Shown: one piece after another, positions 1-64,000 of the stretch | Position numbering within the stretch: position 1 is the first letter of the stretch | How the letters are laid out: every line of letters starts with the position of its first letter | Assembly (NCBI GenBank): GCA_000002445.1 | Contig: AE017150.2 | Coordinates: 192,001-256,000, forward strand | Source of the DNA: Trypanosoma brucei | Taxonomy: Eukaryota | Direction of reading: 5' to 3' | Length of the DNA stretch: 64,000 nt | Notes under the pieces: model-generated | Databases searched by the model: none | What the model was told of the DNA's origin: nothing | What the model saw: only the letters and a program-made list of their open reading frames with translations | Translations under genes and position numbers: made by a program

Positions 1-860
1 TTTTCCCAGTGGTGAAAATGGGCCTCATCCGGAGAAGTGAGGACAGTTACACCCCAACCCAAATGGCGCAGCCCATCAGGCGGTATAAGTAAGCCCTTAC
101 CGATGTCAACAATGATGTGACCTCTTTTTTTTCTTATTGTTTTTATGAAGGTAACGGCGGAATCGGTGCTGCTGTATTCCTCAACCCTCCCCTCTTCTCC
201 GGGTTTCTTGTTATATATTAAATAGGCGATTTATCCCACGAAATATGCAACAACATCAAACATTCCTTCATTGAAGTGAAGCAGTGAATGAAGCAAAAAT
301 GATCCAAGGCCACATGATTTACCAATACCAGGTGTACCAATAACAATATGTATCGGTGGTCTCTGTGCTTTTTCCACCCACCTTCCTTGCAGCCCTCGTT
401 GAATTATATACCACACGCGCATAATTTCACGACGGCTGTATACATGTTTAAATACTGCTTTGCGCCCCGTAGTGTAGTCCAATGCAAACCTGTTGTATGG
501 CCAACCTTTCTCCGAAGTGAGAACAAAAATCTCCAAACCATCGGGTCTCTCCGGCACTCGTGCATCAACATTCGCAGGTTCAGGAGTTATATCAACCTCC
601 TCCTCCGTCCATATGCGCTGCGGTTTTCCATTAAACACTTTCATTCCAAGTGGCTCTTCATCATAACCCGACATCACATAGCTCCATTTTGCATTGTATA
701 TGGAATCGTATAATTTCTCTTCGAGAGACTTGCCCTCTCCGGTTTCTGATGGGTTCTCGTTTTGTCGGCCGGCTTGTCTCTTCATCGGGCGGTACGCACC
801 ATTCAACCATCCATTTAAAATATTCCGAGTATCTCCCACACAACCACCATTCTGATTCAT
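1..860 (-). pseudogene. RHS: RHS (retrotransposon hot spot) protein gene. The 5' part is present and the 3' end runs off the left edge. There is an in-frame TAA and later frameshifts downstream of the P-loop.
   Basis: The 209-aa ORF 231..860 (minus) carries the MNQNGG N-terminal module, the YNAKWSY motif and the GTPGIGKS P-loop. Nt 1-230 continue RHS homology (IAYLIYNKKPGEEGRVEEY) after a stop at VG*. The ORF is near-identical to the N-terminus of the 675-aa copy at 13540..15567 for about 60 aa, after which the body resembles the 841-aa copy. Confidence 0.8.
287..298 (-). other. Unoccupied ingi/RIME hot-spot target site (AATGAAGCAAAA) inside RHS
   Basis: Identical to the 12-bp target-site duplication flanking the RIME at 5061..5590. 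It codes LLHSL just after the P-loop. Confidence 0.7.
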
Positions 861-3800
861 TTCACTGTCCGAATAATAATCTTAATTGAGTGTGTTGTGT
901 TATTTCCTTTCTTTGTAATATTAATTTTAAAAAAGAATTAAGATGAGAGAATTTAAAATAGATACGCTTCTAAACCAAAGCAAATATACAATCAATGAAT
1001 ATCAGGAATTAATATGGAAGATGAAAACTATTTATTGAAATTAGAATTCAATACAAATCATATCATATGTTTAGAACTCACAGCAACTTAAGCACAAATG
1101 AGGTATGACAGTATGAATAAACATTTCTGTTTGGAGGAAAGCTCAAATAACAATTTCCAGTTACTGCACACAATCATTCCAGAAAAAATACTCACATATA
1201 TACGTATTGAAAACCCAAAAAAAATAAATTACTTCAACATTTCCATGAAAAACAGCATATAATAGTTTTAGCGATAAGCTATGTAAAATGTATAATACTT
1301 GGTTAAAGTTACTCATGTGCATGATGAAGGCGCTTCACATTAAAAAATAATACAAGCAACGATCAGAATTTGCGTATAATCTCACACGAACCGTCACTCG
1401 GAATGGCATTTTGTCATAACTTCCTAATGTGGAAAAACTATTTTAATGCCAACTCTCACACTCCGAATCAGTACACAGTGTGCAAATGAGAGTACGAGAT
1501 ATCAAAACATATACAATAATAGTCGCCGTAAAAAGTAAAACAAATAAAAATAAAATCTTATACATCAAAGAGGAAACTCTCACCTGACGAACAAATGCTG
1601 CTCACTTTCTTTAAGTGATCCTGTTTTTTTTTCTTCTTCTTGCAACCATGGAGCCATGAATCTAAGAAATATATATGAAGGCATGAAAGATATTTGTTTT
1701 TGTTTTTGGTATTGGAGCACCTTGCCATGCGTCTGCTTTTGCACCTTGATGAAACTCAAAAGAAACGAAAGGATTACGGAAGGGAACAAATATATTTGTG
1801 GGAATAATGATCCAATATTAGGCCTCTTTTGAGGAGTGTGCTGAGTGGAATAATGGTGAAAAAGAAGTATTGAAAATGTATGCCACATGGGCAAATGCTT
1901 TACAATGTTTTCTCTCTATCTGAAAAATATGGAATATATGGAATATATAAGGAACCAGAAACATAGGGAATATATGGAATATGTAAGGAAATATATCAAA
2001 TATAAGAAAATATATGATATATTCTGAAGTGCCGGATGTGTTTGTGCGTGTCTTCGTATGTGTTCTCTGCTTTATATATCACTAAATATTTTACACAATT
2101 CCTTTTACTTTGCGTATGCTAATCGCTTGTTTCTCCCTATATAAATTAGTGGAAATATCCATTAGAGAAATAATAATTTACTTTTTTTCTTTTCCCTTCT
2201 CTTCCATTCCAGCTAATGTTTCACCCGCCTATTTTCATTCCTTATAAATATTGTAAATTTCATTTTGTTACTGTAACTATTTCCAAAAAGAAAAGTGTAA
2301 GTAAGACAGTTTAAGCATTACATATCATAATATTTCTAAACTCCTCTTTTGTCATGTTAAGCTACTAATATTTTTTTCCCATTCATTTTATTCAGCAATA
2401 CATACAAAACCCCTTCAAAAGTCCTTCCTTGTTTTTTTCTTCAACATCATAATATATCTTGTGGAATATACAAATATATAATAACCATAAATGTGTTATA
2501 TATCATCACAACATCAGAAGCTATACAACAGAATTATGTTCTTCAAGAAGCGGTGTTTGTGTTTCCTTTTATTTTATCTCAGAGTCAAACTAATTAATTT
2601 AATAATTAATTACTAATAACATCCTCCAAAGATATTGCTTCTATTTTCTTGGATTACTCAGTAGCGTAACACCGGAGTCTTGCAATAAAGAGTCACAGTT
2701 CAAAGAATACAAAACAGTAAAAAAAATAAACAGAGACTCGCACCTTCACATTTGGTTGCATTTGGATACATCAAACATATTTATACACTTGCATTCCTAG
2801 TTTCTTTTTTGGGGGTGGGAGGAGTAAATGCAAAATGTATCAAGTTGACGAGTAGCAGAAATACAACACATGATATAATTTCACTTACATATAAGCTTTC
2901 TTTTCCCACTTTATTTCAATTCATAATATTTTGATAGCAATGTAATGCAGCATTCAGCTATAAACATTTTAACCATAAATATAGTAACTAATTTGTGAAT
3001 GGTAACCCATGGTGATACATTCCATATGGAACAATACCACATTGTTAAATATACGCATGGAATTAAAACTATAGCACTAAATTGAAAATGAAAAATTAGA
3101 AGAGAAAAAGATATGAATTATCAAAAGAAGCATATTCTTCACTAACATGCACTTGTTTCAATACAATCATAATTTGAAATTACTTTAAATGATAAGTGAC
3201 TTAATATCCTGAAATGACACAATAACAATGATTTCATTATAGCATCTGTAAAATAATGATATGCAATAAAATAAATAATAAAAATAAATTAAAATACAGC
3301 AAGCAGTGCAGTATATATTCTACTGCTATATATAAACATTTGCCAACAGATGAATAGCTTTGCTCATTGGAATAAAATAATTAAATTCAAACTTCCTATG
3401 ATTCTGCCAGTGTTAGTCGGCTACATGTGGGACTCAAAAAAAAAAACGAAAGTTTATTTTAAATAAACATGAAGAAAAGAAAAACTTCGCATGAAACCAT
3501 AAGGGTACCCCTGTGAGTTATTCGCTACTGTCAAACATAGTTAACTTCACAACCCTCAAGAAAGAAAGAATTAAATAATAAAAGTAAAAGTAAAATTTCA
3601 AGTTAAAAAAATAAAAATAAAAATTAAGGAAATATAACATAATTATGCTTAACTAACTGTAACGTGAGGAATGTAAAAATAACAAAATGTTACTCACAAT
3701 TTAATGTTATCAATGTTTTCCTTCACAAACGAAAACTGTCACATCTCAATGTGTTCTTTCAAATTAATGTAACGGAACCAGATATGTTTGTATAATATTC

Positions 3801-4317
3801 TACAATGTCATTTGGCATTGTCTGATGCTCACTCAAAAAAAAACTTATTCGTTTTGTTGCGATGTAGCTGTTGACAGTGTTGTGCTCTTTTTCTTTTATT
3901 TTATTTTTTTTTAACATACCGCTGCGCACTTCCGTAATCCCCTCAATATTCCTGCAGTTCCCATCATAAAAGAAACAAAAGAAATCCATCAAAATAAAGT
4001 AACTGGAGTCTAAGATATTGTAGAGCACAATGTATTTATTTTGAGTAATGGAATCCTGTGACATCAGAGACAGTCATCTGCAATGAATAAACTGAAACAT
4101 TCATTGACTCATGCCACTAAATTAATAATTAAATTGTTAAACACATATTCCCATCGTGCGGTAAGTAATTCAAACAATTCCGTGACCACATGAAATACTC
4201 GAAGAAAAAGGAAACGTATACAATGCATAAGCCATTAGTAAAGTATAAATACAGTTTTTGGTATCGAATACATCATATGTTACAAAGCCGCATGTCACTA
4301 ACACACAAGAGCACAAT
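861..4317. repeat. Intergenic repeat block U1, copy A (about 3.4 kb, AT-rich). It lies upstream of MNQ-type RHS genes and downstream of the 579-aa-type RHS.
   Basis: Collinear and near-identical to 15568..18946. The first ~400 bp are also present at 20687..21125. The block contains a degenerate (atatggaatat)n tract. Confidence 0.85.
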
Positions 4318-5048
4318 TTAACTCATCATCATATTTCGAATCATCAGTGATAGAGCTTGGCAACCGTACGATTCGATAACTCCAACATTTGCCTTCACTC
4401 TTACAACCTTTACCAACTTGTCCGTAACTTCATTGTTCTTCCAGGCAGCCGTATGCTCAATAATATCATTATAGGAATATTCATCCGACTTCTTCATAGT
4501 TTCCAACGCATCATGCACACTTTTCAGACGCCATTCATAACAGCTTAAACCAAATATATATAACGAGGCAGAGGTCCAATTGAATTCATACGTCCCTCCA
4601 CTATTCTTTCCACTCATCTTCCATTTCCTTTCTCAATTCGTGCCTTCTTCTGTTGGATACCTTTTCCCTTGCATGTATTGACAGCTTTTTCCATGCCACA
4701 AATGCCTTCATGTCACGCACATCATCACAGTTTATAATAATTTGGCGGCCTCCCGTATTTGTAGTCCAGTTACCAAAACGGACACTTATGGGGAAATCGA
4801 GAAACGTTACACTCCAAACATCAGAGGGAAGTTGAGTGTAAAGCTGCTGCGTTTCGTACCTTGTGTCCATAATGATGTGTCCTCTGTTTTCAAATTTTAT
4901 TTTATTTATGGCGTTGACCGCAGCTCTCGAATATTGGTACTGCACAACCCTCCCTCTTTCATCACCCTTTCTGTTATATATTAAGTAGGCGATCGTGTCT
5001 GTGAAATACGCAACAACATCAAACATTCCTTCATGGAAGTGAAGCAGT

Positions 5049-5060
5049 GAATGAAGCAAA
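5049..5060. repeat. Target-site duplication (AATGAAGCAAAA), 3' side of the RIME
   Basis: Exact 12-bp copy of 5591..5602, directly abutting the poly(A) tail. Confidence 0.8.
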
Positions 5061-5280
5061 ATTTTTTTTAGAATTTTCTTCGTGCCTTCGTGAGAGTTTC
5101 CCCCCACTGGCGCGGCCATCAGCCATCACCGTAGAGCCCTGAGATGCTATCGGTCTGGCGACTGTGGCAGAGTCTCCCTTTTTTATTCATCCTAACACAC
5201 CCTCTACAATTTTTGTTGTATTTCCGCATATGAACGGAATACAGCAGATGGGGCGAGAAGCCTCCCACCCCGGACTCTCC

Positions 5281-5298
5281 AAAGGATGCCAATTAGCA

Positions 5299-5335
<37 letters not shown>
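5281..5335 (-). repeat. Homopolymer (A)55 on the minus strand ((T)55 on plus), internal to the RIME at the junction of its two halves
   Basis: Direct read. The equivalent position in the second RIME (11036..11508) carries only A7. Confidence 0.9.
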
Positions 5336-5336
<1 letters not shown>

Positions 5337-5511
5337 CGGAGTTCCACATCACCGGACAGCAGCATCTTAGTGCGGATGATACTGCTGATGGCACGCTGGC
5401 ACGTGCCCAGGGACCGACAAATGAAAAACGGTGTCCCAGCAAGACGCTGCTGATCCCTGTGCTGTATGATGCCGTAGCCGGAGCACAGCAGTGTTCCCCA
5501 TGAAAGGAACG

Positions 5512-5590
5512 CTGCTGGCTCTTGGCTTCCCCCGATGATACGGGGTACTGGACCCTGGCACCACGTTGAGGTGGCCGGCATCGCCAGGGA
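5512..5590 (-). promoter_or_regulatory. Pr77-like conserved 5' hallmark of ingi/RIME, reported to act as an internal promoter
   Basis: First ~79 nt of the element, matching the conserved 5' end shared by ingi, RIME and L1Tc. Function is inferred from the literature only. Confidence 0.45.
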
Positions 5591-5602
5591 ATGAAGCAAA
5601 AA
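5591..5602. repeat. Target-site duplication (AATGAAGCAAAA), 5' side of the RIME
   Basis: Exact 12-bp copy of 5049..5060. A 12-bp TSD is the known ingi/RIME signature. Confidence 0.8.
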
Positions 5603-6616
5603 TGATCCAACACCGTATGATTTACCAATACCAGGTGTACCAATAACAATATGTATCGGTGAATCCACCACTGCGTCATTCAGCCACCATGTTTTCAGAT
5701 CCTTTTGGATTTTATACCACACGCGCATAATTTCACGACGGATATATACATGCTGAAATGCTGCTTTGTGCCCCGTAGTGTAATCCAATGCAAACCTGTT
5801 GTATGGCCAACCTTCCTCCGAAGTGAGAACAAAAATCTCCAAACCATTGGGTCTCTCCTCAATCTCTGCATCAACATTCGCAGGAAGAGGAGTTACATCC
5901 ACCTCCGCTTCGGTCCATATGCGCCGTGGCCTTCCATTGAATACTTTCATTCCAAGTGGCTCTGTATGATAACCCGACATCACATAACTCCATTTCGCAT
6001 TATATATGGATTCATACACTCCTCTCAGTTCGACAGCACCACCAGCTGTTTGGGCAGCTCGTTCCCCCACTTCTTTGGCAATGCGCAGTGCCCTGTCCAA
6101 CTTTGTCGCTGCCACGGGACCAACAAATTCCCTTATTTCCCCTCTTCCCTTCTCCTCCCACTGACTGAGGGTGCTAATCCCATTACGAGGCAGATAAATA
6201 ACTGCCCTCAGTAATTGAAACTCATCAAGCCCCCGTATAATTCCTTGAAGCCTTGCATCCAAAATATAATCCTCCGGGCTCTGAACAAAAATGGGCATCC
6301 TAACATTTTCTGCTTCAGCCACCGCAAAAGTCCCGCCAACGAACTTCTGAATAAAGTCGTTCACTGTCATTTTACGCAAACCCGCATAATCTTCCAGCAG
6401 CACATCCCTCACCTTACTATCCATTGTCCAGTTGGGCCCCCCCTCATTTCTCTGCCGTATCTGTGGAGGCTGAGCAGCAGCAGCAGCAGCAGCAGCAGGA
6501 GGAGCAGGCGGTACATTTTCATCCCGTGGCCTCCTCATGGGCCCTTCAATATTACCTGCCACTTGTTGGTTTGCATTATTTCCTTGTGGAGCTGCGGGAC
6601 TATTTGCTCTTGACAT

Positions 6617-8805
6617 AACTCTCTTAATATTATTAACTTAACTTCCTTTCCTTTCCTTTTTTCTCTGAAATTATAAATAACTGAAGTAAAATAATATATA
6701 AGGAAACAATAGTGTGTGAACAGTGTAACATAATATCAAATGTAATAAAGCGCGTTAATGTTTATTCACTATAGTTTGTATAATATGATATCATAATGTA
6801 TTTGGTATTGAGGGGAACAATTTCAAAATATAGCAGCTGTAAATAAATATTTCCCTTGCTTCATTATCATGTGCTAAATATAATTAACTTCCTGTATCAT
6901 TTCTTTCTAAACCATATATAATATGGAAACAAAAAATATTACTGCCTCATATACCTGCGTAAACACTTCGTATATATAATCAATATTTAAAGAGAGTCAA
7001 ATTCTATCAATTAAAATCAAGTAAAACAATAAACAATAAAATTTATGGATATTAATGAAACGAAGAAATAGAGTATCGGCACAACACATAGGGATATACA
7101 CACACATGAATACGCACTACACAACTGTTCCACTGGAGTTTCCTCACTTCTGTCAATACGTAACATTCACTTGCATTGAATAAACTCATTGAAAATATAA
7201 ATCACTTATCCCCTCCCCCGTGTATTCACTTACTTCCAAAGGAGAATATTAAATAATGTCTGTAGGACAGGTAAAAAAGAAACTGATACTCTATTTTGCA
7301 TCAGATAACCAAAAGGTATTTCCGTTTACTTTGATTATAAACAAAAACATCATTTCACCTTCAGTTAAAATAAAATTGAATTACTTGTCTACTCACTGTT
7401 CACAACTGTCATCAGCTAATTCATCCCCACATATTCACATGAATCTTATGTGCCATCGTTGTTGAATCCATTCACACATCTTCCATGATGGTGATTGCAC
7501 AACATACTGTAAATAATTGGAATGAAATTAATACAATTAATTGAGGAAACCGTAAAAGATTATCATAACATATCTTTTATTTTCCCTCCTTTCATTTACA
7601 CAAATTAAATATGTAATGAGACAATTCCCTTTCAGTACGTGTTCACACCTATTGTATCATCATTGTAAGTTTCCTATTGCTCATATACACGAAGCTACTG
7701 GAATAATAAAACAACACATTGAAACACCTTGAAAAAATATATAATAAATGTAAAAGAGGATGTATGAACTGACAGATAATAAAATGAAACACGTCTCGCA
7801 CTTTCCTTATAAATATTCAATAGTTGGTATGTTACAAATAAAAACAATTACACATTATAGAAAGGAAAGGATATAATTACATTATACACCTGTATGTGGA
7901 TATGTAACAGCGAATCATAGTAGAAATAAATTGTCTAAACACAATAGTTATGGAAGATAAAATAATTCAAAACATCAATAATATTATTCTATCAACATTC
8001 CCTTCCTTCTCCATTAAGTTTCCAAATGGTTTCAAATAATAATTCACATAATTCCATACATATGTTATGATGGGTATTGCATGCAGTACAACTTAAAGGA
8101 AGTGTAACTCATATAACATTTTCAAAAATAGGTGTTGAATGGTTGTTTGCTACCATCAATTACATTTCCAATGTCTGATTACACTTTTATATGCATGAAG
8201 GAAGTTACTGATGATAACTTTGACATGCTCGAGAATCCATAACACAAAGCGACTGCTGCATGCAATAAAAAATAAAAATATAAATAACATCCGAATTCAT
8301 TTACTGACAGATGAGTGCAAGTCATTCACCCAAACTTCATAGCTGCAGAAATAAACTCGCTGCTGCCAATAGGAAATGATCCCGCATAAATATTGAGTAT
8401 CTGAAAATGATAGCAACGGGTTTCCATTTTTGAAATATATGCATAAACTACATGAGGTATATGAAGCCATATTGGTAAAGTGTCACTACGCATGTTGCAA
8501 TTTACTATCAGAAGTGTCTGCCTTATTTTATTTCTTGTGTTAATGTAACTCATGAGTATCATTCATTATTCTTTACAATACAACTGTAAGTCATTTTGCA
8601 TTTTTACATATTTTCTTATTCCCTCATACTGGAAGTGTTCCACATATGAGATTCCTCAATATCGTTCACACAATAAAAATAATTTCATTTCCTTCTGCAT
8701 TCAGTTTCTTGTGCAGCAGTGTGTGCACTAATCATTCATAAAGTTTTTAATTTGCCAAATACATCATTACGAAACTATTTTCCACAAATAAACAAACAAA
8801 CAAAC
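6617..8805. repeat. Intergenic repeat block U2, copy A, upstream of MSRANSP-type RHS genes
   Basis: Collinear with 30485..32690, and in part with 21190..21990. It diverges from the other copies at ~8806. Confidence 0.8.
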
Positions 8806-9605
8806 ATTTTTAAATGTTGCTGTGAAACGGAAATTGAATCACGGAAAATTGTGGGGCGCACACGTAATGGGCACCATGAATGCCTCTTTGGATATTCCTC
8901 TATGGCTTTTCACCAGCATCATCAACTTACTTTTTGTGTAAAAAAAAACAAAAAAGAAATAAAGGTACAAATGCATTAATAAACCCAACTCCTCAGCAGG
9001 AAATCAAGAACAGGAAGCCACGAAAAGCGTATGGCACATATGATTTTCACCTCTCAGTTACTTGAGGTGGATCGCATGATTTACCCACCTCCTAAGAACA
9101 CACCCTCCGAGAGGCCCGATTAAAAGAAAAAAAAACGCTATGACGGTTGAAAAGACGTTTTTCATAAACCTTCACTTTATACGTGAGGATGCATAAATAA
9201 ACAATGATAACGATGAGAATGCTAACGGAAACAATGACGAACCGTGAGGATCCTAGAAAATAAAATAAAATAAAATCATCACGTACCTTCACAGTAGGGA
9301 AACTTAATAAATAACAAAATATAAATATTCCCTACACAGAGGTATAGGGAGTGTTCGTCAACTTCGTAATGCTAATCAAAAAGCCTTCAAATGTATCGAT
9401 CATTCGTGTAGTCAATCAAATAAGAAGTAATATGTACTACACGCACAAAAGCACACTTATAAAGCCTACAAACCCACTTGCCCCCTTTTAGAGAATACCA
9501 CTCTCTAGTCAGTGATAGGAGAGGTGATATTAAAAGTTTTCCCTTTATAATTATTTCTGACTCCTCAATTCGTTGCAACATAACATAACATGCAAAGATG
9601 TTGCA

Positions 9606-11035
9606 TCAGTCAGCGGGGCCACCAGCAATAGCGTTTGGTTCATCCTGGGTGATCTCCTTAACAATATTCCCTTCCATCTTCACTTGAAACTGGTTGATTT
9701 TATTCCACAACTCTGTAGTATAATCGCCTCTGCCCCCAACTGGTTCGCACTTCTGCCTCACATCGATTGGCTTGCTGTCACTGTACTGTATGTAAATTAG
9801 CTCCCATTTCAAGTTTCTTGCGAGCTTATCCCATTCACGAAACAATTGTTTCATTGCCTTGATAAACTTATCTACCTTCGTTCGTGTCGTGTGATGCGTT
9901 GGTGCCACTGTCGGCTGGAGCAGAACAATTGTTGTTGCGGTGATCGCTCTTCCTTCTCTATCAACAGCTGGCTCAGTTACAAAGAAAAAGGCGTTCACAA
10001 CGGGGAAATTTCCCTGTACAGGTCGGTAAAGGCACCCAACCTCAATGTCTTGGCCTGTCGTTTCGGGGTTAAACTGACGAAGTGAAGTTGGAACACGTCC
10101 CACGGCATTACCACTTGCCAGAGCGGATACATTTGAATCCATTTCTTCTCCAACGCGAGGGAGATACCGCAGGTGCGTCACAATCGTCTGCACAACATTT
10201 CCCATCGTGAAGGCATATATGCCCACATTTTCAAATTCATCATTGGCCTGCTCTTCTTTCCCACGAAAAACCTTCCGAAGGTAATTGTCTCGCATACATG
10301 CTGTGTCCGCCCACACTCTCAATTTCTGCTCAATATAAACGGAAACAGCTCTGTTTCTGCATTCTTCTCATTCTCAGTTACAACCCGGACCAACTTAGCC
10401 AACCTGTATGTAGTCCCGTCCTCGCGCCATTCAACTCGACCATTCAGCACCTTCATGTAGTGTTCAGCATCGCCTCTACTGATTTCCTCCAGTGCCCCAT
10501 TTATTTCTCTAACATGGTCACAATAGGGTTTGTCACCTTCCAGTACGTGGCGGGGCAGTGGGCCCACCTTCTTAATCCATCCTAATATTTTCCCCCATTC
10601 GTTCTCAAGGTTTATGATGTGAGTTTCGGTGATTTTACTTGCCTCCAACTTTGACAGCCGCCTCCACGAAACCGCAGCCTTCAGTTCCACCTTTTCATAG
10701 CAATTGATGCAAAGGAACTCGTAACCCCGTGGTTCCTTCCACTCTCTGTAGTTATTTGGATCTGGAGATGTCAACACAATTACGGGCCACGCTCCCGGCA
10801 ATTTTGTCGGTATGGGTTCATCTCTCTCTTTCGAAAAGTCGTATATAATGTAACCAAGAAGCTTTTCATCAACGAAGGCCTTCACAGCATCCAATCCATC
10901 TACTTCCTCTTCATAGAATACAACCCTTCCCGGATGATCGTTTGTCGCCCTGAAGAAAATATATGCCTCGCCCTTCACAAAATAAGCGATATTCCGCAAC
11001 AGCTCCTAATCGTAATGCAGCAACCCTTGGAGCAG
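9606..11035 (-). pseudogene. RHS: RHS 3' two-thirds (hot spot to C-terminal domain) with a frameshift near 10320. It is 5'-truncated by a RIME.
   Basis: ORFs 10319..10999 and 9606..10322 (minus) align to the 675-aa RHS from LLHYD.ELPVVAYF through the C-terminal NFPVVNAFFFV and WELIYIQ motifs. The RIME 3' end abuts the FLLQGLLHYD codons. Confidence 0.8.
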
Positions 11036-11508
11036 AAATTTTCTTCGTGCCTTCGTGAGAGTTTCTCCCCACTGGCGCGGCCATCAGCCATTACCGCAGA
11101 GCCCTTAGATGCTATCGGTCTGGCGACTGTGACAGAGTCTCCCTTTTTTATTCATCCTAACACACCCTCTATAATTTTTGTTGTAGCTCCGCAGTTGAAC
11201 GGAATACAGCAGATGGGGCGAGAAGCCTCCCACCCTGGGCTCTCCCAAAGATGTCAATTAGAAATCCTTTTTTTGGAGTTCCACATCACCGGACAGCAGC
11301 ATCTTAGTGCGGATGATACTGCTGATGGCACGCTGGCACGTGCCCAGGGACCGACAAATGAAAAACGGTGTCCCAGCAAGACGCTGCTGATCCCTGTGCT
11401 GTATGATGCCGTAGCCGGAGCACAGCAGTGTTCCCCATGAAAGGAACGCTGCTGGCTCTTGGCTTCCCCTGATGATACGGGGTACTGGACCCTGGCACCA
11501 CGTTAAGG
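11036..11508 (-). mobile_element. RIME, second copy. It is 5'-truncated by ~22 bp, has no 3' poly(A), and carries an A7 at the half-junction.
   Basis: Near-identical to the 5061..5590 element except at its ends and the internal A tract. It ends ...GAAGAAAATT directly against RHS sequence. Confidence 0.8.
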
Positions 11509-12560
11509 CAGATTCATTCTTAGTGTAAGCTAAATACTCGCTGGCCGCGGGGATCGATTCCGGTACTATCTGCGACGACCAATCTACTTAACCACTAAAC
11601 CAGCGTAAGCCGAATATAATAGCCAGCACCAACTGATTTCCCAATACCTGCACTGCCGACGAGGACGCAAGGAATCTGTTTTTCGATCAGCCCTGACTCC
11701 AGCCACAAATCCAGCCTGTGCTTCACAAGATACCACACTCTCATTACCTCTCGACGAATGTACACATCCCGGTCAAACACGTAGTCTCCTGGTTCCTCCG
11801 CATCCTCTTGAATTGCATGTTCCGGAATGCTGAAAGAGTTATATGGCCAACTCTTCTGCGAGGTGAGCACAGCAATCTCTAAATTACCGTGACGAGGCAG
11901 TGGGTCGCACAAGTCATAAGGCGTGTGACTGACATTCACCTCCTCTTCTGTCCACAACTCGGGCTCGCCGTCACTATTACCCACCACCTTCATGCCAAGA
12001 GGTAAATCATTGTGACCCGACTCTACATAACCCCACGTCGCATTATATATAGAATCATATACTCCTTCAAGGTTTACAGCACCAGCAGCTGTTTGGTCAG
12101 CTTGCTTTTCCTTGCTTCTTTGGAAATGCGCAGTGCACTGTCCAACTTCGCCGCTGCAGTGAGGCAACAAGTTCCCTTATTTGCGCTGTTGCCCTCTCTT
12201 CCCAGTGCTGCATGTCTTCAATTCTATTACTAGGAGGGTAAATAACTGCCCTCGGTAATTGAAACTCGTCAGTATCCTGTATATCCTCAAGAATCTCGGC
12301 ATCAACATTAATATATCTTCTGAGATTATTAACAAACACATCCATGGACACATTCTCTGTGTTATACGTGTTTGAGGAAAACTGATTCAAAAAGTCATGC
12401 AGTTTCATTTCACCCAAACTCGCATAATCTTCCAGCAGCACATTTTCAATAGAACTGTTAATTGATCAAGTTGGCCCTCTTCCTCCTCACGCAGTCTCTT
12501 CGAAAAATACAATGGCGCATGCAACCTATTACTATGGAAACGCCTTATTGAATTCCACAC
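11509..12560 (-). pseudogene. RHS: Degenerate RHS 5' part (divergent subfamily with GSAGIGKS P-loop), upstream of the second RIME
   Basis: ORFs 11595..12170 and 12097..12441 (minus) show LLEDYASL, DEFQLPRAVIYPP, LEGVYDSIYNATWGYV, the P-loop, and then a degenerate hot-spot region. There are stops, frameshifts and no clean start. Confidence 0.7.
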
Positions 12561-13539
12561 TTCTGAAAGCTTGCCCCCTGATTCCTCACAAGCTTGCGAT
12601 AAAAGCATAAACAAAAATAGAATCAGAAACAGAGACAGAGACAGTTTACACTGTAGAAAAGGACACCACAGTGAGTCACTCATTCTAGGAAGATAATCAC
12701 AAAAGCAAACACCCTCAAAAAGACAGCTCAGAGCCATAAAGCAGAACCTACTTACTACTAATAAGGAGTTGTGCCCCTTCCCTGCCAGTAAAGACACAAC
12801 ATTCCCCAACAAACACAGTGGAAGATCACAAGACTTATGACCCCTCCATACTAACCTAAACAAGACAGCGTGAATCACAATTGCATGCAATGCGCTAAGA
12901 ACTCGAAACGGTTCCGCACATTTGCCTCTGAGGATCCCTACTCAATCGCACCCCTACGCGGGAATCAATATTCTGCCTGTCACAAAATAACACAGCGGAC
13001 GGCAGAAGGAAAGGGGGAAAATAAAGAAAGCCATCACAACACATAAGGATTTTAATGGGAACTTACAGGAAACCTTCTAGATGAGAATGCTAACACCCAT
13101 ACAACAACAGTGCTCACAATCCTCTTGTATATCAGTGTTTAATTAGTGTTTCACAAAATGATTTGATAATCGTAACGATTCAAGGAATAAAAAAAATGTA
13201 AATGATAAGACACGACGCAACAAGCTGCCACATTGCCATTAATGGATGTATGTAATACCATTGTTACTATCCATTTCATTGTGACAACACACGCAAAATA
13301 CAATCGATACCACGGATTTCGTACGCCTTCCGTCGTGCGGTGAATCGCAGAGTGGATGTAAACAGTTGTGAAAGGATTACACCAACGCAACTGTAAGTTC
13401 GTTATGCTGCCAGAAGCCTGTCTAGGATATACGATGAGTGAACTTCATTACTCCAACACAAAATGTGACGCCTCCTCTTGCCCTTTCATTCGTTCTTCAC
13501 AGTGCTTACTTCATTGTTGGCTTGCCCGAGGTTCGCCAA

Positions 13540-15567
13540 TTACCTTCGGCCCGCAGCAGCCACCGCAAGCATTTTGATAACTATGTTATCCTCATACTGC
13601 ACATGGTACTGCTGCACATTGTTCTTCCAGAATCCCTCCACAAACTGGTGACTGCGGTGCTTTGCCTTACCCTGTGTAATTTCACACTTCTGCTCAGACC
13701 TCATCGCTGTGGATTCGAAGTGCTGAACGTAAATGATTTCCCAGTGAAACATCTCAGTAATTTCCTTCAACTGCTCAACGGTAGCCTCATTCTGGTGACC
13801 ACCCCCCTCCGCACTTGGCAAGAGGGATTGTAGCAAATGAATGAATTCGTCGGTTTTTGTGTCATGTCTGCTGGCAACAGTAAACTGCAACAACACAATA
13901 GTTTTCTTTCCTGTGGTTCCTGAAGCCTGTGCAGCCTGCTCGTCATCAACAATAAAGAATGCATCCGCTACGGGGTAGTTGGGAACGCATGGCACATATA
14001 ATTCCACCGGAGCCCCCTCCGACTCAGCCCAGTTGATGTCACCTGGCACTGTTTTTGGTCGACGGACTTTGAGGAGGCCATCCCTTACGTGTTGCAAAAT
14101 GCTTTTGCGTGTCCTCATGCGTCTGGCCCTTTCATTTGCTGGAAGTTTCGTTATTAGATTTACGAAGCAAGTTAACACTCTGGGGGAACACAAATATTTA
14201 ATTGCATTCTCCTCAAAATAAAGCCCGATGGCAGATGCATTCCGCATCATACCAGTTGTCAGTGCCCACTCCTCAGCAATGCCGGAAAACACTACATTCA
14301 AAATTCTTTTCTTTATAGATTCAGAATGCGCCACGCAGACATACGTGTCAAAGGAGTTTCCTTCTCGAGCTTTGATACGAACGATCTTCACGAGCTTATG
14401 TGATGCATCATTGTCCCTCCATTCCCCACAGTTGTCCAGTACCTTAGTATATATTCCGTACTTGTTACCTGCTACGATACTCCCCAATTCCCCGTCCACT
14501 GCAGTAAGCTCCTGTCCATACATTACTTCGTCAAACACATAACGAAGTGAAGGTCCGACACGCTCCACACGGTTCTCATACATGTTCCACTTTTCCCTCA
14601 ACTCAACATGCGTGGCTTGAGGAAAAAGCTTGGGTCCCATACGTGAGAAGAAAGCCCGCATTTCACTCATTTCCCAGCAGTTAACAACAATAAACGCGCC
14701 TTTACGTTGCTTTTGCCAGCTGTCAAAATTTCTCAAATTAGGTGAACTGATCAAAATGCTTCCCCATTTTGGAGCCACATCTGCCGGTGGCTGCTCGCCT
14801 TTTTTGACAAAGTCATAAATAACATAACCACGTGTATTAGATGATATAACCTTCATAAACGTTATAGCCGCTTCTTTACTGTACTCCCTAACTCTGCCAA
14901 CGCCACCACCACCTGATTTCTCAAATATATATGCGGCTACACCACGGAAGTACGCAACAACAGGTAACTCTTCCGCATCATAATGCAATAACTTGTAGAG
15001 GATAAAAGAACCCAAATTCTGAGATTTACCAATCCCAGGATTACCAATGGCAACGTATGATCGTGGTAAATAAGGACATCCCGGTATAACACGCTGGGCA
15101 CGCCATAATTCAATTCCACTCCTTACAAAATTCCATACACGGAGCTCTTCTCTGCGAATGAATATGTCACTGTTACTTCCCCGGGCAAAGTCTGTATATG
15201 GCCAACCCATTTCAGACGTAAGAACCAACAGCTCCACTCCTTTAGTGCGTTCCGGCTTCTGTTCAAGAGTTTCCTCAATTTCAGGCACGACATTAACTTC
15301 CTCATCCTTCCACATCAAACCCTCATTGGGCATTCCATCAACCATCCTCATTCCCAATGGTTGAGTTCCATCGTCGATAATAATATAACTCCATTTCGCA
15401 TTATAGGTGGAATCGTATAATTTCTCTTCGAGAGACTTGCCCTCTCCGGTTTCTGATGGGTTCTCGTTTTGTCGGCCGGCTTGTCTCTTCATTGGGCAGT
15501 ACGCACCATTCAACCATCCATTTAAAACATTCCGAGTATCTCCTACACTACCGCCGTTCTGATTCAT
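13540..15567 (-). CDS. RHS: RHS protein, intact 675-aa ORF (MNQNGG N-terminal module, GNPGIGKS P-loop)
   Basis: Uninterrupted ORF with the YNAKWSY motif, a P-loop followed by LGSFILYKLLHYD (a divergent, unoccupied hot spot), and the C-terminal PVADAFFIVDD and WEIIYVQH motifs. Confidence 0.85.
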   Translation of the reverse strand: MNQNGGSVGDTRNVLNGWLNGAYCPMKRQAGRQNENPSETGEGKSLEEKLYDSTYNAKWSYIIIDDGTQPLGMRMVDGMPNEGLMWKDEEVNVVPEIEETLEQKPERTKGVELLVLTSEMGWPYTDFARGSNSDIFIRREELRVWNFVRSGIELWRAQRVIPGCPYLPRSYVAIGNPGIGKSQNLGSFILYKLLHYDAEELPVVAYFRGVAAYIFEKSGGGGVGRVREYSKEAAITFMKVISSNTRGYVIYDFVKKGEQPPADVAPKWGSILISSPNLRNFDSWQKQRKGAFIVVNCWEMSEMRAFFSRMGPKLFPQATHVELREKWNMYENRVERVGPSLRYVFDEVMYGQELTAVDGELGSIVAGNKYGIYTKVLDNCGEWRDNDASHKLVKIVRIKAREGNSFDTYVCVAHSESIKKRILNVVFSGIAEEWALTTGMMRNASAIGLYFEENAIKYLCSPRVLTCFVNLITKLPANERARRMRTRKSILQHVRDGLLKVRRPKTVPGDINWAESEGAPVELYVPCVPNYPVADAFFIVDDEQAAQASGTTGKKTIVLLQFTVASRHDTKTDEFIHLLQSLLPSAEGGGHQNEATVEQLKEITEMFHWEIIYVQHFESTAMRSEQKCEITQGKAKHRSHQFVEGFWKNNVQQYHVQYEDNIVIKMLAVAAAGRR

Positions 15568-18500
15568 TTCACTCTCTGAATAATAATCTTAATTGAGTGT
15601 GTTGTGTTATTTCCTTTCTTTGTAACATAAATTAAAAAAGAATTAAGATGAGAGAATTTAAAATGGATACGCTTCTAAACCAAATCAAATATACAAAAAT
15701 GAATATTAGGAATTAATATGGCAGATGGAAACTATTTATTGAAATTAGGATTCAATACAAATCTTATCATGTGTTGGGGTGTCACGGCAACTTAAGCACA
15801 AATAAGGTATGACAGTATGAATAAACATTTCTGTTTGGAGGAAAACTCAAACAACAATTCTCAGCTACTGCACACCATCATTCCAGAAAAAATAATATAC
15901 TTAGATATATTTATGTATTGAAAAGCAAAAAAATAAATAAATGTGGCATTGCCATGAAAAATGGGAAACAATAGCTTTACTCATAAGCTATGTAAAACGT
16001 AGAATACTCGATTAAAGTTACTCATGTGCATGATGAAGGCGCTTCACATTAAGAAATAGTACAAACAACTATCAGAACTTGCGCATAATCTCACATGAGC
16101 CGTCACTCGGAATGACATTTTGTCATAACTTCCTAATGTGGAAAAACTATTTCTAATGCCAACTCTCACGCTCCGAATCAGTACACAGTGTGCAAATGAG
16201 AGTACGAGATATCAAAACAATAATAATCGCCGTAAAAAGTAAAACCAATGAAAATAAAATCTTATACATCAAAGAGGAACCTCTCTCACCTGACGAACAA
16301 ATGCTGCTCACTTTCTTTATTCTTTATTTAAGTGATCCTGTGTTTTTTTTTCTTGCAACCATGGAGCCATGAATCTAAGAAATATATATATGTGAAGGCA
16401 TGAAAGATATTTGTTTTGCTTTGGTATTGGAGCACCTTGCCATGCGTCTGCTTTTGCGCCTTGGTGAAACTCAAAAGAAACGAAAGGCTCACGGAAGGGA
16501 ACAAATATATTTGTGGGAATAATAATTAAATATTAGGCCTCTTTTGAGGAGTGTGTTGAGTGTAATAATGGTGAAAAAGAAGTATTGAAAATTTATGCCA
16601 CATGGACAAATGCTTTACAATGTTTTCTCTCTATCTGAAAATATGGAATATATGGAATATATAAGGAACCAGAAACATAGGGAATATATGAAGTATAAGG
16701 AAATATATCAAATATAAGAAAATATTTGAAATATATGGAAAACATATGAGAGGCAAAAAGAATGGAAAGAAATTTGGTAAATGAATATACATTCATGGAA
16801 ATATCCATTAGAGAAATAATAATTTTCTTTTTCTCCTCCCTTCCCGCTAATGTTTCACCCGCTTATTTCCATTCCTTATAAATATTGTAAATTTCTTTTT
16901 GTTACTGTAACTATTTCCAAAAAAAAAGTGTAAGTAAGACACTTTAAGCATTACATATCATAATATCTCTAAACTCCTTCTATGTTATGTTAATCTACTA
17001 ATATTTTCATTCCCATTCATTTTATTCAGCAGAACATACAAAACCCCCTCAAAAGTCCTTCCTTGTTTTTTTCTTCAACATCATAACATATCTTGTGGAA
17101 TATACAAATATATAATAACCATAAATGTGTTATATATCATCACAACATCAGAAGCTTCACGACATAATTGTGTTCCTCAAGAAGCAGTGGTTGTGTTTCC
17201 TTTTATTTTATCTCATAGTCAAACTAATTAATTAATTACTAATAACATCCTCCAAAGATATTGCTTCTATTTTCTTGGATTGTTCAGCAGCGTAACACCG
17301 GAGTCTTGAAATAAAGAGTCACAGTTCAAAGAATACAAAACAGTAAAAAAAAAATAATAAACAGAGACTCGCACCTTCACAATTGGTTGCATTTGGATGC
17401 ATCAAACATATTTATTCGCCTCCTTGTGTTTTTTTTTTGGGGGTGGGAGGAGTAAATGCAAAATTATATCAAGTTGACGAGTAGTAGAAATACAACACTT
17501 GATATAATTTCACTTACATATAAGCTTTCTTTTCCCACTTTATTCCAATTCATAATATTTTGATAGCAATGTAATGCAGCATTCAGCTATAAACATTTTA
17601 ACCATAAATATAGTAACTAATGTGTGAATGGTAACCCATGGCGATACATTCCATATGGAACAATACCACATTGTTAAATATACGCATGGAATTAAAACTA
17701 TAGCACTAAATTGAAAATGAAAAATTAAAAGAGAAAAAGATATGAATTATCAAAAGAGGCATATTCTTCACTAAGATGCACTTGTTTCAATACAATCATA
17801 ATTTGAAATTACTTTAAATAATAAGTGGCCCAATATCCTGAAACGACACAATAACAATGATTTCATTATAGCATCTGTAAAATAATGATATGCAATAAAA
17901 TAAATAATAAAAATAAATTAAAATACAGCAAGCAGTGCAGAATATATTCTATTGCTATATATAAACATTTGCCAACAGATGAATACCTTTACGCATTGGA
18001 AGAAAATAATTAAATTCAAACTTCCAATGATTCTGCCCAGTGTTTGTCGGCTACATGTGGGACTCAAAAAAAAACAAAAATTTATTTTAAATAAACATGA
18101 AAAAAAGAAAAACTTCGCATGAAACCATAAGGGTACCCCTGTGAGTTATTCGCTACTGTCAAACATAGTTAACTTCACAACCCTCAAGAAAGAAAGAATT
18201 AAATAATAAAAGTAAAAGTAAAATTTCAAGTTAAAAAAATAAAAATAAAAATTAAGGAAATATAACATAATTATGCTTAACTAACTGTAATGTGAGGAAT
18301 GTAAAAATAACAAAATGTTACTCACAATTTAATGTTATCAATGTTTTCCTTCACAAACAAAAACTGTCACATCTCAATGTGTTCCTTCAAATTAATGTAA
18401 AGGAACCAGATATGTTTGTATAATATTCTACAATGTCATTTGGCATTGTCCGATGCTCACTCAAAAAAAAAAACTTATTCGTTTTGTTGCGATGTAGCTG

Positions 18501-18946
18501 TTGACAGTGTTGTGCTCTTTTTCTTTTTTTTTATTTTTTTTAACATACCGCTCCGCACTTCCGTAATCCCCTCAATATTCCTGCAGTTCCCATCATAAAA
18601 GATACAAAAGAAATCCATCAAAATAAAGTAACTGAAGTCCAAGATGCTGTAGATCGCAATGTATTTATTTTGAATAATGGAACCCTGTGATATCAAAGAC
18701 AATCATCTGCAATGAATAAACTGAAACATTCACTGACTCATGCCACTAAAATAATAATTAAATTGTTAAACACATGTTCCCATCGTGTGGTAAGTAATTC
18801 AAACAATTCTGTGACCACATGAAATACTCGAAGAAAAAGGAAACGTATACAATGCATAAGCCATTAGTAAAGTATAAATACAGTTTTTGGTATCGAATCC
18901 ATCATATGTTACAAAGCCGCATTTCACTAACACACAAGAGCACAAT
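15568..18946. repeat. Intergenic repeat block U1, copy B
   Basis: Collinear with 861..4317. Confidence 0.85.
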
Positions 18947-20686
18947 TTAACTCATCATCATATTTCGAATCATCAGTGATAGAGCTTGAAATTTAAATGA
19001 TTCGATAAATCCAACATTTCCCTTTACTCTTACAACCTTTACCAACTTTTCCGTAACTTCATTGTTCTTCCAGGCAGCGGTATGCTCAATAATATCATTA
19101 TAGGAATATTCATCCGACTTCTTCATAGTTTCCAACGCATCATGAACTCTTTTCAGACGCCATTCATAACAGCTTAAAACAAATATATAACGAGGCAAAA
19201 GCCCAATTGAATTAATACGTCCCTCCACTATTCTCCACTCATCTTCCATTTCCTTCCTCAATTCGTGTCTTCTTCTGTTGGATACCTTTTCCCTTGTATG
19301 TATTGACAGTTTTTTCCATGCCACAAATGCCTTCATGTCACGCACATCATCACAGTTTATAATAATTTGGCGGCCTCCCGTAATTGTAGTCCAGTTACCA
19401 AAGTGGGAACTATTCGGGGAAGTGAAAATAGTTACACTCCAAACATCAGAGGGAAGTTGAGTGTAAAGCTGCTGCATTGCATACCTTATGTCCATAATAA
19501 TGTGTCCTCTGTTTTCAAATTTCATTTTATTTATGGCGTTGACCGCAGCTCTCAAATATTCGTACCGCACAACCCTCCCTCTTTCATCACCCTTTCTGTT
19601 ATATATTAAGTAGGCGATCGTGTCTGTGAAATATGCAACAACATCAAGCATTCCTTCATGGAAGTGAAGCAACGAATGAAGCAAAAATGATCCAAGGCCA
19701 TATGATTTACCAATACCAGGTGTACCAATAACAATATGTATCGGTGGTCTGTGAGCTGTCTTTTCCACCCACCATGTTTTCAGATCTTTTTCGACTTTAT
19801 ACCACACGCGCACAATTTCACGACGGATGTATACGTGCTGAAATACTACTTTGCGCCCCGTAGTGTAATCCAATGCAAACCTGTTGTATGGCCAACCTTT
19901 CTCCGAAGTGAGAACAAAAATCTCCAAACCATCGGGTCTCTCCTCAATCTCTGCATCAACATTCGCAGGAAGAGGAGTTATATCCACATCTTCTTCGGTC
20001 CACATGCGCTGCGGCCTTCCATCGAACACTTTCATGCCAAGTGGCTCTGTATGATAACCCGACATCACATAACTCCATTTCGCATTATATATGGATTCAT
20101 ACAATCCTTTCAGTTCGACAGCACTACAAGCTGTTTGAGCAGCTCGTTCCCTTGCTTCATTGAGTGCATCATTCAACATGTTAGTGACAACAATCCAAAG
20201 GCGCTCTCCATCTCTCAGTCCACGAATATCCGCCTGTAACCTGACCTTTGCTTCCTCATCTGCTTGTTGCCAGCGCTGAAGATTCAATATTCCCTCATCC
20301 TCAAAGAAACCATAGACGCTGACAAAACGTTTGTACACTTTATACTCTGTTGTCGCGAATATTCGATTGAGCGCATTAACGTCATTAATATACTCTTCAG
20401 GTTCCAGTACGAACGCAGACATTGATACATTATTTTCTTCATTCACATTATATCTTCTGCCAAAATTACGCCTCAAAAAATCATTCAACATCATATTTCT
20501 AGGATGTGGCAGACCATTCAGCAAAACTGCGTCAACGCAGCTGAAAAGACCCCATTGTGGTTGGTTGTTATTCTCCACTCGTTGCTGCACTACTGGAGGT
20601 TCCGCATCGTTACGCGCAGCCTCCTCATTTTCTCGTCTCCTTCCCTCAATGTCACCCCTTCCTTCAATAGGAACCTGTTGATTCAT
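18947..20686 (-). CDS. RHS: RHS protein, intact 579-aa ORF (MNQQVPIEG N-terminal module). It lacks the usual C-terminal domain.
   Basis: Uninterrupted ORF with GTPGIGKSYGLGSFLLHSLLHFHEGM and an unoccupied hot spot at 19675..19686. It ends MIRNMMMS*, exactly where the 4318 fragment ends. Confidence 0.8.
   Translation of the reverse strand: MNQQVPIEGRGDIEGRRRENEEAARNDAEPPVVQQRVENNNQPQWGLFSCVDAVLLNGLPHPRNMMLNDFLRRNFGRRYNVNEENNVSMSAFVLEPEEYINDVNALNRIFATTEYKVYKRFVSVYGFFEDEGILNLQRWQQADEEAKVRLQADIRGLRDGERLWIVVTNMLNDALNEARERAAQTACSAVELKGLYESIYNAKWSYVMSGYHTEPLGMKVFDGRPQRMWTEEDVDITPLPANVDAEIEERPDGLEIFVLTSEKGWPYNRFALDYTTGRKVVFQHVYIRREIVRVWYKVEKDLKTWWVEKTAHRPPIHIVIGTPGIGKSYGLGSFLLHSLLHFHEGMLDVVAYFTDTIAYLIYNRKGDERGRVVRYEYLRAAVNAINKMKFENRGHIIMDIRYAMQQLYTQLPSDVWSVTIFTSPNSSHFGNWTTITGGRQIIINCDDVRDMKAFVAWKKLSIHTREKVSNRRRHELRKEMEDEWRIVEGRINSIGLLPRYIFVLSCYEWRLKRVHDALETMKKSDEYSYNDIIEHTAAWKNNEVTEKLVKVVRVKGNVGFIESFKFQALSLMIRNMMMS
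19675..19686 (-). other. Unoccupied hot-spot target site AATGAAGCAAAA
   Basis: Same 12-mer as the RIME target-site duplication. Confidence 0.7.
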
Positions 20687-22812
20687 TTCACTCTCCTAAT
20701 AATAATCTTAATTGAGTGTGTTGTGTTATTTCCTTTCTTTGTAACATAAATTTTAAAAAAGGGATAAAAGATGAGAGAATTTAAAATGGATACATTTCTA
20801 AACCAAAGCAAATATACAATCAATATCAGGAATTAATATGGCAGGTGGAAACTATTTACTAAAATTAGGATTCAATACAAATCTTATCATGTGTTTAGAA
20901 CTCACAGCAACTTAAGCACAAATAAGGTATGACAGTGCGAATAAACATTTCTCTTGGGAGGAAAAACTCAAACAACAATTCCCAGTTACTGCACACCATC
21001 ATTTCAGAAAAAATAATAATATACTTACATATATATTTATGAAAAAGCAAAGAAAATAAATGTGGCATTGCTATAAAAAATGGGAAACAATAGTTTTAGC
21101 GATAAATCATGCAAAACGTAGAATACTCGGTTGCATACAGAAAAGTGCCTTACTTACCTTACAAAATTAAAAATATACCAAAAGTAAAAATAAATATAAA
21201 ACATTATCTTCACACTTCAAACCAGACACGTATTAAGCAAGAGAAAATAATTCACATAATCCCATACATATGTTACGATGGGTATTGCATGCAGTACAAT
21301 TTAAAGGAAGTGTAACTCATATAACATTTTCAAAAATAAGGTATTGAATGACTGTTTGCTACCATCAATTACATTTCCAATGCCTGATTACACTTTTATA
21401 TGCATGAAGGAAGTTACTGATGATAACTTTGACATGCTCGAGAATCCATAACACAAAGCGACTGCTGCATGCAATAAAAAATAAAAATAAAAATAACATC
21501 CGAATTTATTTACTGACAGATGAGTGCAATTCATTCACCCAAACTTCATAGCTGCAAAAATAAACTCGCCGTTGCCAATAGGAAATAATCCCGCATAAAT
21601 ATTGAGTATCTGAAAATGATAGCAACGGGTTTCCATTTTTGAAATATATGCATAAAATACATGAGGTATATGAAGCCATATTGGTAAAGTGCCACTACGC
21701 ATGTTGCAATTTACTATCAAAAGTGTCTGCCTTATTTTATTTCTTGTGTTACTGTAACTCATGAGTATTATTCATTATTCTTTACAATACAACTGTAAGT
21801 CATTTTGCATTTTTACATATTTTCTTATTCTCTCATGCTGGAAGTGTTCCACATATAATATTCCTCAATATCGTTCACAAAATAAAAATAATTTCATTTA
21901 CTTCTGCATTCAGTTTCTTGTGTAGCAGTGTGTGCACTAATCATCCATAAAGTTTTTAATTTGCCAAATACATCATTACGAAACTATTTTCCACAAATAA
22001 ACAAACATACAAATCATTGGGACAATATCTTTGAGATATTTCCTTCACTATATTTGCAGTTCAGTAGTAATTAAAGGAAACTTTTTGTATAATTCAGCAC
22101 ATGGTGGAATTGCAAAGAAATGTGATAGTACTTATAATCAATAAGTTCCCAATTTTCCTCACATGGTCTCCTTTCATGCCTTTACATCCTTATATAATTC
22201 ACAGAGAATTACTGCAATTTCCTTCATATGATTTCAGGATTCCATAAGTCACAATACAAATAATATATATATATATATCCTCCTACATAATTTGCACATA
22301 ATATTGCTTAACATATAAATTATCACAAACCTATGACTTTACACTCCTCCTAAGAATAATAGAATCAAATTATTTCTATTTTGCATCATTACATGAAGCT
22401 TTGGAAAATGGAAAAAAAAAGAATCAAACAAAAGGTAATGTAAAGAACACAGTTTCATAATACAGATTATAACTTGTTTGTGAATTGCAGATGCAAACAC
22501 AAAATGTTCAAACAGGGAAACAGTAAAGGATGTTACTGATAATGTAAGCACAAATTAATCAAAAATAGAAACATAAATAAAATTGAAACTTATAAAAACA
22601 CAAAAATATATTACACAAATATTTACCACATATTATAATTCGCCACCCTCACACTTGAATTACAAAGAGGACATAATACACATATGTGGTAAAACTAATA
22701 CAACTCGAATATACGTATGTGCCATCTTATTAACATAATCATTCTAATATTTACTCAGTATGTATGTCTGTGTGTGTGTGTGTGTGTCTGTGTGTAGAAA
22801 TGATGAAATGTA
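20687..22812. repeat. Hybrid intergenic block. It is U1-like for the first ~440 bp and U2-like from ~21190 to 22812.
   Basis: 20687..21125 matches 15568..16010. 21190..22812 matches 7990..8805 and 31850..33461. Confidence 0.75.
22761..22796. repeat. Imperfect (TG)n microsatellite
   Basis: Direct read. A shorter (TG)7 sits at the homologous position 33431..33444. Confidence 0.9.
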
Positions 22813-23312
22813 ATTGTAACAAATCAGGCACAACACAAACAAAATATATGCATTATATTATTCTCTAAAAAGTAGAAGAATAAAAATCAAGAAATATTAC
22901 GCAACTTTTCTCACAAGTAATTTTCCTTCTGTATATAACACGACAGCTGACAACATTAAACTCTCAATTCCATAATATCTGACACCTGAAGTGATAATTA
23001 GCAGCGGATGCCTTTAACAAAAAACAACAGAAATAACAACATCAAAGCATGTTTTGAAAGCTTAAATAAAGTTCCTCATGGATAAACCATTTGTACGAAG
23101 TTTGAGTGACAAGTAGGAGGAACAAAGAAAAAATAGAAAAGAAGAATTAAATGGTAAAACAATTGCGTGTGATATAACTAAAGGATTTGTTAGGCACTAC
23201 ACTCATTAAACTCCAATTTCATAAAAATACTGCAAGGCATAATATTTACTGCTTTACCGGTTATGTGCCTCCAGCAAGCAATAATAAATACTTCGAGTAT
23301 TATTCAATTTCT

Positions 23313-23613
23313 GATGCATTGAAGTGTGTAATAAATTAGTGCATGAGTAAACTATTCAAATGTTGGTGTTTAATTCAAATTATAAACTCTGCACTATGAA
23401 TGTCTCTCGATGTTTATAATTTGAGAGAGCAAAAGTGACGGCGCTACTATTTATTTCTTCCAGTTCATGAATATATAAATATATTTATACATATATAATC
23501 AGATGTGACATGCAAAAGCGTTTAAACATCAGGCATGAACATCTTTCCATTCATTTAAAGTAAGACGATACAATAAGGTAAGTTTAGGATGAAGTGAAGG
23601 TATCATAATGTTA
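23313..23613. repeat. Dispersed repeat A, copy 1. It is in direct orientation relative to 62138..62441.
   Basis: About 300 bp at ~90% identity. Confidence 0.8.
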
Positions 23614-24157
23614 ATATCTTCCTTCAAGCGGAGGATTCAATTTAAATAGGCGTACTTCACAAACAATAGTAAAATAACTGAGAAAACTTATATCACTTAA
23701 TCGTTATTTCCTTCAATTCTTATTTTGAATCGCTCTGTACCGTCACACCTTCAATAAAGTATATAGTGACGCATTTCATACATCCTACCTAAGCCATCTC
23801 TCATAGTCATAGCTCTCAACAGCAATAATAACAAATAATGAATAGTTTAGTTCTTACCTTCCCTTTTTACTACCGACAAGAAAGATATACGAAATAATTA
23901 TCATGCTGGATAAACAGTAAGCGTTCCTCATTATCCTACACAAAATATGAATTGAAACGATAATTTACTAACGAAGCGGAAGTGTCTGAAAGCGTCTTTA
24001 ACCCGTCTCCTGTGCGGGGCGAAGAGGGTTGTGTTGTGTGGGCTTTCTAAAAATTTCACTCTCTTGCAGACAGCTGCGTAAATAAACGGGAAGTACAGGT
24101 GTGTTTAGAGAAATATAACCGTACAAAATAATACTCTGCACTCCTATGACCAAAACC
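23610..24157. repeat. Dispersed repeat B, copy 1. It is inverted relative to 61563..62106.
   Basis: About 545 bp matching the reverse complement of 61563..62106. The A/B junction falls on GTTAAC. Confidence 0.8.
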
Positions 24158-24849
24158 ATTCATAATGCAGGCTTTCAAAATACACGACATCATCTCAACA
24201 AATTGTAATTATTTTTTTTTGCATAATGTCCTCCAGAAGACAGAACAACAGATGACACAGTTAAATAACACATGACAAACAAGGAATATAACCGCACATC
24301 CTCAGCAGTAAATGTTTCAGTTTCTCCTTTAAAAAAAACAAAGAAAAATAAAACAGTTTCACACGTGTGGTCCAAAAGCTGCATCAGCCAATACAATATC
24401 TTGACAACTTGTCATGCAATCTTGCCTCAAGAAGAAAATAAAACATTCATCTCTGCTTTCCCTTAATTGATAAATGAGATCCCATGCTGTGTTAACTCAC
24501 GTCTCCATTCAAAAAGTTGACTCAACGTTGTGACGAGGCAGTGACCAAAAACAATCCAAATGCAATTCCAAATTTCTTCATATTACGTTTTCAGTTTTAT
24601 TACACATTTCCCCAACCATTCCGAGTACTAACAGGAATAATTTGGTTCTATAATAATGCATGTGTTTTCTACAGCTCTTTCATTTTGTTATGATCCGCAC
24701 AAAAATTATATATGTGGTTGTTGATTCGTCCGGTTAATCAAAGTAACAATCATAATAATTAATTTTCCCCTTTTCTTCATTTTTTCTATTAGCACATGTG
24801 CACCTTGGTGAGATCACTTTCACTCATTTGCACTGATTGGTCAACACTA

Positions 24850-26940
24850 TTTAGTTCGTTATTCAACACACTCCCTTACATGTCCTCTTCTCACCATTTA
24901 TAACCCACACGAGCAGCATCAAATATAAATTGTGAAGAGGTATGAGATCACAAGGAACTCGCTCTCATTGAGAAGGTTGGATGCGTCATATATATATATA
25001 ATCATGTAATCCCTTTTCATTTCAACAATACGCAAACCTCAACTGCGGAATCGACTTTGAATGAGTTGACCTCGTCAGCATGAAACGGAGTCCGCCCAGT
25101 GGCATGAACATTAATCTTATCAGTAAACATGTGTTTGAGGTGTTGGTAATAAATGGGGTCAAAGAAAACATAAGTGCGTATCATCTTCCCCGTTATGCCC
25201 GAGTGGAAAATATACATCATCTCCTTGAAGATAATTGTATCCATGTTGTATCAATTCCTCATCCAGCTCCTTATCCCTATCAGTACCCAAACGCAGTGTC
25301 ATCGCCGAATTTTTTCATGAATGCACTCACACCTTTGAGCTAACGAGTTCCAGCAACTTTGCAACTGTCATACGGCTCGGGAATCCATGAGAATTTATGA
25401 TCATATCTGGGCAAATGCCTTTACTCATTGAAGGGCATGTTAACACACCATCAGTCATGAGATCCACTACTCCCTCCAGACCGTGCCGTGAGGAAAACTT
25501 ATTTCAGACCTCGGGACCGCAAACTTCTCTCGTGGCAACTTTAACTTTATTGTTCTACATCCATTGATATATCCGAGTCACTGGAAGGTGAGAGATGACC
25601 ACATTTGGTTCACAACAGCAGGCTGAGGGTATTTATTATATTCAAGAAAATTAGGTCTTGGTTCCTTGAAAGGCACGGGAGTTTATTTGTTTACAAAAAT
25701 ATCAAACTGACAGACAGCCGCACCTTTACTACTGGCAATACCATCACTACTAAAAGCATTGTGTCTCGCAACATTCCAATCTGTTGGAAGAATTATATCA
25801 TACATACTCACCGTTGGGAAGTCTTTCCAGTTTCATCTCATGCTTACAAAAAACACACCACCCATAGCCACAATTGAGCGAACTGCGGTTGTGTACACCT
25901 TTGAGTCTTCAATATTGTAACCTCTATAGCTCATAATGCATACCATCGTATTAATTCCTGCGCCTAATATTTTGTAGTTGCTTAGGTTCATAGCCTTCGT
26001 CCAGCAAAGGGATAGTTGAGAGTAAGCACTCAACATAAGTACTGTGTCCATTTATAATGTACTGATTATACGCAATGGTTCCAACAGCTTGCTTGCCCAT
26101 GGCTGACTGTAATGTGTTTCGTACAAATTGATTGTGATGTGGAAAGGAGAATAATGCTAGCGACAACTCCAAGTGAGTCTCGTGTACTGCTCAATGTCTT
26201 TGTGGTGAACTGCTAAAAGACAGACATTCGCTTCGTCATATAAGTCAATGAATTCCACAACAAACCTTCAGCTAAAATATCGTTAATCGAGCACTTGCTT
26301 GAACTCAAGTTATCCAGGTGTTGAGAAATTACAGCGTGTTTCCCATCGCGAACGAAAACATACAACCTCACGATCCTTCCGCCGACACTAACAATTCGAA
26401 CACTATTCTGGCGGTCATTTATCGCAATTGAAACGTGTGGATGCAAGCGGCCTGTGTTCCTCAGGGTTCGTAATACATCCTGACACAAACGGCTCATGTA
26501 TCGATAAACGCACATCAGCGCTTCATTGAGGAAAACTGTGTAGTATTTAAGAAATTCGTTAAGGCTGATATAATCTATTTCCTCCACTCCAATATTGTAC
26601 GCATCCGCGTGTCAACAAACAAATTATTCATGTCTAGTGTTACCTGACTAAGAATAGCAAAATTATTAACCAAACAGCAACAACTTTCACCCTCTGGGGT
26701 ATCGCAAGGAGGGACATACACCATTCCCACATTGACTTGAATAGAGAAATAATGATCCGCACATGTGGGTCAATAGACGAGGCCATGGTCACTCCACTGC
26801 TGCCGTTACATATGATCACTGCATTGTTTTCGTATCAATGTTGATGATGATATGGGATTTGCTGCTGGAGGCAACCAACAACATAAGTTTAAGGTTGCCA
26901 CGTGTGGAGAGAGGCCCAACTGCCAACCCTCAACCAGGAT
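24850..26940 (-). pseudogene. Pseudogene for an RNA polymerase second-largest subunit (Rpb2/Rpa2/Rpc2 family). It is frameshifted and N-terminally truncated. The polymerase class is undetermined.
   Basis: These motifs appear in N-to-C order on the minus strand, each with the canonical Rpb2 sequence it matches. GLAVGPLSTRGNLKLM corresponds to [36 protein letters not shown] corresponds to [33 protein letters not shown] corresponds to CYSGYNQEDS. VKVRLSVS...SRAFQGTKT corresponds to VKVRVRTT...SRHGQKGT. GITGKMIRTYVFFDPIYYQHLKHMFTDKINVHATGRTPF corresponds to GHTGKK...[25 protein letters not shown]. The motifs are split across ORFs 26213..26587, 25951..26172, 25833..26051 and 25017..25244, all on the minus strand. 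Confidence 0.6.
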
Positions 26941-27958
26941 AACAGAAGTGATTATAAGGAAAGAGAAGACAACATATCATAGCATGTTTACCCACCGACA
27001 AATAATTGAAGAAAGAAAAAGAAAGAGAGGAAAATGGACGAAATCACGTCACCAGCTGCGTGTCTGCGAAGAACACCATCAAGAGCTGCTCCATAACTGC
27101 AACCATAACTAACATGTATAATATAATTATAACAGCTCGTATATGAAACAGCACATCCAGTAACTGCTTCTAATGTTTGCATATTTCACTCCGTCACAAT
27201 CTCTCTCCCATGACACCTACTGGAAACACAACTCAGAGGAGTTTTAGTTGAGGCATGTTTCCAATACGCTCTCTCTACCACGGATGGCAAAGAAGCAAAA
27301 AGTACTATTACATTTTTGTTCTTTTTATCATTGGACTATAGATCCCTATCTCTACACGGATGGAAAATTTAGATTGTATAAATGAAAAGAAGATGTGAAA
27401 AGTTAGTGTAGTATAATCCAATCCTTTAGTTAGTAACAGCACAAATGAAAACAAAACGTTACAATGTTTTCTTACGTCCGTCGATAACATTATTTCTGTC
27501 TTCATCTGTGCCCCTTAAGATTACGGTGTGGCTTAACTCCAGTTACGCGTTAGCCGATAAAATACTACTTTTACTATTCATTAGTCATCTTCATTTCCAC
27601 ATCCCTTCCCTCACCTCCGACAACTATGTAAATTACCACGCCCTTTCCTGCACTAACCGCCGCATTTGATTGCTGATTGAAAAGAATAAGATGATTACTA
27701 CACCCGCTATTTGCTGAATATTACCCCCTTGCAGCGCATCCTGTCATGTCAAGCATTAAGACAAAGCCATTTACCCTGTCTTGGCAGTCAGGACTGCTGG
27801 CCTCCCAATGATACGACAACTCAATTTTACATTAAATGAAAAAACGCCGCCTCGCCCCACATTAGCACCGTACACTGTTGACTGCTTGCGTTCACCATAA
27901 CATACCAGGCCGGATATTTTTACCCAGCTTCCACCTCACCTAATGCTATGAAATCGTC

Positions 27959-30484
27959 TCACCCTCCTTGCGCTCCCGCTTGCTCGTTGCGTGGCTGCGG
28001 CGCAGGCTCCATGGCCAGAAGTGGAGCATCCCGATACCAACATTCATCTCTATATGCTCGCATTAGCTGCCCCTGCATTTCTTCCCTTAACGTTACTTGG
28101 TATTGAGCCATGTTTCTCCACATATCTGCCGCTTCGGCGGGGTTGTCGCCATCACAAAGCTGCCATCTTGTAATCACACCACCGTTAACCGAATTAATGT
28201 ATATCATCTCCCAAACCATGTTGCGGGAAAACGCACCCCAATCAGAAAAATATCTTGCCATGTTTTCTCGGAACTTCTTCACCTTATCCGTAGTGGTGGG
28301 GTGCCTCTCCGACTTGGTTACTTGTAAAAGCACAGCTATATTTGGAGTGGTCGGTGGCGCTGCTCCGTCACGGTTTCTCCTGAACCGCCCCTCAACGAAA
28401 AAAAAGCCATCCACCACGGGTTCATTGCCTGTGGCAGGGCGGTAGAGAACCATGTATTCACAATTATCAATTGGTTGCTGGTGGGTCGCAGGTAAGGCCT
28501 TCTGCCCAATGAGTCTCAACTGCTGAGGAGCCATGTCGTTCAGTATGCATCGTTTCTCTTCCAGTCCGCCAGGCCGCTGCAGGTATTTTAAGTTTTCTGC
28601 GATAACTTTAAAAACTCGAGGGAAAAGAAGCGAAAGCAACGCCCTTGATTCAAACACGTTGGCTGCGGCACTCTCGTCTGACATCGTAACTTGACAGATA
28701 GCCATTTTCTCCACATCAATGGCAAGCAGTTTGAAAAATATAGCATTCCCAATGCAAACCGAAAGTGGCCGGCAGCGGTATTCATCGACGCTCTCTCCGG
28801 CATCTCGCACACGGACGATTTTCACTAACCTGTGCGTTACCTTATCATTTCGCCAATCGGCAATTTTCCCCATTATGTCCTCGTAGTGACTTTTGTTGTC
28901 ACCATTGATGGACGTTATCATCTTTTTTGCCTGAGACACACGTTTTGTGTACCCCGCGCTGTTGTAAACGCAACGAGGCACTGGCCCAACCACATTAATA
29001 CGGCTCTTTATTGTTTCCCACTCATTTTCAAGTTCTTCTACAATCCTCGCCTGAGCTTCTTCATCAAGTGCCGCATAGCCTGATGCTACAGACAGCTTAG
29101 TCCATGCCACAAATGCCTTCATGTCACGCACATCATCGCAGTTTATAATAATTCCTACGTCTCTCTTGTCTTTTGACCAGTGATGAAAATGGGCCTCATC
29201 CGGAGAAGTGAGGAGAGTTACACCCCAAGCGTGAACCGGCAGACCATCGGGTGGCGTCTGCGCATTCTTGCATATGTCAACAATGATGTGCCCTTTTTTT
29301 TTCTTGAATACTAACGCAGCTATGACCCTAACAGCAGCTTTCACGTCTTCATATTCCTCAACCCTTCCCTCTTCCCCGGGTTTCTTGTTATATATTAAAT
29401 AGGCGATCCCGTCTGTGAAATACGCAACAACATCAAACATTCCTTCATGGAAGTGAAGCAATGAATGAAGCAAAAATGATCCAACACCGTATGATTTACC
29501 AATACCAGGTGTACCAATAACAATATGTCTCGGTGTTATATCAGCTTTTTCCACCCACCTTCCTTGCAGCCCTCGTTGGATTATATACCACACGCGCATA
29601 ATTTCACGACGGATATATACATGTTTAAAATTTTCCCAGCATATCTCAGCGTCATCCAATGCAAACCTGTTGTATGGCCAACCCTTCTCCGAAGTGAGAA
29701 CAAAAATCTCTAAACCATAAGGTCTCTCCGGCACTCGTGCATCAAGATTCGCAGGAAGAGGATTTATATCCACCTCTTCTTCAGTCCACATGTGTGGCGG
29801 TCTTCCATCGAACACTTTCATGCCAAGTGGCTCTTCATCATAACCCGACATCACATAACTCCATTTTGCATTATAAATGGAATCATACACTCCTTCAAGG
29901 TATACAGCACCATCAGATGCCTGGGCAGCTCGCTTTTCCGCTCTCTTGGCGGCTATCACTGCAGCATCCAACCTTCCCCTCGCCACGGGACCAACAAATT
30001 CCCTTATTTCTCCCTTTCCCTTCTCCTCCCACTGACTGAGGGTGCTAATTTCCTTTTCGTCAAGGTAGTCTACCTTCTCAGACAGATCAATAGCTGTCTT
30101 CACTGTTTTAAACTCATCAGTGCCCCGTACCCTTCCTAGAAGCCTGGCATCCAAAATATAATCCTCCGGGCTCTGAACAAAAATGGGCATCCTAACATTT
30201 TCTGCTTCAGCCACCGCAAAAGTCCCGCCAACGAACTTCTGAATAAAATCGTTCACTGTCATATCCCTCAAACCCGCATAATCCTCCAGCAGCACATCCC
30301 TCACCTTACTATCCATAGTCCAGTTGGGCCCCCCTTCAGTTCTCTGCCGTATTTGTGGAGGCTGAGCAGCAGGAGGCGGTACATTTTCATCCCGTGGTCT
30401 CCTCATGGCTGCTCCAAAATTACCTGCCACTTGTGGATTTTCATTATTTCCTTGTGGAGCTGCGGGACTATTTGCCCTTGACAT
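27959..30484 (-). CDS. RHS: RHS protein, intact 841 aa. MSRANSPAAPQ start at 30484; the listed ORF extends further upstream to 30601.
   Basis: Full-length ORF with GTPGIGKSYGVGSFLLHSLLHFHEGM, an unoccupied hot spot at 29464..29475, and the C-terminal PVVDGFFFVEG and WEMIYI motifs. Confidence 0.85.
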   Translation of the reverse strand: MSRANSPAAPQGNNENPQVAGNFGAAMRRPRDENVPPPAAQPPQIRQRTEGGPNWTMDSKVRDVLLEDYAGLRDMTVNDFIQKFVGGTFAVAEAENVRMPIFVQSPEDYILDARLLGRVRGTDEFKTVKTAIDLSEKVDYLDEKEISTLSQWEEKGKGEIREFVGPVARGRLDAAVIAAKRAEKRAAQASDGAVYLEGVYDSIYNAKWSYVMSGYDEEPLGMKVFDGRPPHMWTEEEVDINPLPANLDARVPERPYGLEIFVLTSEKGWPYNRFALDDAEICWENFKHVYIRREIMRVWYIIQRGLQGRWVEKADITPRHIVIGTPGIGKSYGVGSFLLHSLLHFHEGMFDVVAYFTDGIAYLIYNKKPGEEGRVEEYEDVKAAVRVIAALVFKKKKGHIIVDICKNAQTPPDGLPVHAWGVTLLTSPDEAHFHHWSKDKRDVGIIINCDDVRDMKAFVAWTKLSVASGYAALDEEAQARIVEELENEWETIKSRINVVGPVPRCVYNSAGYTKRVSQAKKMITSINGDNKSHYEDIMGKIADWRNDKVTHRLVKIVRVRDAGESVDEYRCRPLSVCIGNAIFFKLLAIDVEKMAICQVTMSDESAAANVFESRALLSLLFPRVFKVIAENLKYLQRPGGLEEKRCILNDMAPQQLRLIGQKALPATHQQPIDNCEYMVLYRPATGNEPVVDGFFFVEGRFRRNRDGAAPPTTPNIAVLLQVTKSERHPTTTDKVKKFRENMARYFSDWGAFSRNMVWEMIYINSVNGGVITRWQLCDGDNPAEAADMWRNMAQYQVTLREEMQGQLMRAYRDECWYRDAPLLAMEPAPQPRNEQAGAQGG
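29464..29475 (-). other. Unoccupied hot-spot target site AATGAAGCAAAA
   Basis: Same 12-mer as the RIME target-site duplication. Confidence 0.7.
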
Positions 30485-33461
30485 AACTCTCTTAATATTA
30501 ACGTAACTTAACTTCCTTTCCTTTTCTTTTTTCTCTGAAATTATAATTAACTGAATTAAAATAATAGATAAGGAAACAATAGCGGGTGAACAGTGTAACA
30601 TAATATCAAATGTAATATAGCGCGTTAATGTTTATTCACTATTGTTTGTATAATATGATATCATAATGTATTTGGTATTAAGAGGAACAATTTCAAAATA
30701 TAGCAGCTGTAAATAAATATTTCCCTTGCTTCATTATCATGTGCTAAATGTAATATATTCCTGTATCATTCTTTTTAAACCATATATAATATGGAAACAA
30801 AAAATATTACTGCCTCATATACCTGCATCAACACTACGTATATATAATCAATATTTAAAGAGAGTCAAATTCTATCAATTAAAATCAAGTAAAACAATAA
30901 ACAAAAAATTTATGGATATTAATGAAGCGAAGAAATAGAGTATCGGCACAACACAAAGATATACACACACATGGATACACACGGTTACACAACTGCTTCT
31001 TTATATACCCTCCCCATTTTTACAATACGTAACATTCACTTGCATTGAAAGAATTTATTGAAAATATAAATCACTTATCCCCTCCCCCGTGTAATCACTG
31101 ACTTCCAAAGGAGAATATTAAATAATGTCTGTAGGACAGGTAAAAAAAACTGATAGTCTTTTTGCATCAGATAACCAGAAGGTATTTCTGTTTACTTTGA
31201 TTATAAACAAAAACATCATTTTGCCTTCAGTTAAAATAAAATTGATTTACTTGCCTCCTCACTGTTCACAACTAACAACAACTAATTCAGCCCCACATAT
31301 TCACATGAATCTGATGTGCCATGGGTGTTGAATCCATTCACACATCTTCCATGATAGCGATGATACAACATATTGTAAATAATTGGAATAAAATTAATAC
31401 AATTAATTGAGGAAACCGTAAAAGATTATCATAACACATTTTTAAATTTCACTTCCTTTCATTTACACAGATTAAATATGTAATGAGACAATTCCCTTTC
31501 AGTACGTGTCCACACCTATTGTATCATCATTGTAAGTTTCCTATTGCTCATATACACAAAGTTATTATAATAACAAAAAATAAAACAACTCATTGAAACA
31601 ACTTGAAAAAATATATAACAAATAAAGGTAATAAAGAGAATGAGCGTGAACTGACAGATAATAAAATGAAACATGTCTCGCACTTCCCTTCTAAATATTC
31701 AATAGTTGGCGGATTACAAATAAAAACAATTACACATTATAAAAAGGAAAGGATATAATTACATTATGCACCTGCATGAGGATATGTAACAGCGAGTCAT
31801 AGTAGAAATAAATTGCCTAAACACAATAGTTATGGAAGATAAAATAATTCAAAATATCAAAAATATTATTCTATCAACATTCCCTTCCTCCTCCATTAAG
31901 TTTCCAATGGTTTCAAATAATAATTCACATAATCCCATACATATGTTACGATGGGTATTGCATGCAGTACAATTTAAAGGAAGTGTAACTCATATAACAT
32001 TTTCAAAAAAAAGGTATTGAATGACTATTTGCTACCATCAATTACATTTCCAATGCCTGATTACACTTTTATATGCATGAAGGAAGTTACTGATGATAAC
32101 TTTGACATGCTCGAGAATCCATAACACAAAGCGACAGCTGCATGCAATAAAAAATAAAAATAAAAATAACATCCGAATTCATTTACTGACAGATGAGTGC
32201 AATTCATTCACCCAAACTTCATAGCTGTAAACATAAACTCGATGCTGCCAATAGGAAATAATCCCGCATAAATATTGAGTATCTGAAAATGATAGCAACG
32301 GGTTTCCATTTTTGAAATATATTCATAAACTACATGAGGTATATGAAGCCATATTGGTAAAGTGTCACTACGCATGTTGCAATTTACTATCAAAAGTGTC
32401 TGCCTTATTTTATTTCTTGTGTTACTGTAACTCATGAGTATCATTCATTATTCTTTACAATACAACTGTAAGTCATTTTGCATTTTTACATATTTTCTTA
32501 TTCTCTCATACTGGAAGTATTCCACATATGAGATTCCTCAATATCGTTCACAAAATAAAAATAATTTCATTTCCTTCTGCATTCAGTTTCTCGTGCAGCA
32601 GTGTGTGTACTAATCATCCATAAAGTTTTTAATTTGCCAAATACATCATCACGAAACTATTTTCCACAAATAAACAAACATACAAATCATTGGGACAATA
32701 TCTTTGAGATATTTCCTTCACTATATTTGCAGTTCAGTAGTGATTAAAATACACTTTTCTGTATAATTCAACACATGGTGGAATTGCAAAGAAATGTGAT
32801 AGTACTTATAATCAATAAGTTCTCAATTTTCCTCACACGGTCTCCTTTCATGCCTTTACATCCTTATATAATTCACAGAGAATTACTGCAATTTCTTTCA
32901 TATGCTTTCAGGATTCCATATGTCACAATACAAATAATATATATATATTTGCTCTTACATAATTTGCACATAATATTGCTTAACATATAAATTATCACAA
33001 ACCTATGACATTACACTCCTCCTAAGAATAATAGAATCAAATCATTTCTATTTTGCATCATTACATGAAGCTTTGGAAAATGGAAAAAAAAGAATCAAAC
33101 AAAAGGTAATGTAAAGAACACAGTTTCATAATACAGATTAAAACTTGTTTGTGAGTGTCAGATGCAAACACAAAATGTTCAAACAGGGAAACAGTAAAGG
33201 ATGTTACTGGTGATGTAAGCACAAATTAATCAAAAATAGAAACATAAATAAAATTGAAACTTGTAAAAACACAAATATATATGATACAAATATTTACCAC
33301 ATATTATAATTCGCCACCCTCACACTTGAATTATAAAGAGTACATAATACACATATGTGGTAAAACTAATACAACTCGAATATACATATGTGCCATCTTC
33401 TTAACATAATCATTCCAATATTTACTCAGTGTGTGTGTGTGTAGTGATGATGAAATGTAAT
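30485..33461. repeat. Intergenic repeat block U2, copy C (the longest copy)
   Basis: Collinear with 6617..8805 and 21190..22812. Confidence 0.8.
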
Positions 33462-36400
33462 CGGCAGTCCCTTGACTCGGAATGCGGTATTAACATGTCC
33501 CAGATTTTAAGCATTCTTGTTCTACAAGGGAAGTCATTTGCCTTTTTTTCCTTTTTGCGCAAACAAAAAATAAAAAGAAGAATTCAGGTGTTGTAGCGGA
33601 TAACTAGCTTTTTGAATCGTAGCAATATATTATGAAGCATGTACCACAGTCTACTCAGTATTTTTTTTATTTTTTTGACTTCCTCTGATTTCATTAACTT
33701 TCGTACATGTTTATGAATGATACTTTTTGTGAAAGTTATAACAAGAAACTAACTCTTATTTTTAGTCACTAGTTTCACAGTTCTGAATTTTCGCAATGAT
33801 GCCGCGGCAAAATATCATTCTTGCTTCTTATTTTATTGAGGAGTTACTCTCGTAGAAGAAAGCAGGATGAAAATACTCAAGACTTCACCAACAGGGGCCA
33901 GACATTCCTCAAAAAAGAACGAACAAAGGAGTTAACCACACAACCCTTCTTACAAATGAGCGTCTGTCAATGTGCAAGAAAAAACAATGGCTCTTCAACT
34001 GCATGCAACACTAGAAACGATATCAGCGGCTTCAATCCCACAGTTAAAGCCACTTGACGAAACACTCAGCATATGAGACCCTTGCAAAGCAATGTATTGG
34101 TTATTTAAAGAAAAAGAAAAAAATGTATTCCTTCACGTGCCGTTTCAACAAACTGCTAGCCTAGAACTAAGAGTATCAAAACACACGTGATATCTACTCG
34201 TCGAATATTTGCTGCCCAGCTGACTCCAAACTCACAAAGAGGGAACCAGACGTAACCACTTACAGATCAGCCGCTAGTGTCCTTTAAGTGCATACAAATA
34301 CACAACAGCAATCATTGTCACACTAATTTTAGGCATCATTTAATACGTATTTAACAAACATGATGCCCGACTCCAAATGTGAAAGGCACTCGTCACGCAC
34401 CCTCCCCGCCAATTCCACAGAATGGTGGAAACGAAGCGGCAAAGGAGGAGCGGCGCGGCGCTGTTAAACCGAATAGCTGCGCATCGGCCGCATTGAGTTT
34501 GTGGAATGCGGAGAAACCACCAGTTGAGTTTAGAGTAAGTGATGCCTCTCACAGAGCAGTGGCGGCAGAAGGTGTCAAGAACCTTTTTTTTAGAAACCTC
34601 CCGAAATGCGTTGAAACGCCAAGCACTACCGTCACCCCCAGAGCAAAAACGTTGGGGAGAAAAAGCGAAACAACGCGTGGGTTGTGGCGCTGAAACCGCA
34701 ATTACCAACTGGCAAGGTGGATGGACCGCGACAAGTGAGCGAGCGAGGGAGGCATCGCGATATGTTTGTGAAATGTGGGGAAATGTAAGAAAAGAGACCA
34801 CTAAATATGATAACAATGTCAGACCAACGAATATGAGCAGCGTCCAATTCCGTTTAGAAACCCTGTCCGGAATTTCTGTCCGTAAAACAACAACTGGCAG
34901 CGCCGACGAATTCGTGACAGAGGGCTGCGGGATGCCAACCAAAAAAAAAAAACAACAACAGGCCACAACCACACCGAATCAGAAAGTCCACATAAAAGTA
35001 ACCAAATACACGCAGCTCAAACGCTCAAATGTTGGATACGCAGCAGGTGAACGACGGAAGGAATATTATCCGGCGCTTGGAAGCATGTCACCACCGCAAC
35101 GTCTCCTCAGAAACTGGACAACTTCAAGTGTGGAGTGGCGGCTTGCACATGAACGCAGTTAATGTCAGAAAAGGGGTGAAAGGCACAGCGGAAGGAATGG
35201 CGAAGCAAAAAAGGCAGGGAGGCGGTGCCAAGACTCCCGAGCAGCCATCCGCTAAAACCTACGGCACATGACGTGCATGGTATGGCGGCACGGCGCAGGA
35301 GGAACTGTTGCAACGAATCAGACATGACTGTTATGGGCCCGTCACTGCCTTCAGAGACTTTTCCAAACGAAAGGAAAGAGCGCAATGCGACAGAGTGATG
35401 CTGACGTGTGCAGAAGTCTGAAGGCATTATATCAGCGAGGTCTGTGGTGACTAAAAGCCTGAGATGGGCACATGGTTAGAAGGGTGGTGGATCCTGCGAA
35501 TAGTTGAAAGTAGGGTGCCTGTACTTTATTTCTCATATACTCGCGTGCTCCGTATACAAAATATAAATGAGAAATGGAGCCAACAAACGCGCCAGCAAAG
35601 TGACTCTGTTCCTTTGCAATGTCCAGACAATTCGTACTAAGACTCTTAAAGCTATTGGACCGAAGGAACCTCACGACCATGTGCAGCCGGCAAACGTGCG
35701 AAAATGGGTAGCTGGCCGGCATCTCACCCTCCACTTGGCAGCTTCTCTCAACTGGAATATCGGGGATTATGGATGGTGCGGAAAGCTCATCATTTCGTGG
35801 ATTCTTCTGAATAGCAATGGAGTCTGAAGGTTAACCCAAAGAGTTAAAACGTTGAACAGACCTGGTGACCCACATGGTCTTTTTTGTGTGTGAAAAGTGC
35901 CGGACTGCCTTACTGCATCCCTTCGCGTGCATGCAAACTGAGCACAACGCAATGTCTCCTTTATTGTTTGAAGCATGAAAGCTCATGGATCATAGCCATG
36001 TGACATAACGCCTTGATTACGTTAGACTGATAGGACCGCTGTGTATTTTTTGTCGTTTATGTTGGGATTGGTATTTGATAGTAGCATCTGCTAGTGTGCA
36101 ATCATTCTAGTGAATTCGGCACATTACAGTGATTTCTTTTGAGAGTTTCTCTTCCCCCTCACTCTGAGTAGATGTGGGGTAACTGGTTTCTTTTCTGACG
36201 TTAACATGGTATGCCAGTTCTGTTTGGCAATGTTACGGTATCATCACGCACAGTTTCGAAAATTGTCTGTAAAGCTGTTTTGAATCCATGCTGCGGTTGT
36301 CACGAATCAGAAAAATTATAACGGAGACGGGTCTGCAAAAAGGCATTGTGAGTTAGCGACAATACTGCGTATCAAATAATGTCACATCACGATGATTACA

Positions 36401-39400
36401 GTGCTGCTTCACAACTTCAGCATAGGGGAATGGCGGAATCGTTTCAAATGCGGAACAGATAATGAGAGTCCAAATCTCCCTCTTAAATTCCCGTGTCCGC
36501 ATAAACTGTATACAGGTGAAACATTTCTTTCAAGGAAACTGTATTTACGAGATTTAATCCAAGGAGAGATTAGGAATGCAGATACTTCATGCCTTCAATG
36601 AACAGTCGTACATCAGACCTGTCAACTCCATTAAGTGACTGAGGAGTTAACCTATTTTAAGGTGTATGGACATGGAGACATGGTTTGAGCAACCAACAAC
36701 CAGTATTCAGTATAGTTGGCTTATGTGAAACCAAAACGTCTGCATCCGTGTATGTTCAACCTGACAGCTTCGCTTAGCCTTTTGTTAAGCTGTACGACAC
36801 TCTTCCAGGTGTATGCAACAAAATACAGTTATGCGCGTGATCTTGCAAGTGAGGATGGTAGTCTACAGTAAGCATGCGAAACAGGGAAAATATATATTGA
36901 GCTGCTCTGAATCCATTTCATGCAGAATGTAAGAGCACAACCCGGCTGATATTTTGATATGAACCAACACACTAAAGAATGATTTAAGAAGCAGGAAAAA
37001 GTTGATCCAAACTGCACTTAGCCTGGAGTTGTTTCCGATGCTCCTAGATAATAATGTGTGTGATGCGTATGGGGATTCATTACTTTTTGAGGGTGTATGA
37101 AAAAGGATGAGGAGCAGAAACTGTTCGGAAGATGACAATATTTACGATTCTTATTATTAGGTCGATATCGCCTTTGTGATGGCTTAATGGTTTAGTATGT
37201 ATGAGTGCTTTATACTCGCTTTATTTGAACACAAACTCATGCATGCGCACAAGTTGTGAAGCTGCATACCCACAGATATCAATTAAGGGCATCAACCTTT
37301 TGGTGTAAAGCAGTCATTTTCATATGAAATTAGTATTCCGAAAGAGCTACCTGGGAGAGGAAATTGAAGGTCCACCGCCCTTGCCAACATGCATTTTATC
37401 TGTATTTGTGGTCAAAATGGAGGTCACATATAGTCGCACCATTTCATTGACCGCTGCGTAATATATTCCCTTACTTATACTCATTAATATCCACTGACGC
37501 CTCTCTTTTCTCTCTTTGTGTGCGGGAAGCAGTGCCGTCGTGCAGAGAGAATCGCAACATTGGATCAGAGAATGGATCTGGAGTGTGTTAGAAGGCAGTC
37601 AGAGACAATAGAAGTTGTGACGGTTGTGGTGTTCTGGGTGAATTTGGATTTGATTAATGATGAACCTCCTCGTGTAGCGGTAAGAGACCCTGATGAAACT
37701 GCACACAAAGAAACTGGAGGAAGGGCTCACAATGGTCATAAACACGTCTTATGGATGTGATAATGTATGAAGTGAAAGTGTGGATACAAGGTTGAGAGAA
37801 ATCATGTGTGAGACTGTATTGGCCAATTTTTACAAAATGGGGATGAATTCTCTCCGTGTATGAATGCTGCGTTGGAGAGTTCAAATGATACGTTACATGT
37901 ACAAGCTGGAGAGGGTGGCGACTGACGTCTGAACTTGGAATGGATGTAGAAGACATAAAGCATTGTACCGATGCGAAAGCAAAGGGCGCATGCATGTCAG
38001 CGATAGAAAACTAGTTTAGACTCTTTTTATTCGGATATGCTGTGGCGGAAGCAGTGTGCATGCAGAAACTCCGAGCATCCGACAAAGGGATATAGAAGCG
38101 TTAACGATAGTCTCCAACTCATGGAAATCCGGCGGACATCAACTCCTCTCAATTATAAGTTACTTCGAGCTTATCAATTTCCTCCTTATGAGGTCCCATT
38201 TCCTCCACGCACTTTTGCGTCACAACAATGGAGAGAAGGAGAAAATGTTGAAGCGCATTATGCATTCTATCAAACTTGTTTGTGTATGTATTTGGTCTCT
38301 CCTGATATGAGTGTAACCGTAACCAACATGTTACCGGCTCTAGGAATCCATGAGCATGATGTACATAAAATATCACGAACTTTGTGCACGTCCCGATGTT
38401 CCACTTAGTGAGCGTCATCAAACTCAATGAGCAGAACCACATGGAAGGAGGAAATTGTGTATTTGTATGCATACATGTGTGGCAATATGTTGGTTTGTAA
38501 CACTGTGGTGAGAGTAAATGGAAGTATCTTTTAATATGGAGAATACCGCACATAAGCACACCTCAGCGTATCGCCAAGAAATAATGGCGGAAACGGGTCA
38601 GACAATGTTGCAAAGATATCAGTCTCAAATATATACATATGACACTAGCCATTCTCTGGTCACACAACAAGGAAGAGCAAGGTGTAGCGTTGATTGGATG
38701 TAACGGCAGGATGAATCATTTCCTTTAAAGGACAAATGAGCAGATGCCCGTGTGCTGTCCAAACCGGCTAACTGTGAATTGCATTTCATTGAGAAATATT
38801 TTTTGTTAATTCAGCAGGCAGAACGCCTTCTTTTTTCACTCTCACTTTACACAGACATGACGGTCGGTAGAGGTTAGTACCAGCTGATGCATTTACAACC
38901 GTGTACGGTGATAAATGTTAACTGATTGCTCCTGTCATGTGACTCTCGAGACGTTACCAGGTGACCATGGAATTATCTTAAAGGTGTTTGGATAGAAGGG
39001 CATCTAATAGGTGCCGGTCTTCTAATACAGCGAAAGGCTTGTAATGCACGCGTATGTTTGGTAAGATGCGAGGAAGCCATTGATTGTACTGTTGTAGTTA
39101 GCTGTTGCGCGCCGGATTGACTGGGTCTGGTTGCAGCACATCTCAGTAATGAAATGCAGAAACCTCTCATCCATCGCAGTGATCGGCAAATATGTCTTAA
39201 TTAAGTTGAATGGCAGGTGGTGTTTATGCATATGATGGGTTGCTCGACTGCCAGAAACCTGGATTAAAGCAGCAAAAGGTGTTGTCGTTTGTTTTTATCC
39301 ATGCATTTGCTCAAACTGTCTGTGCATCAATGCGTACTATCATTGTCTTTCAGTATAACCAACCTTTCTATGCCATCACTAGCAACCCTCTTCCATCCAT

Positions 39401-39453
39401 CATTGCTAAACAAGATAACTTTCTTGATGAATTTCATTCATGATCGCACGCGT

Positions 39454-41809
39454 ATGCCGGCTGACGAAGCACAGCAAGCTCCACCACCTCTCCCAATTAC
39501 CTTTACGACGCCAACACTTTTCCTGTTGCTGTTAGTGTTACTTCAACTTTATCAAATATGTGTTATTTTTAACGCAGATGACAGTGGGAAAGTTACGGTG
39601 AAGGCAATATCTCTGTTATACAGTCGAAAATGGGACCTACAAGTTATCAATGCCGTGAATGCCGGTTTCAATGCCTCCCTGGTTGCTCGGAACTGGACGG
39701 TGGCACTCGGGGTGAATGTTGAAGTTGCCCGCTCCCCCTCATACGGCATCAATTTGGTCCAGTTTCTGAATGATTGCCCGAAGGCACTAAATGGCGATGA
39801 CGCGAACGAGCTGTACAATACATCAGAAGGGAACCAACTTGTTGGATTCGGTCCCATGACTGAGTATCGACAGGGCATGAGGGATACCTGCCGCATTTTT
39901 GCTTCCTGCTCCTTGGGGCCACTGGCGAACTTATTACCCCAGTACGTTATGCGGTGAGTCACTTACGTGTGCTAAAGCAGGGTTTCATGTATCTTGATGG
40001 GCTCCCGGGAGGTAGTGAGGCATATAATCAGGCAGTGGATTTCATATGGCGCATGGGGTACAGTTTCTGTTGTGTTTTCACGGTGGAGGACAAAGCGGGT
40101 GGCCAAGGTGGATCACCTGAGGAATTCGACGCCGTATGGGATGAGTTTGCTGGGGGAAATCCACAGGCTGTGATTATGTTTGCCGCCATGAAGCCTGATG
40201 CCAAAAAAAAAAATCTCGTGAGGTTGGTGTCTGATCCGCGTACGGAAGATACGTTCATGCCAACTCCGATCTTATTGCAGAAATCAATCGTGAGCATCTG
40301 GAAGGAGACATTGGAGGAAGCGAATGTTCCGTTTGTTCCCCATCGTGTGATTCAGACGGGGTCAAATCCTCTCGCTGAGGAAGATTATATCGACGCGGTA
40401 AAACGCTTTCAGACTGAAATGAGGAACTATTTGACTGAATACAAGGAGTGGAGTGGCTTCAATGATGCGGATCACTTTCTAAAGAGTGACGCGGATGGGG
40501 AGCTGACGATCAATGGCTGGATTACTGGAGAGGTGTTGGCGCGGGCACTGCGTAGTCATGGCTGGATGAAAAATCGCACAGCCGTCATTGAGTCGCCGTT
40601 ATGTGATTGATGGCATCGTGATCGGTGATTTTGGAGGTGAGTGCGATAGCTTTACCACTGCAAATGATGCCACTTGCCGCTGCAACCGTGGCAGGAAGGA
40701 CGTCTACATGAGGGAGATTGCTGAAAATTACCGCCTGCAACCGCCTGTTGGCAGGCATATTATGACAACTTCCTTACAGTGTTATATCGATCCCTCATTC
40801 CTATAGACACCACTCACCGGCCTCACCGTTGATATGGAAGATCACGAAGAGCTTCTGAGAGGTTCCACACAGTTTGAAACTGGTGTGTCCACCACGACCT
40901 CATCTGGGAAAGTTGGCGAGATGAACAGTTTCTTCCTTCAGAGGATTGCCACAGATACGCACAAGGTTTCCAACGAGCTCAACACATTGCGGCAGGAAAG
41001 GATAGTCACTGCCGTGTTTGGCATCGTAACAAAAGCGGTGCTCGGTCTGACATTCATTGACCCTATGACACCAATCCCCCATCTGAACAGTTTCAGCAGG
41101 AATGTGATCCACTTGTCCCCAACAATGGAACAGCAGCTATGCATGTTAGCGAGCTCCCTCTCCAGCATTCGTGCTGACTTCCACCAATCGCGTTGTAAGG
41201 GGCGGTGAGGCGTCCGCTTTCATTGATGCGCTAAGAAAGGCACTGCTCACATTTGGCTTGAACCTCAGCTCTACCGTTGTGTTGACTGCAGGGGACTCTG
41301 TTGGAGAGTATCTTTCGAAAAGTGGTAGCACTTTTATCATTGGACTTGCTGTTGATGGCATTGTGGTAATTGAAGAGCATCTTCGTATCCAAGACAAGGC
41401 GCGCGTATTTGTCCAGTTCTCTGGCATTGCGCTGCTGTAAAATGAGTTTGTGCAAGCCTTCGACAATAGCGGTGGCACCAAGCACCTTTTGTTCGCAACA
41501 AGTTTGCTTTGCTACCCAGACATCAACACGACATCGTAGACTGTGCAACGGTTCCACGAGGCGGTACGTGAGGTGGAAAAGTGGACGCCGCTGTCGGTGC
41601 TGGGTTTCGCCACGGGTAGACTAATCCAAGAGAATCTGCAAAACATGGAAAGGGTAACGTCCGGCCTGCTGGTCGGCCTTTTCTTCAACCAAACAGTAAT
41701 CATCATTGATGGCATGCGTTATATGGGCCGTACAAACATTATGATTGCATAATCAACGTTGTCGTTACCGCTGATGATTGCATGTCAAACTTCGGTGCTA
41801 CGGATATAA

Positions 41810-41859
<50 letters not shown>

Positions 41860-42372
41860 TCAGTGGCACGTGCGCTACGGTCAGATGCACCAACACTACA
41901 GAATGCGATGTCGCCGTCGTTGGTGTGCGGTGTCCCCAACGGTAACGCCCTCACCCCCGCACAAGTTGCTGGTGTGGTTGGTGACTCTTTATTCGTTGTG
42001 GCTCTCGCAATATGTCTAAGCTTACTTGCGTGATTCCCTCTCCGCGGCACCCGTGATAACGACAGCGCGCCGAAGGAATCAACGGACCCTGTGACACTAA
42101 TATTTACTGACATTGAGAGCAGGACTGTGTTGTGGGCTGCACACCCTGACCTGACGCCTGATGCCGTTGCAACACATCACCGTCTGATTCGTTCACTGAT
42201 TGGGAGGTATGACTGCTACGAGGTGAAAACTGTTGGTGATTTGTTCACAATAGTGAGCAAGAGTCCCTTCGCTGCCGTCCACCTCGCACAGGAACTACAG
42301 CTGTGTTTCTTGCATCATTCCTTCCGAAGGGGCTGCACAATTTCTGACAGCGCCGAATGGACAAATGCATAA
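39454..42372 (+). pseudogene. GRESAG4: Receptor-type adenylate cyclase pseudogene (GRESAG4/ESAG4 family). It has multiple frameshifts and is 3'-truncated within the catalytic domain.
   Basis: Nine consecutive plus-strand ORFs tile the region in all three frames. The reading starts MPADEAQQ with a hydrophobic signal-like TLFLLLLVLLQLY, then a large extracellular domain (NAVNAGFNASLVARNWT). A TM helix VAGVVGDSLFVVALAICLSLLA follows, then RDNDSAPKESTDPVTLIFTDIESRTVLWAAHPDLTPDAVATHHRLIRSLIGRYDCYEVKTVGDLFTIVSKSPFAAVHLAQELQLCFLHH, the class III cyclase N-terminus. The reading stops shortly after. Confidence 0.6.
41813..41858. repeat. (GT)23 microsatellite inside the GRESAG4 pseudogene
   Basis: Direct read. 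Confidence 0.95.
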
Positions 42373-44562
42373 TATTACTGAGCGCTGCTTACGCACGCAG
42401 CTTATATAATGTCACATGCGTTGTGATTTGTAGAGGGGAGTGGGCCACCAGAAATTAGGTCATTTTAATGTCAATAAGTTTTTACCGCTTGTTGGAGCCG
42501 TCATTCCCCGCACTTAACCGTTTCGAACCGAGGAGTTGGTAAAAGACGGCCAATCAACGGCATCGTCGACACCGTGGCCATCAGTACGGGATTTTACATA
42601 CGGTAACGAAGCGTGGGCATATGTTTTTCTTTAAACGTCATTTTTTAAATTTTTCTGTACATTGTTGCTGTCACTTCTACGAAGTATGGCCAGAATGTTA
42701 GAGTAGTGCATTTGTGTGCAAAACGAAGAAAATAATACTCCCCTTGTTTTTCTTTCCCTCTTGGGTTGTATGAAAAGAGGGGGCTCCTGTTTGTAGGATG
42801 ACAAGAGCTGTTTTGTTTCTTTCCTCAAAAAAAATTACATGCTCCATAGTTGCTCCAATATTCCCATCCCTTCATTGGAAAATGACCCGACGGCTCCGTC
42901 CATGTGAGTGAAGCGGTGTCCCTGATATTTGCCCTGATGCTTTTTCTTTTTTCCACCGTGGAACCTGCACTGCACTGCACTTGCGTTCCCTCATCCCCTC
43001 TTACAGTTATCCGTTTCACTTCCCCTGTTGAGGGATGCGTATTTCCAACCGCGCGAGATATCAAACAGTAAATCTGTCGGACAAACAAAAGGCTAAGAAA
43101 TTCGTCACATAAACTTATGAGCTTTCACCACTGAGGCACGCACGCTCACCAACACCAACAAAGTCAAGCAAAAGGCGCTGCATATTAATACTCAATGGCG
43201 CCATAATGTTCCCTTTCGTGTTCCCTTTTCCCTCTTCCTTCCGTTGGGGTTACACAACACTTGTGGGAACCCGCTTCACTTCCTCCTTTTCCAATTATGA
43301 AGGTAACTGTGTTTTGTTTGCCACACTTCCGCTTGTTATTTCTCCAACTGGTTTCACTTTCAGAAGTCGCGTGTACACCACTTGTGGAGAAAATATTACA
43401 TTAAGCAAAACCAACAACGAAAAAAATGGCAATACATTCTAAAACATTCCCTCAACATTGCAGAACTCATGAAAGGAACCATGGTTACTGCCACCAGGCT
43501 AAGCAAAGACCAAAAGGCTTTTGAAATGTGTTTTCGAATCGAATGTACCACTGGTATTTCTTTAACATGCAAACACAACAGAAATCACGGCATGCACGAA
43601 CACGAGTGCCAAGCTTCTTATAGAGATATTTCAATACCTGAAAAAGGGACCGGGACGCAAAGTTTGGGGATGGAATTTCCCCGCCTGTAGCGGTGATTAT
43701 CTAAGACATTCAATCAACGCATTTCCGACTGTCCACAGTTAATCGGAAACCGTAGTGACCATATGTCTCCCTAATTACTGTTGTCCCTTCAGTTTTCACA
43801 GTAGATGTTTCAATTGGCTTCTGCGGCCGAGGTAAATAAAGCGTATGCGTCATATCCGGGAGGTGTTTTCATGTGTCTTCGCTTTCCGTTTTGTCACTGC
43901 GTTTGGGCTCACGCAATGACATTAATTGAAATTTAGGCCACTACCATAGATGGGTGGCTCGTGGAGGGAATGAAGATTGGGATTATTCTAACAGCTTTGT
44001 GGTTGTGTGTGCCGTGCTTTTGGAAAATATTGCAGCCAATGAAAGGGAAGGCAAGTGTCACCTTGCTTTCCATGCCGCGGCATCAATGCATAAGAATTAT
44101 ATGCTAGTTGCTCTGCAAGGGAAGGTCGTGAAGGCGAAGGTTAGCTTCCGGTTTAAGGAAGTGCAAAGACTTCCTGATACTACTGTCAGAAACTACTGTT
44201 GCTGCGTGCTCCAGGCACTGGGTCAGTAATTCATAAATACAGCAACGAGAATAAAATTAATCCCTTGTGGCTGCTAAGCGTGTAAGCAACTGAGAATAAT
44301 AAACAGTATATTTTTGCCACACTTTATTGATTTCTTTATATATACAAAACAACTACACTGCAATTATTTATCGTTTCTCTTTTCAGTTGGAGGACACCGA
44401 ATAAGGGTTAGGATTACTGACCATAACACATTTTGGCATGCACCTCAATTACTTCCTTATAACACTTCCCCCCATTTGATTCATCGCTTAGCTCTATTAT
44501 TAAAAAAGAAAAAGCATTTCCTCAACACTCAGCACCTCAAGGAATCGGAAACGGGAACCACA

Positions 44563-47500
44563 ATGTCAGGAAACCAAGGAAGAAAGCGACAGCGCAGCTC
44601 ATCACCTGAGCAGTCAGAAGCTTTAAGGGAACCATCAACTACTGAACAAAATAAACTCACCACCGTTACAATCACCGAAGAGACGCGTGACGCCAGTAAT
44701 GATGAAACTGTGGTATCATTACTGAATGAGCATAAGAAATTGATTAAACAAACGACACGGCTGGAAAGCAGTGTGAAGGCACTTAGGTGTTTCATGAGTA
44801 ATCTCACAGCTATGAGTGGCGAAAGGCAAGGTGGTGTGTGTGATGACACCGAATGCATACATAGAGTAACATTATATAATGCTGCTGATAATGCCTTCAG
44901 TGACGAAGGACTATATGAAGGTGCTCTTTCCTCACTCTGTGGCCGCATTCATACCAAGAAATTAACCATCACGTTATCAAAAGGTTGGAAATTTAACTTA
45001 GAACGAGTCAGTAAGCTAAAACAGTTGGAAGAGTTACGCATTGAATATCCGCGTGGCAAACTTGTGAATATGATATCTTTGAAGAAACTGCACATGTTGA
45101 AAAGGCTTTGTCTCAGGAGCAACAATATTGACAACAATGATATTCACTGCATATTCAGTGTTGGAACATTGGAGGAGTTGGTTATTACTGACACCATGCA
45201 ACTGACAAATATCAGAGGAATCTCTCGCTTGACTAACCTGAAGTGTCTTGAGTTAAATTCCACAGATATTGACGATAGCTGTATAGGGGAAATAAGTGCA
45301 TGTGCTAAACTGTCCAAATTGAGTGTATCCGAATGCAACAATATCACGGATACAACCCCAATTTCACAGCTTGAAGCACTGGAAGAGTTGAATCTAAACA
45401 GCTGTTACCACATAACGAAGGGAATAGGAACAGTTGGCATGTTGTTACGATTGCGTATACTTGACTTGAGTGGTGTTCCTGTGGAAGATAATTGTCTGAA
45501 GGGTTTGTGTGATTGTGGATCGCTTGAAAGGCTGAACATTTCTTATTGTATTCAGCTGAAAGATATCAATCCACTCTCCAATGCCACTGCTACTGAGGAA
45601 TTGAACCTTAACGGTTGTCGCCGAATAACACGAGGGATAGGCGTTGTGTGGGCATTACCAAAACTCCGTGTATTGCACATGAAGGATGTGCACCTGAGCG
45701 AGCCATCTCTCGATTCAGTTGGGACTGGTGGATCACTTGTAAAGGTCAGTCTTGATAACTGCGCAGGCTTTGGTGATATGACACTCTTATCCAGCATTGT
45801 TACACTCGAGGAGCTGAATATTCAAAAATGTGCTGACATCATTAGTGGTGTGGGTTGCCTTGGTACACTACCGTACCTGCGTGTACTTAACATAAAGGAG
45901 GCACACATCTCGTCCCTTGACTTTACTGGTATTGGTGCCTCAAAATCCCTTTTACAGCTCAATATGGAGAGTATCACGGGACTGAGTAATGTGGAAGCAC
46001 TTGCCAACATTTTGACTCTGGAAAAACTAAGCCTTCACGGCTGCACGGGTATTGACGCAGGAATTGGTTGTCTCGGAAACCTGCCACAGCTTAAAATGTT
46101 GGACCTGTCTGGCACAAATACCGACAATGAGTCTCTCAGAAGTTTATGCCTATCACAGACAATGGCGTCCCTCAACCTTTCCCATTGTTGGAAAATGACA
46201 AATGTGTCCCATATTTCAAGCCTTGAAGCATTGAATGAACTGAATCTGAGCAACTGTTTTGGAATAAATGCAGGATGGGAAGCAATTGAAAAACTTCAGC
46301 AGCTACATGTGGCAATCCTCTCGAATACACATATTACTGATAGAGGCATATCCTATTTTAGCAAGTGCAAAAACCTTGTTACGCTTGATCTTTCTTTCTG
46401 CAATAAGTTACTTGATGTTACAACTCTCTCCAACATCACTACGCTTGAGGAGTTGAATCTTGATAGTTGTTCAAACATCAGAAAAGGGCTGAGCGTTCTT
46501 GGAGAGTTGCCATGGCTTTGTGTGTTGAACATAAAGGGTGTGCACTTGAAAGATTCAGTTATTGTTTCACTAGGGAACGGTAACTCATTTGTAAGGCTCA
46601 GTCTTGAGAACTGCAAAGGGTTTGGTGATGTCACGCCTCTCTCAAACCTTGTTACACTTGAAGAACTGAATCTCCACTACTGTGACAAAGTAACCTCTGG
46701 AATGGGAACACTGGGCAGGCTACTGCAGCTTCGTGTACTGGATTTGGGACGGACACAAGTTGATAATAATTCCCTTGAGAATATCTGCACAAGCTCAATC
46801 CCACTTGTATCATTAAATCTTTCGCATTGCAAGAAAATAACATCTATTTCTGCAATAGCTTCCCTTACGGCATTGGAGGAACTCAGCATTGGCAACTGCT
46901 GTAATGTAACATCCGGTTGGAATGTATTTGGTACACTTCACCAACTGCGTGTCCGTACTGTCAAACACACGCATTAATGATGAAAAAATACGGCACGTTA
47001 GCGAGTGCAAGTCTTTGAATACACTCAACCTTGCGTTTTGCAAAGATATAACAGACGTCACAGCACTTTCTAAAATTACTATGCTTGAGGAGTTGAACCT
47101 TGATTGCTGCCCTAACATCAGAAAAGGTATTGAAACTCTTGGAACGCTTCCCAAGGCACGTATCCTAAGCATGAAGGAATGTTACATGGGAGACGGATAT
47201 GCGCAACAATGTTCCATCCTTGGGAATAGTAAGTCACTTGTGAAACTGAATCTTGAGAGGTCAATGGGATTCATACCTGTGAAAGCTCTCTCTAACATTG
47301 CAACGTTGGAGGAATTGGTACTTGATCATGCACGGGAAGTATGTTGTATACCGTCATTTTCCTGTCTACCGCGCCTTCGAGTACTGAATCTGAAATATAC
47401 AGATATTAATGGTGATGTAACTAAAAATATTTCCGAATCGAAATCGCTGCAGTCACTCAACTTATCACATTGCAAATGGGTAACTGATATATCAGTATTA

Positions 47501-48745
47501 TCTTCATTATCAACACTGGAGGAGCTGAATGTTAACTGCTGCAATGGAATACGAAAAGGCTGGGAGTCGCTCGGGAAGCTGCCTCTACTACGTGTAGCAA
47601 TTCTATCTGATACCAACATCACCGCTAAAGATATAGCTTGCCTTAGCAGTTGCAAAAAGCTGGTGAAACTGCAGTTTTTCCGGTGTGAGAAGTTGTCAGA
47701 TGTTACGGTGGTGTATAAAATTCAATCACTGGAGGAACTGATAGTTAGGAGCTGTTCAGACGGCCTCAAGGGACTAAATGACCTTGGTACACTCCCACGG
47801 TTGCGTTTTTTCCATCTGCGAAATGTGAGAGGTAGTGATATATCTGTTGAATCTATTGGGACGAGCAAATCTCTCGTGAGGCTTAATATTGAAGTGGGCG
47901 AGGAGTTAACAGACATAACACCCCTCTCCAACGTCACGTCCCTTGAGGAATTGTCATTGCGGGATTACCGTAAACCCCCGGAAGGAGTCTGGACACTTGG
48001 GAGGTTACCACGGCTTAAATCGCTGGATCTCGGTTTATCTCGCATTAGCGATAGCACACTTTATTATATTTGTCTGTCTCGATCAATTACGTCACTCAAC
48101 CTAGACTCCAGTTGGAAACTAACAGACATATCTCATATATCAAACCTTACGGCACTGGAGGAATTGAATCTGAGCGGATGTTACCGCATAACTTCAGGCT
48201 GGGAAGCACTAAGCGAATTACCACGACTTCGTGTGCTCAACTTGAAATCCGCCAGTGTCACGACGCGTTACGATGGATATTATATCAGCAGATGCAAATC
48301 CCTCGTCACACTGAATATTCAATTGAGTGATATGACCGATGCTTCATGTCTTGCTAATATCAAGACACTGGAGGAGTTGCATATAGGGAAATTCAAAGAG
48401 CTAACGCAGGGGTTTAGTGCACTTTTCACTCTTCCGAGGTTACGCATTCTTGACCTGTTTATGTCGCGCATTACAGATGAAGATCTCAGGGAAATTCAAC
48501 CACCCCATACCATTGAGGAACTCAATCTTTCTTATTGTGAGGAGCTCAATGATATTACACCACTTGGGAGAATAAAATCAATTAAAAAATTGCATCTCCG
48601 TCAGAGACATGATGTCAGAACGCCCACAGAAGGATTCAGAAGTCTTTTGGAATTGCCATGTCTTTCTTGGGTTGACCTAGACAACGTGTGTGGCTGGTCT
48701 GATGTTTCTTGTGAACTGAGAAAAAGGAGGGTACATATCCGTTAA
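44563..48745 (+). CDS. LRRP: Leucine-rich repeat protein (LRRP, ESAG8-like LRR family), about 1390 aa. The reading frame breaks once near 46950 (a -2 shift), so this is either a pseudogene or a sequencing error.
   Basis: ORF 44314..46977 (real start probably MSGNQGRKRQR at 44563) and ORF 46922..48745 together hold more than 40 tandem 23-25-aa LRRs of the LEELNLSxCxxITD / LxxLxxLRVLxL type. Repeat periodicity is continuous across the frame break (…GTLHQLRV / LSNTRINDEKIRHVSECKSL). Confidence 0.75.
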
Positions 48746-51700
48746 TATTTGATCCATTGTTTCACTTTGTATAATTTAACAACTTATTGCTGAGAACACG
48801 TTACTAAATTTAACAGCCAGTTCGAGTAGCTATTTACTGTAGGCACTATTACTCAAACAGATACCACTAACAATTCACATGGATGATATTGTATGTTACA
48901 CTATCTTAAATACGAGAAATACGAGGATTTTATTAGAGTCATGTAAGCGTTTAACAAATTAGTAAGTCATACCAATCATATATTGTGAAGAATAAAGAAC
49001 AGTTAGGAAAGTGTGTGTATGTATGCACAAGGCTTTTTTCTCAGTGGAAATTTGTATTTTAGTTGTAAGCGTAGTAAATATTGTATTATTCTCGTTCATA
49101 TTACAACTATACCAAATGAACATATCATTATTTTGCATGCCCTTCTAACTTTATGACTACACATCCACACACATATATATTGAATTATTATTATTATTTC
49201 TATCGTTCTTATTGTTATTACATGAAACACAACATTCACATTTAATTTTTACTCATAGCCACACCTGAAAAGTAAAAGCACTCAACATTCTGCAGTACTG
49301 TATATCTGTCAATGATATGAGGAGGTAAAGTTTATATACCATTAAAGTATAGTGAATATATTTCATTATTCTTATTATTATTTGCTTTACTGAAAGAAAT
49401 GACAGAGTGACTTTACAATAAATTATATCAGAGCAGCATGTTGTGCACCAAGTTCTTACATGGGAAACGATAATACAACACATTACGTGTCTCATGATTC
49501 TTTTTTACACTTGCCACTGGTATATCTACATTCTCAAACAGTGCGATTCAATATTCTCGTTTCATTAAAATATTATATTATAACTTGTTGTATTTGTTTG
49601 GTTTTGTAATAGCATAATTTATTTTACTACATTTCCTTTCAGAAATATTTGTGCCAAACTTTTGTAAAGATGTCATACATTCCGAATACCCTTGCGCAGC
49701 AAAGGGTTGTGTACCACATTAATTCATTAACATTTGTACTACATGTGCATGGTAAAGTGTATTAAACATTTCACTGGTTTTGGGAAATATTATTTTCTTT
49801 CTTACAACATGATGCCTCAGAAGAACTGAAGGCGAGAGCAAATCCTTTCATTTTTTTTATTTTCCTTTTCTTACCGTATCCGTATATGTTTATGACTTTC
49901 CAGAAAACACCGCTGAGGTAAATTATGTATTTCTTCATATTTACTTTTTATTTGACAACAACAACAAAGAGATTTCCTCCTCACACACTTAAATTAATTA
50001 GACACTGCTGTTAACTGATAAGTTACAGACAGCCGCACATTTAAGTTACACAAATCCACACCGATTCGAAATAGTAAAATATCAAATATTATGTATTTAT
50101 TTGAGGAAAAAAAAGAGACGAAAAGCAGCGCTGCATCTGAAGCAAGATGCATGTGAAATCGAAGAACAACTGTCATTTGAATATCACATCCCCAAATTGT
50201 TTCGCTTACATTACTAGCAGTAAATGCTTACGGAACTTGGGAAGTGAATGACTACTGAAATTAAAAGCATGAGGATGCACTGCGATGGCACATGAGAGAA
50301 ACATTAGTGGGATTTTTATATATTGGAAAGTGGAGTGGCTTTAAGGTGTTTTTACATGATGTTTAGTTGGAGATTGAAATACTTCATGAAATAGTGAAAG
50401 ACTGTTATGATACAGGAATTTTTTCGTTTACTAATTTCAAGCGCACTTCCACGACGCACCATTTTCGGTTTACATTGCAAGAAGTGGTATGATATTTGCA
50501 ACCGCTTATTTCTTATTTATTTATTTTTGCGAGTTTATATAAGTGTGGTCTGGTGGCGTGGAAAATTTTAGCATGTGGTTAATGTCTTTATGACAAGAAA
50601 CTGCTCTGCTCGAGCGATGGTATTGGAAGGTTAAATATAAATTATATGCTTTATGAGTTAATCAAATGCTGAATGCTGCGACTGACTGACTCTTCAAACA
50701 AAAACACTTTCTCAGCTTTTCCACTCTGAGCTAAAAATGTAGTTCAGTTTCCAAACAGCACACCACATCTCATTCACCATCGGGTGAAGAAATATTTTTG
50801 TATGGGCAACACGAAAGTGGAGAAGTGCAGAAAGTAGAAATAAAGAATATAAATATATGTATTGAATTATGTTGGAACTGCAGCTATCATTCAACCTAAG
50901 AGCAAAAACACCTTTCCTTCTGTTGTGACCCGCAACCATGCCGTGATGAAGTTACAAATGGAAGGAGTTGACTCAAATCATTCATCACCTAATATCTGTA
51001 ATATGAATATTTTTGTTGAGAGATATTCGTATGTTAATGAGAGACCATTATGCAGAGGGAAGAACAACCGACGACTGCAACCTAAAACCCGTAATTTGCG
51101 AACTGTGATAAACTTTAATAGTTTCATTTTATTATGTAAAGATGGCATCAGCAGATTATACTTGTAAGCTGTTTGAAGTCAAAACAACGATACACGAAAG
51201 GGAATGTGCAAGTGGTGATTTAAATCGTATGTTTATGAGAAATTTGTATTGTGAATCAACTGTTGAAATATGTTGCGCGACATTAACAGCAGATGTTTTT
51301 TTTTTCATATTATTCTTCTTTTCTTTTCTTTTTTTTGCTTGTTTGTCAAACAATCTGAGGTTTAGTTGTTATATTCCTGAGTTTCATCATATGTTGCTGT
51401 TTATATAATACTAATCGTTACAAACTAAATATCTGCAGTAAGTATATTAAAAACACACGATTTGTCGCCACCTCTTGTTTAATTTCTCTTTATTCAAACG
51501 GCACTTTCTTTTAATCTTGTAAATAATGTTTTTATCGTTGTTTTATTTGTTTGCACACTTAATCCTCTGCGCACGCTGTTGTATTTATTTGCTTCTACAC
51601 GCTCGCAAAAAAAAAATATATATATATATATATCATTTTGAAACAAATCGCGGTTGCGACTGATGTTTGTTTTGTTTGCATCGTATTATACGTGGAATGT

Positions 51701-53489
51701 AAGATTCGTTGATTAAACATTTCATGACGCATCATTACCGAGTTGTTGTCATGAATTCATAAATAATCATGAGACAGGTTTTTACGACTCATACTCCCTG
51801 CATAAATGCAATGCACTGAAGGAATGTAATTTTATTTATTTATTTATTTATTTTTATTACTATCATTATTATTGTCAGAATTAATATTCAGGTTTTCATC
51901 CATCACTATTTTATTTTTGATATTTTTTTCCAACATCTGTTTCAAGCAACATGGTCGATTGGAAATAAAGTAAACATCAATGGTTGGAGAAACTTTGATT
52001 TGCTTTGAGCGTGCAGATGCGCAAAGTTCAAAAGGTTTCAAAAAGGTGATGGGAAAGTTTAACCATATTTTTTTATTACTGAATTATTTCTCTCAAATGC
52101 TTTTTTTCTTTTGTATTGCACTTACATTCAAAACCAATTGGGAAGCGCTCTGAAGGCAGTGAAGTGGCGTATGAAAATATTTGCGTATTGGCGTTTTTTT
52201 AACGTGTGATGATTACGTTCCTAACGGTGATGGAAAAAATGTAACATATGAATGTGTGTTCAATAATAATAATAATTAAATGCCAAGTTCTCTTACTTTC
52301 TGTATCAAACAGTGAGTCTGTTTTCTAATCTCATTTTTTTAAAATGCGTATCGAGGTTTAGGAGGCACAATGTTGCTTAAAACTCAACTCTCACGAAAAT
52401 GACACAAATTAAGGGAAGCTTCTACCGCACCCACCATTTCCATGTGTGCAACAGTAAGCGAGTCATTGTAACAATTTTTTTGTTGCGCGTGTGAAGTGTG
52501 AAATCCTCATGAGAACTCAAAATTTACCACAATAATACTCATTATACAAGGTTCTTTGAGTGGGGAAGGCGGCGCAGACTCAAATATCCAAAACAATTTA
52601 TTTTCCCATATGGCGGAACGAACGGAAACTGTCGTGAAACACACACTACAAAGCGAGAAAAGTATATCTCCGGGTGCCGATACTCTCGAACGATGTGAAC
52701 ACAAACCCCTTATTTACGAACAGGAGGCTTTAGTTTGTTTATTTGTTTGTTTGTTTTTGAATCCATTCCTCACATCAGCGTCCAACATTAAATACAGGGA
52801 ATTCAGAACCTTTATCATGATCATTATTGCTGTGTCTTGTAAGATGACACATATTTTATGATAGGAACTTACTGGGCACCAGCAGCCAACAAAAGAAATA
52901 CGAAAGAACACAACAGTGATAGACATATATTACCTTGAAGCTACATGTGTACGTTTGCACGGAATTAGCTCAGTGATGTTTGCGAACTCAGAGAATAAGG
53001 AAAAGCGACAGTCAGATGAAATGAATAAAATACCAAATGTCGTGCATCAATTAATGTATTTGAAAATAGAATCTCATGCTGTATAGTCCTTAGAGGCATG
53101 AAAATAGATTCAATAACGCTAAGGCGTGACAGCAATGAGGCATGCGTTTATCAACATGCGTTGAAGGCGGGGGAAATGTCAGTGAATACCTGAGGAAGCG
53201 CCAAAACTATTTTTTTTTAATGGCCACAAAATGCTGCAGTAGAGCACTGTGGAAATATTTTCATTGGATAGAAAAATGTGTAAGGAAAGGTTACCGAACT
53301 TTATTGGAGGTTTATAAATGTTTTATCTGAGTAACCATGTGCGTGCTTTAGTACAGGAATACCTTTGCGATAAAGCTTCTATTTCCTTTAAAAGGAAACG
53401 GTAAGAAGTTACATTAGTTAAAAGAGTAAAACAAATATTTTAATCAAGAACAATATTCAATATTTTGCTTCAGGACAAAAAAATACTTA

Positions 53490-55458
53490 TTCTGGGAGAA
53501 AAGCGTCTGAGGGGACGTGAAGCAAGAGTTGATAATGTTTTCAGTTTATATGGCTCCGTATGCAATGCAAAGTGAAGTCACATTATAATGGACAACGAAA
53601 CTCAACTGCTCGGGATGGAGTTTGTTGATGGAACGCGTAGTGGCAATATAATGTGGAAGGATGAAGAACTTAACGTTGTCCCTGAAATTGAGGAAGCTGT
53701 TGAGAAGAAACCAGAGTGCAGGGAAGAAGTTGAAGCAATGGTTCCAACATCTCAAATGGGGTGATAATAAGCCAAGTTTACCGACGGAAGTAACAAAAAC
53801 ATATTCATCCATAGAGAAGAGCTCCGCGTATGGAATGTTGTAAGGAATGGAATTGAGTTATGGCGTACGCAACGTGTTATGTCAAGATGTCCTTATTTTT
53901 TACGATCATACGCTGCCATTGGTAACCCGGGGATTGGACAATCTCAGAATTTTGGTTCTTTCATCCTCTACAAGTTATTGCATTAGGATGCGGAAGAGTT
54001 ACCTGTTGTTGCGTACTTCCGTGGCAGCATAGTGTATACATTTGAGAAATTAGGTAATGGTGGCTTTGACAGAGTTAAAATGTACAGTAAAGGTGCAGCA
54101 ATGGACTCTCTCATGGTTATATCATCTAATACAGGTGGTTATATTATTTATGACTTCGTCAACAAAGGTGAGCAGCCACCGGCAGAAGTGGCTCCAAAAT
54201 GGGGAAGCATTTTGATCAGTTCACCCAATTTGAGAAATTTTGACAGCTGGCAAAAGCAACGTAAAGGCGCGTTTATTGTTGTTAACTGCTGGGAAATGAG
54301 TGAAATGCGGGCCTTCTTCTCACGTATTGGACCCAAGCTTTTTCCTCAAGCCACGCCCGTTGAGTTGAGGGAAAAGTGGAACATGTATGAGAGCCGTGTG
54401 GAGCATGTTGGACCTTCACTTCGTTATGTGTTCGATGAAGCAAAGCATGCCACGCGTGAGGACGACATAGACAAAGAAATAAATTCCATCAAGTCCCATA
54501 AGCGGCGTGAACTCTATATTGGCGTGGTGGGTAACAAAGGCGAATGGAGAGAAAGTGACGAGTCTCACAAACTCGTGAAGGTTGTTCGTGCCTGTGGGAG
54601 AAACAATAGTGAGATATACATATGCGTACCTCACTCTGAATCCATAAAGAAGAGAATAATTGAGAAACTGAAATAACCGCTCAAAATTTAGCTCGGTTGG
54701 CGGGGCTTATTCCTACCCGTGAGATAATTCCAGCTTTATTTGAGTACAATGCTATAAAAGCACTTGGATTTCCCAAAGTGTTGAGTATCATCACTCAAAT
54801 GACCAAACCACTGCCCGAAAGGGGAGTGAGGGAACAGGAAATTGCGCAGAATATCAGTGTCTTGAGGCATGTAGAGGAGAAATACCTGAACTTTGGAAAT
54901 GCTGCCGATTTTACAGACGGTTATGGCATGGTAATACGTTCCCCAAGTCTCTTTCAGGCATACAAGGCGCTTCCTAACTTCCCTGTTTTGGATGCCTTCT
55001 TTGTTGTTGACCCTGATGCAATTGCTGAGGATAAAAAACAACAGAGAAGAGAAAAAAAGACAATGGTGATGTTGCAGTACACAACTGCTGAATCGCATGA
55101 TACGAAGACAGGAACAGTCCTTGACATGCTGAAGAAACTTTTAAATCCAACCACTAATCCAAGTGATGAATATTGGAAAGAAGTTATGGGGCAGTATCAA
55201 TGGGAAATAATTTATGTTCAGCACCCTGACGCCACTCCAATGAGAGTCAAGCAGCGATGTGATTTCACAGATGGTAAAGCAGATGATGAAAACCACAGGC
55301 ATGTTGAAGTGTTTTGGAAAAATGATCTCAAACAATACTTCGTCAAATTTGACGTTAATATTGTTAAGGCATTAACCACTGCACTTTGTGCGGAGCTGAA
55401 TGGTGCCACACCTCCACCAGCTGCGCACGAGGCAAGAGAAGTGGCGAATAGCGAATAA
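53490..55458 (+). pseudogene. RHS: RHS pseudogene (675-aa type). It is 5'-truncated, with internal stops, frameshifts and deletions.
   Basis: A degenerate LYGSVCNAK.SHIIMDNETQLLGM (matching LYDSTYNAKWSYIIIDDGTQPLGM) is followed by ORFs 54032..54676 and 54697..55458, near-identical to 13540..15567 (GSILISSPNLRNFDSWQKQRKGAFIVVNCWEMSEMRAFF, FPVLDAFFVVD, WEIIYVQH). Confidence 0.8.
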
Positions 55459-56937
55459 TAATGATGAAACAGAGGTTACGGAATATACGGAAAGGAAAAG
55501 TTGTGGTAAATGTCCTTTCAGCCAAACCTGACGCCAATGGAGTTGTGCACTCCGAATCAAAGTTGAGGTGCAATCAGCATAAACAACTAATGAGTGCGTA
55601 CCATTGTGCCAGAATTGATTAATTTTATTTATTTTTTTGCCATTGTTCAGCTCAGAATGATTAACATTACATATGGAAATCATTTGTCGTAGGAATATGC
55701 GTGTTGATGGAAACACTGCGCTATCGTTTATATCATATATTAATAGTTGATTTCATAACTTTAACCCCTTATTATGTTTTCTCTTGATAATTTTTATTTT
55801 TATGAAAAGGAAATAACATTTTGTATTGTGTGTGCTGTTGGAAATGATGCATTCAAAATCTCATTGGTCGTCTCATTGTATATGTTTTAATAACTGTTTC
55901 ATGTATTTCCTACATCTCTTTCTACCATTGTTATTTACGATCAGCGTATGTTTGTGATTATGTAAAGGGTTTCTTGCGTGACGTGACATCATTTTACTTA
56001 TCGTTAATTTAGTGCAGTGGTATTATTTTAAGTTTCCAATTATGCAAGCACTTCATTATTAGTAACATGGCATATATCTTATTTCTTCACTCTATCTTTC
56101 ATGTCATTACTTCAAATCACATTGAGTTCAGAAGCGCCGAGTGAAAAAAAAAAAAGGCATGTAGTGGGGGCACTTTCCCCAATCATTGACGAAATGATGA
56201 TGCTCAATTGTCAGCCAGTAACTTCTCCAACTGTGACGCACAGTTTGTCATTTTTAATTGAAAACAAAAAAAAAGTGACATGTTGAAATATGCTTAGTAA
56301 CCAATACCATTCGTTTTTCTTACCATTACTTTTCAACCGTTGGAATCTCCCAAAACAATTGATCATGATTTTAGATTCATGAGTGAAATACTTTAGGAAC
56401 TGCATGTGTGCGTGTCTGATCCTTGTGTATATGCTCATGTATGATCTCGAATCAGTGGAACATGTCGTCAAGGGCTAACGTGAAAAAGACTGAGTGGATC
56501 AGGTTATATATATTTATATATATATTTGTATTGTGGTGACTCTTTGTTTCTAACCTTCCTCTTTACCTTCATCGCTTGTTGATTTTTTATTATTTGTTGT
56601 TTCATTTTCTTTGGATGAACAATCATGTGTGTAAACAATATGTTTTTCCTGCATTGTGTATAGGTGTAATTACGGACTACACGAAACTCATCAATTTGTT
56701 TGACGCATGGTCGCTGAGGTAAATGTTGACACAGATATTGTATTTTAGGGATTGACCTTCATATAGGGATAGTGAGTATTACCAAATGAGTTACAGTAAG
56801 TAAATCCTGATTCAATTGAATCCTTTTAATATTCTTTTTTTTTGCGCTATTATCGTATTATTTTTCATCAGTCACTCCATTTCAATTATTTTTAATCATA
56901 AAGTAAAGAAGGTTGAGTTAATAATATTAAAAGAGTT

Positions 56938-57162
56938 ATGTCAAGAGCAAATAGTCCCGCAGCTCCACAAGGAAATAATGAAAATCAACAAGTGGCAGGT
57001 AATATTGAAGGGCCCATGAGGAGGCCACGGGATGAAAATGTACCGCCTCCTCCTGCTGCTGCTCAGCCTCCACAAATACGGCAGAGAACTGAAGGGGGGC
57101 CCAACTGGACGATGAACAGTGAGGTTGAAGATGTATTGCTGCAACGCTATGCGGCTTTGTAA
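56938..57162 (+). pseudogene. RHS: RHS N-terminal fragment (MSRANSPAAPQ module, 74 aa), truncated at ~57160
   Basis: MSRANSPAAPQGNNENQQVAGNIEGPMRRPRDENVPP...GGPNWTM reads on to a stop where intact copies continue LEDYAGL. Confidence 0.75.
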
Positions 57163-57164
57163 TT

Positions 57165-57654
57165 TTTTCGCTGTCAACCCTTTGAACATAAATTATTTCC
57201 CATACCATATCATTGGAAAATTTGTCCCAATGTTTGAAGTAACTTCGCAAATACTTCTTCATCTTAAATAACCCACTGGTGCTGCAGTATTGTTTATCGG
57301 AAATTGTGAATTGCAGTCCCACAAAAGTCTTCGGGTTCTCAACAAAAAAGAACGCATCAACAACTGGGAAATTTCCTGATTGCGGCTTGTACAAAATCAT
57401 GTATTCAATTTCAGTTCCAGCTCTAATTGTAGAATCATGAGCAACCTCAATCAAAGGATTCGTGAGTCTTGCTTCTTGCAGCACCTGCAGCACACTTTGT
57501 GGAGTTTGATTCCTAGCAAATGAGAGGCCCCGTAACTCCTTTGCCAACTCAATTAGTGCATCCTCATGCGACAATACTTCAATGTCACTCTTCTTGAAAC
57601 GATAAGCAGCGAGGGTACGGTTAGACAGCAGTTGAGATACTAAAGCAGACTTTT
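57165..57654 (-). pseudogene. RHS: Divergent RHS C-terminal-domain fragment, in frame with the upstream ingi fragment
   Basis: Part of the 275-aa ORF 56936..57763 (minus). YMILYKPQSGNFPVVDAFFFVENP and NDMVWEIIYVQRVD match the RHS C-terminal signatures (PVVDGFFFVEG/WEMIYI; PVADAFFIVDD/WEIIYVQH) at roughly 30-40% identity. Confidence 0.6.
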
Positions 57655-57724
57655 CCTGTATAAAAGGTGCTAATCTCTTTCCTTGAGATAACCCGGCGCA
57701 GTTCCACTGCATCCCGCGCAACGA

Positions 57725-57748
57725 CGGGCCGGGATTCTCTTCCACATC
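57725..57748 (-). other. 2A-like self-cleaving peptide motif DVEENPGP at the ingi ORF1 N-terminus
   Basis: Direct translation. D(V/I)ExNPGP is the canonical 2A motif known from L1Tc and ingi. Confidence 0.7.
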
Positions 57749-57909
57749 ACTGGACAGCAGCATCTTAGTGGGGATGATACTGCTGATGGCACGCTAGCCA
57801 CGTGCCCAGGGACCGACAAATGAAAAACGGTGTCCCAGCAAGACGCTGCTGATCCCTGTGCTGTATGATGCCGTAGCCGGAGCACAGCAGTGTTCCCCAT
57901 GAAAGGAAC

Positions 57910-57988
57910 GCTGCTGGCTCTTGGCTTCCCCCGATGAGACGGGGCACTGGACCCTGACACCACCTTGATGTGGCCAGCATCACCAGGG
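57910..57988 (-). promoter_or_regulatory. Pr77-like 5' hallmark of ingi
   Basis: First ~79 nt of the element. Function is inferred from the literature. Confidence 0.4.
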
Positions 57989-60900
57989 TGTGTAAAAGGT
58001 TTCAGTCGATCTGAAATAGCTTCCCCCGTGTAAGATGAAAGTGGCTTGCAGCGATGCGTATCATTCCACGTAGCTGAGTGTCGATAATCCTCAAGCTACT
58101 TGATACTTTTTTACTCTCTTCTTACATTTCCCTTTCCTATTAGTATTTTTTTGTTTATACAGAGCGATACGACAGAACATTGTAAAACGAGTGTGAAGGG
58201 TCTGGCTTTATTTGTGTGGCTGTGGTGAAGGCATGTAACTTCCTCTCCCTCTTGTTGGGTCATTTCATTATGCCTCACCAATTACATCATATACTTCTTG
58301 CCTTTTCTTCTTTTACTCCACTCAAGAGAACCTTAATTTAAAGATACAAATAGGGACACGTATGCTGAGCACTTGTTCTCTCCTTTCTTTACGAGAGAAT
58401 TATTTGATGCATCATAAGCATTAAAGGAGACGTTTCTCCACATCTGCAGGTATCTTCATTTTACAATGGGAAACAACAATATCAGAACATGCACGCATTT
58501 ACAGTTCTACAAGGCCAGAGCTCACTCTTGACTTTTAGCTGAATATATATATATATATATATACCAATATAAAAATAAATATTTTTGCGATGATAATGCA
58601 AAATAATATAGTGCTATACATTTATGGAAGATCAAGGACATTTATGTTTTTGTTCTCATAATATTTTACACATGATGAGTCACAGCAGTCTTTATTTGTT
58701 TGTGCAGGTGCAACTTATGTGTCTGCGATATGTATGCTGGTGTTATTCGTTTGAGTTGTTTATTGGGTGTGAATAATACCTTTGCTAGGGATTATACTGC
58801 ATGTGTTCACTAAACCATCTTAATGTGTTTGTTTTTATTGAAAGCTTGCGTTGAGAATGTTTTGGGCTTATGTTTTCTCATAATACTCAACTATTCTTTT
58901 ACTCTCGCACTGAAGCTCTATGCAAGAAGGAAGGTGTAAGTTTAAAAAACTTAGTTTTGAAGTGCCAAACATGTCCACTTCAGTACACCCATCACTAACG
59001 GAAATTACAAATCTTCACAGAGTGGTGAGTTTGAGTGGGAGTTTCCGAACTGGCGGGAAGAGATGTGAATGTACGAAGTAAGAACAGAAGAATATCACCT
59101 GATGTGTTCTTTTTGAATTTTTATAAAGCAACCAGACACGATGTTACACATATGGTCAAGTGAAGTATTGCACTACAACTTGTCAAATAAACAAATTTGC
59201 AGCAACTAAAGGGGAATAAATGCAACAACAGGTCCCTGAAGCATGGAGTTGAGTGGTCTTTAATTATAGCATAACCAAAGCTTCACAAAGGAAACACCTT
59301 GAAAAACATTCTACAATGGGAAAGTAAAAACCATGCAGGAGGAAGTCACCTGAAAGGGGTGGGGAATAAAACGGTGCGTCACTCTTTTTAAAAAATACAG
59401 CAGTCCCTCAGCAGCTGAGGATTGAAAAAGGAAAATGGAGTGACACCAAGAGCACTTTTGCAACCAATAGTAAACTCATTGGTGAAAGGAGTTATTATTT
59501 TTATTGCAGTTCCCACACAAAGCTGTCCGTACATTATGGCATTGGTTTCAGGAACCAACAGAATAGCAAAGTGAATGTGGCCGAGGACTAAAACATGTGA
59601 GCGATAGGAATTCGTCATGTGGAGTTTTTATGCATTGGCGGAAAATCATTACCGAACGACAGCATAGGATGTAACTGCACTTCTATTTGTTGTTGTAAGT
59701 TTACGACTCTCAGAGAGCAACGCCATTTCAGTACAGGAGAGCTCTTCCATCATCTCTATTGGACACACCGACGCGGATGTTGTTTTTGGGTCCGTCTTTA
59801 CAGTACGGTAACAGGTGAACCCATCAAACAAACACAACACATGTTGTAATGGGGATTCGATAATATCTTGCAGGAAGTTCCGTCCAGAGTGGTATCCAGT
59901 TGCAATATCAATGGAATGAATTACATCCAGCCATTTGATGGCAAAAAGAAATTACACAGCTCCAAAAAAAGAGCAAAATGTTATACCACACTCACACGAA
60001 AAGCAAGCCTCAATAGTGGATTTTTTTGGGAACCTTCCAAAGAAATTCAAAAGCGATACCCACATACTCACACGATGCGTAATTATCAACTGGGAAAAGG
60101 ATATTGCCAGTGTGAGAAAAGTCATAGGGAGGAACCCAGTGGAAAGGGAAAAATCATAGCCATTACCACAAAGGGGAAAAGTGACACCATACTGAAACGA
60201 CCACACGTAATGATAGAACATCCCATAAAGAGAAGAGCACTGCTGACACGCGCAGCGGCAGTAGTTGCAATGGAACACAACATTGACAACATATTATTAA
60301 TACAATTGGGAAAGCACATCTACACAATGGAACTTCCACAAAGCACAGTGCGGTATTTCAAATGTGTGACAGCTGCCGTCAGCAAGTCGATTCTTTTAAT
60401 GTTTTTGATGTAAGATACAATTGGAAGAAATGTGCAGCCTCAGTGTGAGGGAAGCCGGGACTTATAACAGGGAATACCTTTCCAAATTATTGAGGGCACA
60501 ACATTCCTTGACACTCACAAGGGAAAACAAAGGTGACATCACGGGATGAGGAAAAAAAAGACTTCACCTCTCCAATAGGAAATGAATGTGGGAATGATTT
60601 CCCTTCCGTGGATTTGACAGAGGATGATGCAAGCAGCGAGTAAACAATTTGATGAGGTTTGGAGAACTATGAATAGCACAGATGATGTGGAAAGAGAAAG
60701 TATAAAACAAGGAGTCTGAATTGCACATTGCAGAAAAGTATGCCCAAATAATGAAGCAGCCGCGTATCATTGGCACAGTTTCAGAGAGACATACGACAGG
60801 ATGGGTTGTGCGCCATTCTTTGTGATGGAGGAAAAACAGAATTGGAAGAAGGCGTTGATTTATTGCATGACCAAAGGCTAAAAAGAGCAGGGATGATTGT

Positions 60901-61562
60901 GAGGCATATGTCCCATTGTGTCACTTTTCCCAGTTGATAATTACTCTCCATGACCAGTCGGTGGCAGTGTTTGATCTAAAGTCATTTCTCTCCCAAGTGA
61001 AGTTGCCTGAGGATATTCGGGTGAGGTTCCGATACGTTAGCGAAAATGAGGAACTATTGAATTTGAATCGACTCCCCATCAGTTAATAAAGGAAGCACTG
61101 GAGTTTTACACACCATCACAAGGGTCTTTTCAGGGGGAGCATATGTCGTGAGGCTGCAGCAGGCGACCCCTGAAAGATTGAGGACTCAAACATGGATATG
61201 CAACATATGTATTAGTGTGAGGCACATGACGTGGTTAAATGTCGTGGAAACAAAATAGTTACGAACATGGAGGAATGTGAGGCATACTATCATTGGTGAT
61301 TTGCAAAAGATGACACAACAATGTGATTTCATTGGAGTTTTGGTTTAACCATGAAAAGCAGACAGTATTGCTGGGACAACGAAAGTGACACAACAATTAC
61401 GAGTATCCCTTGCTATATGAAAAAAACTACCATAGAATAAATGGAAACTGTTGTATCACGCATGATGTACGTGGCAGCAGGAGTGAGAAAAAACAATAGC
61501 TTTCCCCTTAATACTACTACTGCTACTTATTTTTTTAATGAAAACCTGCATTACGAATGGTT

Positions 61563-62106
61563 TTGGACTTAGGAGTGCAGAGTATTATTTTGTACGGTTA
61601 TATTTCTCTAAACACACCTGTACTCCCCGTTTATTTACACAGCTGTCTGCAAGAGAGTGAAATTTTTAGAAAGCCCACACAACACAACTCTCTTCGCCAC
61701 GCACAGGAGACGGGTTAAAGACGCTTTCAGACACTTCCGCTTCGTTAGTAAATTATCGTTTCAATTCATATTTTGTGTAGGATAATGAGGAACGCTTACT
61801 GTTTATCCAGCATGATAATTATTTCGTATATCTTTCTTGTCGGTAGTAAAAAGGGAAGGTAAGAACTAAACTATTCATTATTTGTTATTATTGCTGTTGA
61901 GAGCTATGACTATGAGAGATGGCTTAGGTAGGATGTATGAAATGCGTCACTATATACTTTATTGAAGGTGTGACGGTACAGAGCGATTCAAAATAAGAAT
62001 TGAAGGAAATAACGATTAAGTGATATAAGTTTTCTCAGTTATTTTACTATTGTTTGTGAAGTACGCCTATTTGAATTGAATCCTCCGCTTGAAGGAAGAT
62101 ATTAAC
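61563..62106. repeat. Dispersed repeat B, copy 2. It is the reverse complement of 23610..24157.
   Basis: Sequence comparison. Confidence 0.8.
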
Positions 62107-62137
62107 GATCCAACAATATTAGATCACCGAAAGGATC

Positions 62138-62441
62138 AGATGCCATTAGGAATGTAATAAATTAGTGCATGAGTGAAATATTCAAATGTTGGTGTTCAAT
62201 TCAAATTATAACCTCTGCACTATGAATGTCTCTCGATGTTTATAATTTGAGAGAGCAAAAGTGACGGCGCTACTATTTATTTCTTCCAGTTCATGAATAC
62301 ATATACACACATATATATATATATAATCAGATGTGACATGAAAAATCATTTAAGCATCAGGTATGAGCATCTTTCCATTCATTTAAACTAAGACGATACA
62401 ATAAGGTAAGGTTAGGCTGAAGTGAAGGTATTATAATGTTA
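62138..62441. repeat. Dispersed repeat A, copy 2. It is in direct orientation relative to 23313..23613.
   Basis: Sequence comparison. Confidence 0.8.
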
Positions 62442-62761
62442 TTGGTTGGTGAGGCATCACAATATTGAATATTGAAACAGCATATTTCCCTCCAGTTATC
62501 CTTATTTCATTTTTTTGTGATTAATTAACACTTATTCGGTGACGCCGTTGGGGAAAATCTTTTTATTATTTGAATGAATTGCTTACGGAAGTTGTAACAA
62601 AACGGACACATACGCACACTCCTCTAATTAATGTATATGTGATTAGTATGTTATACATTCCAGTTCTGCTCTTACCAACTTTATTATGCTCTCTTTTGAC
62701 CAGTAATTCAAAATCCAGAGAAGCTATTCAGTAAAAAAAAAAAAACAGTCTCAAGCAACCG

Positions 62762-64000
62762 ATGGGAATAACCCTAGCCAACAAAAAGCATAAGTCTGAA
62801 CCTTCAGAGCAGTCAGCAGTGCAGATACAACACCATCTTGAAGCTGGAACGTGCCAGCTTTTGACTACGGAATCTAAGACCGATGAAGATCCAGCAATGG
62901 CTATGGGAGCGTTGATGGAGGAAAAGAAGAGGCTAGAAGAAGAGGCATATCTAATAAAAAGCAGTGTTGAAACACACAAAAACGAATTAAGCAAACTTAC
63001 AGGCGGTGAACAAAGCAAAAAGCACATGGTTCTTGCCAGCATTGACTACACCCACTATGATGGGCCTCAAAATGCTTCTGAAGCTACCCTTTCTACCGTG
63101 GATATTGATAGGGGCCAATTTCTTGCAGCTCGGGGGGCTACCGCACTCCGAAAGTTGCATGTCACAGTGGGGAGCAGCGCTTTTGACGTTAAGAGCCTTT
63201 GTGAATGGAAGTTTATCGAGGAGTTATGTGTTTCAATACGCAACGGCACGGTTGCAAATGTTCACTACGCTGTCCAGCTCCCCAAGTTAAAAAAGCTTTG
63301 GCTGAAAGGGGAATGCGTCGACAACAATGATTCCCGGCATATAAGCCACATGGCGGCTCTTGAGGAGCTAACAATCTCTAATTGCGCGAAACTGACATCC
63401 GTTGAAGGAATTCACCGCCTTCAGAACCTCACCATGCTGGATTTGAGCCGCACATGTGTTGACAATAGCTTCATGGTGGAGCTATCCATGTGCCCATCGC
63501 TGCTCGCGTTGGATCTCTCATTCTGTTATCGGATAACCAACGCAATTCCGCTTTCCAAAATTGAGACTCTCGAGGAGTTATGCCTTGAGGACTGCAGAGG
63601 AATAGAAAAAGGCATTGGGACATTCGGATCACTACCACGACTACGTGTTTTGAACATAAAGGGCCTGCGTCTTACAAATGCCTGTATAGGCGGCCTAAGC
63701 GGCAGCAAGTCAATTATAAGGCTTAAAATGGAAAATTTCGTTGAATCGCGCGGTTCAAGGAAGTTGTTAAACATTAAAACATTACGGAAACTGTGCGTTC
63801 ATAGCAGCAACCACACGGACTGCGAAATCAGCGGCTACCTCAAGAACTGCAGAAAGTCCTTTGTTTCGGGCGCTGAGGGTTTGCTGATTGACGACCGATC
63901 ACTCAAGACAATTTGTGCATCTCGATTCCTGGTGTCACTCGACGTTTCACATTCTCTTGCCCTGACAAATGTTTCGCCCATATGCATGGCCTTGAATTTG
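62762..64000 (+). CDS. LRRP: Second LRRP gene, N-terminal ~412 aa. The ORF is open to the window edge.
   Basis: ATG at 62762. There are no stops to 64000. It has the same architecture as the 44563 gene: a non-repeat N-terminal region, then LEELTISNCAKLTS..., LEELCLEDCRGIEKGIGTFGSLPRLRVLNIKG... repeats. Confidence 0.7.
   Translation, partial: MGITLANKKHKSEPSEQSAVQIQHHLEAGTCQLLTTESKTDEDPAMAMGALMEEKKRLEEEAYLIKSSVETHKNELSKLTGGEQSKKHMVLASIDYTHYDGPQNASEATLSTVDIDRGQFLAARGATALRKLHVTVGSSAFDVKSLCEWKFIEELCVSIRNGTVANVHYAVQLPKLKKLWLKGECVDNNDSRHISHMAALEELTISNCAKLTSVEGIHRLQNLTMLDLSRTCVDNSFMVELSMCPSLLALDLSFCYRITNAIPLSKIETLEELCLEDCRGIEKGIGTFGSLPRLRVLNIKGLRLTNACIGGLSGSKSIIRLKMENFVESRGSRKLLNIKTLRKLCVHSSNHTDCEISGYLKNCRKSFVSGAEGLLIDDRSLKTICASRFLVSLDVSHSLALTNVSPICMALNL

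Follow-up and report, generated by a model that had tools for sequence, protein, structure and literature searches.

Head, body and flank mosaicism in a tandem cluster of RHS genes on chromosome II of Trypanosoma brucei

The RHS (retrotransposon hot spot) family of Trypanosoma brucei and its subfamilies were reportedly described by Bringaud et al. in 2002, in Eukaryot Cell 1:137. RHS genes of this species have a conserved central P-loop region, receive RIME and ingi insertions a few codons downstream of it, are mostly pseudogenes, and are sorted into subfamilies that are defined by the C-terminus (PMC6393297, PMC7563717). As the 2002 work is summarised in a later paper, homologous recombination between RHS variants was proposed to occur 5' of the insertion site (PMC7563717). 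In T. cruzi, mosaic RHS genes with up to three foreign fragments are attributed to exchange between paralogues by recombination, gene conversion and unequal crossing-over (PMC7563717), and the events affect N-terminal, central and C-terminal parts of the genes (Genes 2020, 11:1085; PMC7563717). That study applied RDP4 to transcribed genes, and the flanking intergenic blocks lay outside its analysis (PMC7563717). Published work already describes chimeric and mosaic RHS genes, which are an ordinary property of the family; our literature search on chromosome II RHS genes and on chimeric RHS genes gave nothing beyond PMC7563717 and PMC6393297.

In this paper we map the heads, bodies and flanks of six RHS copies in a stretch of 64,000 nucleotides (the window), which is the already described RHS cluster of T. 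brucei TREU927 chromosome II. It belongs to the T. brucei RHS family (subfamilies RHS1 to RHS7), at a family-defining locus, and does not differ from that family in kind. The products of copies D (675 aa), E (579 aa) and F (841 aa) are exact matches to XP_951495, XP_951496 and XP_951497, and E is also identical to AAL14354, which is probably part of the 2002 deposit because neighbouring accessions of the series are named RHS2a, RHS5a and RHS1. In Pfam, RHSP (PF07999) and RHS_N (PF20445) are both above the curated cut-offs in D, E and F (2.8e-70 and 1.2e-35, respectively, in F), and the fragmentary A, B and C match those portions of the domains to which they correspond. RHSP, RHS_N and DUF7578 are the only Pfam families matched by open reading frames of the window, and DUF7578 is absent from the short head. 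Bacterial Rhs proteins were considered owing to the acronym and were ruled out, as Pfam found no YD/RHS repeats or Rhs core in any open reading frame; the bacterial YD-repeat polymorphic toxins resemble these genes only in the acronym and in the general idea of module swapping, and the proteins are unrelated.

Organisation of the cluster

All six copies, with their flanks and elements, lie on the minus strand. Module matches are blastn hits at E <= 1e-8, with alignments that cover 450 to 3,650 positions and identities of 84-96%. By subfamily, F clusters with CAD21774 'RHS4', C with AAL14353 'RHS2a' and D with 'RHS5a' (hence RHS5), and E and B group with Q8WPQ6 'RHS3'. The body of A groups with F and is closer to a chromosome I 'RHS4' protein, P0012 (86% aa).

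Copy A (<1..860) is an RHS4-type pseudogene with a short head, cut by the window start and interrupted by an in-frame TAA (231..233). Its MNQNGG head (678..860) is preceded by the U1 5' flank (861..2022), which is 90% identical by blastn to the U1 flank of D (15568..16734) and ends in an AT-rich microsatellite (1922..2022). Beyond it, at 2139..4275, is the sequence that follows the RHS3-type body of B on its 3' side, and E has a homologous 3' flank (16785..18946).

Copy B (4276..6616) has an MSRANSP head and a RIME inside it. The portion 3' of the RIME (4276..5048) is an RHS3-type body, 88% identical to E in amino acids, whose reading frame is lost after about 4607. The RIME (5062..5588) has an internal run of 34 A and sits between the 3' copy (5049..5061) and the 5' copy (5589..5601) of a 13-bp target-site duplication, TTTTGCTTCATTC, both intact. 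An RHS1 pseudogene of T. b. gambiense, P0038, reads into this element too, at an identical position. The conserved core of B (5589..6092), with the P-loop at 5618..5641 and the YNAKWSY motif at 5984..6004, resembles E over most of its length and F in a short tract over the hot spot, and the head (6093..6616) is 86% identical to that of F in nucleotides. Upstream are a U2-proximal flank (6617..8037), common to F only, and a partial copy of the U2-distal block (8038..8808), which matches its counterparts at E and F at 93-99% identity.

Copy C (9606..~12560), absent from the original prediction, is an RHS2-type pseudogene with a 5'-truncated RIME (11037..11508) next to about 95 nt of unexplained filler (11509..11600). 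The filler appeared tRNA-like by eye; ARAGORN and Rfam gave no match anywhere in the window.

Copy D (13540..15567) is an intact RHS5 gene with an MNQNGG head (15385..15567), and copy E (18947..20686) is of RHS3 type with an MNQQVP head (~20152..20686). The region upstream of E is the U1/U2 hybrid that had been predicted: a U1-proximal block of about 450 nt (20687..21132; 85-88% to A and D), whose U1-like similarity continues for 8 nt into the E coding sequence, then 113 nt of unique junction (21133..21245), and then a U2-distal block (21246..22774) that is 96% identical to F 31919..33446. Copy F (27959..30484) is an intact RHS4 gene with an MSRANSP head; its YNAKWSY motif starts at 29875, its P-loop is at 29515 and its hot-spot sequence is at 29463..29475. 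Its U2 5' flank (30485..33446) consists of a proximal (30485..31918) and a distal (31919..33446) part, so that the feature runs to 33446 and not, as first supposed, to 30601.

Outside this array an RHS5-like pseudogene, G, lies on the plus strand at 53489..55383, and its nucleotide similarity to D begins at YNAKWSY. The region upstream of it is too degraded to classify, and G was left out of the breakpoint evidence.

Junctions between heads, bodies and flanks

The copies are modular mosaics, as had been proposed, with three head types on three body types in the window: MNQNGG on the RHS4-type body of A and the RHS5 body of D, MNQQVP on the RHS3 body of E, and MSRANSP both on the 841-aa RHS4 body of F and on the 579-type, RHS3-type body of B. 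Two of the original statements needed revision. Between A and D, the MNQNGG head was put at 97% identity and measures 93.4% (171/183 nt, 57/61 aa); their bodies, described as unrelated after YNAKWSY, are homologous at 43% aa and both carry RHS_N and RHSP, although they belong to different subfamilies.

Flanks switch together with heads, MNQ heads going with U1 and MSRANSP heads with U2 as predicted, in a small sample of five flanked copies available as DNA, all in the window. About 118 RHS loci are annotated in TREU927. U2 is common to B 6617..8808 and F 30485..32691 (~90% by blastn). This joint travel of head and upstream block is expected from physical linkage, given breakpoints within the conserved core. 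As its mirror image, the RHS3 body travels with its own 3' flank, and B and E are 93.4% identical in nucleotides over 3.4 kb here (blastn). Adjacent segments give incongruent groupings, (A,D)(B,F) for flank and head and (A,F)(B,E) for the body.

The positions of the changes are sharp. Similarity between A and D stops at 678 and 15385, respectively, and B turns from F-like to E-like at about 6066-6093, 60-90 nt 5' of YNAKWSY. Read along B, 8808-8030 is common to B, E and F (93-99%), 8030-6093 to B and F only, and below 6093 to B and E. The two RHS3-type copies, E and B, have in common the U2-distal block (96%) and the core, body and 3' flank (93.4%), and differ between these retained flanks by an internal cassette of 1.1 kb versus 1.95 kb, a replacement that looks like conversion or a double crossover. 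A larger block of about 4.8 kb, made up of RHS3 body, 3' flank, U1 and MNQNGG head, is present twice, from B into A and from E into D, and both its ends are the YNAKWSY region. Within modules the divergence is 4-17%, and most exchange events are therefore old.

The same pattern extends across the T. brucei family, in which four head classes and six body classes are joined in 10 different ways. Four-gamete violations occur twice among them (H1/H3 with RHS3/RHS4, and H1/H2 with RHS1/RHS4). The head classes are discrete, each at least 93% alike across different bodies, and the same 61-aa MNQNGG head is found on RHS1, RHS4 and RHS5 bodies. Combinations from the window recur elsewhere: MSRANSP with RHS3 in P0016, P0011 and P0013 (other chromosomes, clones and subspecies were sampled) and MNQNGG with RHS4 in P0012 on chromosome I; MNQQVP occurs with RHS4 in P0010 of T. 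b. gambiense and, elsewhere on chromosome II, in XP_951479 and XP_951483. Family-wide, the head signal stops between -17 and -2 aa of YNAKWSY and the body signal has begun by +28 aa, which places the change inside one window of about 45 aa at this motif.

Within the core, which is conserved more strongly than heads and tails, stretches of 18 to 38 nt are identical in all four copies compared and pairwise identical runs reach 75 nt. In the core of A, E-like and F-like tracts form a patchwork: sites matching E or F fall into 17 runs against 40.4 +/- 4.4 expected, a value reached by none of 100,000 permutations. The core of B gives 13 runs against 24.0 expected (p = 1.3e-4), and the minority patterns among quartets also cluster (p = 1.4e-4); these tests use four sequences, a number at which parent and recombinant are indistinguishable. 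Local selection on hypervariable patches could inflate the clustering of parent-matching sites.

Recombination, retroelements and other readings

We consider it probable, at roughly 0.85, that the window holds paralogous RHS genes and pseudogenes, clustered in tandem and reshuffled by homologous recombination, through gene conversion, unequal crossing-over or both. The data show the map of modules, their breakpoints, the incongruent groupings and a patchwork that is not random; the recombination pathway and the direction taken by each event are what we infer. Along the array, conserved stretches alternate with variable ones. The main conserved stretch is a coding core of about 0.5 kb with islands of perfect identity, which opens shortly ahead of YNAKWSY and closes shortly after the P-loop/hot spot, and the second is the U2-distal intergenic block; each variable stretch is either a head with its 5' flank or a body with its 3' flank. 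An exchange that begins and ends in conserved stretches would swap everything between them. Such exchanges may first yield head plus 5' flank and body plus 3' flank as linked modules joined at YNAKWSY; they may secondly copy whole core-to-core cassettes, each comprising a body, its 3' flank, the next 5' flank and the next head; and short conversion tracts may, thirdly, produce the fine patchwork within the core. Insertion of RIME at the hot spot would be a separate, later and site-specific process that inactivates copies and would not be the origin of the chimeras here.

A possible addition to homologous recombination between paralogues is that an ingi-encoded endonuclease nicks or breaks the DNA at the hot spot, and that repair from paralogues seeds short conversion tracts around the P-loop. 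The one hint of this is that the adjacent copies A and B each have a 'foreign' tract over the P-loop/hot spot: A, of RHS4 type, is RHS3-like at +336..+393, and B is F-like (RHS4-like) at +336..+455. Equally clear tracts of A lie far from the hot spot, however, and the sample is two genes, so that we regard the idea as improbable; if it were true, the RHS family's own parasites would help to drive its mosaicism.

Less probable again is that the chimeras arose by ectopic recombination between RIME or ingi elements at the hot spot, with the element site as the module junction. The original prediction likewise placed breakpoints both at YNAKWSY and at the P-loop/hot spot, with the retroelement target site as a shared breakpoint; the first location stands, in the window and in the family, and at the second we found no module junction. 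The RIMEs themselves could seem to favour such an origin, as two of the six copies (B and C) carry one at the hot spot, in equivalent places. The RIME of C lacks its 5' end and the 5' target-site duplication, and therefore some rearrangement took place at that junction; the short foreign tracts of A and B, too, cover this region. Copy B is nevertheless RHS3-like on both sides of its RIME, from about 90 nt 5' of YNAKWSY through to the 3' flank. The RIME was inserted 6 nt past the GTPGIGKS codons (in the alignment the P-loop ends at +387 and the duplication begins at +394 to +403), and the F-like tract of B crosses the insertion point (+403..416) and does not end there. Neither a type change nor unequal duplication was found at the element in B, and C is of RHS2 type on either side of its RIME. 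The intact duplication in B is a weak test of recombination between elements, because A, B, E and F share the 13-mer, which is uninterrupted in A, E and F; flanking polymorphisms were used instead. Copies A and E are chimeric and bear no element, and across the family the class switch, at YNAKWSY, precedes the hot spot by about 120-134 aa. Around the hot spot itself there are only short tracts resembling conversion, of the kind present elsewhere in the core. For this window an origin through the elements is already contradicted.

An account with no recombination at all, in which heads and tails evolve fast around a constrained core and independent deletions repeatedly make short heads, appears just as implausible. 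The core is indeed clearly more conserved than heads and tails, and a short head that lacks DUF7578 could in principle come from a deletion. Uneven rates are nevertheless at odds with discrete, near-identical heads on bodies of several subfamilies, with non-coding flanks that switch with the heads at sharp junctions, with the two four-gamete violations and with parent-matching sites that alternate in long runs; near-identical heads and flanks on different bodies already contradict this account.

Assembly errors are the least probable source of the chimeric junctions. In their favour, the region is highly repetitive and was presumably put together from clone-based Sanger data. Against them, the repeats are only 84-96% identical and easily told apart in assembly, and the same head and body combinations occur in proteins of other chromosomes, clones and subspecies.

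Comparison with known mosaic families

Homologous recombination between paralogues is the conclusion already reached for the mosaic RHS genes of T. cruzi, which belong to the same family, and the present finding matters little beyond housekeeping. It differs from the T. cruzi case in that in T. brucei the junctions between head and body cluster at a single conserved island, YNAKWSY. Three small points may be of use in work on RHS. The first is that this island, and not the retroelement hot spot, is where the junction is concentrated, and the second is that the exchange unit can be a core-to-core cassette spanning an intergenic region. The 4.8-kb cassette, the head cassette of E and the patchwork of A were not found in the literature searched, although the 2002 paper may show parts of them. 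The third point is that classification by the C-terminus only hides three or four head classes, each with its own 5' flank. Head classes occur on intact genes of several subfamilies, which could matter for RHS function in Pol II transcription.

We know of no selective reason for the diversification of RHS genes. Mosaic VSG genes of T. brucei form by segmental gene conversion in a subtelomeric contingency family, and in the var genes of Plasmodium the upstream (ups) class is linked to the class of the N-terminal domain. By analogy, the RHS cluster may resemble these systems in having recombination-prone paralogues, conserved points of exchange and a 5' flank class tied to the N-terminal class. 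RHS proteins differ from VSG and var products, however, in that they are nuclear factors associated with Pol II and not surface antigens (PMC6393297).

RHS gene copies and their flanks

Six retrotransposon hot spot (RHS) gene copies, A to F, lie in the window, all six on the minus strand. Pfam matches of the ORFs are to RHSP (the P-loop domain), RHS_N and DUF7578, and the 675-, 579- and 841-aa products are exactly XP_951495, XP_951496 and XP_951497 of T. brucei brucei TREU927, chromosome II; bacterial Rhs was rejected as the identity of "RHS" here, which denotes the trypanosome family. The 579-aa protein is also AAL14354, and from the names of neighbouring accessions in that series (RHS2a, RHS5a, RHS1) we infer that it comes from a 2002 deposit describing the RHS family.

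Each copy consists of an N-terminal head and a body, the part after the conserved YNAKWSY motif, and subfamilies were set by the depositor names of cluster members. Copy D (13540..15567, intact) joins an MNQNGG head to an RHS5 body, and copy A (<1..860), which is cut by the window start and carries an in-frame TAA at 231..233, joins the same type of head to an RHS4-type body, with 86% identity to a short-headed "RHS4" of chromosome I (P0012). MSRANSP heads stand on the RHS4 body of F (27959..30484, intact) and on the RHS3-type body of B (4276..6616), which contains the retroelement RIME (5062..5588) and a later frameshift. Copy E (18947..20686, an intact ORF) has an MNQQVP head and an RHS3 body, and copy C (9606..~12560) has an RHS2 head and an RHS2-type body with a 5'-truncated RIME at 11037..11508. 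The head and body combinations of the original prediction are present as stated, but the A and D heads, given there as 97% alike, measure 93.4% (171/183 nt, 57/61 aa), and the A and D bodies, called unrelated, are homologous at 43% aa identity.

The 5' flanks also fall as proposed, with U1 blocks at A and D (861..2022 vs 15568..16734, 90%), U2 blocks at B and F (6617..8808 vs 30485..32691, about 90%) and a hybrid at E. In E only the proximal ~450 nt of U1 is found (20687..21132, 85-88%), its likeness reaching 8 nt into the coding sequence (ATGAATCA), and this is followed, with sharp junctions, by 113 unique nt and then by the distal part of U2 (21246..22774), which is 96% identical to F 31919..33446. 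The linkage of head and flank is drawn from five copies, all within the window, and the feature, previously ended at 30601, extends to 33446. The ORF of F stays open for 39 codons 5' of its annotated start (30485..30601, minus strand), and the resemblance of this extension, which starts MLHCSPAIVS, to the start of RHS2a (P0058), MLHCSHTIIF, suggests that a U2-like proximal flank may precede RHS2 genes too.

Several other features accompany the copies. The interval from F to E contains a degraded pseudogene for a second-largest RNA polymerase subunit (25017..26587, minus strand). Its short ORFs match Rpb2 domains 4 (2e-11) and 6 in their proper order, and of the solved structures Pol III RPC2 matches best (1.8e-8). 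A segment of about 850 bp in the F 3' flank (23327..24177) is repeated about 38 kb away (61539..62441), partly direct (23327..23613 = 62153..62441, 93%) and partly inverted (23610..24177 = 62106..61539, 98%). GC skew and ORF orientation both reverse near 34000, so the RHS array ends at a strand-switch region, past which come part of an adenylate-cyclase receptor domain (39954..40610) and a gene for a leucine-rich-repeat protein, split between two overlapping ORFs (44314..46977, 46922..48745). On the opposite strand to the copies, an RHS5-like pseudogene with several stops (53489..55383, plus strand; 69% aa and 84% nt identity to D) begins its nucleotide likeness to D at the YNAKWSY codons (53564 = 15402) and is too degraded upstream for classification. 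A three-part rearrangement scar (56900..57988) consists of an inverted MSRANSP head fragment with 38 nt of U2 (56900..57159, plus strand), an adjoining RHS C-terminal fragment (57155..57700, minus strand) and the 5' end of an ingi-like element (57740..57988).

Module exchange at YNAKWSY

Clustering per segment of 33 T. brucei RHS proteins from a protein search, with conceptual translations of A and B, gave ten combinations of head and body and two four-gamete violations. MSRANSP-like heads occur on RHS1, RHS2, RHS3 and RHS4 bodies, MNQNGG on RHS1, RHS4 and RHS5, MNQQVP on RHS3 and RHS4, and an MIQNNGN head on one further body type. Many of these are full-length proteins encoded on other chromosomes or known from other clones and subspecies, which speaks against errors of assembly. 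On the original prediction's own refuting condition, congruent segment trees, the outcome clearly favours recombination, with a junction at YNAKWSY. Along an alignment of RHS1, RHS3 and RHS4 proteins, pairs with the same head and different bodies remain well above background until about 17 aa ahead of YNAKWSY, and pairs with the same body and different heads rise above it from 28 aa past the motif; in the intervening 45 aa identity is 0.8-0.9 in all pairs.

The breakpoint predicted at YNAKWSY is thus borne out family-wide, and also in B, which a three-way sliding window over B, E and F divides into three segments. B, E and F are alike in the distal U2 (8808-8030, 93-99%), B matches F only through the proximal U2 and MSRANSP head (8030-6093), and below ~6093 B matches E, at 93.4% over 3.4 kb, through the core and body and on into 2.1 kb of 3' flank. 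Since YNAKWSY starts at 6004, the switch lies 60-90 nt 5' of it. E and B have both outer flanks in common and differ only in an internal cassette, about 1.1 kb in E (the unique 113 nt, then ~450 nt of U1, then the MNQQVP head) and about 1.95 kb in B (proximal U2 and the MSRANSP head); replacement of a segment between retained homology on each side points to gene conversion or a double crossover.

The coupling of each head to its upstream block has a counterpart, in that the body goes with its downstream block. A block of ~4.8 kb, comprising the RHS3 body, its 3' flank, U1 and the MNQNGG head, occurs twice, from B to A and from E to D, interrupted solely by an AT-rich microsatellite. Upstream it is bounded, in B and E, a little way 5' of YNAKWSY, and downstream, in A and D, by the last codon of that motif (678 and 15385), so the unit of exchange can be a core-to-core cassette across an intergenic region.

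Within the core, the ~0.5-kb conserved coding stretch from just before YNAKWSY to just past the P-loop and hot spot, A, B (RIME removed), E and F group as (A,F)(B,E) at 66 of 79 informative sites, and sites of minority pattern are clustered (15 runs vs 23.8 expected, p = 1.4e-4). At the sites that distinguish E from F, with nt numbered from the start of YNAKWSY, A alternates between the two in long tracts: it resembles F over +8..74 and +249..315 and E over +155..245 and +336..393, and is F-like once more after that (17 runs vs 40.4 +/- 4.4 expected, reached by 0 of 100,000 permutations). B has two short F-like tracts on an E-like background (13 runs vs 24.0 expected, p = 1.3e-4). All four copies agree perfectly over stretches of 18-38 nt, of which the longest spans the P-loop, and between pairs of copies identity is unbroken for up to 75 nt; homologous exchange could plausibly use such stretches as substrates.

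The hot spot and RIME insertions

The P-loop/hot-spot region, also proposed as a module junction, does not behave as one. B is RHS3-like and C RHS2-type on either side of RIME, C having 77% aa identity to an RHS2 protein (P0031) 5' of the element and 82-93% 3' of it. The F-like tract of B at +336..+455 runs across the insertion point (+403..416) and does not stop there, and the scan of RHS1, RHS3 and RHS4 found no second switch at the P-loop/hot spot (about +120 to +134 aa). Two of the chimeric copies, A and E, have no element at all. The RIME of B is flanked by two intact copies of TTTTGCTTCATTC, and with the element removed the reading frame is continuous over the site; the same 13-mer, TTTTGCTTCATTC, is uninterrupted in A, E and F, a few nt past the GTPGIGKS codons.

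The RIME of C is missing about 25 nt at its 5' end, together with the 5' target-site duplication. About 95 nt separate it from the P-loop codons (11509..11620, minus strand), a stretch with no match in ARAGORN or Rfam. The internal A-run of RIME is 34 nt in B (5303..5336) vs 7 nt in C, a microsatellite-like expansion.

Mechanism and known RHS mosaicism

Homologous recombination between paralogues at conserved stretches is the best-supported explanation, the four aligned sequences giving no direction for the single events. Exchange points would lie in the coding core and, in intergenic DNA, in the distal U2 block. Long events would swap modules of head with 5' flank or body with 3' flank, or entire core-to-core cassettes, and short events would yield the core patchwork; RIME insertion would be a separate, site-specific and inactivating process. 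The original prediction therefore stands in its observation and its appeal to recombination, and fails in the part given to the hot spot. In trypanosomes the trans-splice acceptor lies in the 5' flank and the main regulatory UTR in the 3' flank, so such modules would keep each coding half paired with its own processing signals. At identities of 83-96% within modules, most events are not recent.

In T. brucei 118 RHS are now annotated, in seven subfamilies (PMC6393297). Proteins named "RHS1" have either a long head (P0017, Q8T9M3) or a short MNQNGG head (P0075, Q8T9M1 = AAL14360), and their accession numbers suggest a single deposit. With mosaic RHS genes also documented, the phenomenon is already known, and the local detail of the chromosome II cluster is an addition to it. 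For T. cruzi, mosaic RHS genes are documented that arose through recombination, gene conversion and unequal crossing-over (PMC7563717).

Follow-up and report, generated by a model that had tools for sequence, protein, structure and literature searches.

A TbRIME at the RHS insertion hot spot of Trypanosoma brucei with a 34-base A-run at the junction of its two halves

TbRIME is a retroposon of ~0.5 kb that joins the ~250 bp at the start of ingi to the ~250 bp at its end, the 4.7-kb core being deleted (PMC2323293). A 12-bp target-site duplication is the published rule for Tbingi and TbRIME (PMC3820030, citing Bringaud 2004), and the same source presents a conserved motif upstream of the insertion site, named ‘ingi4’, as the sequence presumably recognized by the endonuclease. 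For RHS genes, the hot spot of retrotransposon insertion is placed ‘five codons downstream of the ATP/GTP-binding motif’ in PMC7563717 (citing Bringaud 2002). The element described here is like the TbRIME and ingi copies of RHS pseudogenes, as the summaries in PMC7563717 and PMC3820030 present them, in its sequence, its construction from two halves of ingi, its 12-bp duplication and its A tail; it is also like them in its sense insertion five codons past the P-loop and in the empty sites found in paralogues. The sole difference is the homopolymer where the two halves meet, which has 34 bases here and 6-16 in the other sampled copies.

Two other families provide useful comparisons. Among well-studied cases, the human Alu element (PMC3812793) comes closest: it is likewise short, GC-rich and non-autonomous, with halves linked by an A-run that expands and contracts. 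The Alu halves, however, are 7SL-derived monomers, whereas RIME, in a kinetoplastid host, has halves taken from both ends of ingi, its autonomous partner. The middle A-linker of Alu and the tails of retroposons expand and contract by slippage and are highly mutable above about 8-9 A, and polymerase slippage is an established cause of growth of the A-stretches inside Alu and L1 (PMC3812793). NARTc of Trypanosoma cruzi (PMC2323293) is also a non-autonomous derivative of an ingi-clade LINE; it shares the 5’ signature of RIME and likewise has a poly(A). It represents a 3’ deletion, in which 0.25 kb of the 5’ end is followed by a tail, whereas in RIME the internal A-run is followed by the 3’ end of ingi.

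The current work deals with a single stretch of T. brucei DNA, 64,000 nucleotides in length, which is called the window. This sequence is taken to be part of chromosome 2 of T. b. brucei TREU927. Reading of the sequence together with a homopolymer scan identified a complete TbRIME of 528 bp, the 0.5-kb non-autonomous partner of the T. brucei ingi LINE, on the minus strand at 5062-5589, in the sense orientation relative to the RHS gene that contains it. The order on the plus strand is AATGAAGCAAAA at 5050-5061, T8 at 5062-5069, a block of 233 bp, T34 at 5303-5336, C at 5337, a block of 252 bp at 5338-5589 that finishes with ...CGCCAGGG, and a second AATGAAGCAAAA at 5590-5601. In reverse complement, the element starts with CCCTGGCGATGCCGGCCACC... 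and finishes with ...GAAGAAAATTCTAAAAAAAA, where the T8 is read as the A8 of a 3’ poly(dA) tail. The element is clean and full-length, flanked by perfect target-site duplications, and without N’s or breaks. The original prediction of a RIME in the RHS hot spot is thus confirmed and fits what has been published on TbRIME and RHS (PMC3820030, PMC7563717); its bounds of 5049-5602 were one base too wide on either side, and the tail that it gave as A10 is A8.

For comparison, full RIMEs were taken from four loci (L001, L003, L004 and L009) and a complete ingi from L007, the loci belonging to T. b. gambiense DAL972 and T. b. equiperdum. L006 contains another DAL972 ingi, but an assembly gap affects its 3’ junction and it was left out in favor of L007, and the T. 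equiperdum contig L008, which ends short of the RIME position, was also left out. A search with the RIME read-through peptide matched 11 annotated proteins. The RIME junction is spanned by just three annotated proteins overall, P0027 and P0028 from this search and P0003 from another protein search, so the sample of copies is small; a genome has about 70-90 RIMEs. Outside the A-run, the element is 97.7% identical to the DAL972 RIMEs of L001 and L004, and the bodies of independent RIME insertions are 95-98% identical.

Both halves of the element could be assigned by alignment, on the minus strand. The 5’ half (252 bp, 5338-5589) is the ingi 5’ end, terminates with ...GATGTGGAACTCC, and shows 99.2% identity to L001, L003 and L004 and 95.6% to ingi L007 at 9993-10240. 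The 3’ half (233 bp, 5070-5302) is the ingi 3’ end and begins with GGATTGCTAATTGG. In element coordinates, positions 1-248 align to L007 9993-10240 at 95.6% and positions 255-528 to L007 14978-15251 at 90.5%. Since the two halves match both ends of ingi, the element is a RIME in the sense of the definition in PMC2323293.

The first 79 nt of the element (5511-5589, minus strand), which begin with CCCTGGCGATGCC..., are the signature common to trypanosomatid retroposons of the ingi/L1Tc clade (PMC2323293), and alignment shows this signature to be intact. Among four aligned full-length RIMEs, the signature (CCCTGGCG...) at the 5’ end contains one difference, in L003; it is missing from the second RIME of the window, a 5’-truncated copy. 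In L1Tc, the signature region has been reported as the Pr77 promoter and an HDV-like ribozyme (PMC1874656, PMC4035085). An Rfam scan of 4900-5800 returned only chance-level matches, with no family on the 79-nt signature, and ARAGORN detected no tRNA in the window.

The 12-mer AATGAAGCAAAA has 5 exact matches in the window (287, 5050, 5590, 19675 and 29464), and 0.04 are expected from shuffled sequences. Two of them are the target-site duplication of the RIME, both read on the minus strand: the upstream (5’) copy at 5590-5601, which is TTTTGCTTCATT in the sense of the element and the gene and encodes F-L-L-H of the RHS protein, and the downstream (3’) copy at 5050-5061. The copies are identical at 12/12 positions, and this single pair brackets the entire 528 bp. 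The other three matches, also on the minus strand, are unoccupied hot-spot sites, located by the 12-mer search and alignment. One (287-298) belongs to another RHS copy; one (19675-19686) lies in an RHS gene that is intact and encodes TREU927 protein P0006, which is 100% identical to window 18950-20686; and one (29464-29475) lies in an RHS ORF of 880 aa. When the element and one copy of the duplication are taken out, the remaining sequence aligns through the site with these three paralogues. Both the perfect 12-bp duplication and the presence of the unoccupied 12-mer in three RHS copies, at the homologous position, are therefore as originally predicted.

The host RHS gene is a pseudogene, which carries an additional frameshift besides the insertion. 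Its 5’ part (5602-6616, minus strand) contains DUF7578, RHS_N, and the first 22 positions of the RHSP P-loop domain (Pfam), and its nearest named protein is RHS3 (Q8WPQ6, 72-73%). Its 3’ part (4318-5049, minus strand) matches positions 17-165 of the RHSP profile and then 179-239 in another frame. The RHS_N and RHSP domains are thus split by the element, with RHSP positions 1-22 upstream and 17-165 downstream. Translation across the junction gives IVIGTPGIGKSYGVGSFLLH|SLAMPATS, in which IVIGTPGIGKS-YGVGS-FLLH is followed by |SLAMPATS. The insertion point is five codons past the RHS P-loop (GTPGIGKS YGVGS | FLLH), and the translation therefore places the insertion at the published RHS hot spot. 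A comparable case is the DAL972 RHS pseudogene in L001, in which a RIME occupies the homologous codon with an 11/12 duplication.

The RHS N-terminal ORF on the minus strand (5204-6616) runs in frame into the RIME, passes through A34 as R-K11, and stops at a TAG in the 3’ half of the RIME, giving a chimeric ORF of 470 aa. Protein searches with this ORF matched Trypanosoma RHS proteins in every case. The 470-aa ORF has no identical counterpart among recorded proteins. Exact-protein look-ups for this ORF, for the ORF at 13540-15567 and for P0006, aimed at the same locus in other assemblies, gave no match in an index that apparently lacks TREU927 and leaves pseudogenes untranslated. The expansion of the run was also considered in terms of frame conservation; compared with A7, the G and the tract lengthen the sequence by 28 nt, which is not a multiple of three, and no coding argument can be made from it.

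The internal homopolymer lies at the junction of the RIME halves (5303-5336, minus strand) and is A34 in the sense of the element, with G at 5337 before it. As assembled, it has 34 bases, and the next-longest homopolymer in the 64-kb window has 13. Five independent RIME copies were available for comparison, with runs of 34 here, 7 in the second copy of the window, 6 in L001, 16 in L003 and 6 in L004. The boundaries of the run are alike in all aligned RIMEs, namely ...GATGTGGA(A/C)CTCC - An - G(G/A)ATTGC..., with GAATT in L003. The arrangement CTCC-G-A34, with a G ahead of the run, is peculiar to the 5062-5589 copy among the RIMEs aligned. The tract had been predicted to contain 55 A, but it contains 34; the 7 A attributed to the second copy were found as A7 at 11268-11274, and the statement that the tract is unusually long holds against the four other RIMEs.

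Runs of 6, 6, 7, 16 and 34 in the five RIMEs sampled indicate that the junction run behaves like a mononucleotide microsatellite, expanded in the 5062-5589 copy. In full-length ingi, an interrupted A-rich stretch, AATAACAAAAATCAAAACAAAA, stands directly ahead of GGATTGC, the start of the 3’ RIME half. Because the stretch precedes the half in this way, the run of RIME is probably inherited from ingi, from the site of the deletion that gave rise to RIME. No description of length variation in the internal A-run of RIME was found in the literature searched, which lay outside the primary RHS/RIME papers.

The identity, anatomy and position of the element and the differences in run length among copies are direct observations. 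Taken as a whole, it is highly probable that a TbRIME was inserted at the RHS hot spot and that its junction run has grown to 34 A by slippage, like the middle A-linker and the tail of Alu, as a poly(A) microsatellite borne by a retroposon. Judging from the established properties of the family, the endonuclease and reverse transcriptase encoded by ingi would have carried out target-primed reverse transcription into the hot spot, where staggered nicks 12 bp apart would account for the perfect duplication of TTTTGCTTCATT. This event would have made the RHS gene a pseudogene, with an ORF that now enters the element. The run between the halves (CTCC-An-GGATT), usually of 6-7 A, would have reached 34 A in the 5062-5589 copy through strand slippage on a mononucleotide repeat, and slippage during DNA replication after the insertion appears to be the most likely route. 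Fragility and allele-length polymorphism of the A34 tract are plausible, by comparison with the poly(A) microsatellites borne by other retroposons (PMC3812793).

Information on change after insertion may be found in an orthologous RIME of chromosome 1, whose run is A16 in T. b. gambiense DAL972 (L003) and AAAGAAAA in T. b. equiperdum (L009). Comparison of L003 9993-10725 with L009 18587-19095 shows that the 5’ flank and the 5’ duplication are alike. The L009 RIME has ~15 differences from L003 in its 3’ half and is without the 3’ duplication and ~230 bp of flank, which suggests recombination or conversion between retroposon copies. Such an event may have swapped the tract of the L009 RIME, in place of slippage. 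The assembly of T. b. equiperdum is based on PacBio reads and may therefore carry homopolymer errors. The difference in run length within this pair is thus only suggestive of change after insertion, since the pair is confounded by these signs of recombination.

Slippage after the insertion has to be weighed against an origin of the long run before or during retrotransposition, either from a master RIME with a long run or through stutter of RNA polymerase or reverse transcriptase. Independent insertions range from 6 to 34 while their bodies are 95-98% identical, as such an origin would allow, and CTCC-G-A34, being unique to the 5062-5589 copy, could mark a sub-lineage. No second G-An copy, however, was present among the RIMEs sampled, a tiny sample, and the confounded chromosome 1 pair differs in its run between subspecies, which points to change after insertion. 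A length set before or during retrotransposition is a real alternative, though the less likely reading. An artefact of sequencing, cloning or assembly, whether it produced the long tract itself or only its exact length from a much shorter real run, is improbable. It is difficult for any sequencing chemistry to size a homopolymer of more than 30 bases, and such runs may change on cloning in E. coli; the other sampled RIMEs carry 6-16 A. The element is nevertheless clean and full-length, with perfect duplications and without N’s or breaks; a shift of a few bases is likelier than 27 extra A’s, and an independent assembly, with A16, provides an example of a longer junction run.

The tract could also be read as the 3’ poly(A) tail of a separate, NARTc-like 5’ half, behind which a 5’-truncated RIME or ingi 3’ end was inserted. 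There are precedents for both parts of this explanation: NARTc of T. cruzi is a 0.25-kb 5’ fragment with a tail (PMC2323293), and tandem insertions are common in the ingi clade (PMC3820030). The boundaries of the tract (…GTGGAACTCC / GGATTGC…), however, are the canonical RIME junction of the other copies. Moreover, tandem insertions are parted by a copy of the 12-bp duplication (PMC3820030); none stands between the RIME halves here, and the one duplication pair surrounds the entire 528 bp. No half-RIME with a tail appeared anywhere in the window or among the nine loci. The alignment of the junction rules out tandem insertions and a half-RIME, and this reading is effectively refuted, with hardly any probability left to it. 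Growth of the run by slippage in a single inserted RIME remains the preferred explanation.

In its biology, the insertion is an already described and ordinary kind of event, a RIME at a known RHS hot spot, and the length-variable junction run with its 34-base allele is ordinary behavior of poly(A) borne by retroposons. The primary descriptions (Bringaud et al. 2002 Eukaryot Cell 1:137; 2004 Mol Biol Evol 21:520) are said to have used the reference genome that contains this chromosome 2 cluster. The insertion is a textbook case of the event behind the name of the RHS genes, in the reference strain of the first description. The variation in run length, from 6 to 34 in few copies, could offer a cheap polymorphic marker and be a source of local instability in RHS clusters, as any long retroposon-borne poly(dA) would be expected to. 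Further roles are very doubtful, namely those of a truly hypermutable RIME run whose long alleles would act as a strain-typing or fragility marker in RHS clusters, would form a U34 polypyrimidine tract on antisense transcripts, or would let target-primed reverse transcription start within the element and so spawn NARTc-like half-RIMEs in T. brucei.

Other retroposon sequences were also observed in the window. A second RIME, on the minus strand, occupies the RHS hot spot at 11037-11508; it is 90.8% identical to the first (BLAST within the window), 5’-truncated by about 18 nt, and without an A tail. In the region of 11037-11620 (minus strand), an RHS_N ORF lies upstream of this RIME and positions 31-243 of the RHSP profile lie downstream. 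Unrelated sequence stands in place of its first ~18 nt and of the P-loop codons next to them, which points to a secondary deletion or rearrangement at the 5’ junction.

BLAST within the window further revealed a match to the 5’ part of RIME only, at 57740-57988. It belongs to an ingi-type 5’ end at 57152-57988 (minus strand), which continues with GAAGAGAATCCCGGCCC as full ingi does, is cut after about 300 nt, and is directly joined to an RHS C-terminal segment (RHSP profile 269-311; 86% to P0017 aa 436-617). This arrangement looks like the deletion remnant of an RHS pseudogene disrupted by ingi.

In ingi L007, the 12-mer GTGGAAGAGAAT occurs twice (in the regions of 10232-10250 and 14960-14985), once at the endpoint of the RIME 5’ half and once some 45 nt ahead of the 3’ RIME half. 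The repeat is a possible microhomology relevant to the origin of RIME; the junction actually found in RIME (GTGGAACTCC-An) differs from the simple product of recombination between the L007 12-mers.

The T. theileri protein P0034 (annotated as partial) contains a peptide like that of the ingi/RIME 5’ end, with 69% identity, together with a precomputed PF01457 domain. This combination suggests an ingi-clade 5’ end read into a neighboring gene in T. theileri.

At the scale of the window, the sign of the GC skew flips near 34 kb, with the RHS array on the minus strand before this point and genes on the plus strand beyond. At 44314-48745 the plus strand contains two long ORFs with leucine-rich repeats. 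The pattern is consistent with a strand-switch region adjoining the RHS cluster at ~34000.

Follow-up and report, generated by a model that had tools for sequence, protein, structure and literature searches.

Between two genes of an RHS array on chromosome 2 of Trypanosoma brucei TREU927, the minus strand carries sequence resembling the second-largest subunit of RNA polymerase. This raises the questions from which polymerase gene the sequence was derived, how it came to lie in an RHS array and whether it still serves a function. An earlier note had described it as a second-largest-subunit pseudogene within the array, and our analysis supports this description. We regard the locus, with a probability of about 0.92, as a non-functional unprocessed pseudogene: a segment containing the Pol III subunit gene RPC2 and a neighbouring WD40-repeat gene would have been copied from chromosome 1 into the chromosome 2 RHS array and would afterwards have undergone a deletion and neutral decay. 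The features of the locus are listed in Table 1. All positions refer to the window, i.e. the whole stretch of 64,000 nucleotides that was analysed.

Table 1. Features of the RPC2 pseudogene locus and of the neighbouring RHS genes (positions in the window)
Feature	Position	Strand	Details and evidence
Truncated RHS ORF, next gene downstream of the pseudogene	18947..20686	-	Same strand; Pfam DUF7578, RHS_N, RHSP (1-238 of 312)
RPC2 (Pol III C128) pseudogene fragment	24899..26739	-	Codons ~482-1083 of 1129; blastn, MAFFT, Pfam
(AT)6 microsatellite in the pseudogene	24988..24999	.	ATATATATATAT; 6-nt expansion compared with the functional gene, codons ~1056-1058
Junction of WD40 codon ~45 with RPC2 codon ~482, putative internal deletion	26740..26745	-	Comparison of three partner sequences
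5' end of the WD40-repeat gene	26746..26884	-	~45 codons, start codon kept, then stop; tblastn, blastn
Copy of the DOT1-WD40 spacer (intergenic), 5' end of the duplicated segment	26885..27093	-	blastn
Intact RHS gene, RHS4-type cluster, directly upstream of the pseudogene	27959..30601	-	Pfam DUF7578, RHS_N, RHSP

Identity of the copied polymerase gene

The presence of Rpb2-family homology on the minus strand between the two RHS ORFs was confirmed. From its 40th codon onwards, the upstream RHS ORF is identical in 841 of 841 positions to XP_951497.1/AAQ15582.1 of TREU927 chromosome 2. The pseudogene has the same orientation as both flanking RHS genes, and further broken genes are found in the window (RHS copies, a split LRRP and an adenylate-cyclase fragment).

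Searches of the raw minus-strand frames against Pfam yielded Rpb2_4 (E 5.5e-10) and Rpb2_6 (E 1e-26 and 1.5e-22). After frame repair, the translation contained the last 29 residues of Rpb2_3, followed by Rpb2_4, Rpb2_5, Rpb2_6 (E 5.6e-86) and the start of Rpb2_7, so that the N-to-C order of signatures described before is the canonical one. The E-values of raw and repaired frames together place the homology well above chance. Pfam matches were absent from the plus strand. All three minus frames contribute to the homology; the "at least four frames" given in the earlier note exceed the three that a strand has. Within the pseudogene region the longest ORF comprises 124 aa. Look-ups of the exact protein sequences of the upstream RHS gene (in three forms) and of a 124-aa pseudogene ORF in other assemblies gave no match. 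Both motifs quoted from this region were found again, the one of 23 residues in ORF 25951-26172(-) and TDKINVHATG in ORF 25017-25244(-).

When the hand-stitched translation was compared with all PDB chains using phmmer, RPC2 of human (302 bits, E 1e-88) and yeast (287 bits, E 3e-84) scored highest, followed by RPB2 (209 bits, E about 1e-60). RPA135/RPA2 reached 104-106 bits (E about 1e-29), which is about one third of the RPC2 score. A search of a large protein database returned RPC2 proteins exclusively, with kinetoplastid ones ranked first. T. brucei RPC2 is a non-representative member of a T. theileri 90% cluster, and the cluster representatives are only ~50% identical to the copy. At the DNA level, blastn aligned 26739-24902 of the window with 11445-13239 of the T. 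b. gambiense DAL972 chromosome 1 locus (L002) at 82.6% identity over 1864 columns, gaps counted, and a MAFFT alignment with the T. brucei RPC2 gene gave 86.1% over 1775 ungapped columns. The repaired translation shows about 75% amino acid identity (74.9-75.5%) to T. brucei RPC2, 69.5% to T. congolense RPC2 and 68% to T. cruzi RPC2. The alignment to RPC2 covers ~1.8 kb. Because of the score ranking RPC2 > RPB2 > RPA135 and the 82.6% DNA identity, we assign the copy, by sequence comparison, to the orthologue group of Pol III RPC2 (C128) and not to Pol I or Pol II.

The lean towards Pol I (A135) expressed in the earlier note came from the motif DK-I-x-V-H-x-T-G judged by eye, and nothing but this motif would speak for a pseudogene derived from RPA135 (Pol I) or RPB2 (Pol II). 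In the alignment with functional RPC2, DKINVHATG proved to be the functional DKMHARATG altered by four substitutions. The variant thus carries no paralogue signal and therefore provides no tie to the unconventional use of Pol I in trypanosomes. Taken together with the phmmer scores (302 bits for RPC2, 106 for RPA135) and the DNA identity to RPC2, this makes a Pol I or Pol II origin hardly conceivable.

Structure of the copied segment and its chromosome 1 counterpart

The earlier note had let the pseudogene extend over 24850-27958. RPC2 DNA is indeed present there, but it is limited to 24899-26739, and 26746-27093 consists of the WD40 gene and spacer. With eight kinetoplastid RPC2 proteins as queries, tblastn at E=10 detected neither N-terminal RPC2 homology in 26740-27958 nor any polymerase homology in 27094-27958. 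Searches of 27094-27958 and 24177-24898 gave no identifiable match. The peptide PRLLTHMCG was considered as an RPC2 match and rejected, as it is the N-terminus of the WD40 gene. The AT tract reported to interrupt the pseudogene is real; it is, however, (AT)6 and not (AT)7.

The WD40 portion was recognised by tblastn with residues 1-55 of the WD40 protein (26884-26747, 53.6% identity). By blastn, 27093-26746 corresponds to 7563-7909 of L002 at 82.4% identity, and the shorter alignment of 27093-26765 with 7563-7891 reaches 83.5%; about 209-213 nt of the copy belong to the spacer. In the functional locus the WD40 gene is followed by RPC2. The copy in the window is collinear with this arrangement, minus ~7910-11440 of L002 (~3.5 kb). 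Because the WD40 spacer and 5' end adjoin the RPC2 piece collinearly, the copy is a DNA-level segmental duplicate, probably with an internal deletion. With the spacer and the first ~45 codons of WD40 co-duplicated in this way, it belongs to the unprocessed (DNA-mediated) pseudogenes. At the junction a microhomology TCAA(T) is possible, as judged on diverged sequence.

An intact paralogue is present elsewhere in the genome, as the earlier note had considered. RPC2 (XP_001218757.1 = CAJ15945.1, 1129 aa, without differences between TREU927 and T. b. gambiense DAL972) is encoded on TREU927 chromosome 1, and since the pseudogene lies on chromosome 2, the duplication was inter-chromosomal. In DAL972, the chromosome 1 assembly has RPC2 at 4.7-8.1 kb from its start, and the TREU927 chromosome 1 contig carrying RPC2 also encodes RHS1 and RHS4 proteins. 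From the DAL972 assembly end and the RHS proteins on the same contig we infer that T. brucei RPC2 is located at the core edge, abutting chromosome 1 RHS sequence. In keeping with this, functional RPC2 reportedly adjoins the chromosome 1 RHS array in the chromosome I papers.

The gene order on T. brucei chromosome 1 is PHO4-DOT1-WD40-RPC2-(~270-aa gene). In T. theileri and T. cruzi it is PHO4-DOT1-WD40-(~460-aa gene)-RPC2-(~270-280-aa gene), the ~460-aa gene being the sole difference. Because this synteny is common to T. cruzi and T. theileri, chromosome 1 is, as judged from gene order, the ancestral site of RPC2. In both species RHS-like sequence occurs within 3-5 kb past the locus, at 16655-18187 of the T. 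cruzi locus (L004), where it is followed by DGF-1, and at 18744-18947 of the T. theileri locus (L003), at the contig end. The proximity of RPC2 to RHS sequence in these species makes a transfer into another RHS array plausible.

Decay and age of the copy

In the MAFFT alignment with functional RPC2, the copy exhibits 28 indels, 19 of them frameshifting, and 5 stop codons are left after frame repair. Mismatches amount to 15.2, 11.2 and 15.2% at codon positions 1, 2 and 3, respectively (1775 aligned positions). Sites occupied by G or C in the functional gene differ at 21.1, 21.5 and 21.7%, and A/T sites at 7.7, 4.0 and 9.2%. As the G/C rates are equal, the low mismatch rate at position 2 is largely an effect of base composition, although A/T sites are still least changed at this position. 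We counted 54 synonymous versus 148 non-synonymous codon differences and 168 transitions versus 78 transversions. Changes from GC to AT outnumber the reverse by 169 to 48 (about 3.5:1), and the GC content decreases from 48.6% in the functional gene to 41.3% in the copy. When changes at positions 1-2 were polarised against the outgroups T. theileri and T. cruzi, 138 were assigned to the pseudogene lineage and 7 to the functional one. Third positions show no excess divergence, though synonymous changes in the functional gene should add some there; this is loosely explained by a small contribution of the functional lineage. The 19 frameshifts, the 5 stops and the equal base-normalised divergence across codon positions speak against a functional gene. 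It is decaying neutrally, without coding constraint, and a protein function is excluded.

The time of the duplication was deduced from ten sites at which a comparison with five other trypanosomes, T. congolense among them, identified a derived residue specific to T. brucei RPC2. At eight of these sites the pseudogene agrees with T. brucei; at one it is ancestral, and at one it has a different residue. States specific for T. congolense do not occur in it. The eight shared states place the duplication late in the T. brucei lineage, when T. congolense had already diverged. Substitutions accumulated since the duplication amount to about 14%.

Origin of the copy and comparison with other pseudogenes

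In the proposed course of events, a segment of at least ~5.7 kb, reaching from the spacer upstream of WD40 almost to the 3' end of RPC2, would have been copied from chromosome 1 into the chromosome 2 RHS array in the T. brucei lineage, following its separation from T. congolense, and inserted in the orientation of the flanking RHS genes. The transfer may have been the result of ectopic recombination, or of repair, involving two RHS arrays. Repeats at the breakpoints were not found, 24177-29091 being unique within the window, and neither breakpoint showed homology to RHS-type or other repeats; the recombination route is therefore not demonstrated. The fusion of WD40 codon ~45 to RPC2 codon ~482 would probably go back to a single internal deletion of ~3.5 kb rather than to two separate captures. 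Subsequent decay would have comprised GC-to-AT-biased substitutions, many small insertions and the expansion of the microsatellite.

Of the two origins offered in the earlier note, the capture of a duplicated subunit gene by the RHS region proved to be the right one; the other was a remnant of a displaced functional locus. According to the latter, the copy would mark the place where RPC2 originally lay before the functional gene moved to chromosome 1, and the upstream neighbour retained by the pseudogene is what an in-situ relic would have. The chromosome 1 context of PHO4, DOT1, WD40, RPC2 and the ~270-aa gene is, however, also found in T. cruzi and T. theileri. PHO4, DOT1 and the 273-aa gene were undetected in the window by tblastn, the ~460-aa gene that these two species have in addition is likewise absent from it, and the T. 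brucei-specific derived residues make the copy young relative to the synteny. A relic is thus very improbable, even more so than either of the two explanations discussed below. A 275-aa ORF at 56936-57763, considered as DOT1 on the grounds of a length match alone, is a C-terminal RHS fragment.

Alternatively, a polycistronic WD40-RPC2 pre-mRNA might have been reverse-transcribed by an enzyme of the ingi/L1 type and thereby inserted into the RHS array. Primary transcripts of trypanosomes are polycistronic, so that intergenic sequence is compatible with an RNA intermediate; RHS arrays are known targets for the insertion of ingi/RIME elements, and the RPC2 content of the copy is 3'-biased. Against such a retro-copy, the RPC2 sequence ends within the coding region, ~140 nt ahead of the stop codon, with neither an A-run nor a recognisable target-site duplication at 24899, and the 5' end consists of intergenic DNA. 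Decay could mask weak signals of this kind. Furthermore, the internal junction connects two coding sequences and not splice or poly(A) sites, and no spliced-leader sequence was seen. We consider retrotransposition most unlikely, and to the same degree a retention of the fragment for a function, be it that it encodes a truncated protein or that antisense or small RNAs formed from it act on the mRNA of RPC2 or WD40. The orientation shared with the flanking RHS genes would permit co-transcription, and siRNAs derived from pseudogenes have reportedly been described in T. brucei (Wen et al. 2011, as cited in PMC7563717). A protein is precluded by the equal codon-position rates, frameshifts and stops described above. 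That the fragment gives rise to small RNAs aimed at transcripts of RPC2 or WD40 is less likely than its reading as a mutation record considered below. At 83-86% identity it has few long stretches that match the mRNA of its parent perfectly; an inverted duplicate of the segment is absent from the window, and neither Rfam families nor tRNAs were found.

The unprocessed pseudogene copied from chromosome 1 resembles T. brucei RPC2 in being collinear with codons 482-1083, in the Rpb2 domain order 3-7 and in common lineage-specific residues. It differs from its parent by the lack of domains 1-2 and of ~46 C-terminal codons, by 19 frameshifts and 5 stops, by a GC content of 41% compared to 49% and by its location on another chromosome. 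The setting is the one common to unprocessed pseudogenes in subtelomeric and RHS regions of T. brucei (RHS, LRRP and ESAG4-like adenylate-cyclase genes). Among the annotated RHS genes of TREU927, 78 of 118 are pseudogenes (PMC6393297). In contrast to these subtelomeric multigene families, the gene copied in our case is an essential housekeeping gene of the core, present as a single copy on another chromosome. In Leishmania major, LmjF.02.0680 is a truncated copy of the gene for the Pol III subunit C82, which has been attributed to recombination between two chromosome ends and is regarded as a possible pseudogene (PMC11894013). Both cases are partial duplicates of Pol III subunit genes; LmjF.02.0680 concerns another subunit and genus, and in it the reading frame is still open and the domains are conserved. 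The RPC2 copy, by contrast, is thoroughly broken.

Our full-text searches of the accessible papers revealed no mention of an RPC2 pseudogene. As TREU927 is the long-annotated reference of a well-studied parasite, the copy is probably already flagged in its annotation; as an unprocessed pseudogene it is ordinary. For transcription biology it is of little import, as an intact RPC2 exists on chromosome 1 and the fragment is unrelated to Pol I. With regard to genome evolution, it represents sequence from the core edge of one chromosome copied into the RHS array of another, and the RHS sequence within a few kb of RPC2 in T. cruzi and T. theileri indicates a core-edge position of the gene in these species, too.

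Furthermore, the copy offers a clean neutral sequence for estimates of the T. brucei mutation spectrum. Small insertions exceed small deletions in the RPC2 piece by 25 to 3 with MAFFT (about 8:1) and by 31 to 4 with a second aligner; the WD40 piece contains 3 insertions and 1 deletion. If this bias is true of other pseudogenes, it would constitute a distinctive signature of slippage or of repair by templated insertion. To our knowledge, T. brucei does not possess classical end-joining. Only tentatively, and with considerable doubt, might the copy be read as a dated, constraint-free mutation record of T. brucei RHS chromatin, with the insertion bias possibly being such a signature in general. 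Exact tandem duplications of 1-6 bp make up 11 of the 25 insertions found with MAFFT.

Indel pattern of the RPC2 pseudogene

The small insertions and deletions at window positions 24899-27093, which comprise the RPC2 pseudogene and the adjoining WD40 piece, exhibit a strong insertion bias. Relative to the intact T. brucei RPC2 gene, the pseudogene carries 25 insertions vs 3 deletions in the MAFFT alignment (31 and 4, respectively, with a second aligner), and 11 of these 25 insertions are exact tandem duplications of 1-6 bp. The WD40 piece contains 3 insertions and 1 deletion. In pseudogenes, deletions accumulate more often than insertions.

Surroundings of RPC2 in other trypanosomes

RHS-like fragments are located 3-5 kb 3' of RPC2 in both T. 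cruzi and T. theileri (Table), and RPC2 therefore forms a core edge beside RHS sequence in both outgroups. Furthermore, a gene of about 460 amino acids with a weak VPS9 match is situated between WD40 and RPC2 in these two species. By tblastn no trace of this gene was detected at the functional T. b. gambiense RPC2 locus (L002, interval compared 9105-10000) or in the window, indicating that the T. brucei lineage has either lost or relocated it.

Table. Features of the window and of the RPC2 loci of T. theileri (L003) and T. cruzi (L004)
Sequence	Position	Strand	Feature
Window	231-860	-	RHS copy, truncated or frame-broken
Window	5204-6616	-	RHS copy, truncated or frame-broken
Window	9606-12170	-	RHS copy broken into three consecutive ORFs
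Window	54032-54676	+	RHS copy, truncated or frame-broken
Window	56936-57763	-	RHS copy, truncated or frame-broken
Window	39954-40610	+	Adenylate-cyclase (ESAG4/GRESAG4-like) receptor-domain fragment
Window	44314-46977 and 46922-48745	+	Leucine-rich-repeat protein, two overlapping ORFs
Window	21246-22771, 31919-33442, 8038-8808		Non-coding repeat between RHS genes, 96% identity
Window	23327-24177 vs 61539-62441		Second repeat, 92-98% identity
L003	8316-9713		~460-aa gene
L003	18744-18947		RHS-like fragment, downstream of RPC2
L004	8209-9588		~460-aa gene
L004	16655-18187 and 20105-23393		RHS-like sequence (16655-18187), then DGF-1 gene, downstream of RPC2

Further broken genes, repeats and strand switch

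Besides broken RHS copies, the window contains the adenylate-cyclase fragment and the split leucine-rich-repeat protein; the latter is probably an LRRP pseudogene with a frameshift. Both kinds of repeat may be RIME/ingi remnants or RHS spacers; the copies of the second repeat lie about 38 kb apart, with some parts in direct and others in inverted orientation.

A strand switch was observed at about 31000-39000. Together with a negative GC skew, the ORFs point to genes on the minus strand as far as about 31 kb and on the plus strand from about 39 kb; the GC skew changes sign near 34 kb.

Follow-up and report, generated by a model that had tools for sequence, protein, structure and literature searches.

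A tail-less ingi stub within a rearranged RHS1-type pseudogene remnant of Trypanosoma brucei hints at insertion of 3'-truncated ingi copies

Introduction

How did the complete 5' end of an ingi element, from which the entire remainder of the element is missing, come to stand in frame with sequence of an RHS C-terminal domain and next to an RHS N-terminal fragment of opposite orientation? The question is raised by a locus within a stretch of 64,000 nucleotides of T. brucei DNA (contig AE017150.2, positions 192,001 to 256,000; hereafter the window), two of whose RHS proteins are identical to the T. b. brucei TREU927 chromosome 2 entries XP_951495 and XP_951496. RHS subfamilies are defined by their C-terminal domain (PMC7563717), and RHS pseudogenes interrupted by ingi or RIME are known from Bringaud et al. 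(2002, as summarized in PMC7563717), the insertion hot spot being located five codons downstream of the P-loop motif. For Tbingi and TbRIME a target-site duplication (TSD) of 12 bp is the rule (PMC3820030), and end joining in T. brucei was reported to employ microhomologies of 5-20 bp with mismatches being tolerated, while NHEJ was not seen (PMC3045614). The features identified at the locus are collected in Table 1.

Table 1. Features of the locus in window coordinates, sorted by position.
Feature	Position	Strand	Remarks
Segment A, RHS 5' fragment (~38 nt 5' UTR, ATG 56938, codons 1-74, MSRANSP...)	56900..57159	+	RHS homology ends at 57159
Incidental 275-aa ORF	56936..57763	-	32 ingi codons, ~172 RHS1 codons, ~71 antisense codons of the RHS N-terminal fragment
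Junction J1, 10-nt microhomology TGCGGCTTTG, 1 mismatch	57150..57159	.	Comparison of L003 and two window RHS copies
RHS1-type C-terminal fragment downstream of ingi	57150..57656	-	AAL14358 aa ~610-780, L003 6347-6853
Downstream TSD copy ACCTTTTATACA	57657..57668	-	Single copy in L003 at 6335-6346
ingi nt 1-320 (1-322 counting the AC common with the repeat)	57669..57988	-	306/322 identity to T. b. equiperdum ingi L001 2486-2807
Upstream TSD copy ACCTTTTACACA (one T>C change)	57989..58000	-	Adjoins the ingi 5' end
RHS1-type fragment upstream of ingi	57989..58063	-	RHS1 aa 587-609, L003 6272-6346; tblastn DTHRCKPLSSYTGEAISDRLKPF; blastn 96% to L003
Junction J2, 12-nt microhomology CGATGCGTATCA, 2 mismatches	58052..58063	.	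Three-way comparison
Segment X, normal 3' flank of RHS1-type genes	58052..61540	+	Collinear with L003 7150-10672; blastn 90.8% over 3.5 kb

The ingi stub

The initial annotation had described the ingi piece as 3'-truncated with a complete 5' terminus, which was confirmed, as nt 1 lies at 57988 and the match stops at nt 320-322. With normal Tbingi and TbRIME copies the stub shares the 5' terminus opening CCCTGG, the Pr77 region (57912-57988), the ATG (57763) and the 2A motif DVEENPGP (57725-57748), the identity amounting to 95% over nt 1-322, as well as a 12-bp TSD; MQWNCAGL is likewise present. Normal copies, however, carry a common 3' part of 250 nt followed by poly(A), whereas between nt 320-322 of the stub and the downstream repeat neither an ingi 3' end nor an ingi 3' half nor an A-run was found. 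The 32 ingi codons left provide no coding capacity for endonuclease, RT or RNase H.

An origin from RIME was considered for the stub and rejected. TbRIME consists of ingi nt 1-~250 joined straight to the ~250 nt of the ingi 3' end, and alignment to the RIMEs of the window placed the RIME/ingi divergence point at 57740; since the match extends past this position, going 70 nt beyond the switch point without a 3' half thereafter, the stub derives from ingi and not from RIME.

Pr77 had been annotated as intact, which holds insofar as the region is present from nt 1 but not with regard to its sequence, which departs from the consensus by seven copy-specific substitutions within nt 1-51. The DPE position (57961-57964, +25 to +28) reads GGTG instead of the expected CGTG, and given that the CGTG DPE at +25 to +28 was found to be essential to Pr77 (PMC4748587), the idea that the stub brings its own promoter is not supported. 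An Rfam scan of positions 56000-59000 at E<=1 returned no matches, a result by which the HDV-like ribozyme reported for Pr77 cannot be judged.

RHS1 origin of the C-terminal sequence

Beyond the ingi part, the minus-strand sequence had been taken for a genuine RHS C-terminal domain, and tblastn was in agreement with this, yielding 25-38% identity to the other RHS copies of the window, including NFPVVDAFFFVE and WEIIYVQ. Pfam returned a weak RHSP match to the end of the P-loop domain (last ~43 positions), which stayed below the gathering cut-off. Queried with the entire 275-aa ORF, a word-indexed protein search retrieved ingi 5' ORFs alone and no RHS protein, yet this result turned out to be a false negative, as an exhaustive phmmer search and an RHS1-seeded search found relatives at 71-90% identity. 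When the ingi part and one repeat copy were removed, blastp gave 90% amino acid identity over 193 ungapped residues to XP_845147 (P0079), whose 90% cluster includes AAL14360.1, named RHS1 (Bringaud's RHS1); identities were 87% to XP_844174, 70-71% to the RHS1 protein AAL14358 (phmmer against representatives: 71% to RHS1 P0014, query residues 2-172) and 31-34% to the non-RHS1 proteins P0080 and P0081. At the DNA level the T. b. equiperdum cluster member P0104 stood in for TREU927 XP_845147 and XP_844174, and the T. b. equiperdum paralogue L003 was found to be 96% identical by blastn. As judged from these identities the RHS part is RHS1-type, which contradicts the view of a further RHS subfamily; the domain is unlike the other copies of the window only because none of those possesses an RHS1-type C-terminal region.

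The RHS1 proteins AAL14358, AAL14360 and XP_845147 and the locus thus correspond in the C-terminal domain (70-90%) and in the N-terminal fragment (84% to AAL14358 aa 1-75). They differ in that at the locus codons 1-74 and 587-780 alone survive, on opposite strands and without an RHS_N or P-loop domain; a tblastn search with RHS1 did not find codons 75-586 (RHS_N, P-loop) at the locus.

Target-site duplication and insertion site

The RHS sequence upstream of the ingi 5' end (58063..57989) had been missed in the initial annotation. The ingi piece is bracketed by a 12-nt direct repeat, ACCTTTTACACA and ACCTTTTATACA, whose copies match at 11 of 12 positions. Projected onto L003, window 58063..57989 corresponds to 6272-6346 and window 57668..57150 to 6335-6853, the overlap of both intervals in L003 being exactly 12 nt. 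Because RHS1 codons are found on both sides of ingi and the repeat is single-copy in the paralogue, the ingi/RHS junction is, as read from the sequence, an endonuclease-type insertion boundary and no recombination breakpoint. The earlier claim of a breakpoint inside ingi is contradicted by this boundary, both inversion breakpoints being located in RHS DNA.

The element inserted into the C-terminal domain where the codons match RHS1 aa 606-609, and its own staggered endonuclease cut left the canonical 12-bp TSD. This site differs from the classical hot spot, which in the intact RHS (27959-30601) falls at aa ~379 (29463-29475 in the window), and is located ~230 codons downstream of it. The window also holds a RIME (5072-5589) at the hot spot, which ends in a normal A-tail followed by the TSD. 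With regard to a conserved endonuclease recognition pattern upstream of the TSD, TTGGAT at -9 to -4 is common to three other sites (the RHS hot spot, L001 and L004), while the stub site reads TCGACT, matching at only three of six positions.

Inverted arrangement and its joints

The MSRANSP-type RHS N-terminus on the opposite strand was verified (56938..57162, plus strand). Segment A gave 84-85% by blastn to the two window RHS 5' ends at 6377-6654 and 30269-30524, and by tblastn RHS1 aa 1-75 are 84-85% identical to it. The pieces had been described as head-to-head, which has to be corrected: they are convergent, tail to tail, with their 3' ends meeting at 57150-57159. The C-terminal fragment breaks off ~55 codons before the end of the domain, so that the stop codon is missing as well as 130 nt of 3' UTR, and L003 6854-7149 has no counterpart in the window.

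On the other side, segment X is in the order that is kept on the T. equiperdum contig L002 as well, namely RHS 3' end followed by X. In comparison with L003 and L002, which are paralogues (84-96% in the gene, 91-93% in the flank) and represent neither orthologous loci nor the ancestral state, X keeps the orientation of the N-terminal fragment whereas the RHS1-C plus ingi block is reversed, and hence the inversion proposed for the locus is real. Both of its joints fall into short patches of homology. At J1 the RHS N-terminal references read TGCGGGTTTG, while TGCGGCTTTG is the reading of the RHS1 C-terminal reference in reverse complement; at J2 CGATGCGTATCA is a hybrid of two parental versions, CGATGCATATCA from reverse-complemented RHS1 and CGATACGTATCA from the 3' flank. 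J1 and J2 fit into the T. brucei MMEJ range (5-20 bp, mismatches tolerated), which the 2-nt ingi/TSD joint does not.

The 275-aa open reading frame

The annotated ORF of 275 codons, leading from an ingi start into an RHS C-terminal domain, was recovered with its ATG, its 2A motif and the RHS part in frame. Its composition needs revision, however, as the ~210 codons beyond ingi had all been attributed to RHS, while ~172 are RHS codons and the final ~71 are antisense to the N-terminal fragment. At the exit from ingi the ORF reads ...GKRLA|PFIQEKS, whereas genuine ingi ORFs go on as ...GKRLALHKTLVDERIAF and ingi proteins run on as ...LHKTLVDERIAF, which the ORF does not. The possibility that ingi ORF1 simply continues with the same sequence, which the initial annotation had itself named as fatal to a chimera, was rejected on these grounds: since real ingi ORFs diverge after GKRLA and carry a different sequence past the junction, the chimera is real.

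The ORF would be a by-product, in which the ingi ATG by luck shares the frame of the RHS1 codons (a one-in-three chance) and which stays open as the antisense strand of the GC-rich N-terminal fragment happens to be without stop codons. Codon changes of the RHS part as compared with the paralogue L003 (17 nonsynonymous, 6 synonymous) are near neutral. A functional product is considered unlikely in view of the mutated Pr77 DPE, the seemingly neutral substitutions and the antisense sequence with which the ORF closes.

Proposed history of the locus

The locus is probably the wreck of an RHS1-type gene, shaped by the insertion of ingi, present as a truncated copy, and by a microhomology-mediated rearrangement to A-C'-X, with the ORF arising incidentally. 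The source would have been one plus-strand RHS1-type gene which lay between the ATG at 56938 and the 3' flank that begins at 58052 today, whereby placing segments A and C in the same gene is an assumption; the closest C-type genes (672 aa) have an N-terminus different from segment A. The rearrangement would have kept segment A, inverted segment C (codons 587-780 and the ingi stub) and rejoined the flank X. It would have cost the locus codons 75-586 with both P-loop and classical hot spot (segment B) as well as ~55 terminal codons plus 130 nt of 3' UTR (segment D). An inversion of the simple kind, involving a single pair of inverted repeats, was rejected, since segments B and D would then have remained in inverted form, and both are absent. 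The junctions themselves are seen in the sequence, and two mechanisms would account for them: the template may have been switched twice in the course of replication or break repair, or a flipped fragment may have been joined by MMEJ. The order in which insertion and inversion are presented here implies no sequence in time, as the structure alone does not tell.

The end-joining events characterized in T. brucei by Glover, Jun and Horn (2011, PMC3045614) resemble the joints of the locus in their imperfect, GC-containing microhomologies, here of 10-12 nt, and in that one joint is a hybrid within the homology patch. They differ in that they were simple deletions, taking place between direct repeats close to an induced break, whereas at the locus the homologies are inverted, the middle part is flipped and ~1.5 kb and 0.3 kb were lost on its two sides.

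When the ingi 3' end was lost

The stub ends exactly at the repeat, with which it shares 2 nt (AC) at the joint. On balance, the copy was more likely than not 3'-truncated already when it integrated. Reverse transcription would have begun near nt 320, either at an internal position of the ingi RNA or on an ingi RNA already shortened at its 3' end, and would have proceeded to the true 5' end, and it is this proposed start which would explain why the stub adjoins the downstream repeat without poly(A). A search for further truncated ingi copies by means of annotated ORFs gave P0001, P0002 (locus L004) and P0008 (locus L005) as informative cases, the others being frameshifted ingi or RIME. At L004 of T. 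b. gambiense ingi nt 1-421 are directly flanked by TGGCTACTCTACA and TGGCTAGTCTACA, and this site carries TTGGAT at -9 to -4 just as the RHS hot spot and the full-length ingi do; an empty-site paralogue of L004 was not present among the sequences compared. P0001 (BES15S03c) leaves ingi at ~nt 426, as seen in the protein only, and the third truncated copy, L005 (ingi nt 1-308), shows no recognisable repeat. Truncation at integration draws on two loci, the window stub and L004, and is favoured because L004 independently shows the same pattern.

Alternatively, a full-length ingi (~5.2 kb plus poly(A)) may have inserted normally and a later deletion may have taken away everything from nt ~323 through the A-tail, stopping by chance at the first base of the repeat; this deletion could have been a third template switch of the inversion event, made when the polymerase stalled at the A/T tract. 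Such a course of events is conceivable, if doubtful. A complex rearrangement is demonstrated at the locus, the AC at the joint might be a microhomology, internally deleted ingi derivatives such as RIME exist (PMC3820030), and L005, being truncated without a repeat, documents that damage after insertion occurs. Against this, the end of the deletion would have had to hit the boundary between element and TSD within 2 nt of ~5 kb, and the same coincidence would be needed independently at L004. Furthermore, a joint of 2 nt is atypical of a later deletion, since the MMEJ joints measured in T. brucei span 5-20 bp and NHEJ was not observed there (PMC3045614), and since the two joints of the locus itself comprise 10-12 nt.

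The model put forward initially, according to which two RHS copies recombined or inverted with one breakpoint inside an ingi, so that the ingi 5' end was fused to the C-terminal domain of an unrecognised RHS subfamily with a Pr77-driven, 2A-processed product, is highly improbable. It could appeal to 275 open codons with an intact DVEENPGP motif, to the merely 25-38% identity between the C-terminal domain and the other RHS copies of the window and to the word-indexed search that had returned no RHS match; but RHS1 codons with a 12-nt duplication flank ingi on both sides, the domain is 90% identical to a protein of the RHS1 cluster, which exposes the empty search result as a false negative, the DPE is mutated (PMC4748587) with substitutions being neutral, and the C-terminal domain is truncated and then continues into antisense sequence.

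Highly improbable, too, is that the inverted arrangement is a cloning (BAC) or assembly artefact in a repeat-rich RHS cluster. Such clusters are highly repetitive, and short inverted repeats of the kind in which both joints are located can also give rise to chimeric clones or misjoins; but the window contains no second RHS1-C plus ingi block to mis-assemble, the joints are clean hybrids, independently assembled related loci have collinear flanks, and TREU927 chromosome 2 is a finished sequence.

Comparison with other systems and significance

In endonuclease-independent L1 insertions TSDs are typically lacking and the copies are also 5'-truncated. The stub resembles these insertions in its missing 3' end and poly(A), yet differs from them by its complete 5' end and canonical TSD, which point to a normal endonuclease cut combined with an abnormal start of reverse transcription. 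With the RHS pseudogenes interrupted by ingi or RIME (Bringaud et al. 2002, as summarized in PMC7563717) the locus has in common the disablement by an ingi-clade element, the 12-bp TSD, the location in the chromosome 2 RHS cluster and the nature of a mosaic, rearranged copy; it differs from them in that the site is located ~230 codons past the hot spot, the element has no 3' end and the gene body containing the hot spot is deleted.

As a gene the locus is without importance, being a further decayed, rearranged RHS1 pseudogene remnant of a cluster that is well studied, and neither a new RHS subfamily nor an expressed 2A fusion should be upheld for it. It is, on the other hand, a clean natural case of a flipped segment joined via inverted microhomologies of 10-12 nt, within the range measured experimentally in T. 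brucei, and it shows RHS clusters to be scrambled without long homology.

Whether ingi can in general integrate 3'-truncated, poly(A)-less copies whose 5' end is complete and whose 12-bp TSD is canonical is evenly poised. After a normal endonuclease cut, reverse transcription would in this case begin at an internal position of the ingi RNA or on an RNA with a shortened 3' end, such as a product of degradation or RNAi cleavage. If true, the stub of the window (nt 1-320) and L004 of T. b. gambiense (nt 1-421) would be two independent instances, and the ingi machinery would have no strict need of the element's 3' end or A-tail for priming. The lack of such a strict need would also fit the non-autonomous elements of the ingi clade, which share mainly a 5' signature. 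Ending exactly at the TSD, the stub and the L004 copy bear on template recognition in the ingi clade, that is, on a start of reverse transcription away from the RNA 3' end, and the stub, enclosed by a perfect insertion footprint, hints that ingi can insert tail-less copies.

Composition of the 275-aa ORF

The 275-aa ORF proposed in the initial annotation exists (56936..57763, minus strand), and its codons 1-32 are ingi (MLLSSDVEENPGPSLRGMQWNCAGLSQGKRLA). The ingi match extends beyond 57740, where both RIMEs of the window change to their 3' half, hence the ingi stub (57669..57988, minus strand) stems from ingi and a RIME origin is ruled out. The stub starts with the true ingi 5' terminus (CCCTGG at 57988), and comparison with L001 2486-7753, a full ingi copy of T. 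b. equiperdum, yielded a match for nt 1-322 only (306/322 identical), which then ends, confirming the proposed 3' truncation with retained 5' terminus. Ingi ORF1 itself was found not to continue with RHS-like sequence, as authentic ingi ORFs read on as ...GKRLALHKTLVDERIAF, and therefore the chimera is real. The next ~172 codons encode a genuine RHS C-terminal domain with 25-38% identity to four other RHS copies of the window (tblastn), NFPVVDAFFFVE and WEIIYVQ motifs included, and the final ~71 codons are merely the antisense of the RHS N-terminal fragment 56938-57162.

A word-indexed protein search with the ORF returned no RHS relatives, which is a false negative: a 90%-identical annotated RHS protein was missed, the first 32 residues of the query belonging to a highly repeated element. 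Negatives of such searches with chimeric queries are not trustworthy. An exhaustive phmmer search identified RHS1 AAL14358.1 (71% identity, residues 609-779 versus query residues 2-172), and an RHS1-seeded search followed by blastp identified XP_845147 (90% identity over 193 ungapped residues) and XP_844174 (87% identity); AAL14360.1, deposited as 'RHS1', belongs to the 90% cluster of XP_845147. Since it is the C-terminal region that defines an RHS subfamily (PMC7563717), the domain is RHS1-type and does not represent a further RHS subfamily as suggested before; it looked unique only because no other copy in the window has an RHS1-type C-terminal region.

Ingi insertion into an RHS1-type gene

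RHS1 also matches directly upstream of the ingi 5' end in tblastn, where 58062..57994 encodes DTHRCKPLSSYTGEAISDRLKPF (RHS1 aa 587-609), and the RHS1 part downstream of ingi begins at aa 606. With a T. b. equiperdum RHS1-type paralogue locus as nucleotide reference (L003; CM010673.1, gene 5001-7019), L003 6272-6346 corresponds to window 58063..57989 and L003 6335-6853 to window 57668..57150, each with 96% identity, whereby the two L003 matches overlap by exactly 12 nt (ACCTTTTATACA, one copy in L003). In the window, the stub is flanked by ACCTTTTACACA (58000-57989) and ACCTTTTATACA (57668-57657). A fixed 12-bp target-site duplication (TSD) being the hallmark of Tbingi/TbRIME integration (PMC3820030), this duplication, single-copy in L003, documents that ingi entered the RHS1-type gene via its own staggered cut.

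The classical RHS hot spot, five codons past the P-loop motif (PMC7563717), is found in the window at 29463-29475 of an intact RHS and at the RIME 5072-5589, which possesses a normal A-tail followed by the TSD TTTTGCTTCATT. The stub's insertion site is a different one, located ~230 codons farther downstream. Three ingi/RIME sites (Table) share TTGGAT at -9..-4 from the start of the 12-nt duplication, which looks like an endonuclease recognition pattern, whereas the stub's own site reads TCGACT at these positions. In the region 11037-11600, the RIME (11037-11508) within the RHS pseudogene at 9.6-12.5 kb resides at the hot spot and lacks its first 22 nt; its A-tail is nearly absent (...GAAGAAAATTTC/TGCTCC), and ~90 nt of unrelated sequence (11509-11597) separate it from the upstream RHS half.

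Absence of the ingi 3' end

Only ingi nt 1-320 are present (1-322 when counting the AC common to stub and repeat), and before the downstream repeat neither an ingi 3' region nor an A-run was found. Truncation at integration is considered reasonably likely, based on two positive cases; here, reverse transcription would have started at an internal position of the ingi RNA, or used a shortened ingi RNA, and would have run to the 5' end. Possibly, a full-length copy instead lost 4.9 kb afterwards by a deletion stopping precisely at the repeat. However, T. brucei end joining uses 5-20 bp microhomologies, with NHEJ not seen (PMC3045614), while the ingi/repeat joint comprises just 2 nt, as compared to 10-12 nt at both true rearrangement joints nearby, which favours truncation at integration. 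So does an independent T. b. gambiense DAL972 locus of the same anatomy at a TTGGAT site (L004; FN554973.1:562733-569335), whose 3'-truncated ingi (3120-3570, nt 1-421, without poly(A)) is directly flanked by a 12-13 nt repeat (TGGCTACTCTACA / TGGCTAGTCTACA). A third truncated ingi (L005, nt 1-308) has no flanking repeat and counts against truncation at integration; a fourth copy, BES15S03c, is truncated at ~nt 426.

The final ingi bases in L004 (TGGCTACC) look like the start of the flanking repeat, and L004 4814-4887 is a 74-nt inverted copy of the truncated ingi's 5' flank. Annotated T. theileri and T. grayi ORFs (P0125, P0128) join an ingi-like 5' ORF ('BES15S03c') to a GP63 (Peptidase_M8) domain, and a GP63 gene adjoins the truncated ingi in L004 too; ingi 5' ends and GP63 arrays may thus be recurrently associated.

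Inversion of the RHS1 block

The normal RHS1-type 3' flank (L003 7150-10672) corresponds to window 58052-61540 in plus orientation (90.8%), and the T. equiperdum contig L002 likewise shows the RHS 3' end followed by the flank. Compared with this flank and with the N-terminal fragment, both in plus orientation, block 57150-58063 (RHS1 codons 587-780 and ingi stub) is reversed; the codons for aa 75-586 and L003 6854-7149 have no counterpart at the locus. At joint J1, TGCGGGTTTG is the version of the N-terminal references and TGCGGCTTTG that of the reverse-complemented C-terminal reference; at joint J2, CGATGCATATCA (from reverse-complemented RHS1) and CGATACGTATCA (from the flank) are combined into a hybrid. 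The postulated inversion hence took place, but both breakpoints reside outside ingi rather than one within it, and the RHS pieces join 3' end to 3' end, not head-to-head.

In the simplest layout, a plus-strand ancestor A-B-C-D-X (A, 5' UTR and codons 1-74; B, codons 75-586; C, codons 587-780 and stub; D, 3' end of the gene; X, 3' flank) would have been converted into A-C'-X, C' being inverted C. A simple inversion would have left B and D in place, yet both are absent. The pattern fits two template switches guided by microhomology or MMEJ of a flipped fragment.

Coding capacity and promoter region

Nothing in the sequence suggests the 275-aa ORF to be functional. Its RHS1 part differs from L003 at 24/582 nt, and the codon changes (17 nonsynonymous, 6 synonymous) appear close to neutral; the C-terminal domain lacks its last ~55 codons, antisense sequence following instead. 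Copy-specific substitutions of the stub amount to 7 in Pr77 nt 1-51 versus 4 in nt 78-322. One changes the DPE motif CGTG (+25..+28), essential to Pr77 promoter activity in L1Tc and conserved in ingi/RIME (PMC4748587), to GGTG; another falls into the CCACC box. Transcripts from Pr77 undergo no splicing and, according to one study, are poorly translatable (PMC3383444). At the extreme 5' end (57938-57988), 5/7 copy-specific substitutions affect C positions; candidate causes of this cluster are errors made as reverse transcription nears its end, conversion by a divergent element and ribozyme/promoter decay.

Genomic setting

XP_951495 and XP_951496 (T. brucei brucei TREU927, chromosome 2) exactly match two RHS proteins of the window. 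In the leucine-rich-repeat (LRR) region (44314-48745), long plus-strand ORFs of 887 and 607 aa, both rich in LRRs, lie in different frames with ~55 nt overlap; the region looks like one LRR protein gene split by a frameshift. A repeat pair ~37 kb apart (23327-24177 / 61539-62441; 568 bp inverted, 98.4% identity, and adjoining 289 bp direct, 92.7% identity) encloses the strand-switch region with the adenylate-cyclase-like fragment, the LRR pseudogene and the rearranged locus; related sequence is also present past the RHS 3' flank in L002 and L003.

Table. Features of the window and of reference loci
Feature	Position	Strand	Sequence
RHS cluster	1-33 kb	minus	
RIMEs inside the RHS cluster	5072-5589 and 11037-11508		
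TTGGAT site, RHS hot spot	window 5590-5615		GTTGGATCAT/TTTT...
TTGGAT site, full-length ingi	L001 2460-2485		GTTGGATTAT/TTTA...
TTGGAT site, T. b. gambiense truncated ingi	L004 3108-3132		ATTGGATGGT/GGCT...
Adenylate-cyclase-like fragment	39.9-40.6 kb		
Leucine-rich-repeat gene, frameshifted	44.3-48.7 kb		
RHS pseudogene	53.5-55.4 kb	plus	
Rearranged RHS1/ingi locus	56.9-58.06 kb		
Joint J1	57150-57159		TGCGGCTTTG
Joint J2	58052-58063		CGATGCGTATCA

The locus is a rearranged RHS1-type pseudogene remnant in which a 3'-truncated ingi occupies a site other than the hot spot. As such it is of a kind ordinary for an RHS cluster, the sole moderately unusual feature being a tail-less ingi lying flush within a canonical target-site duplication.
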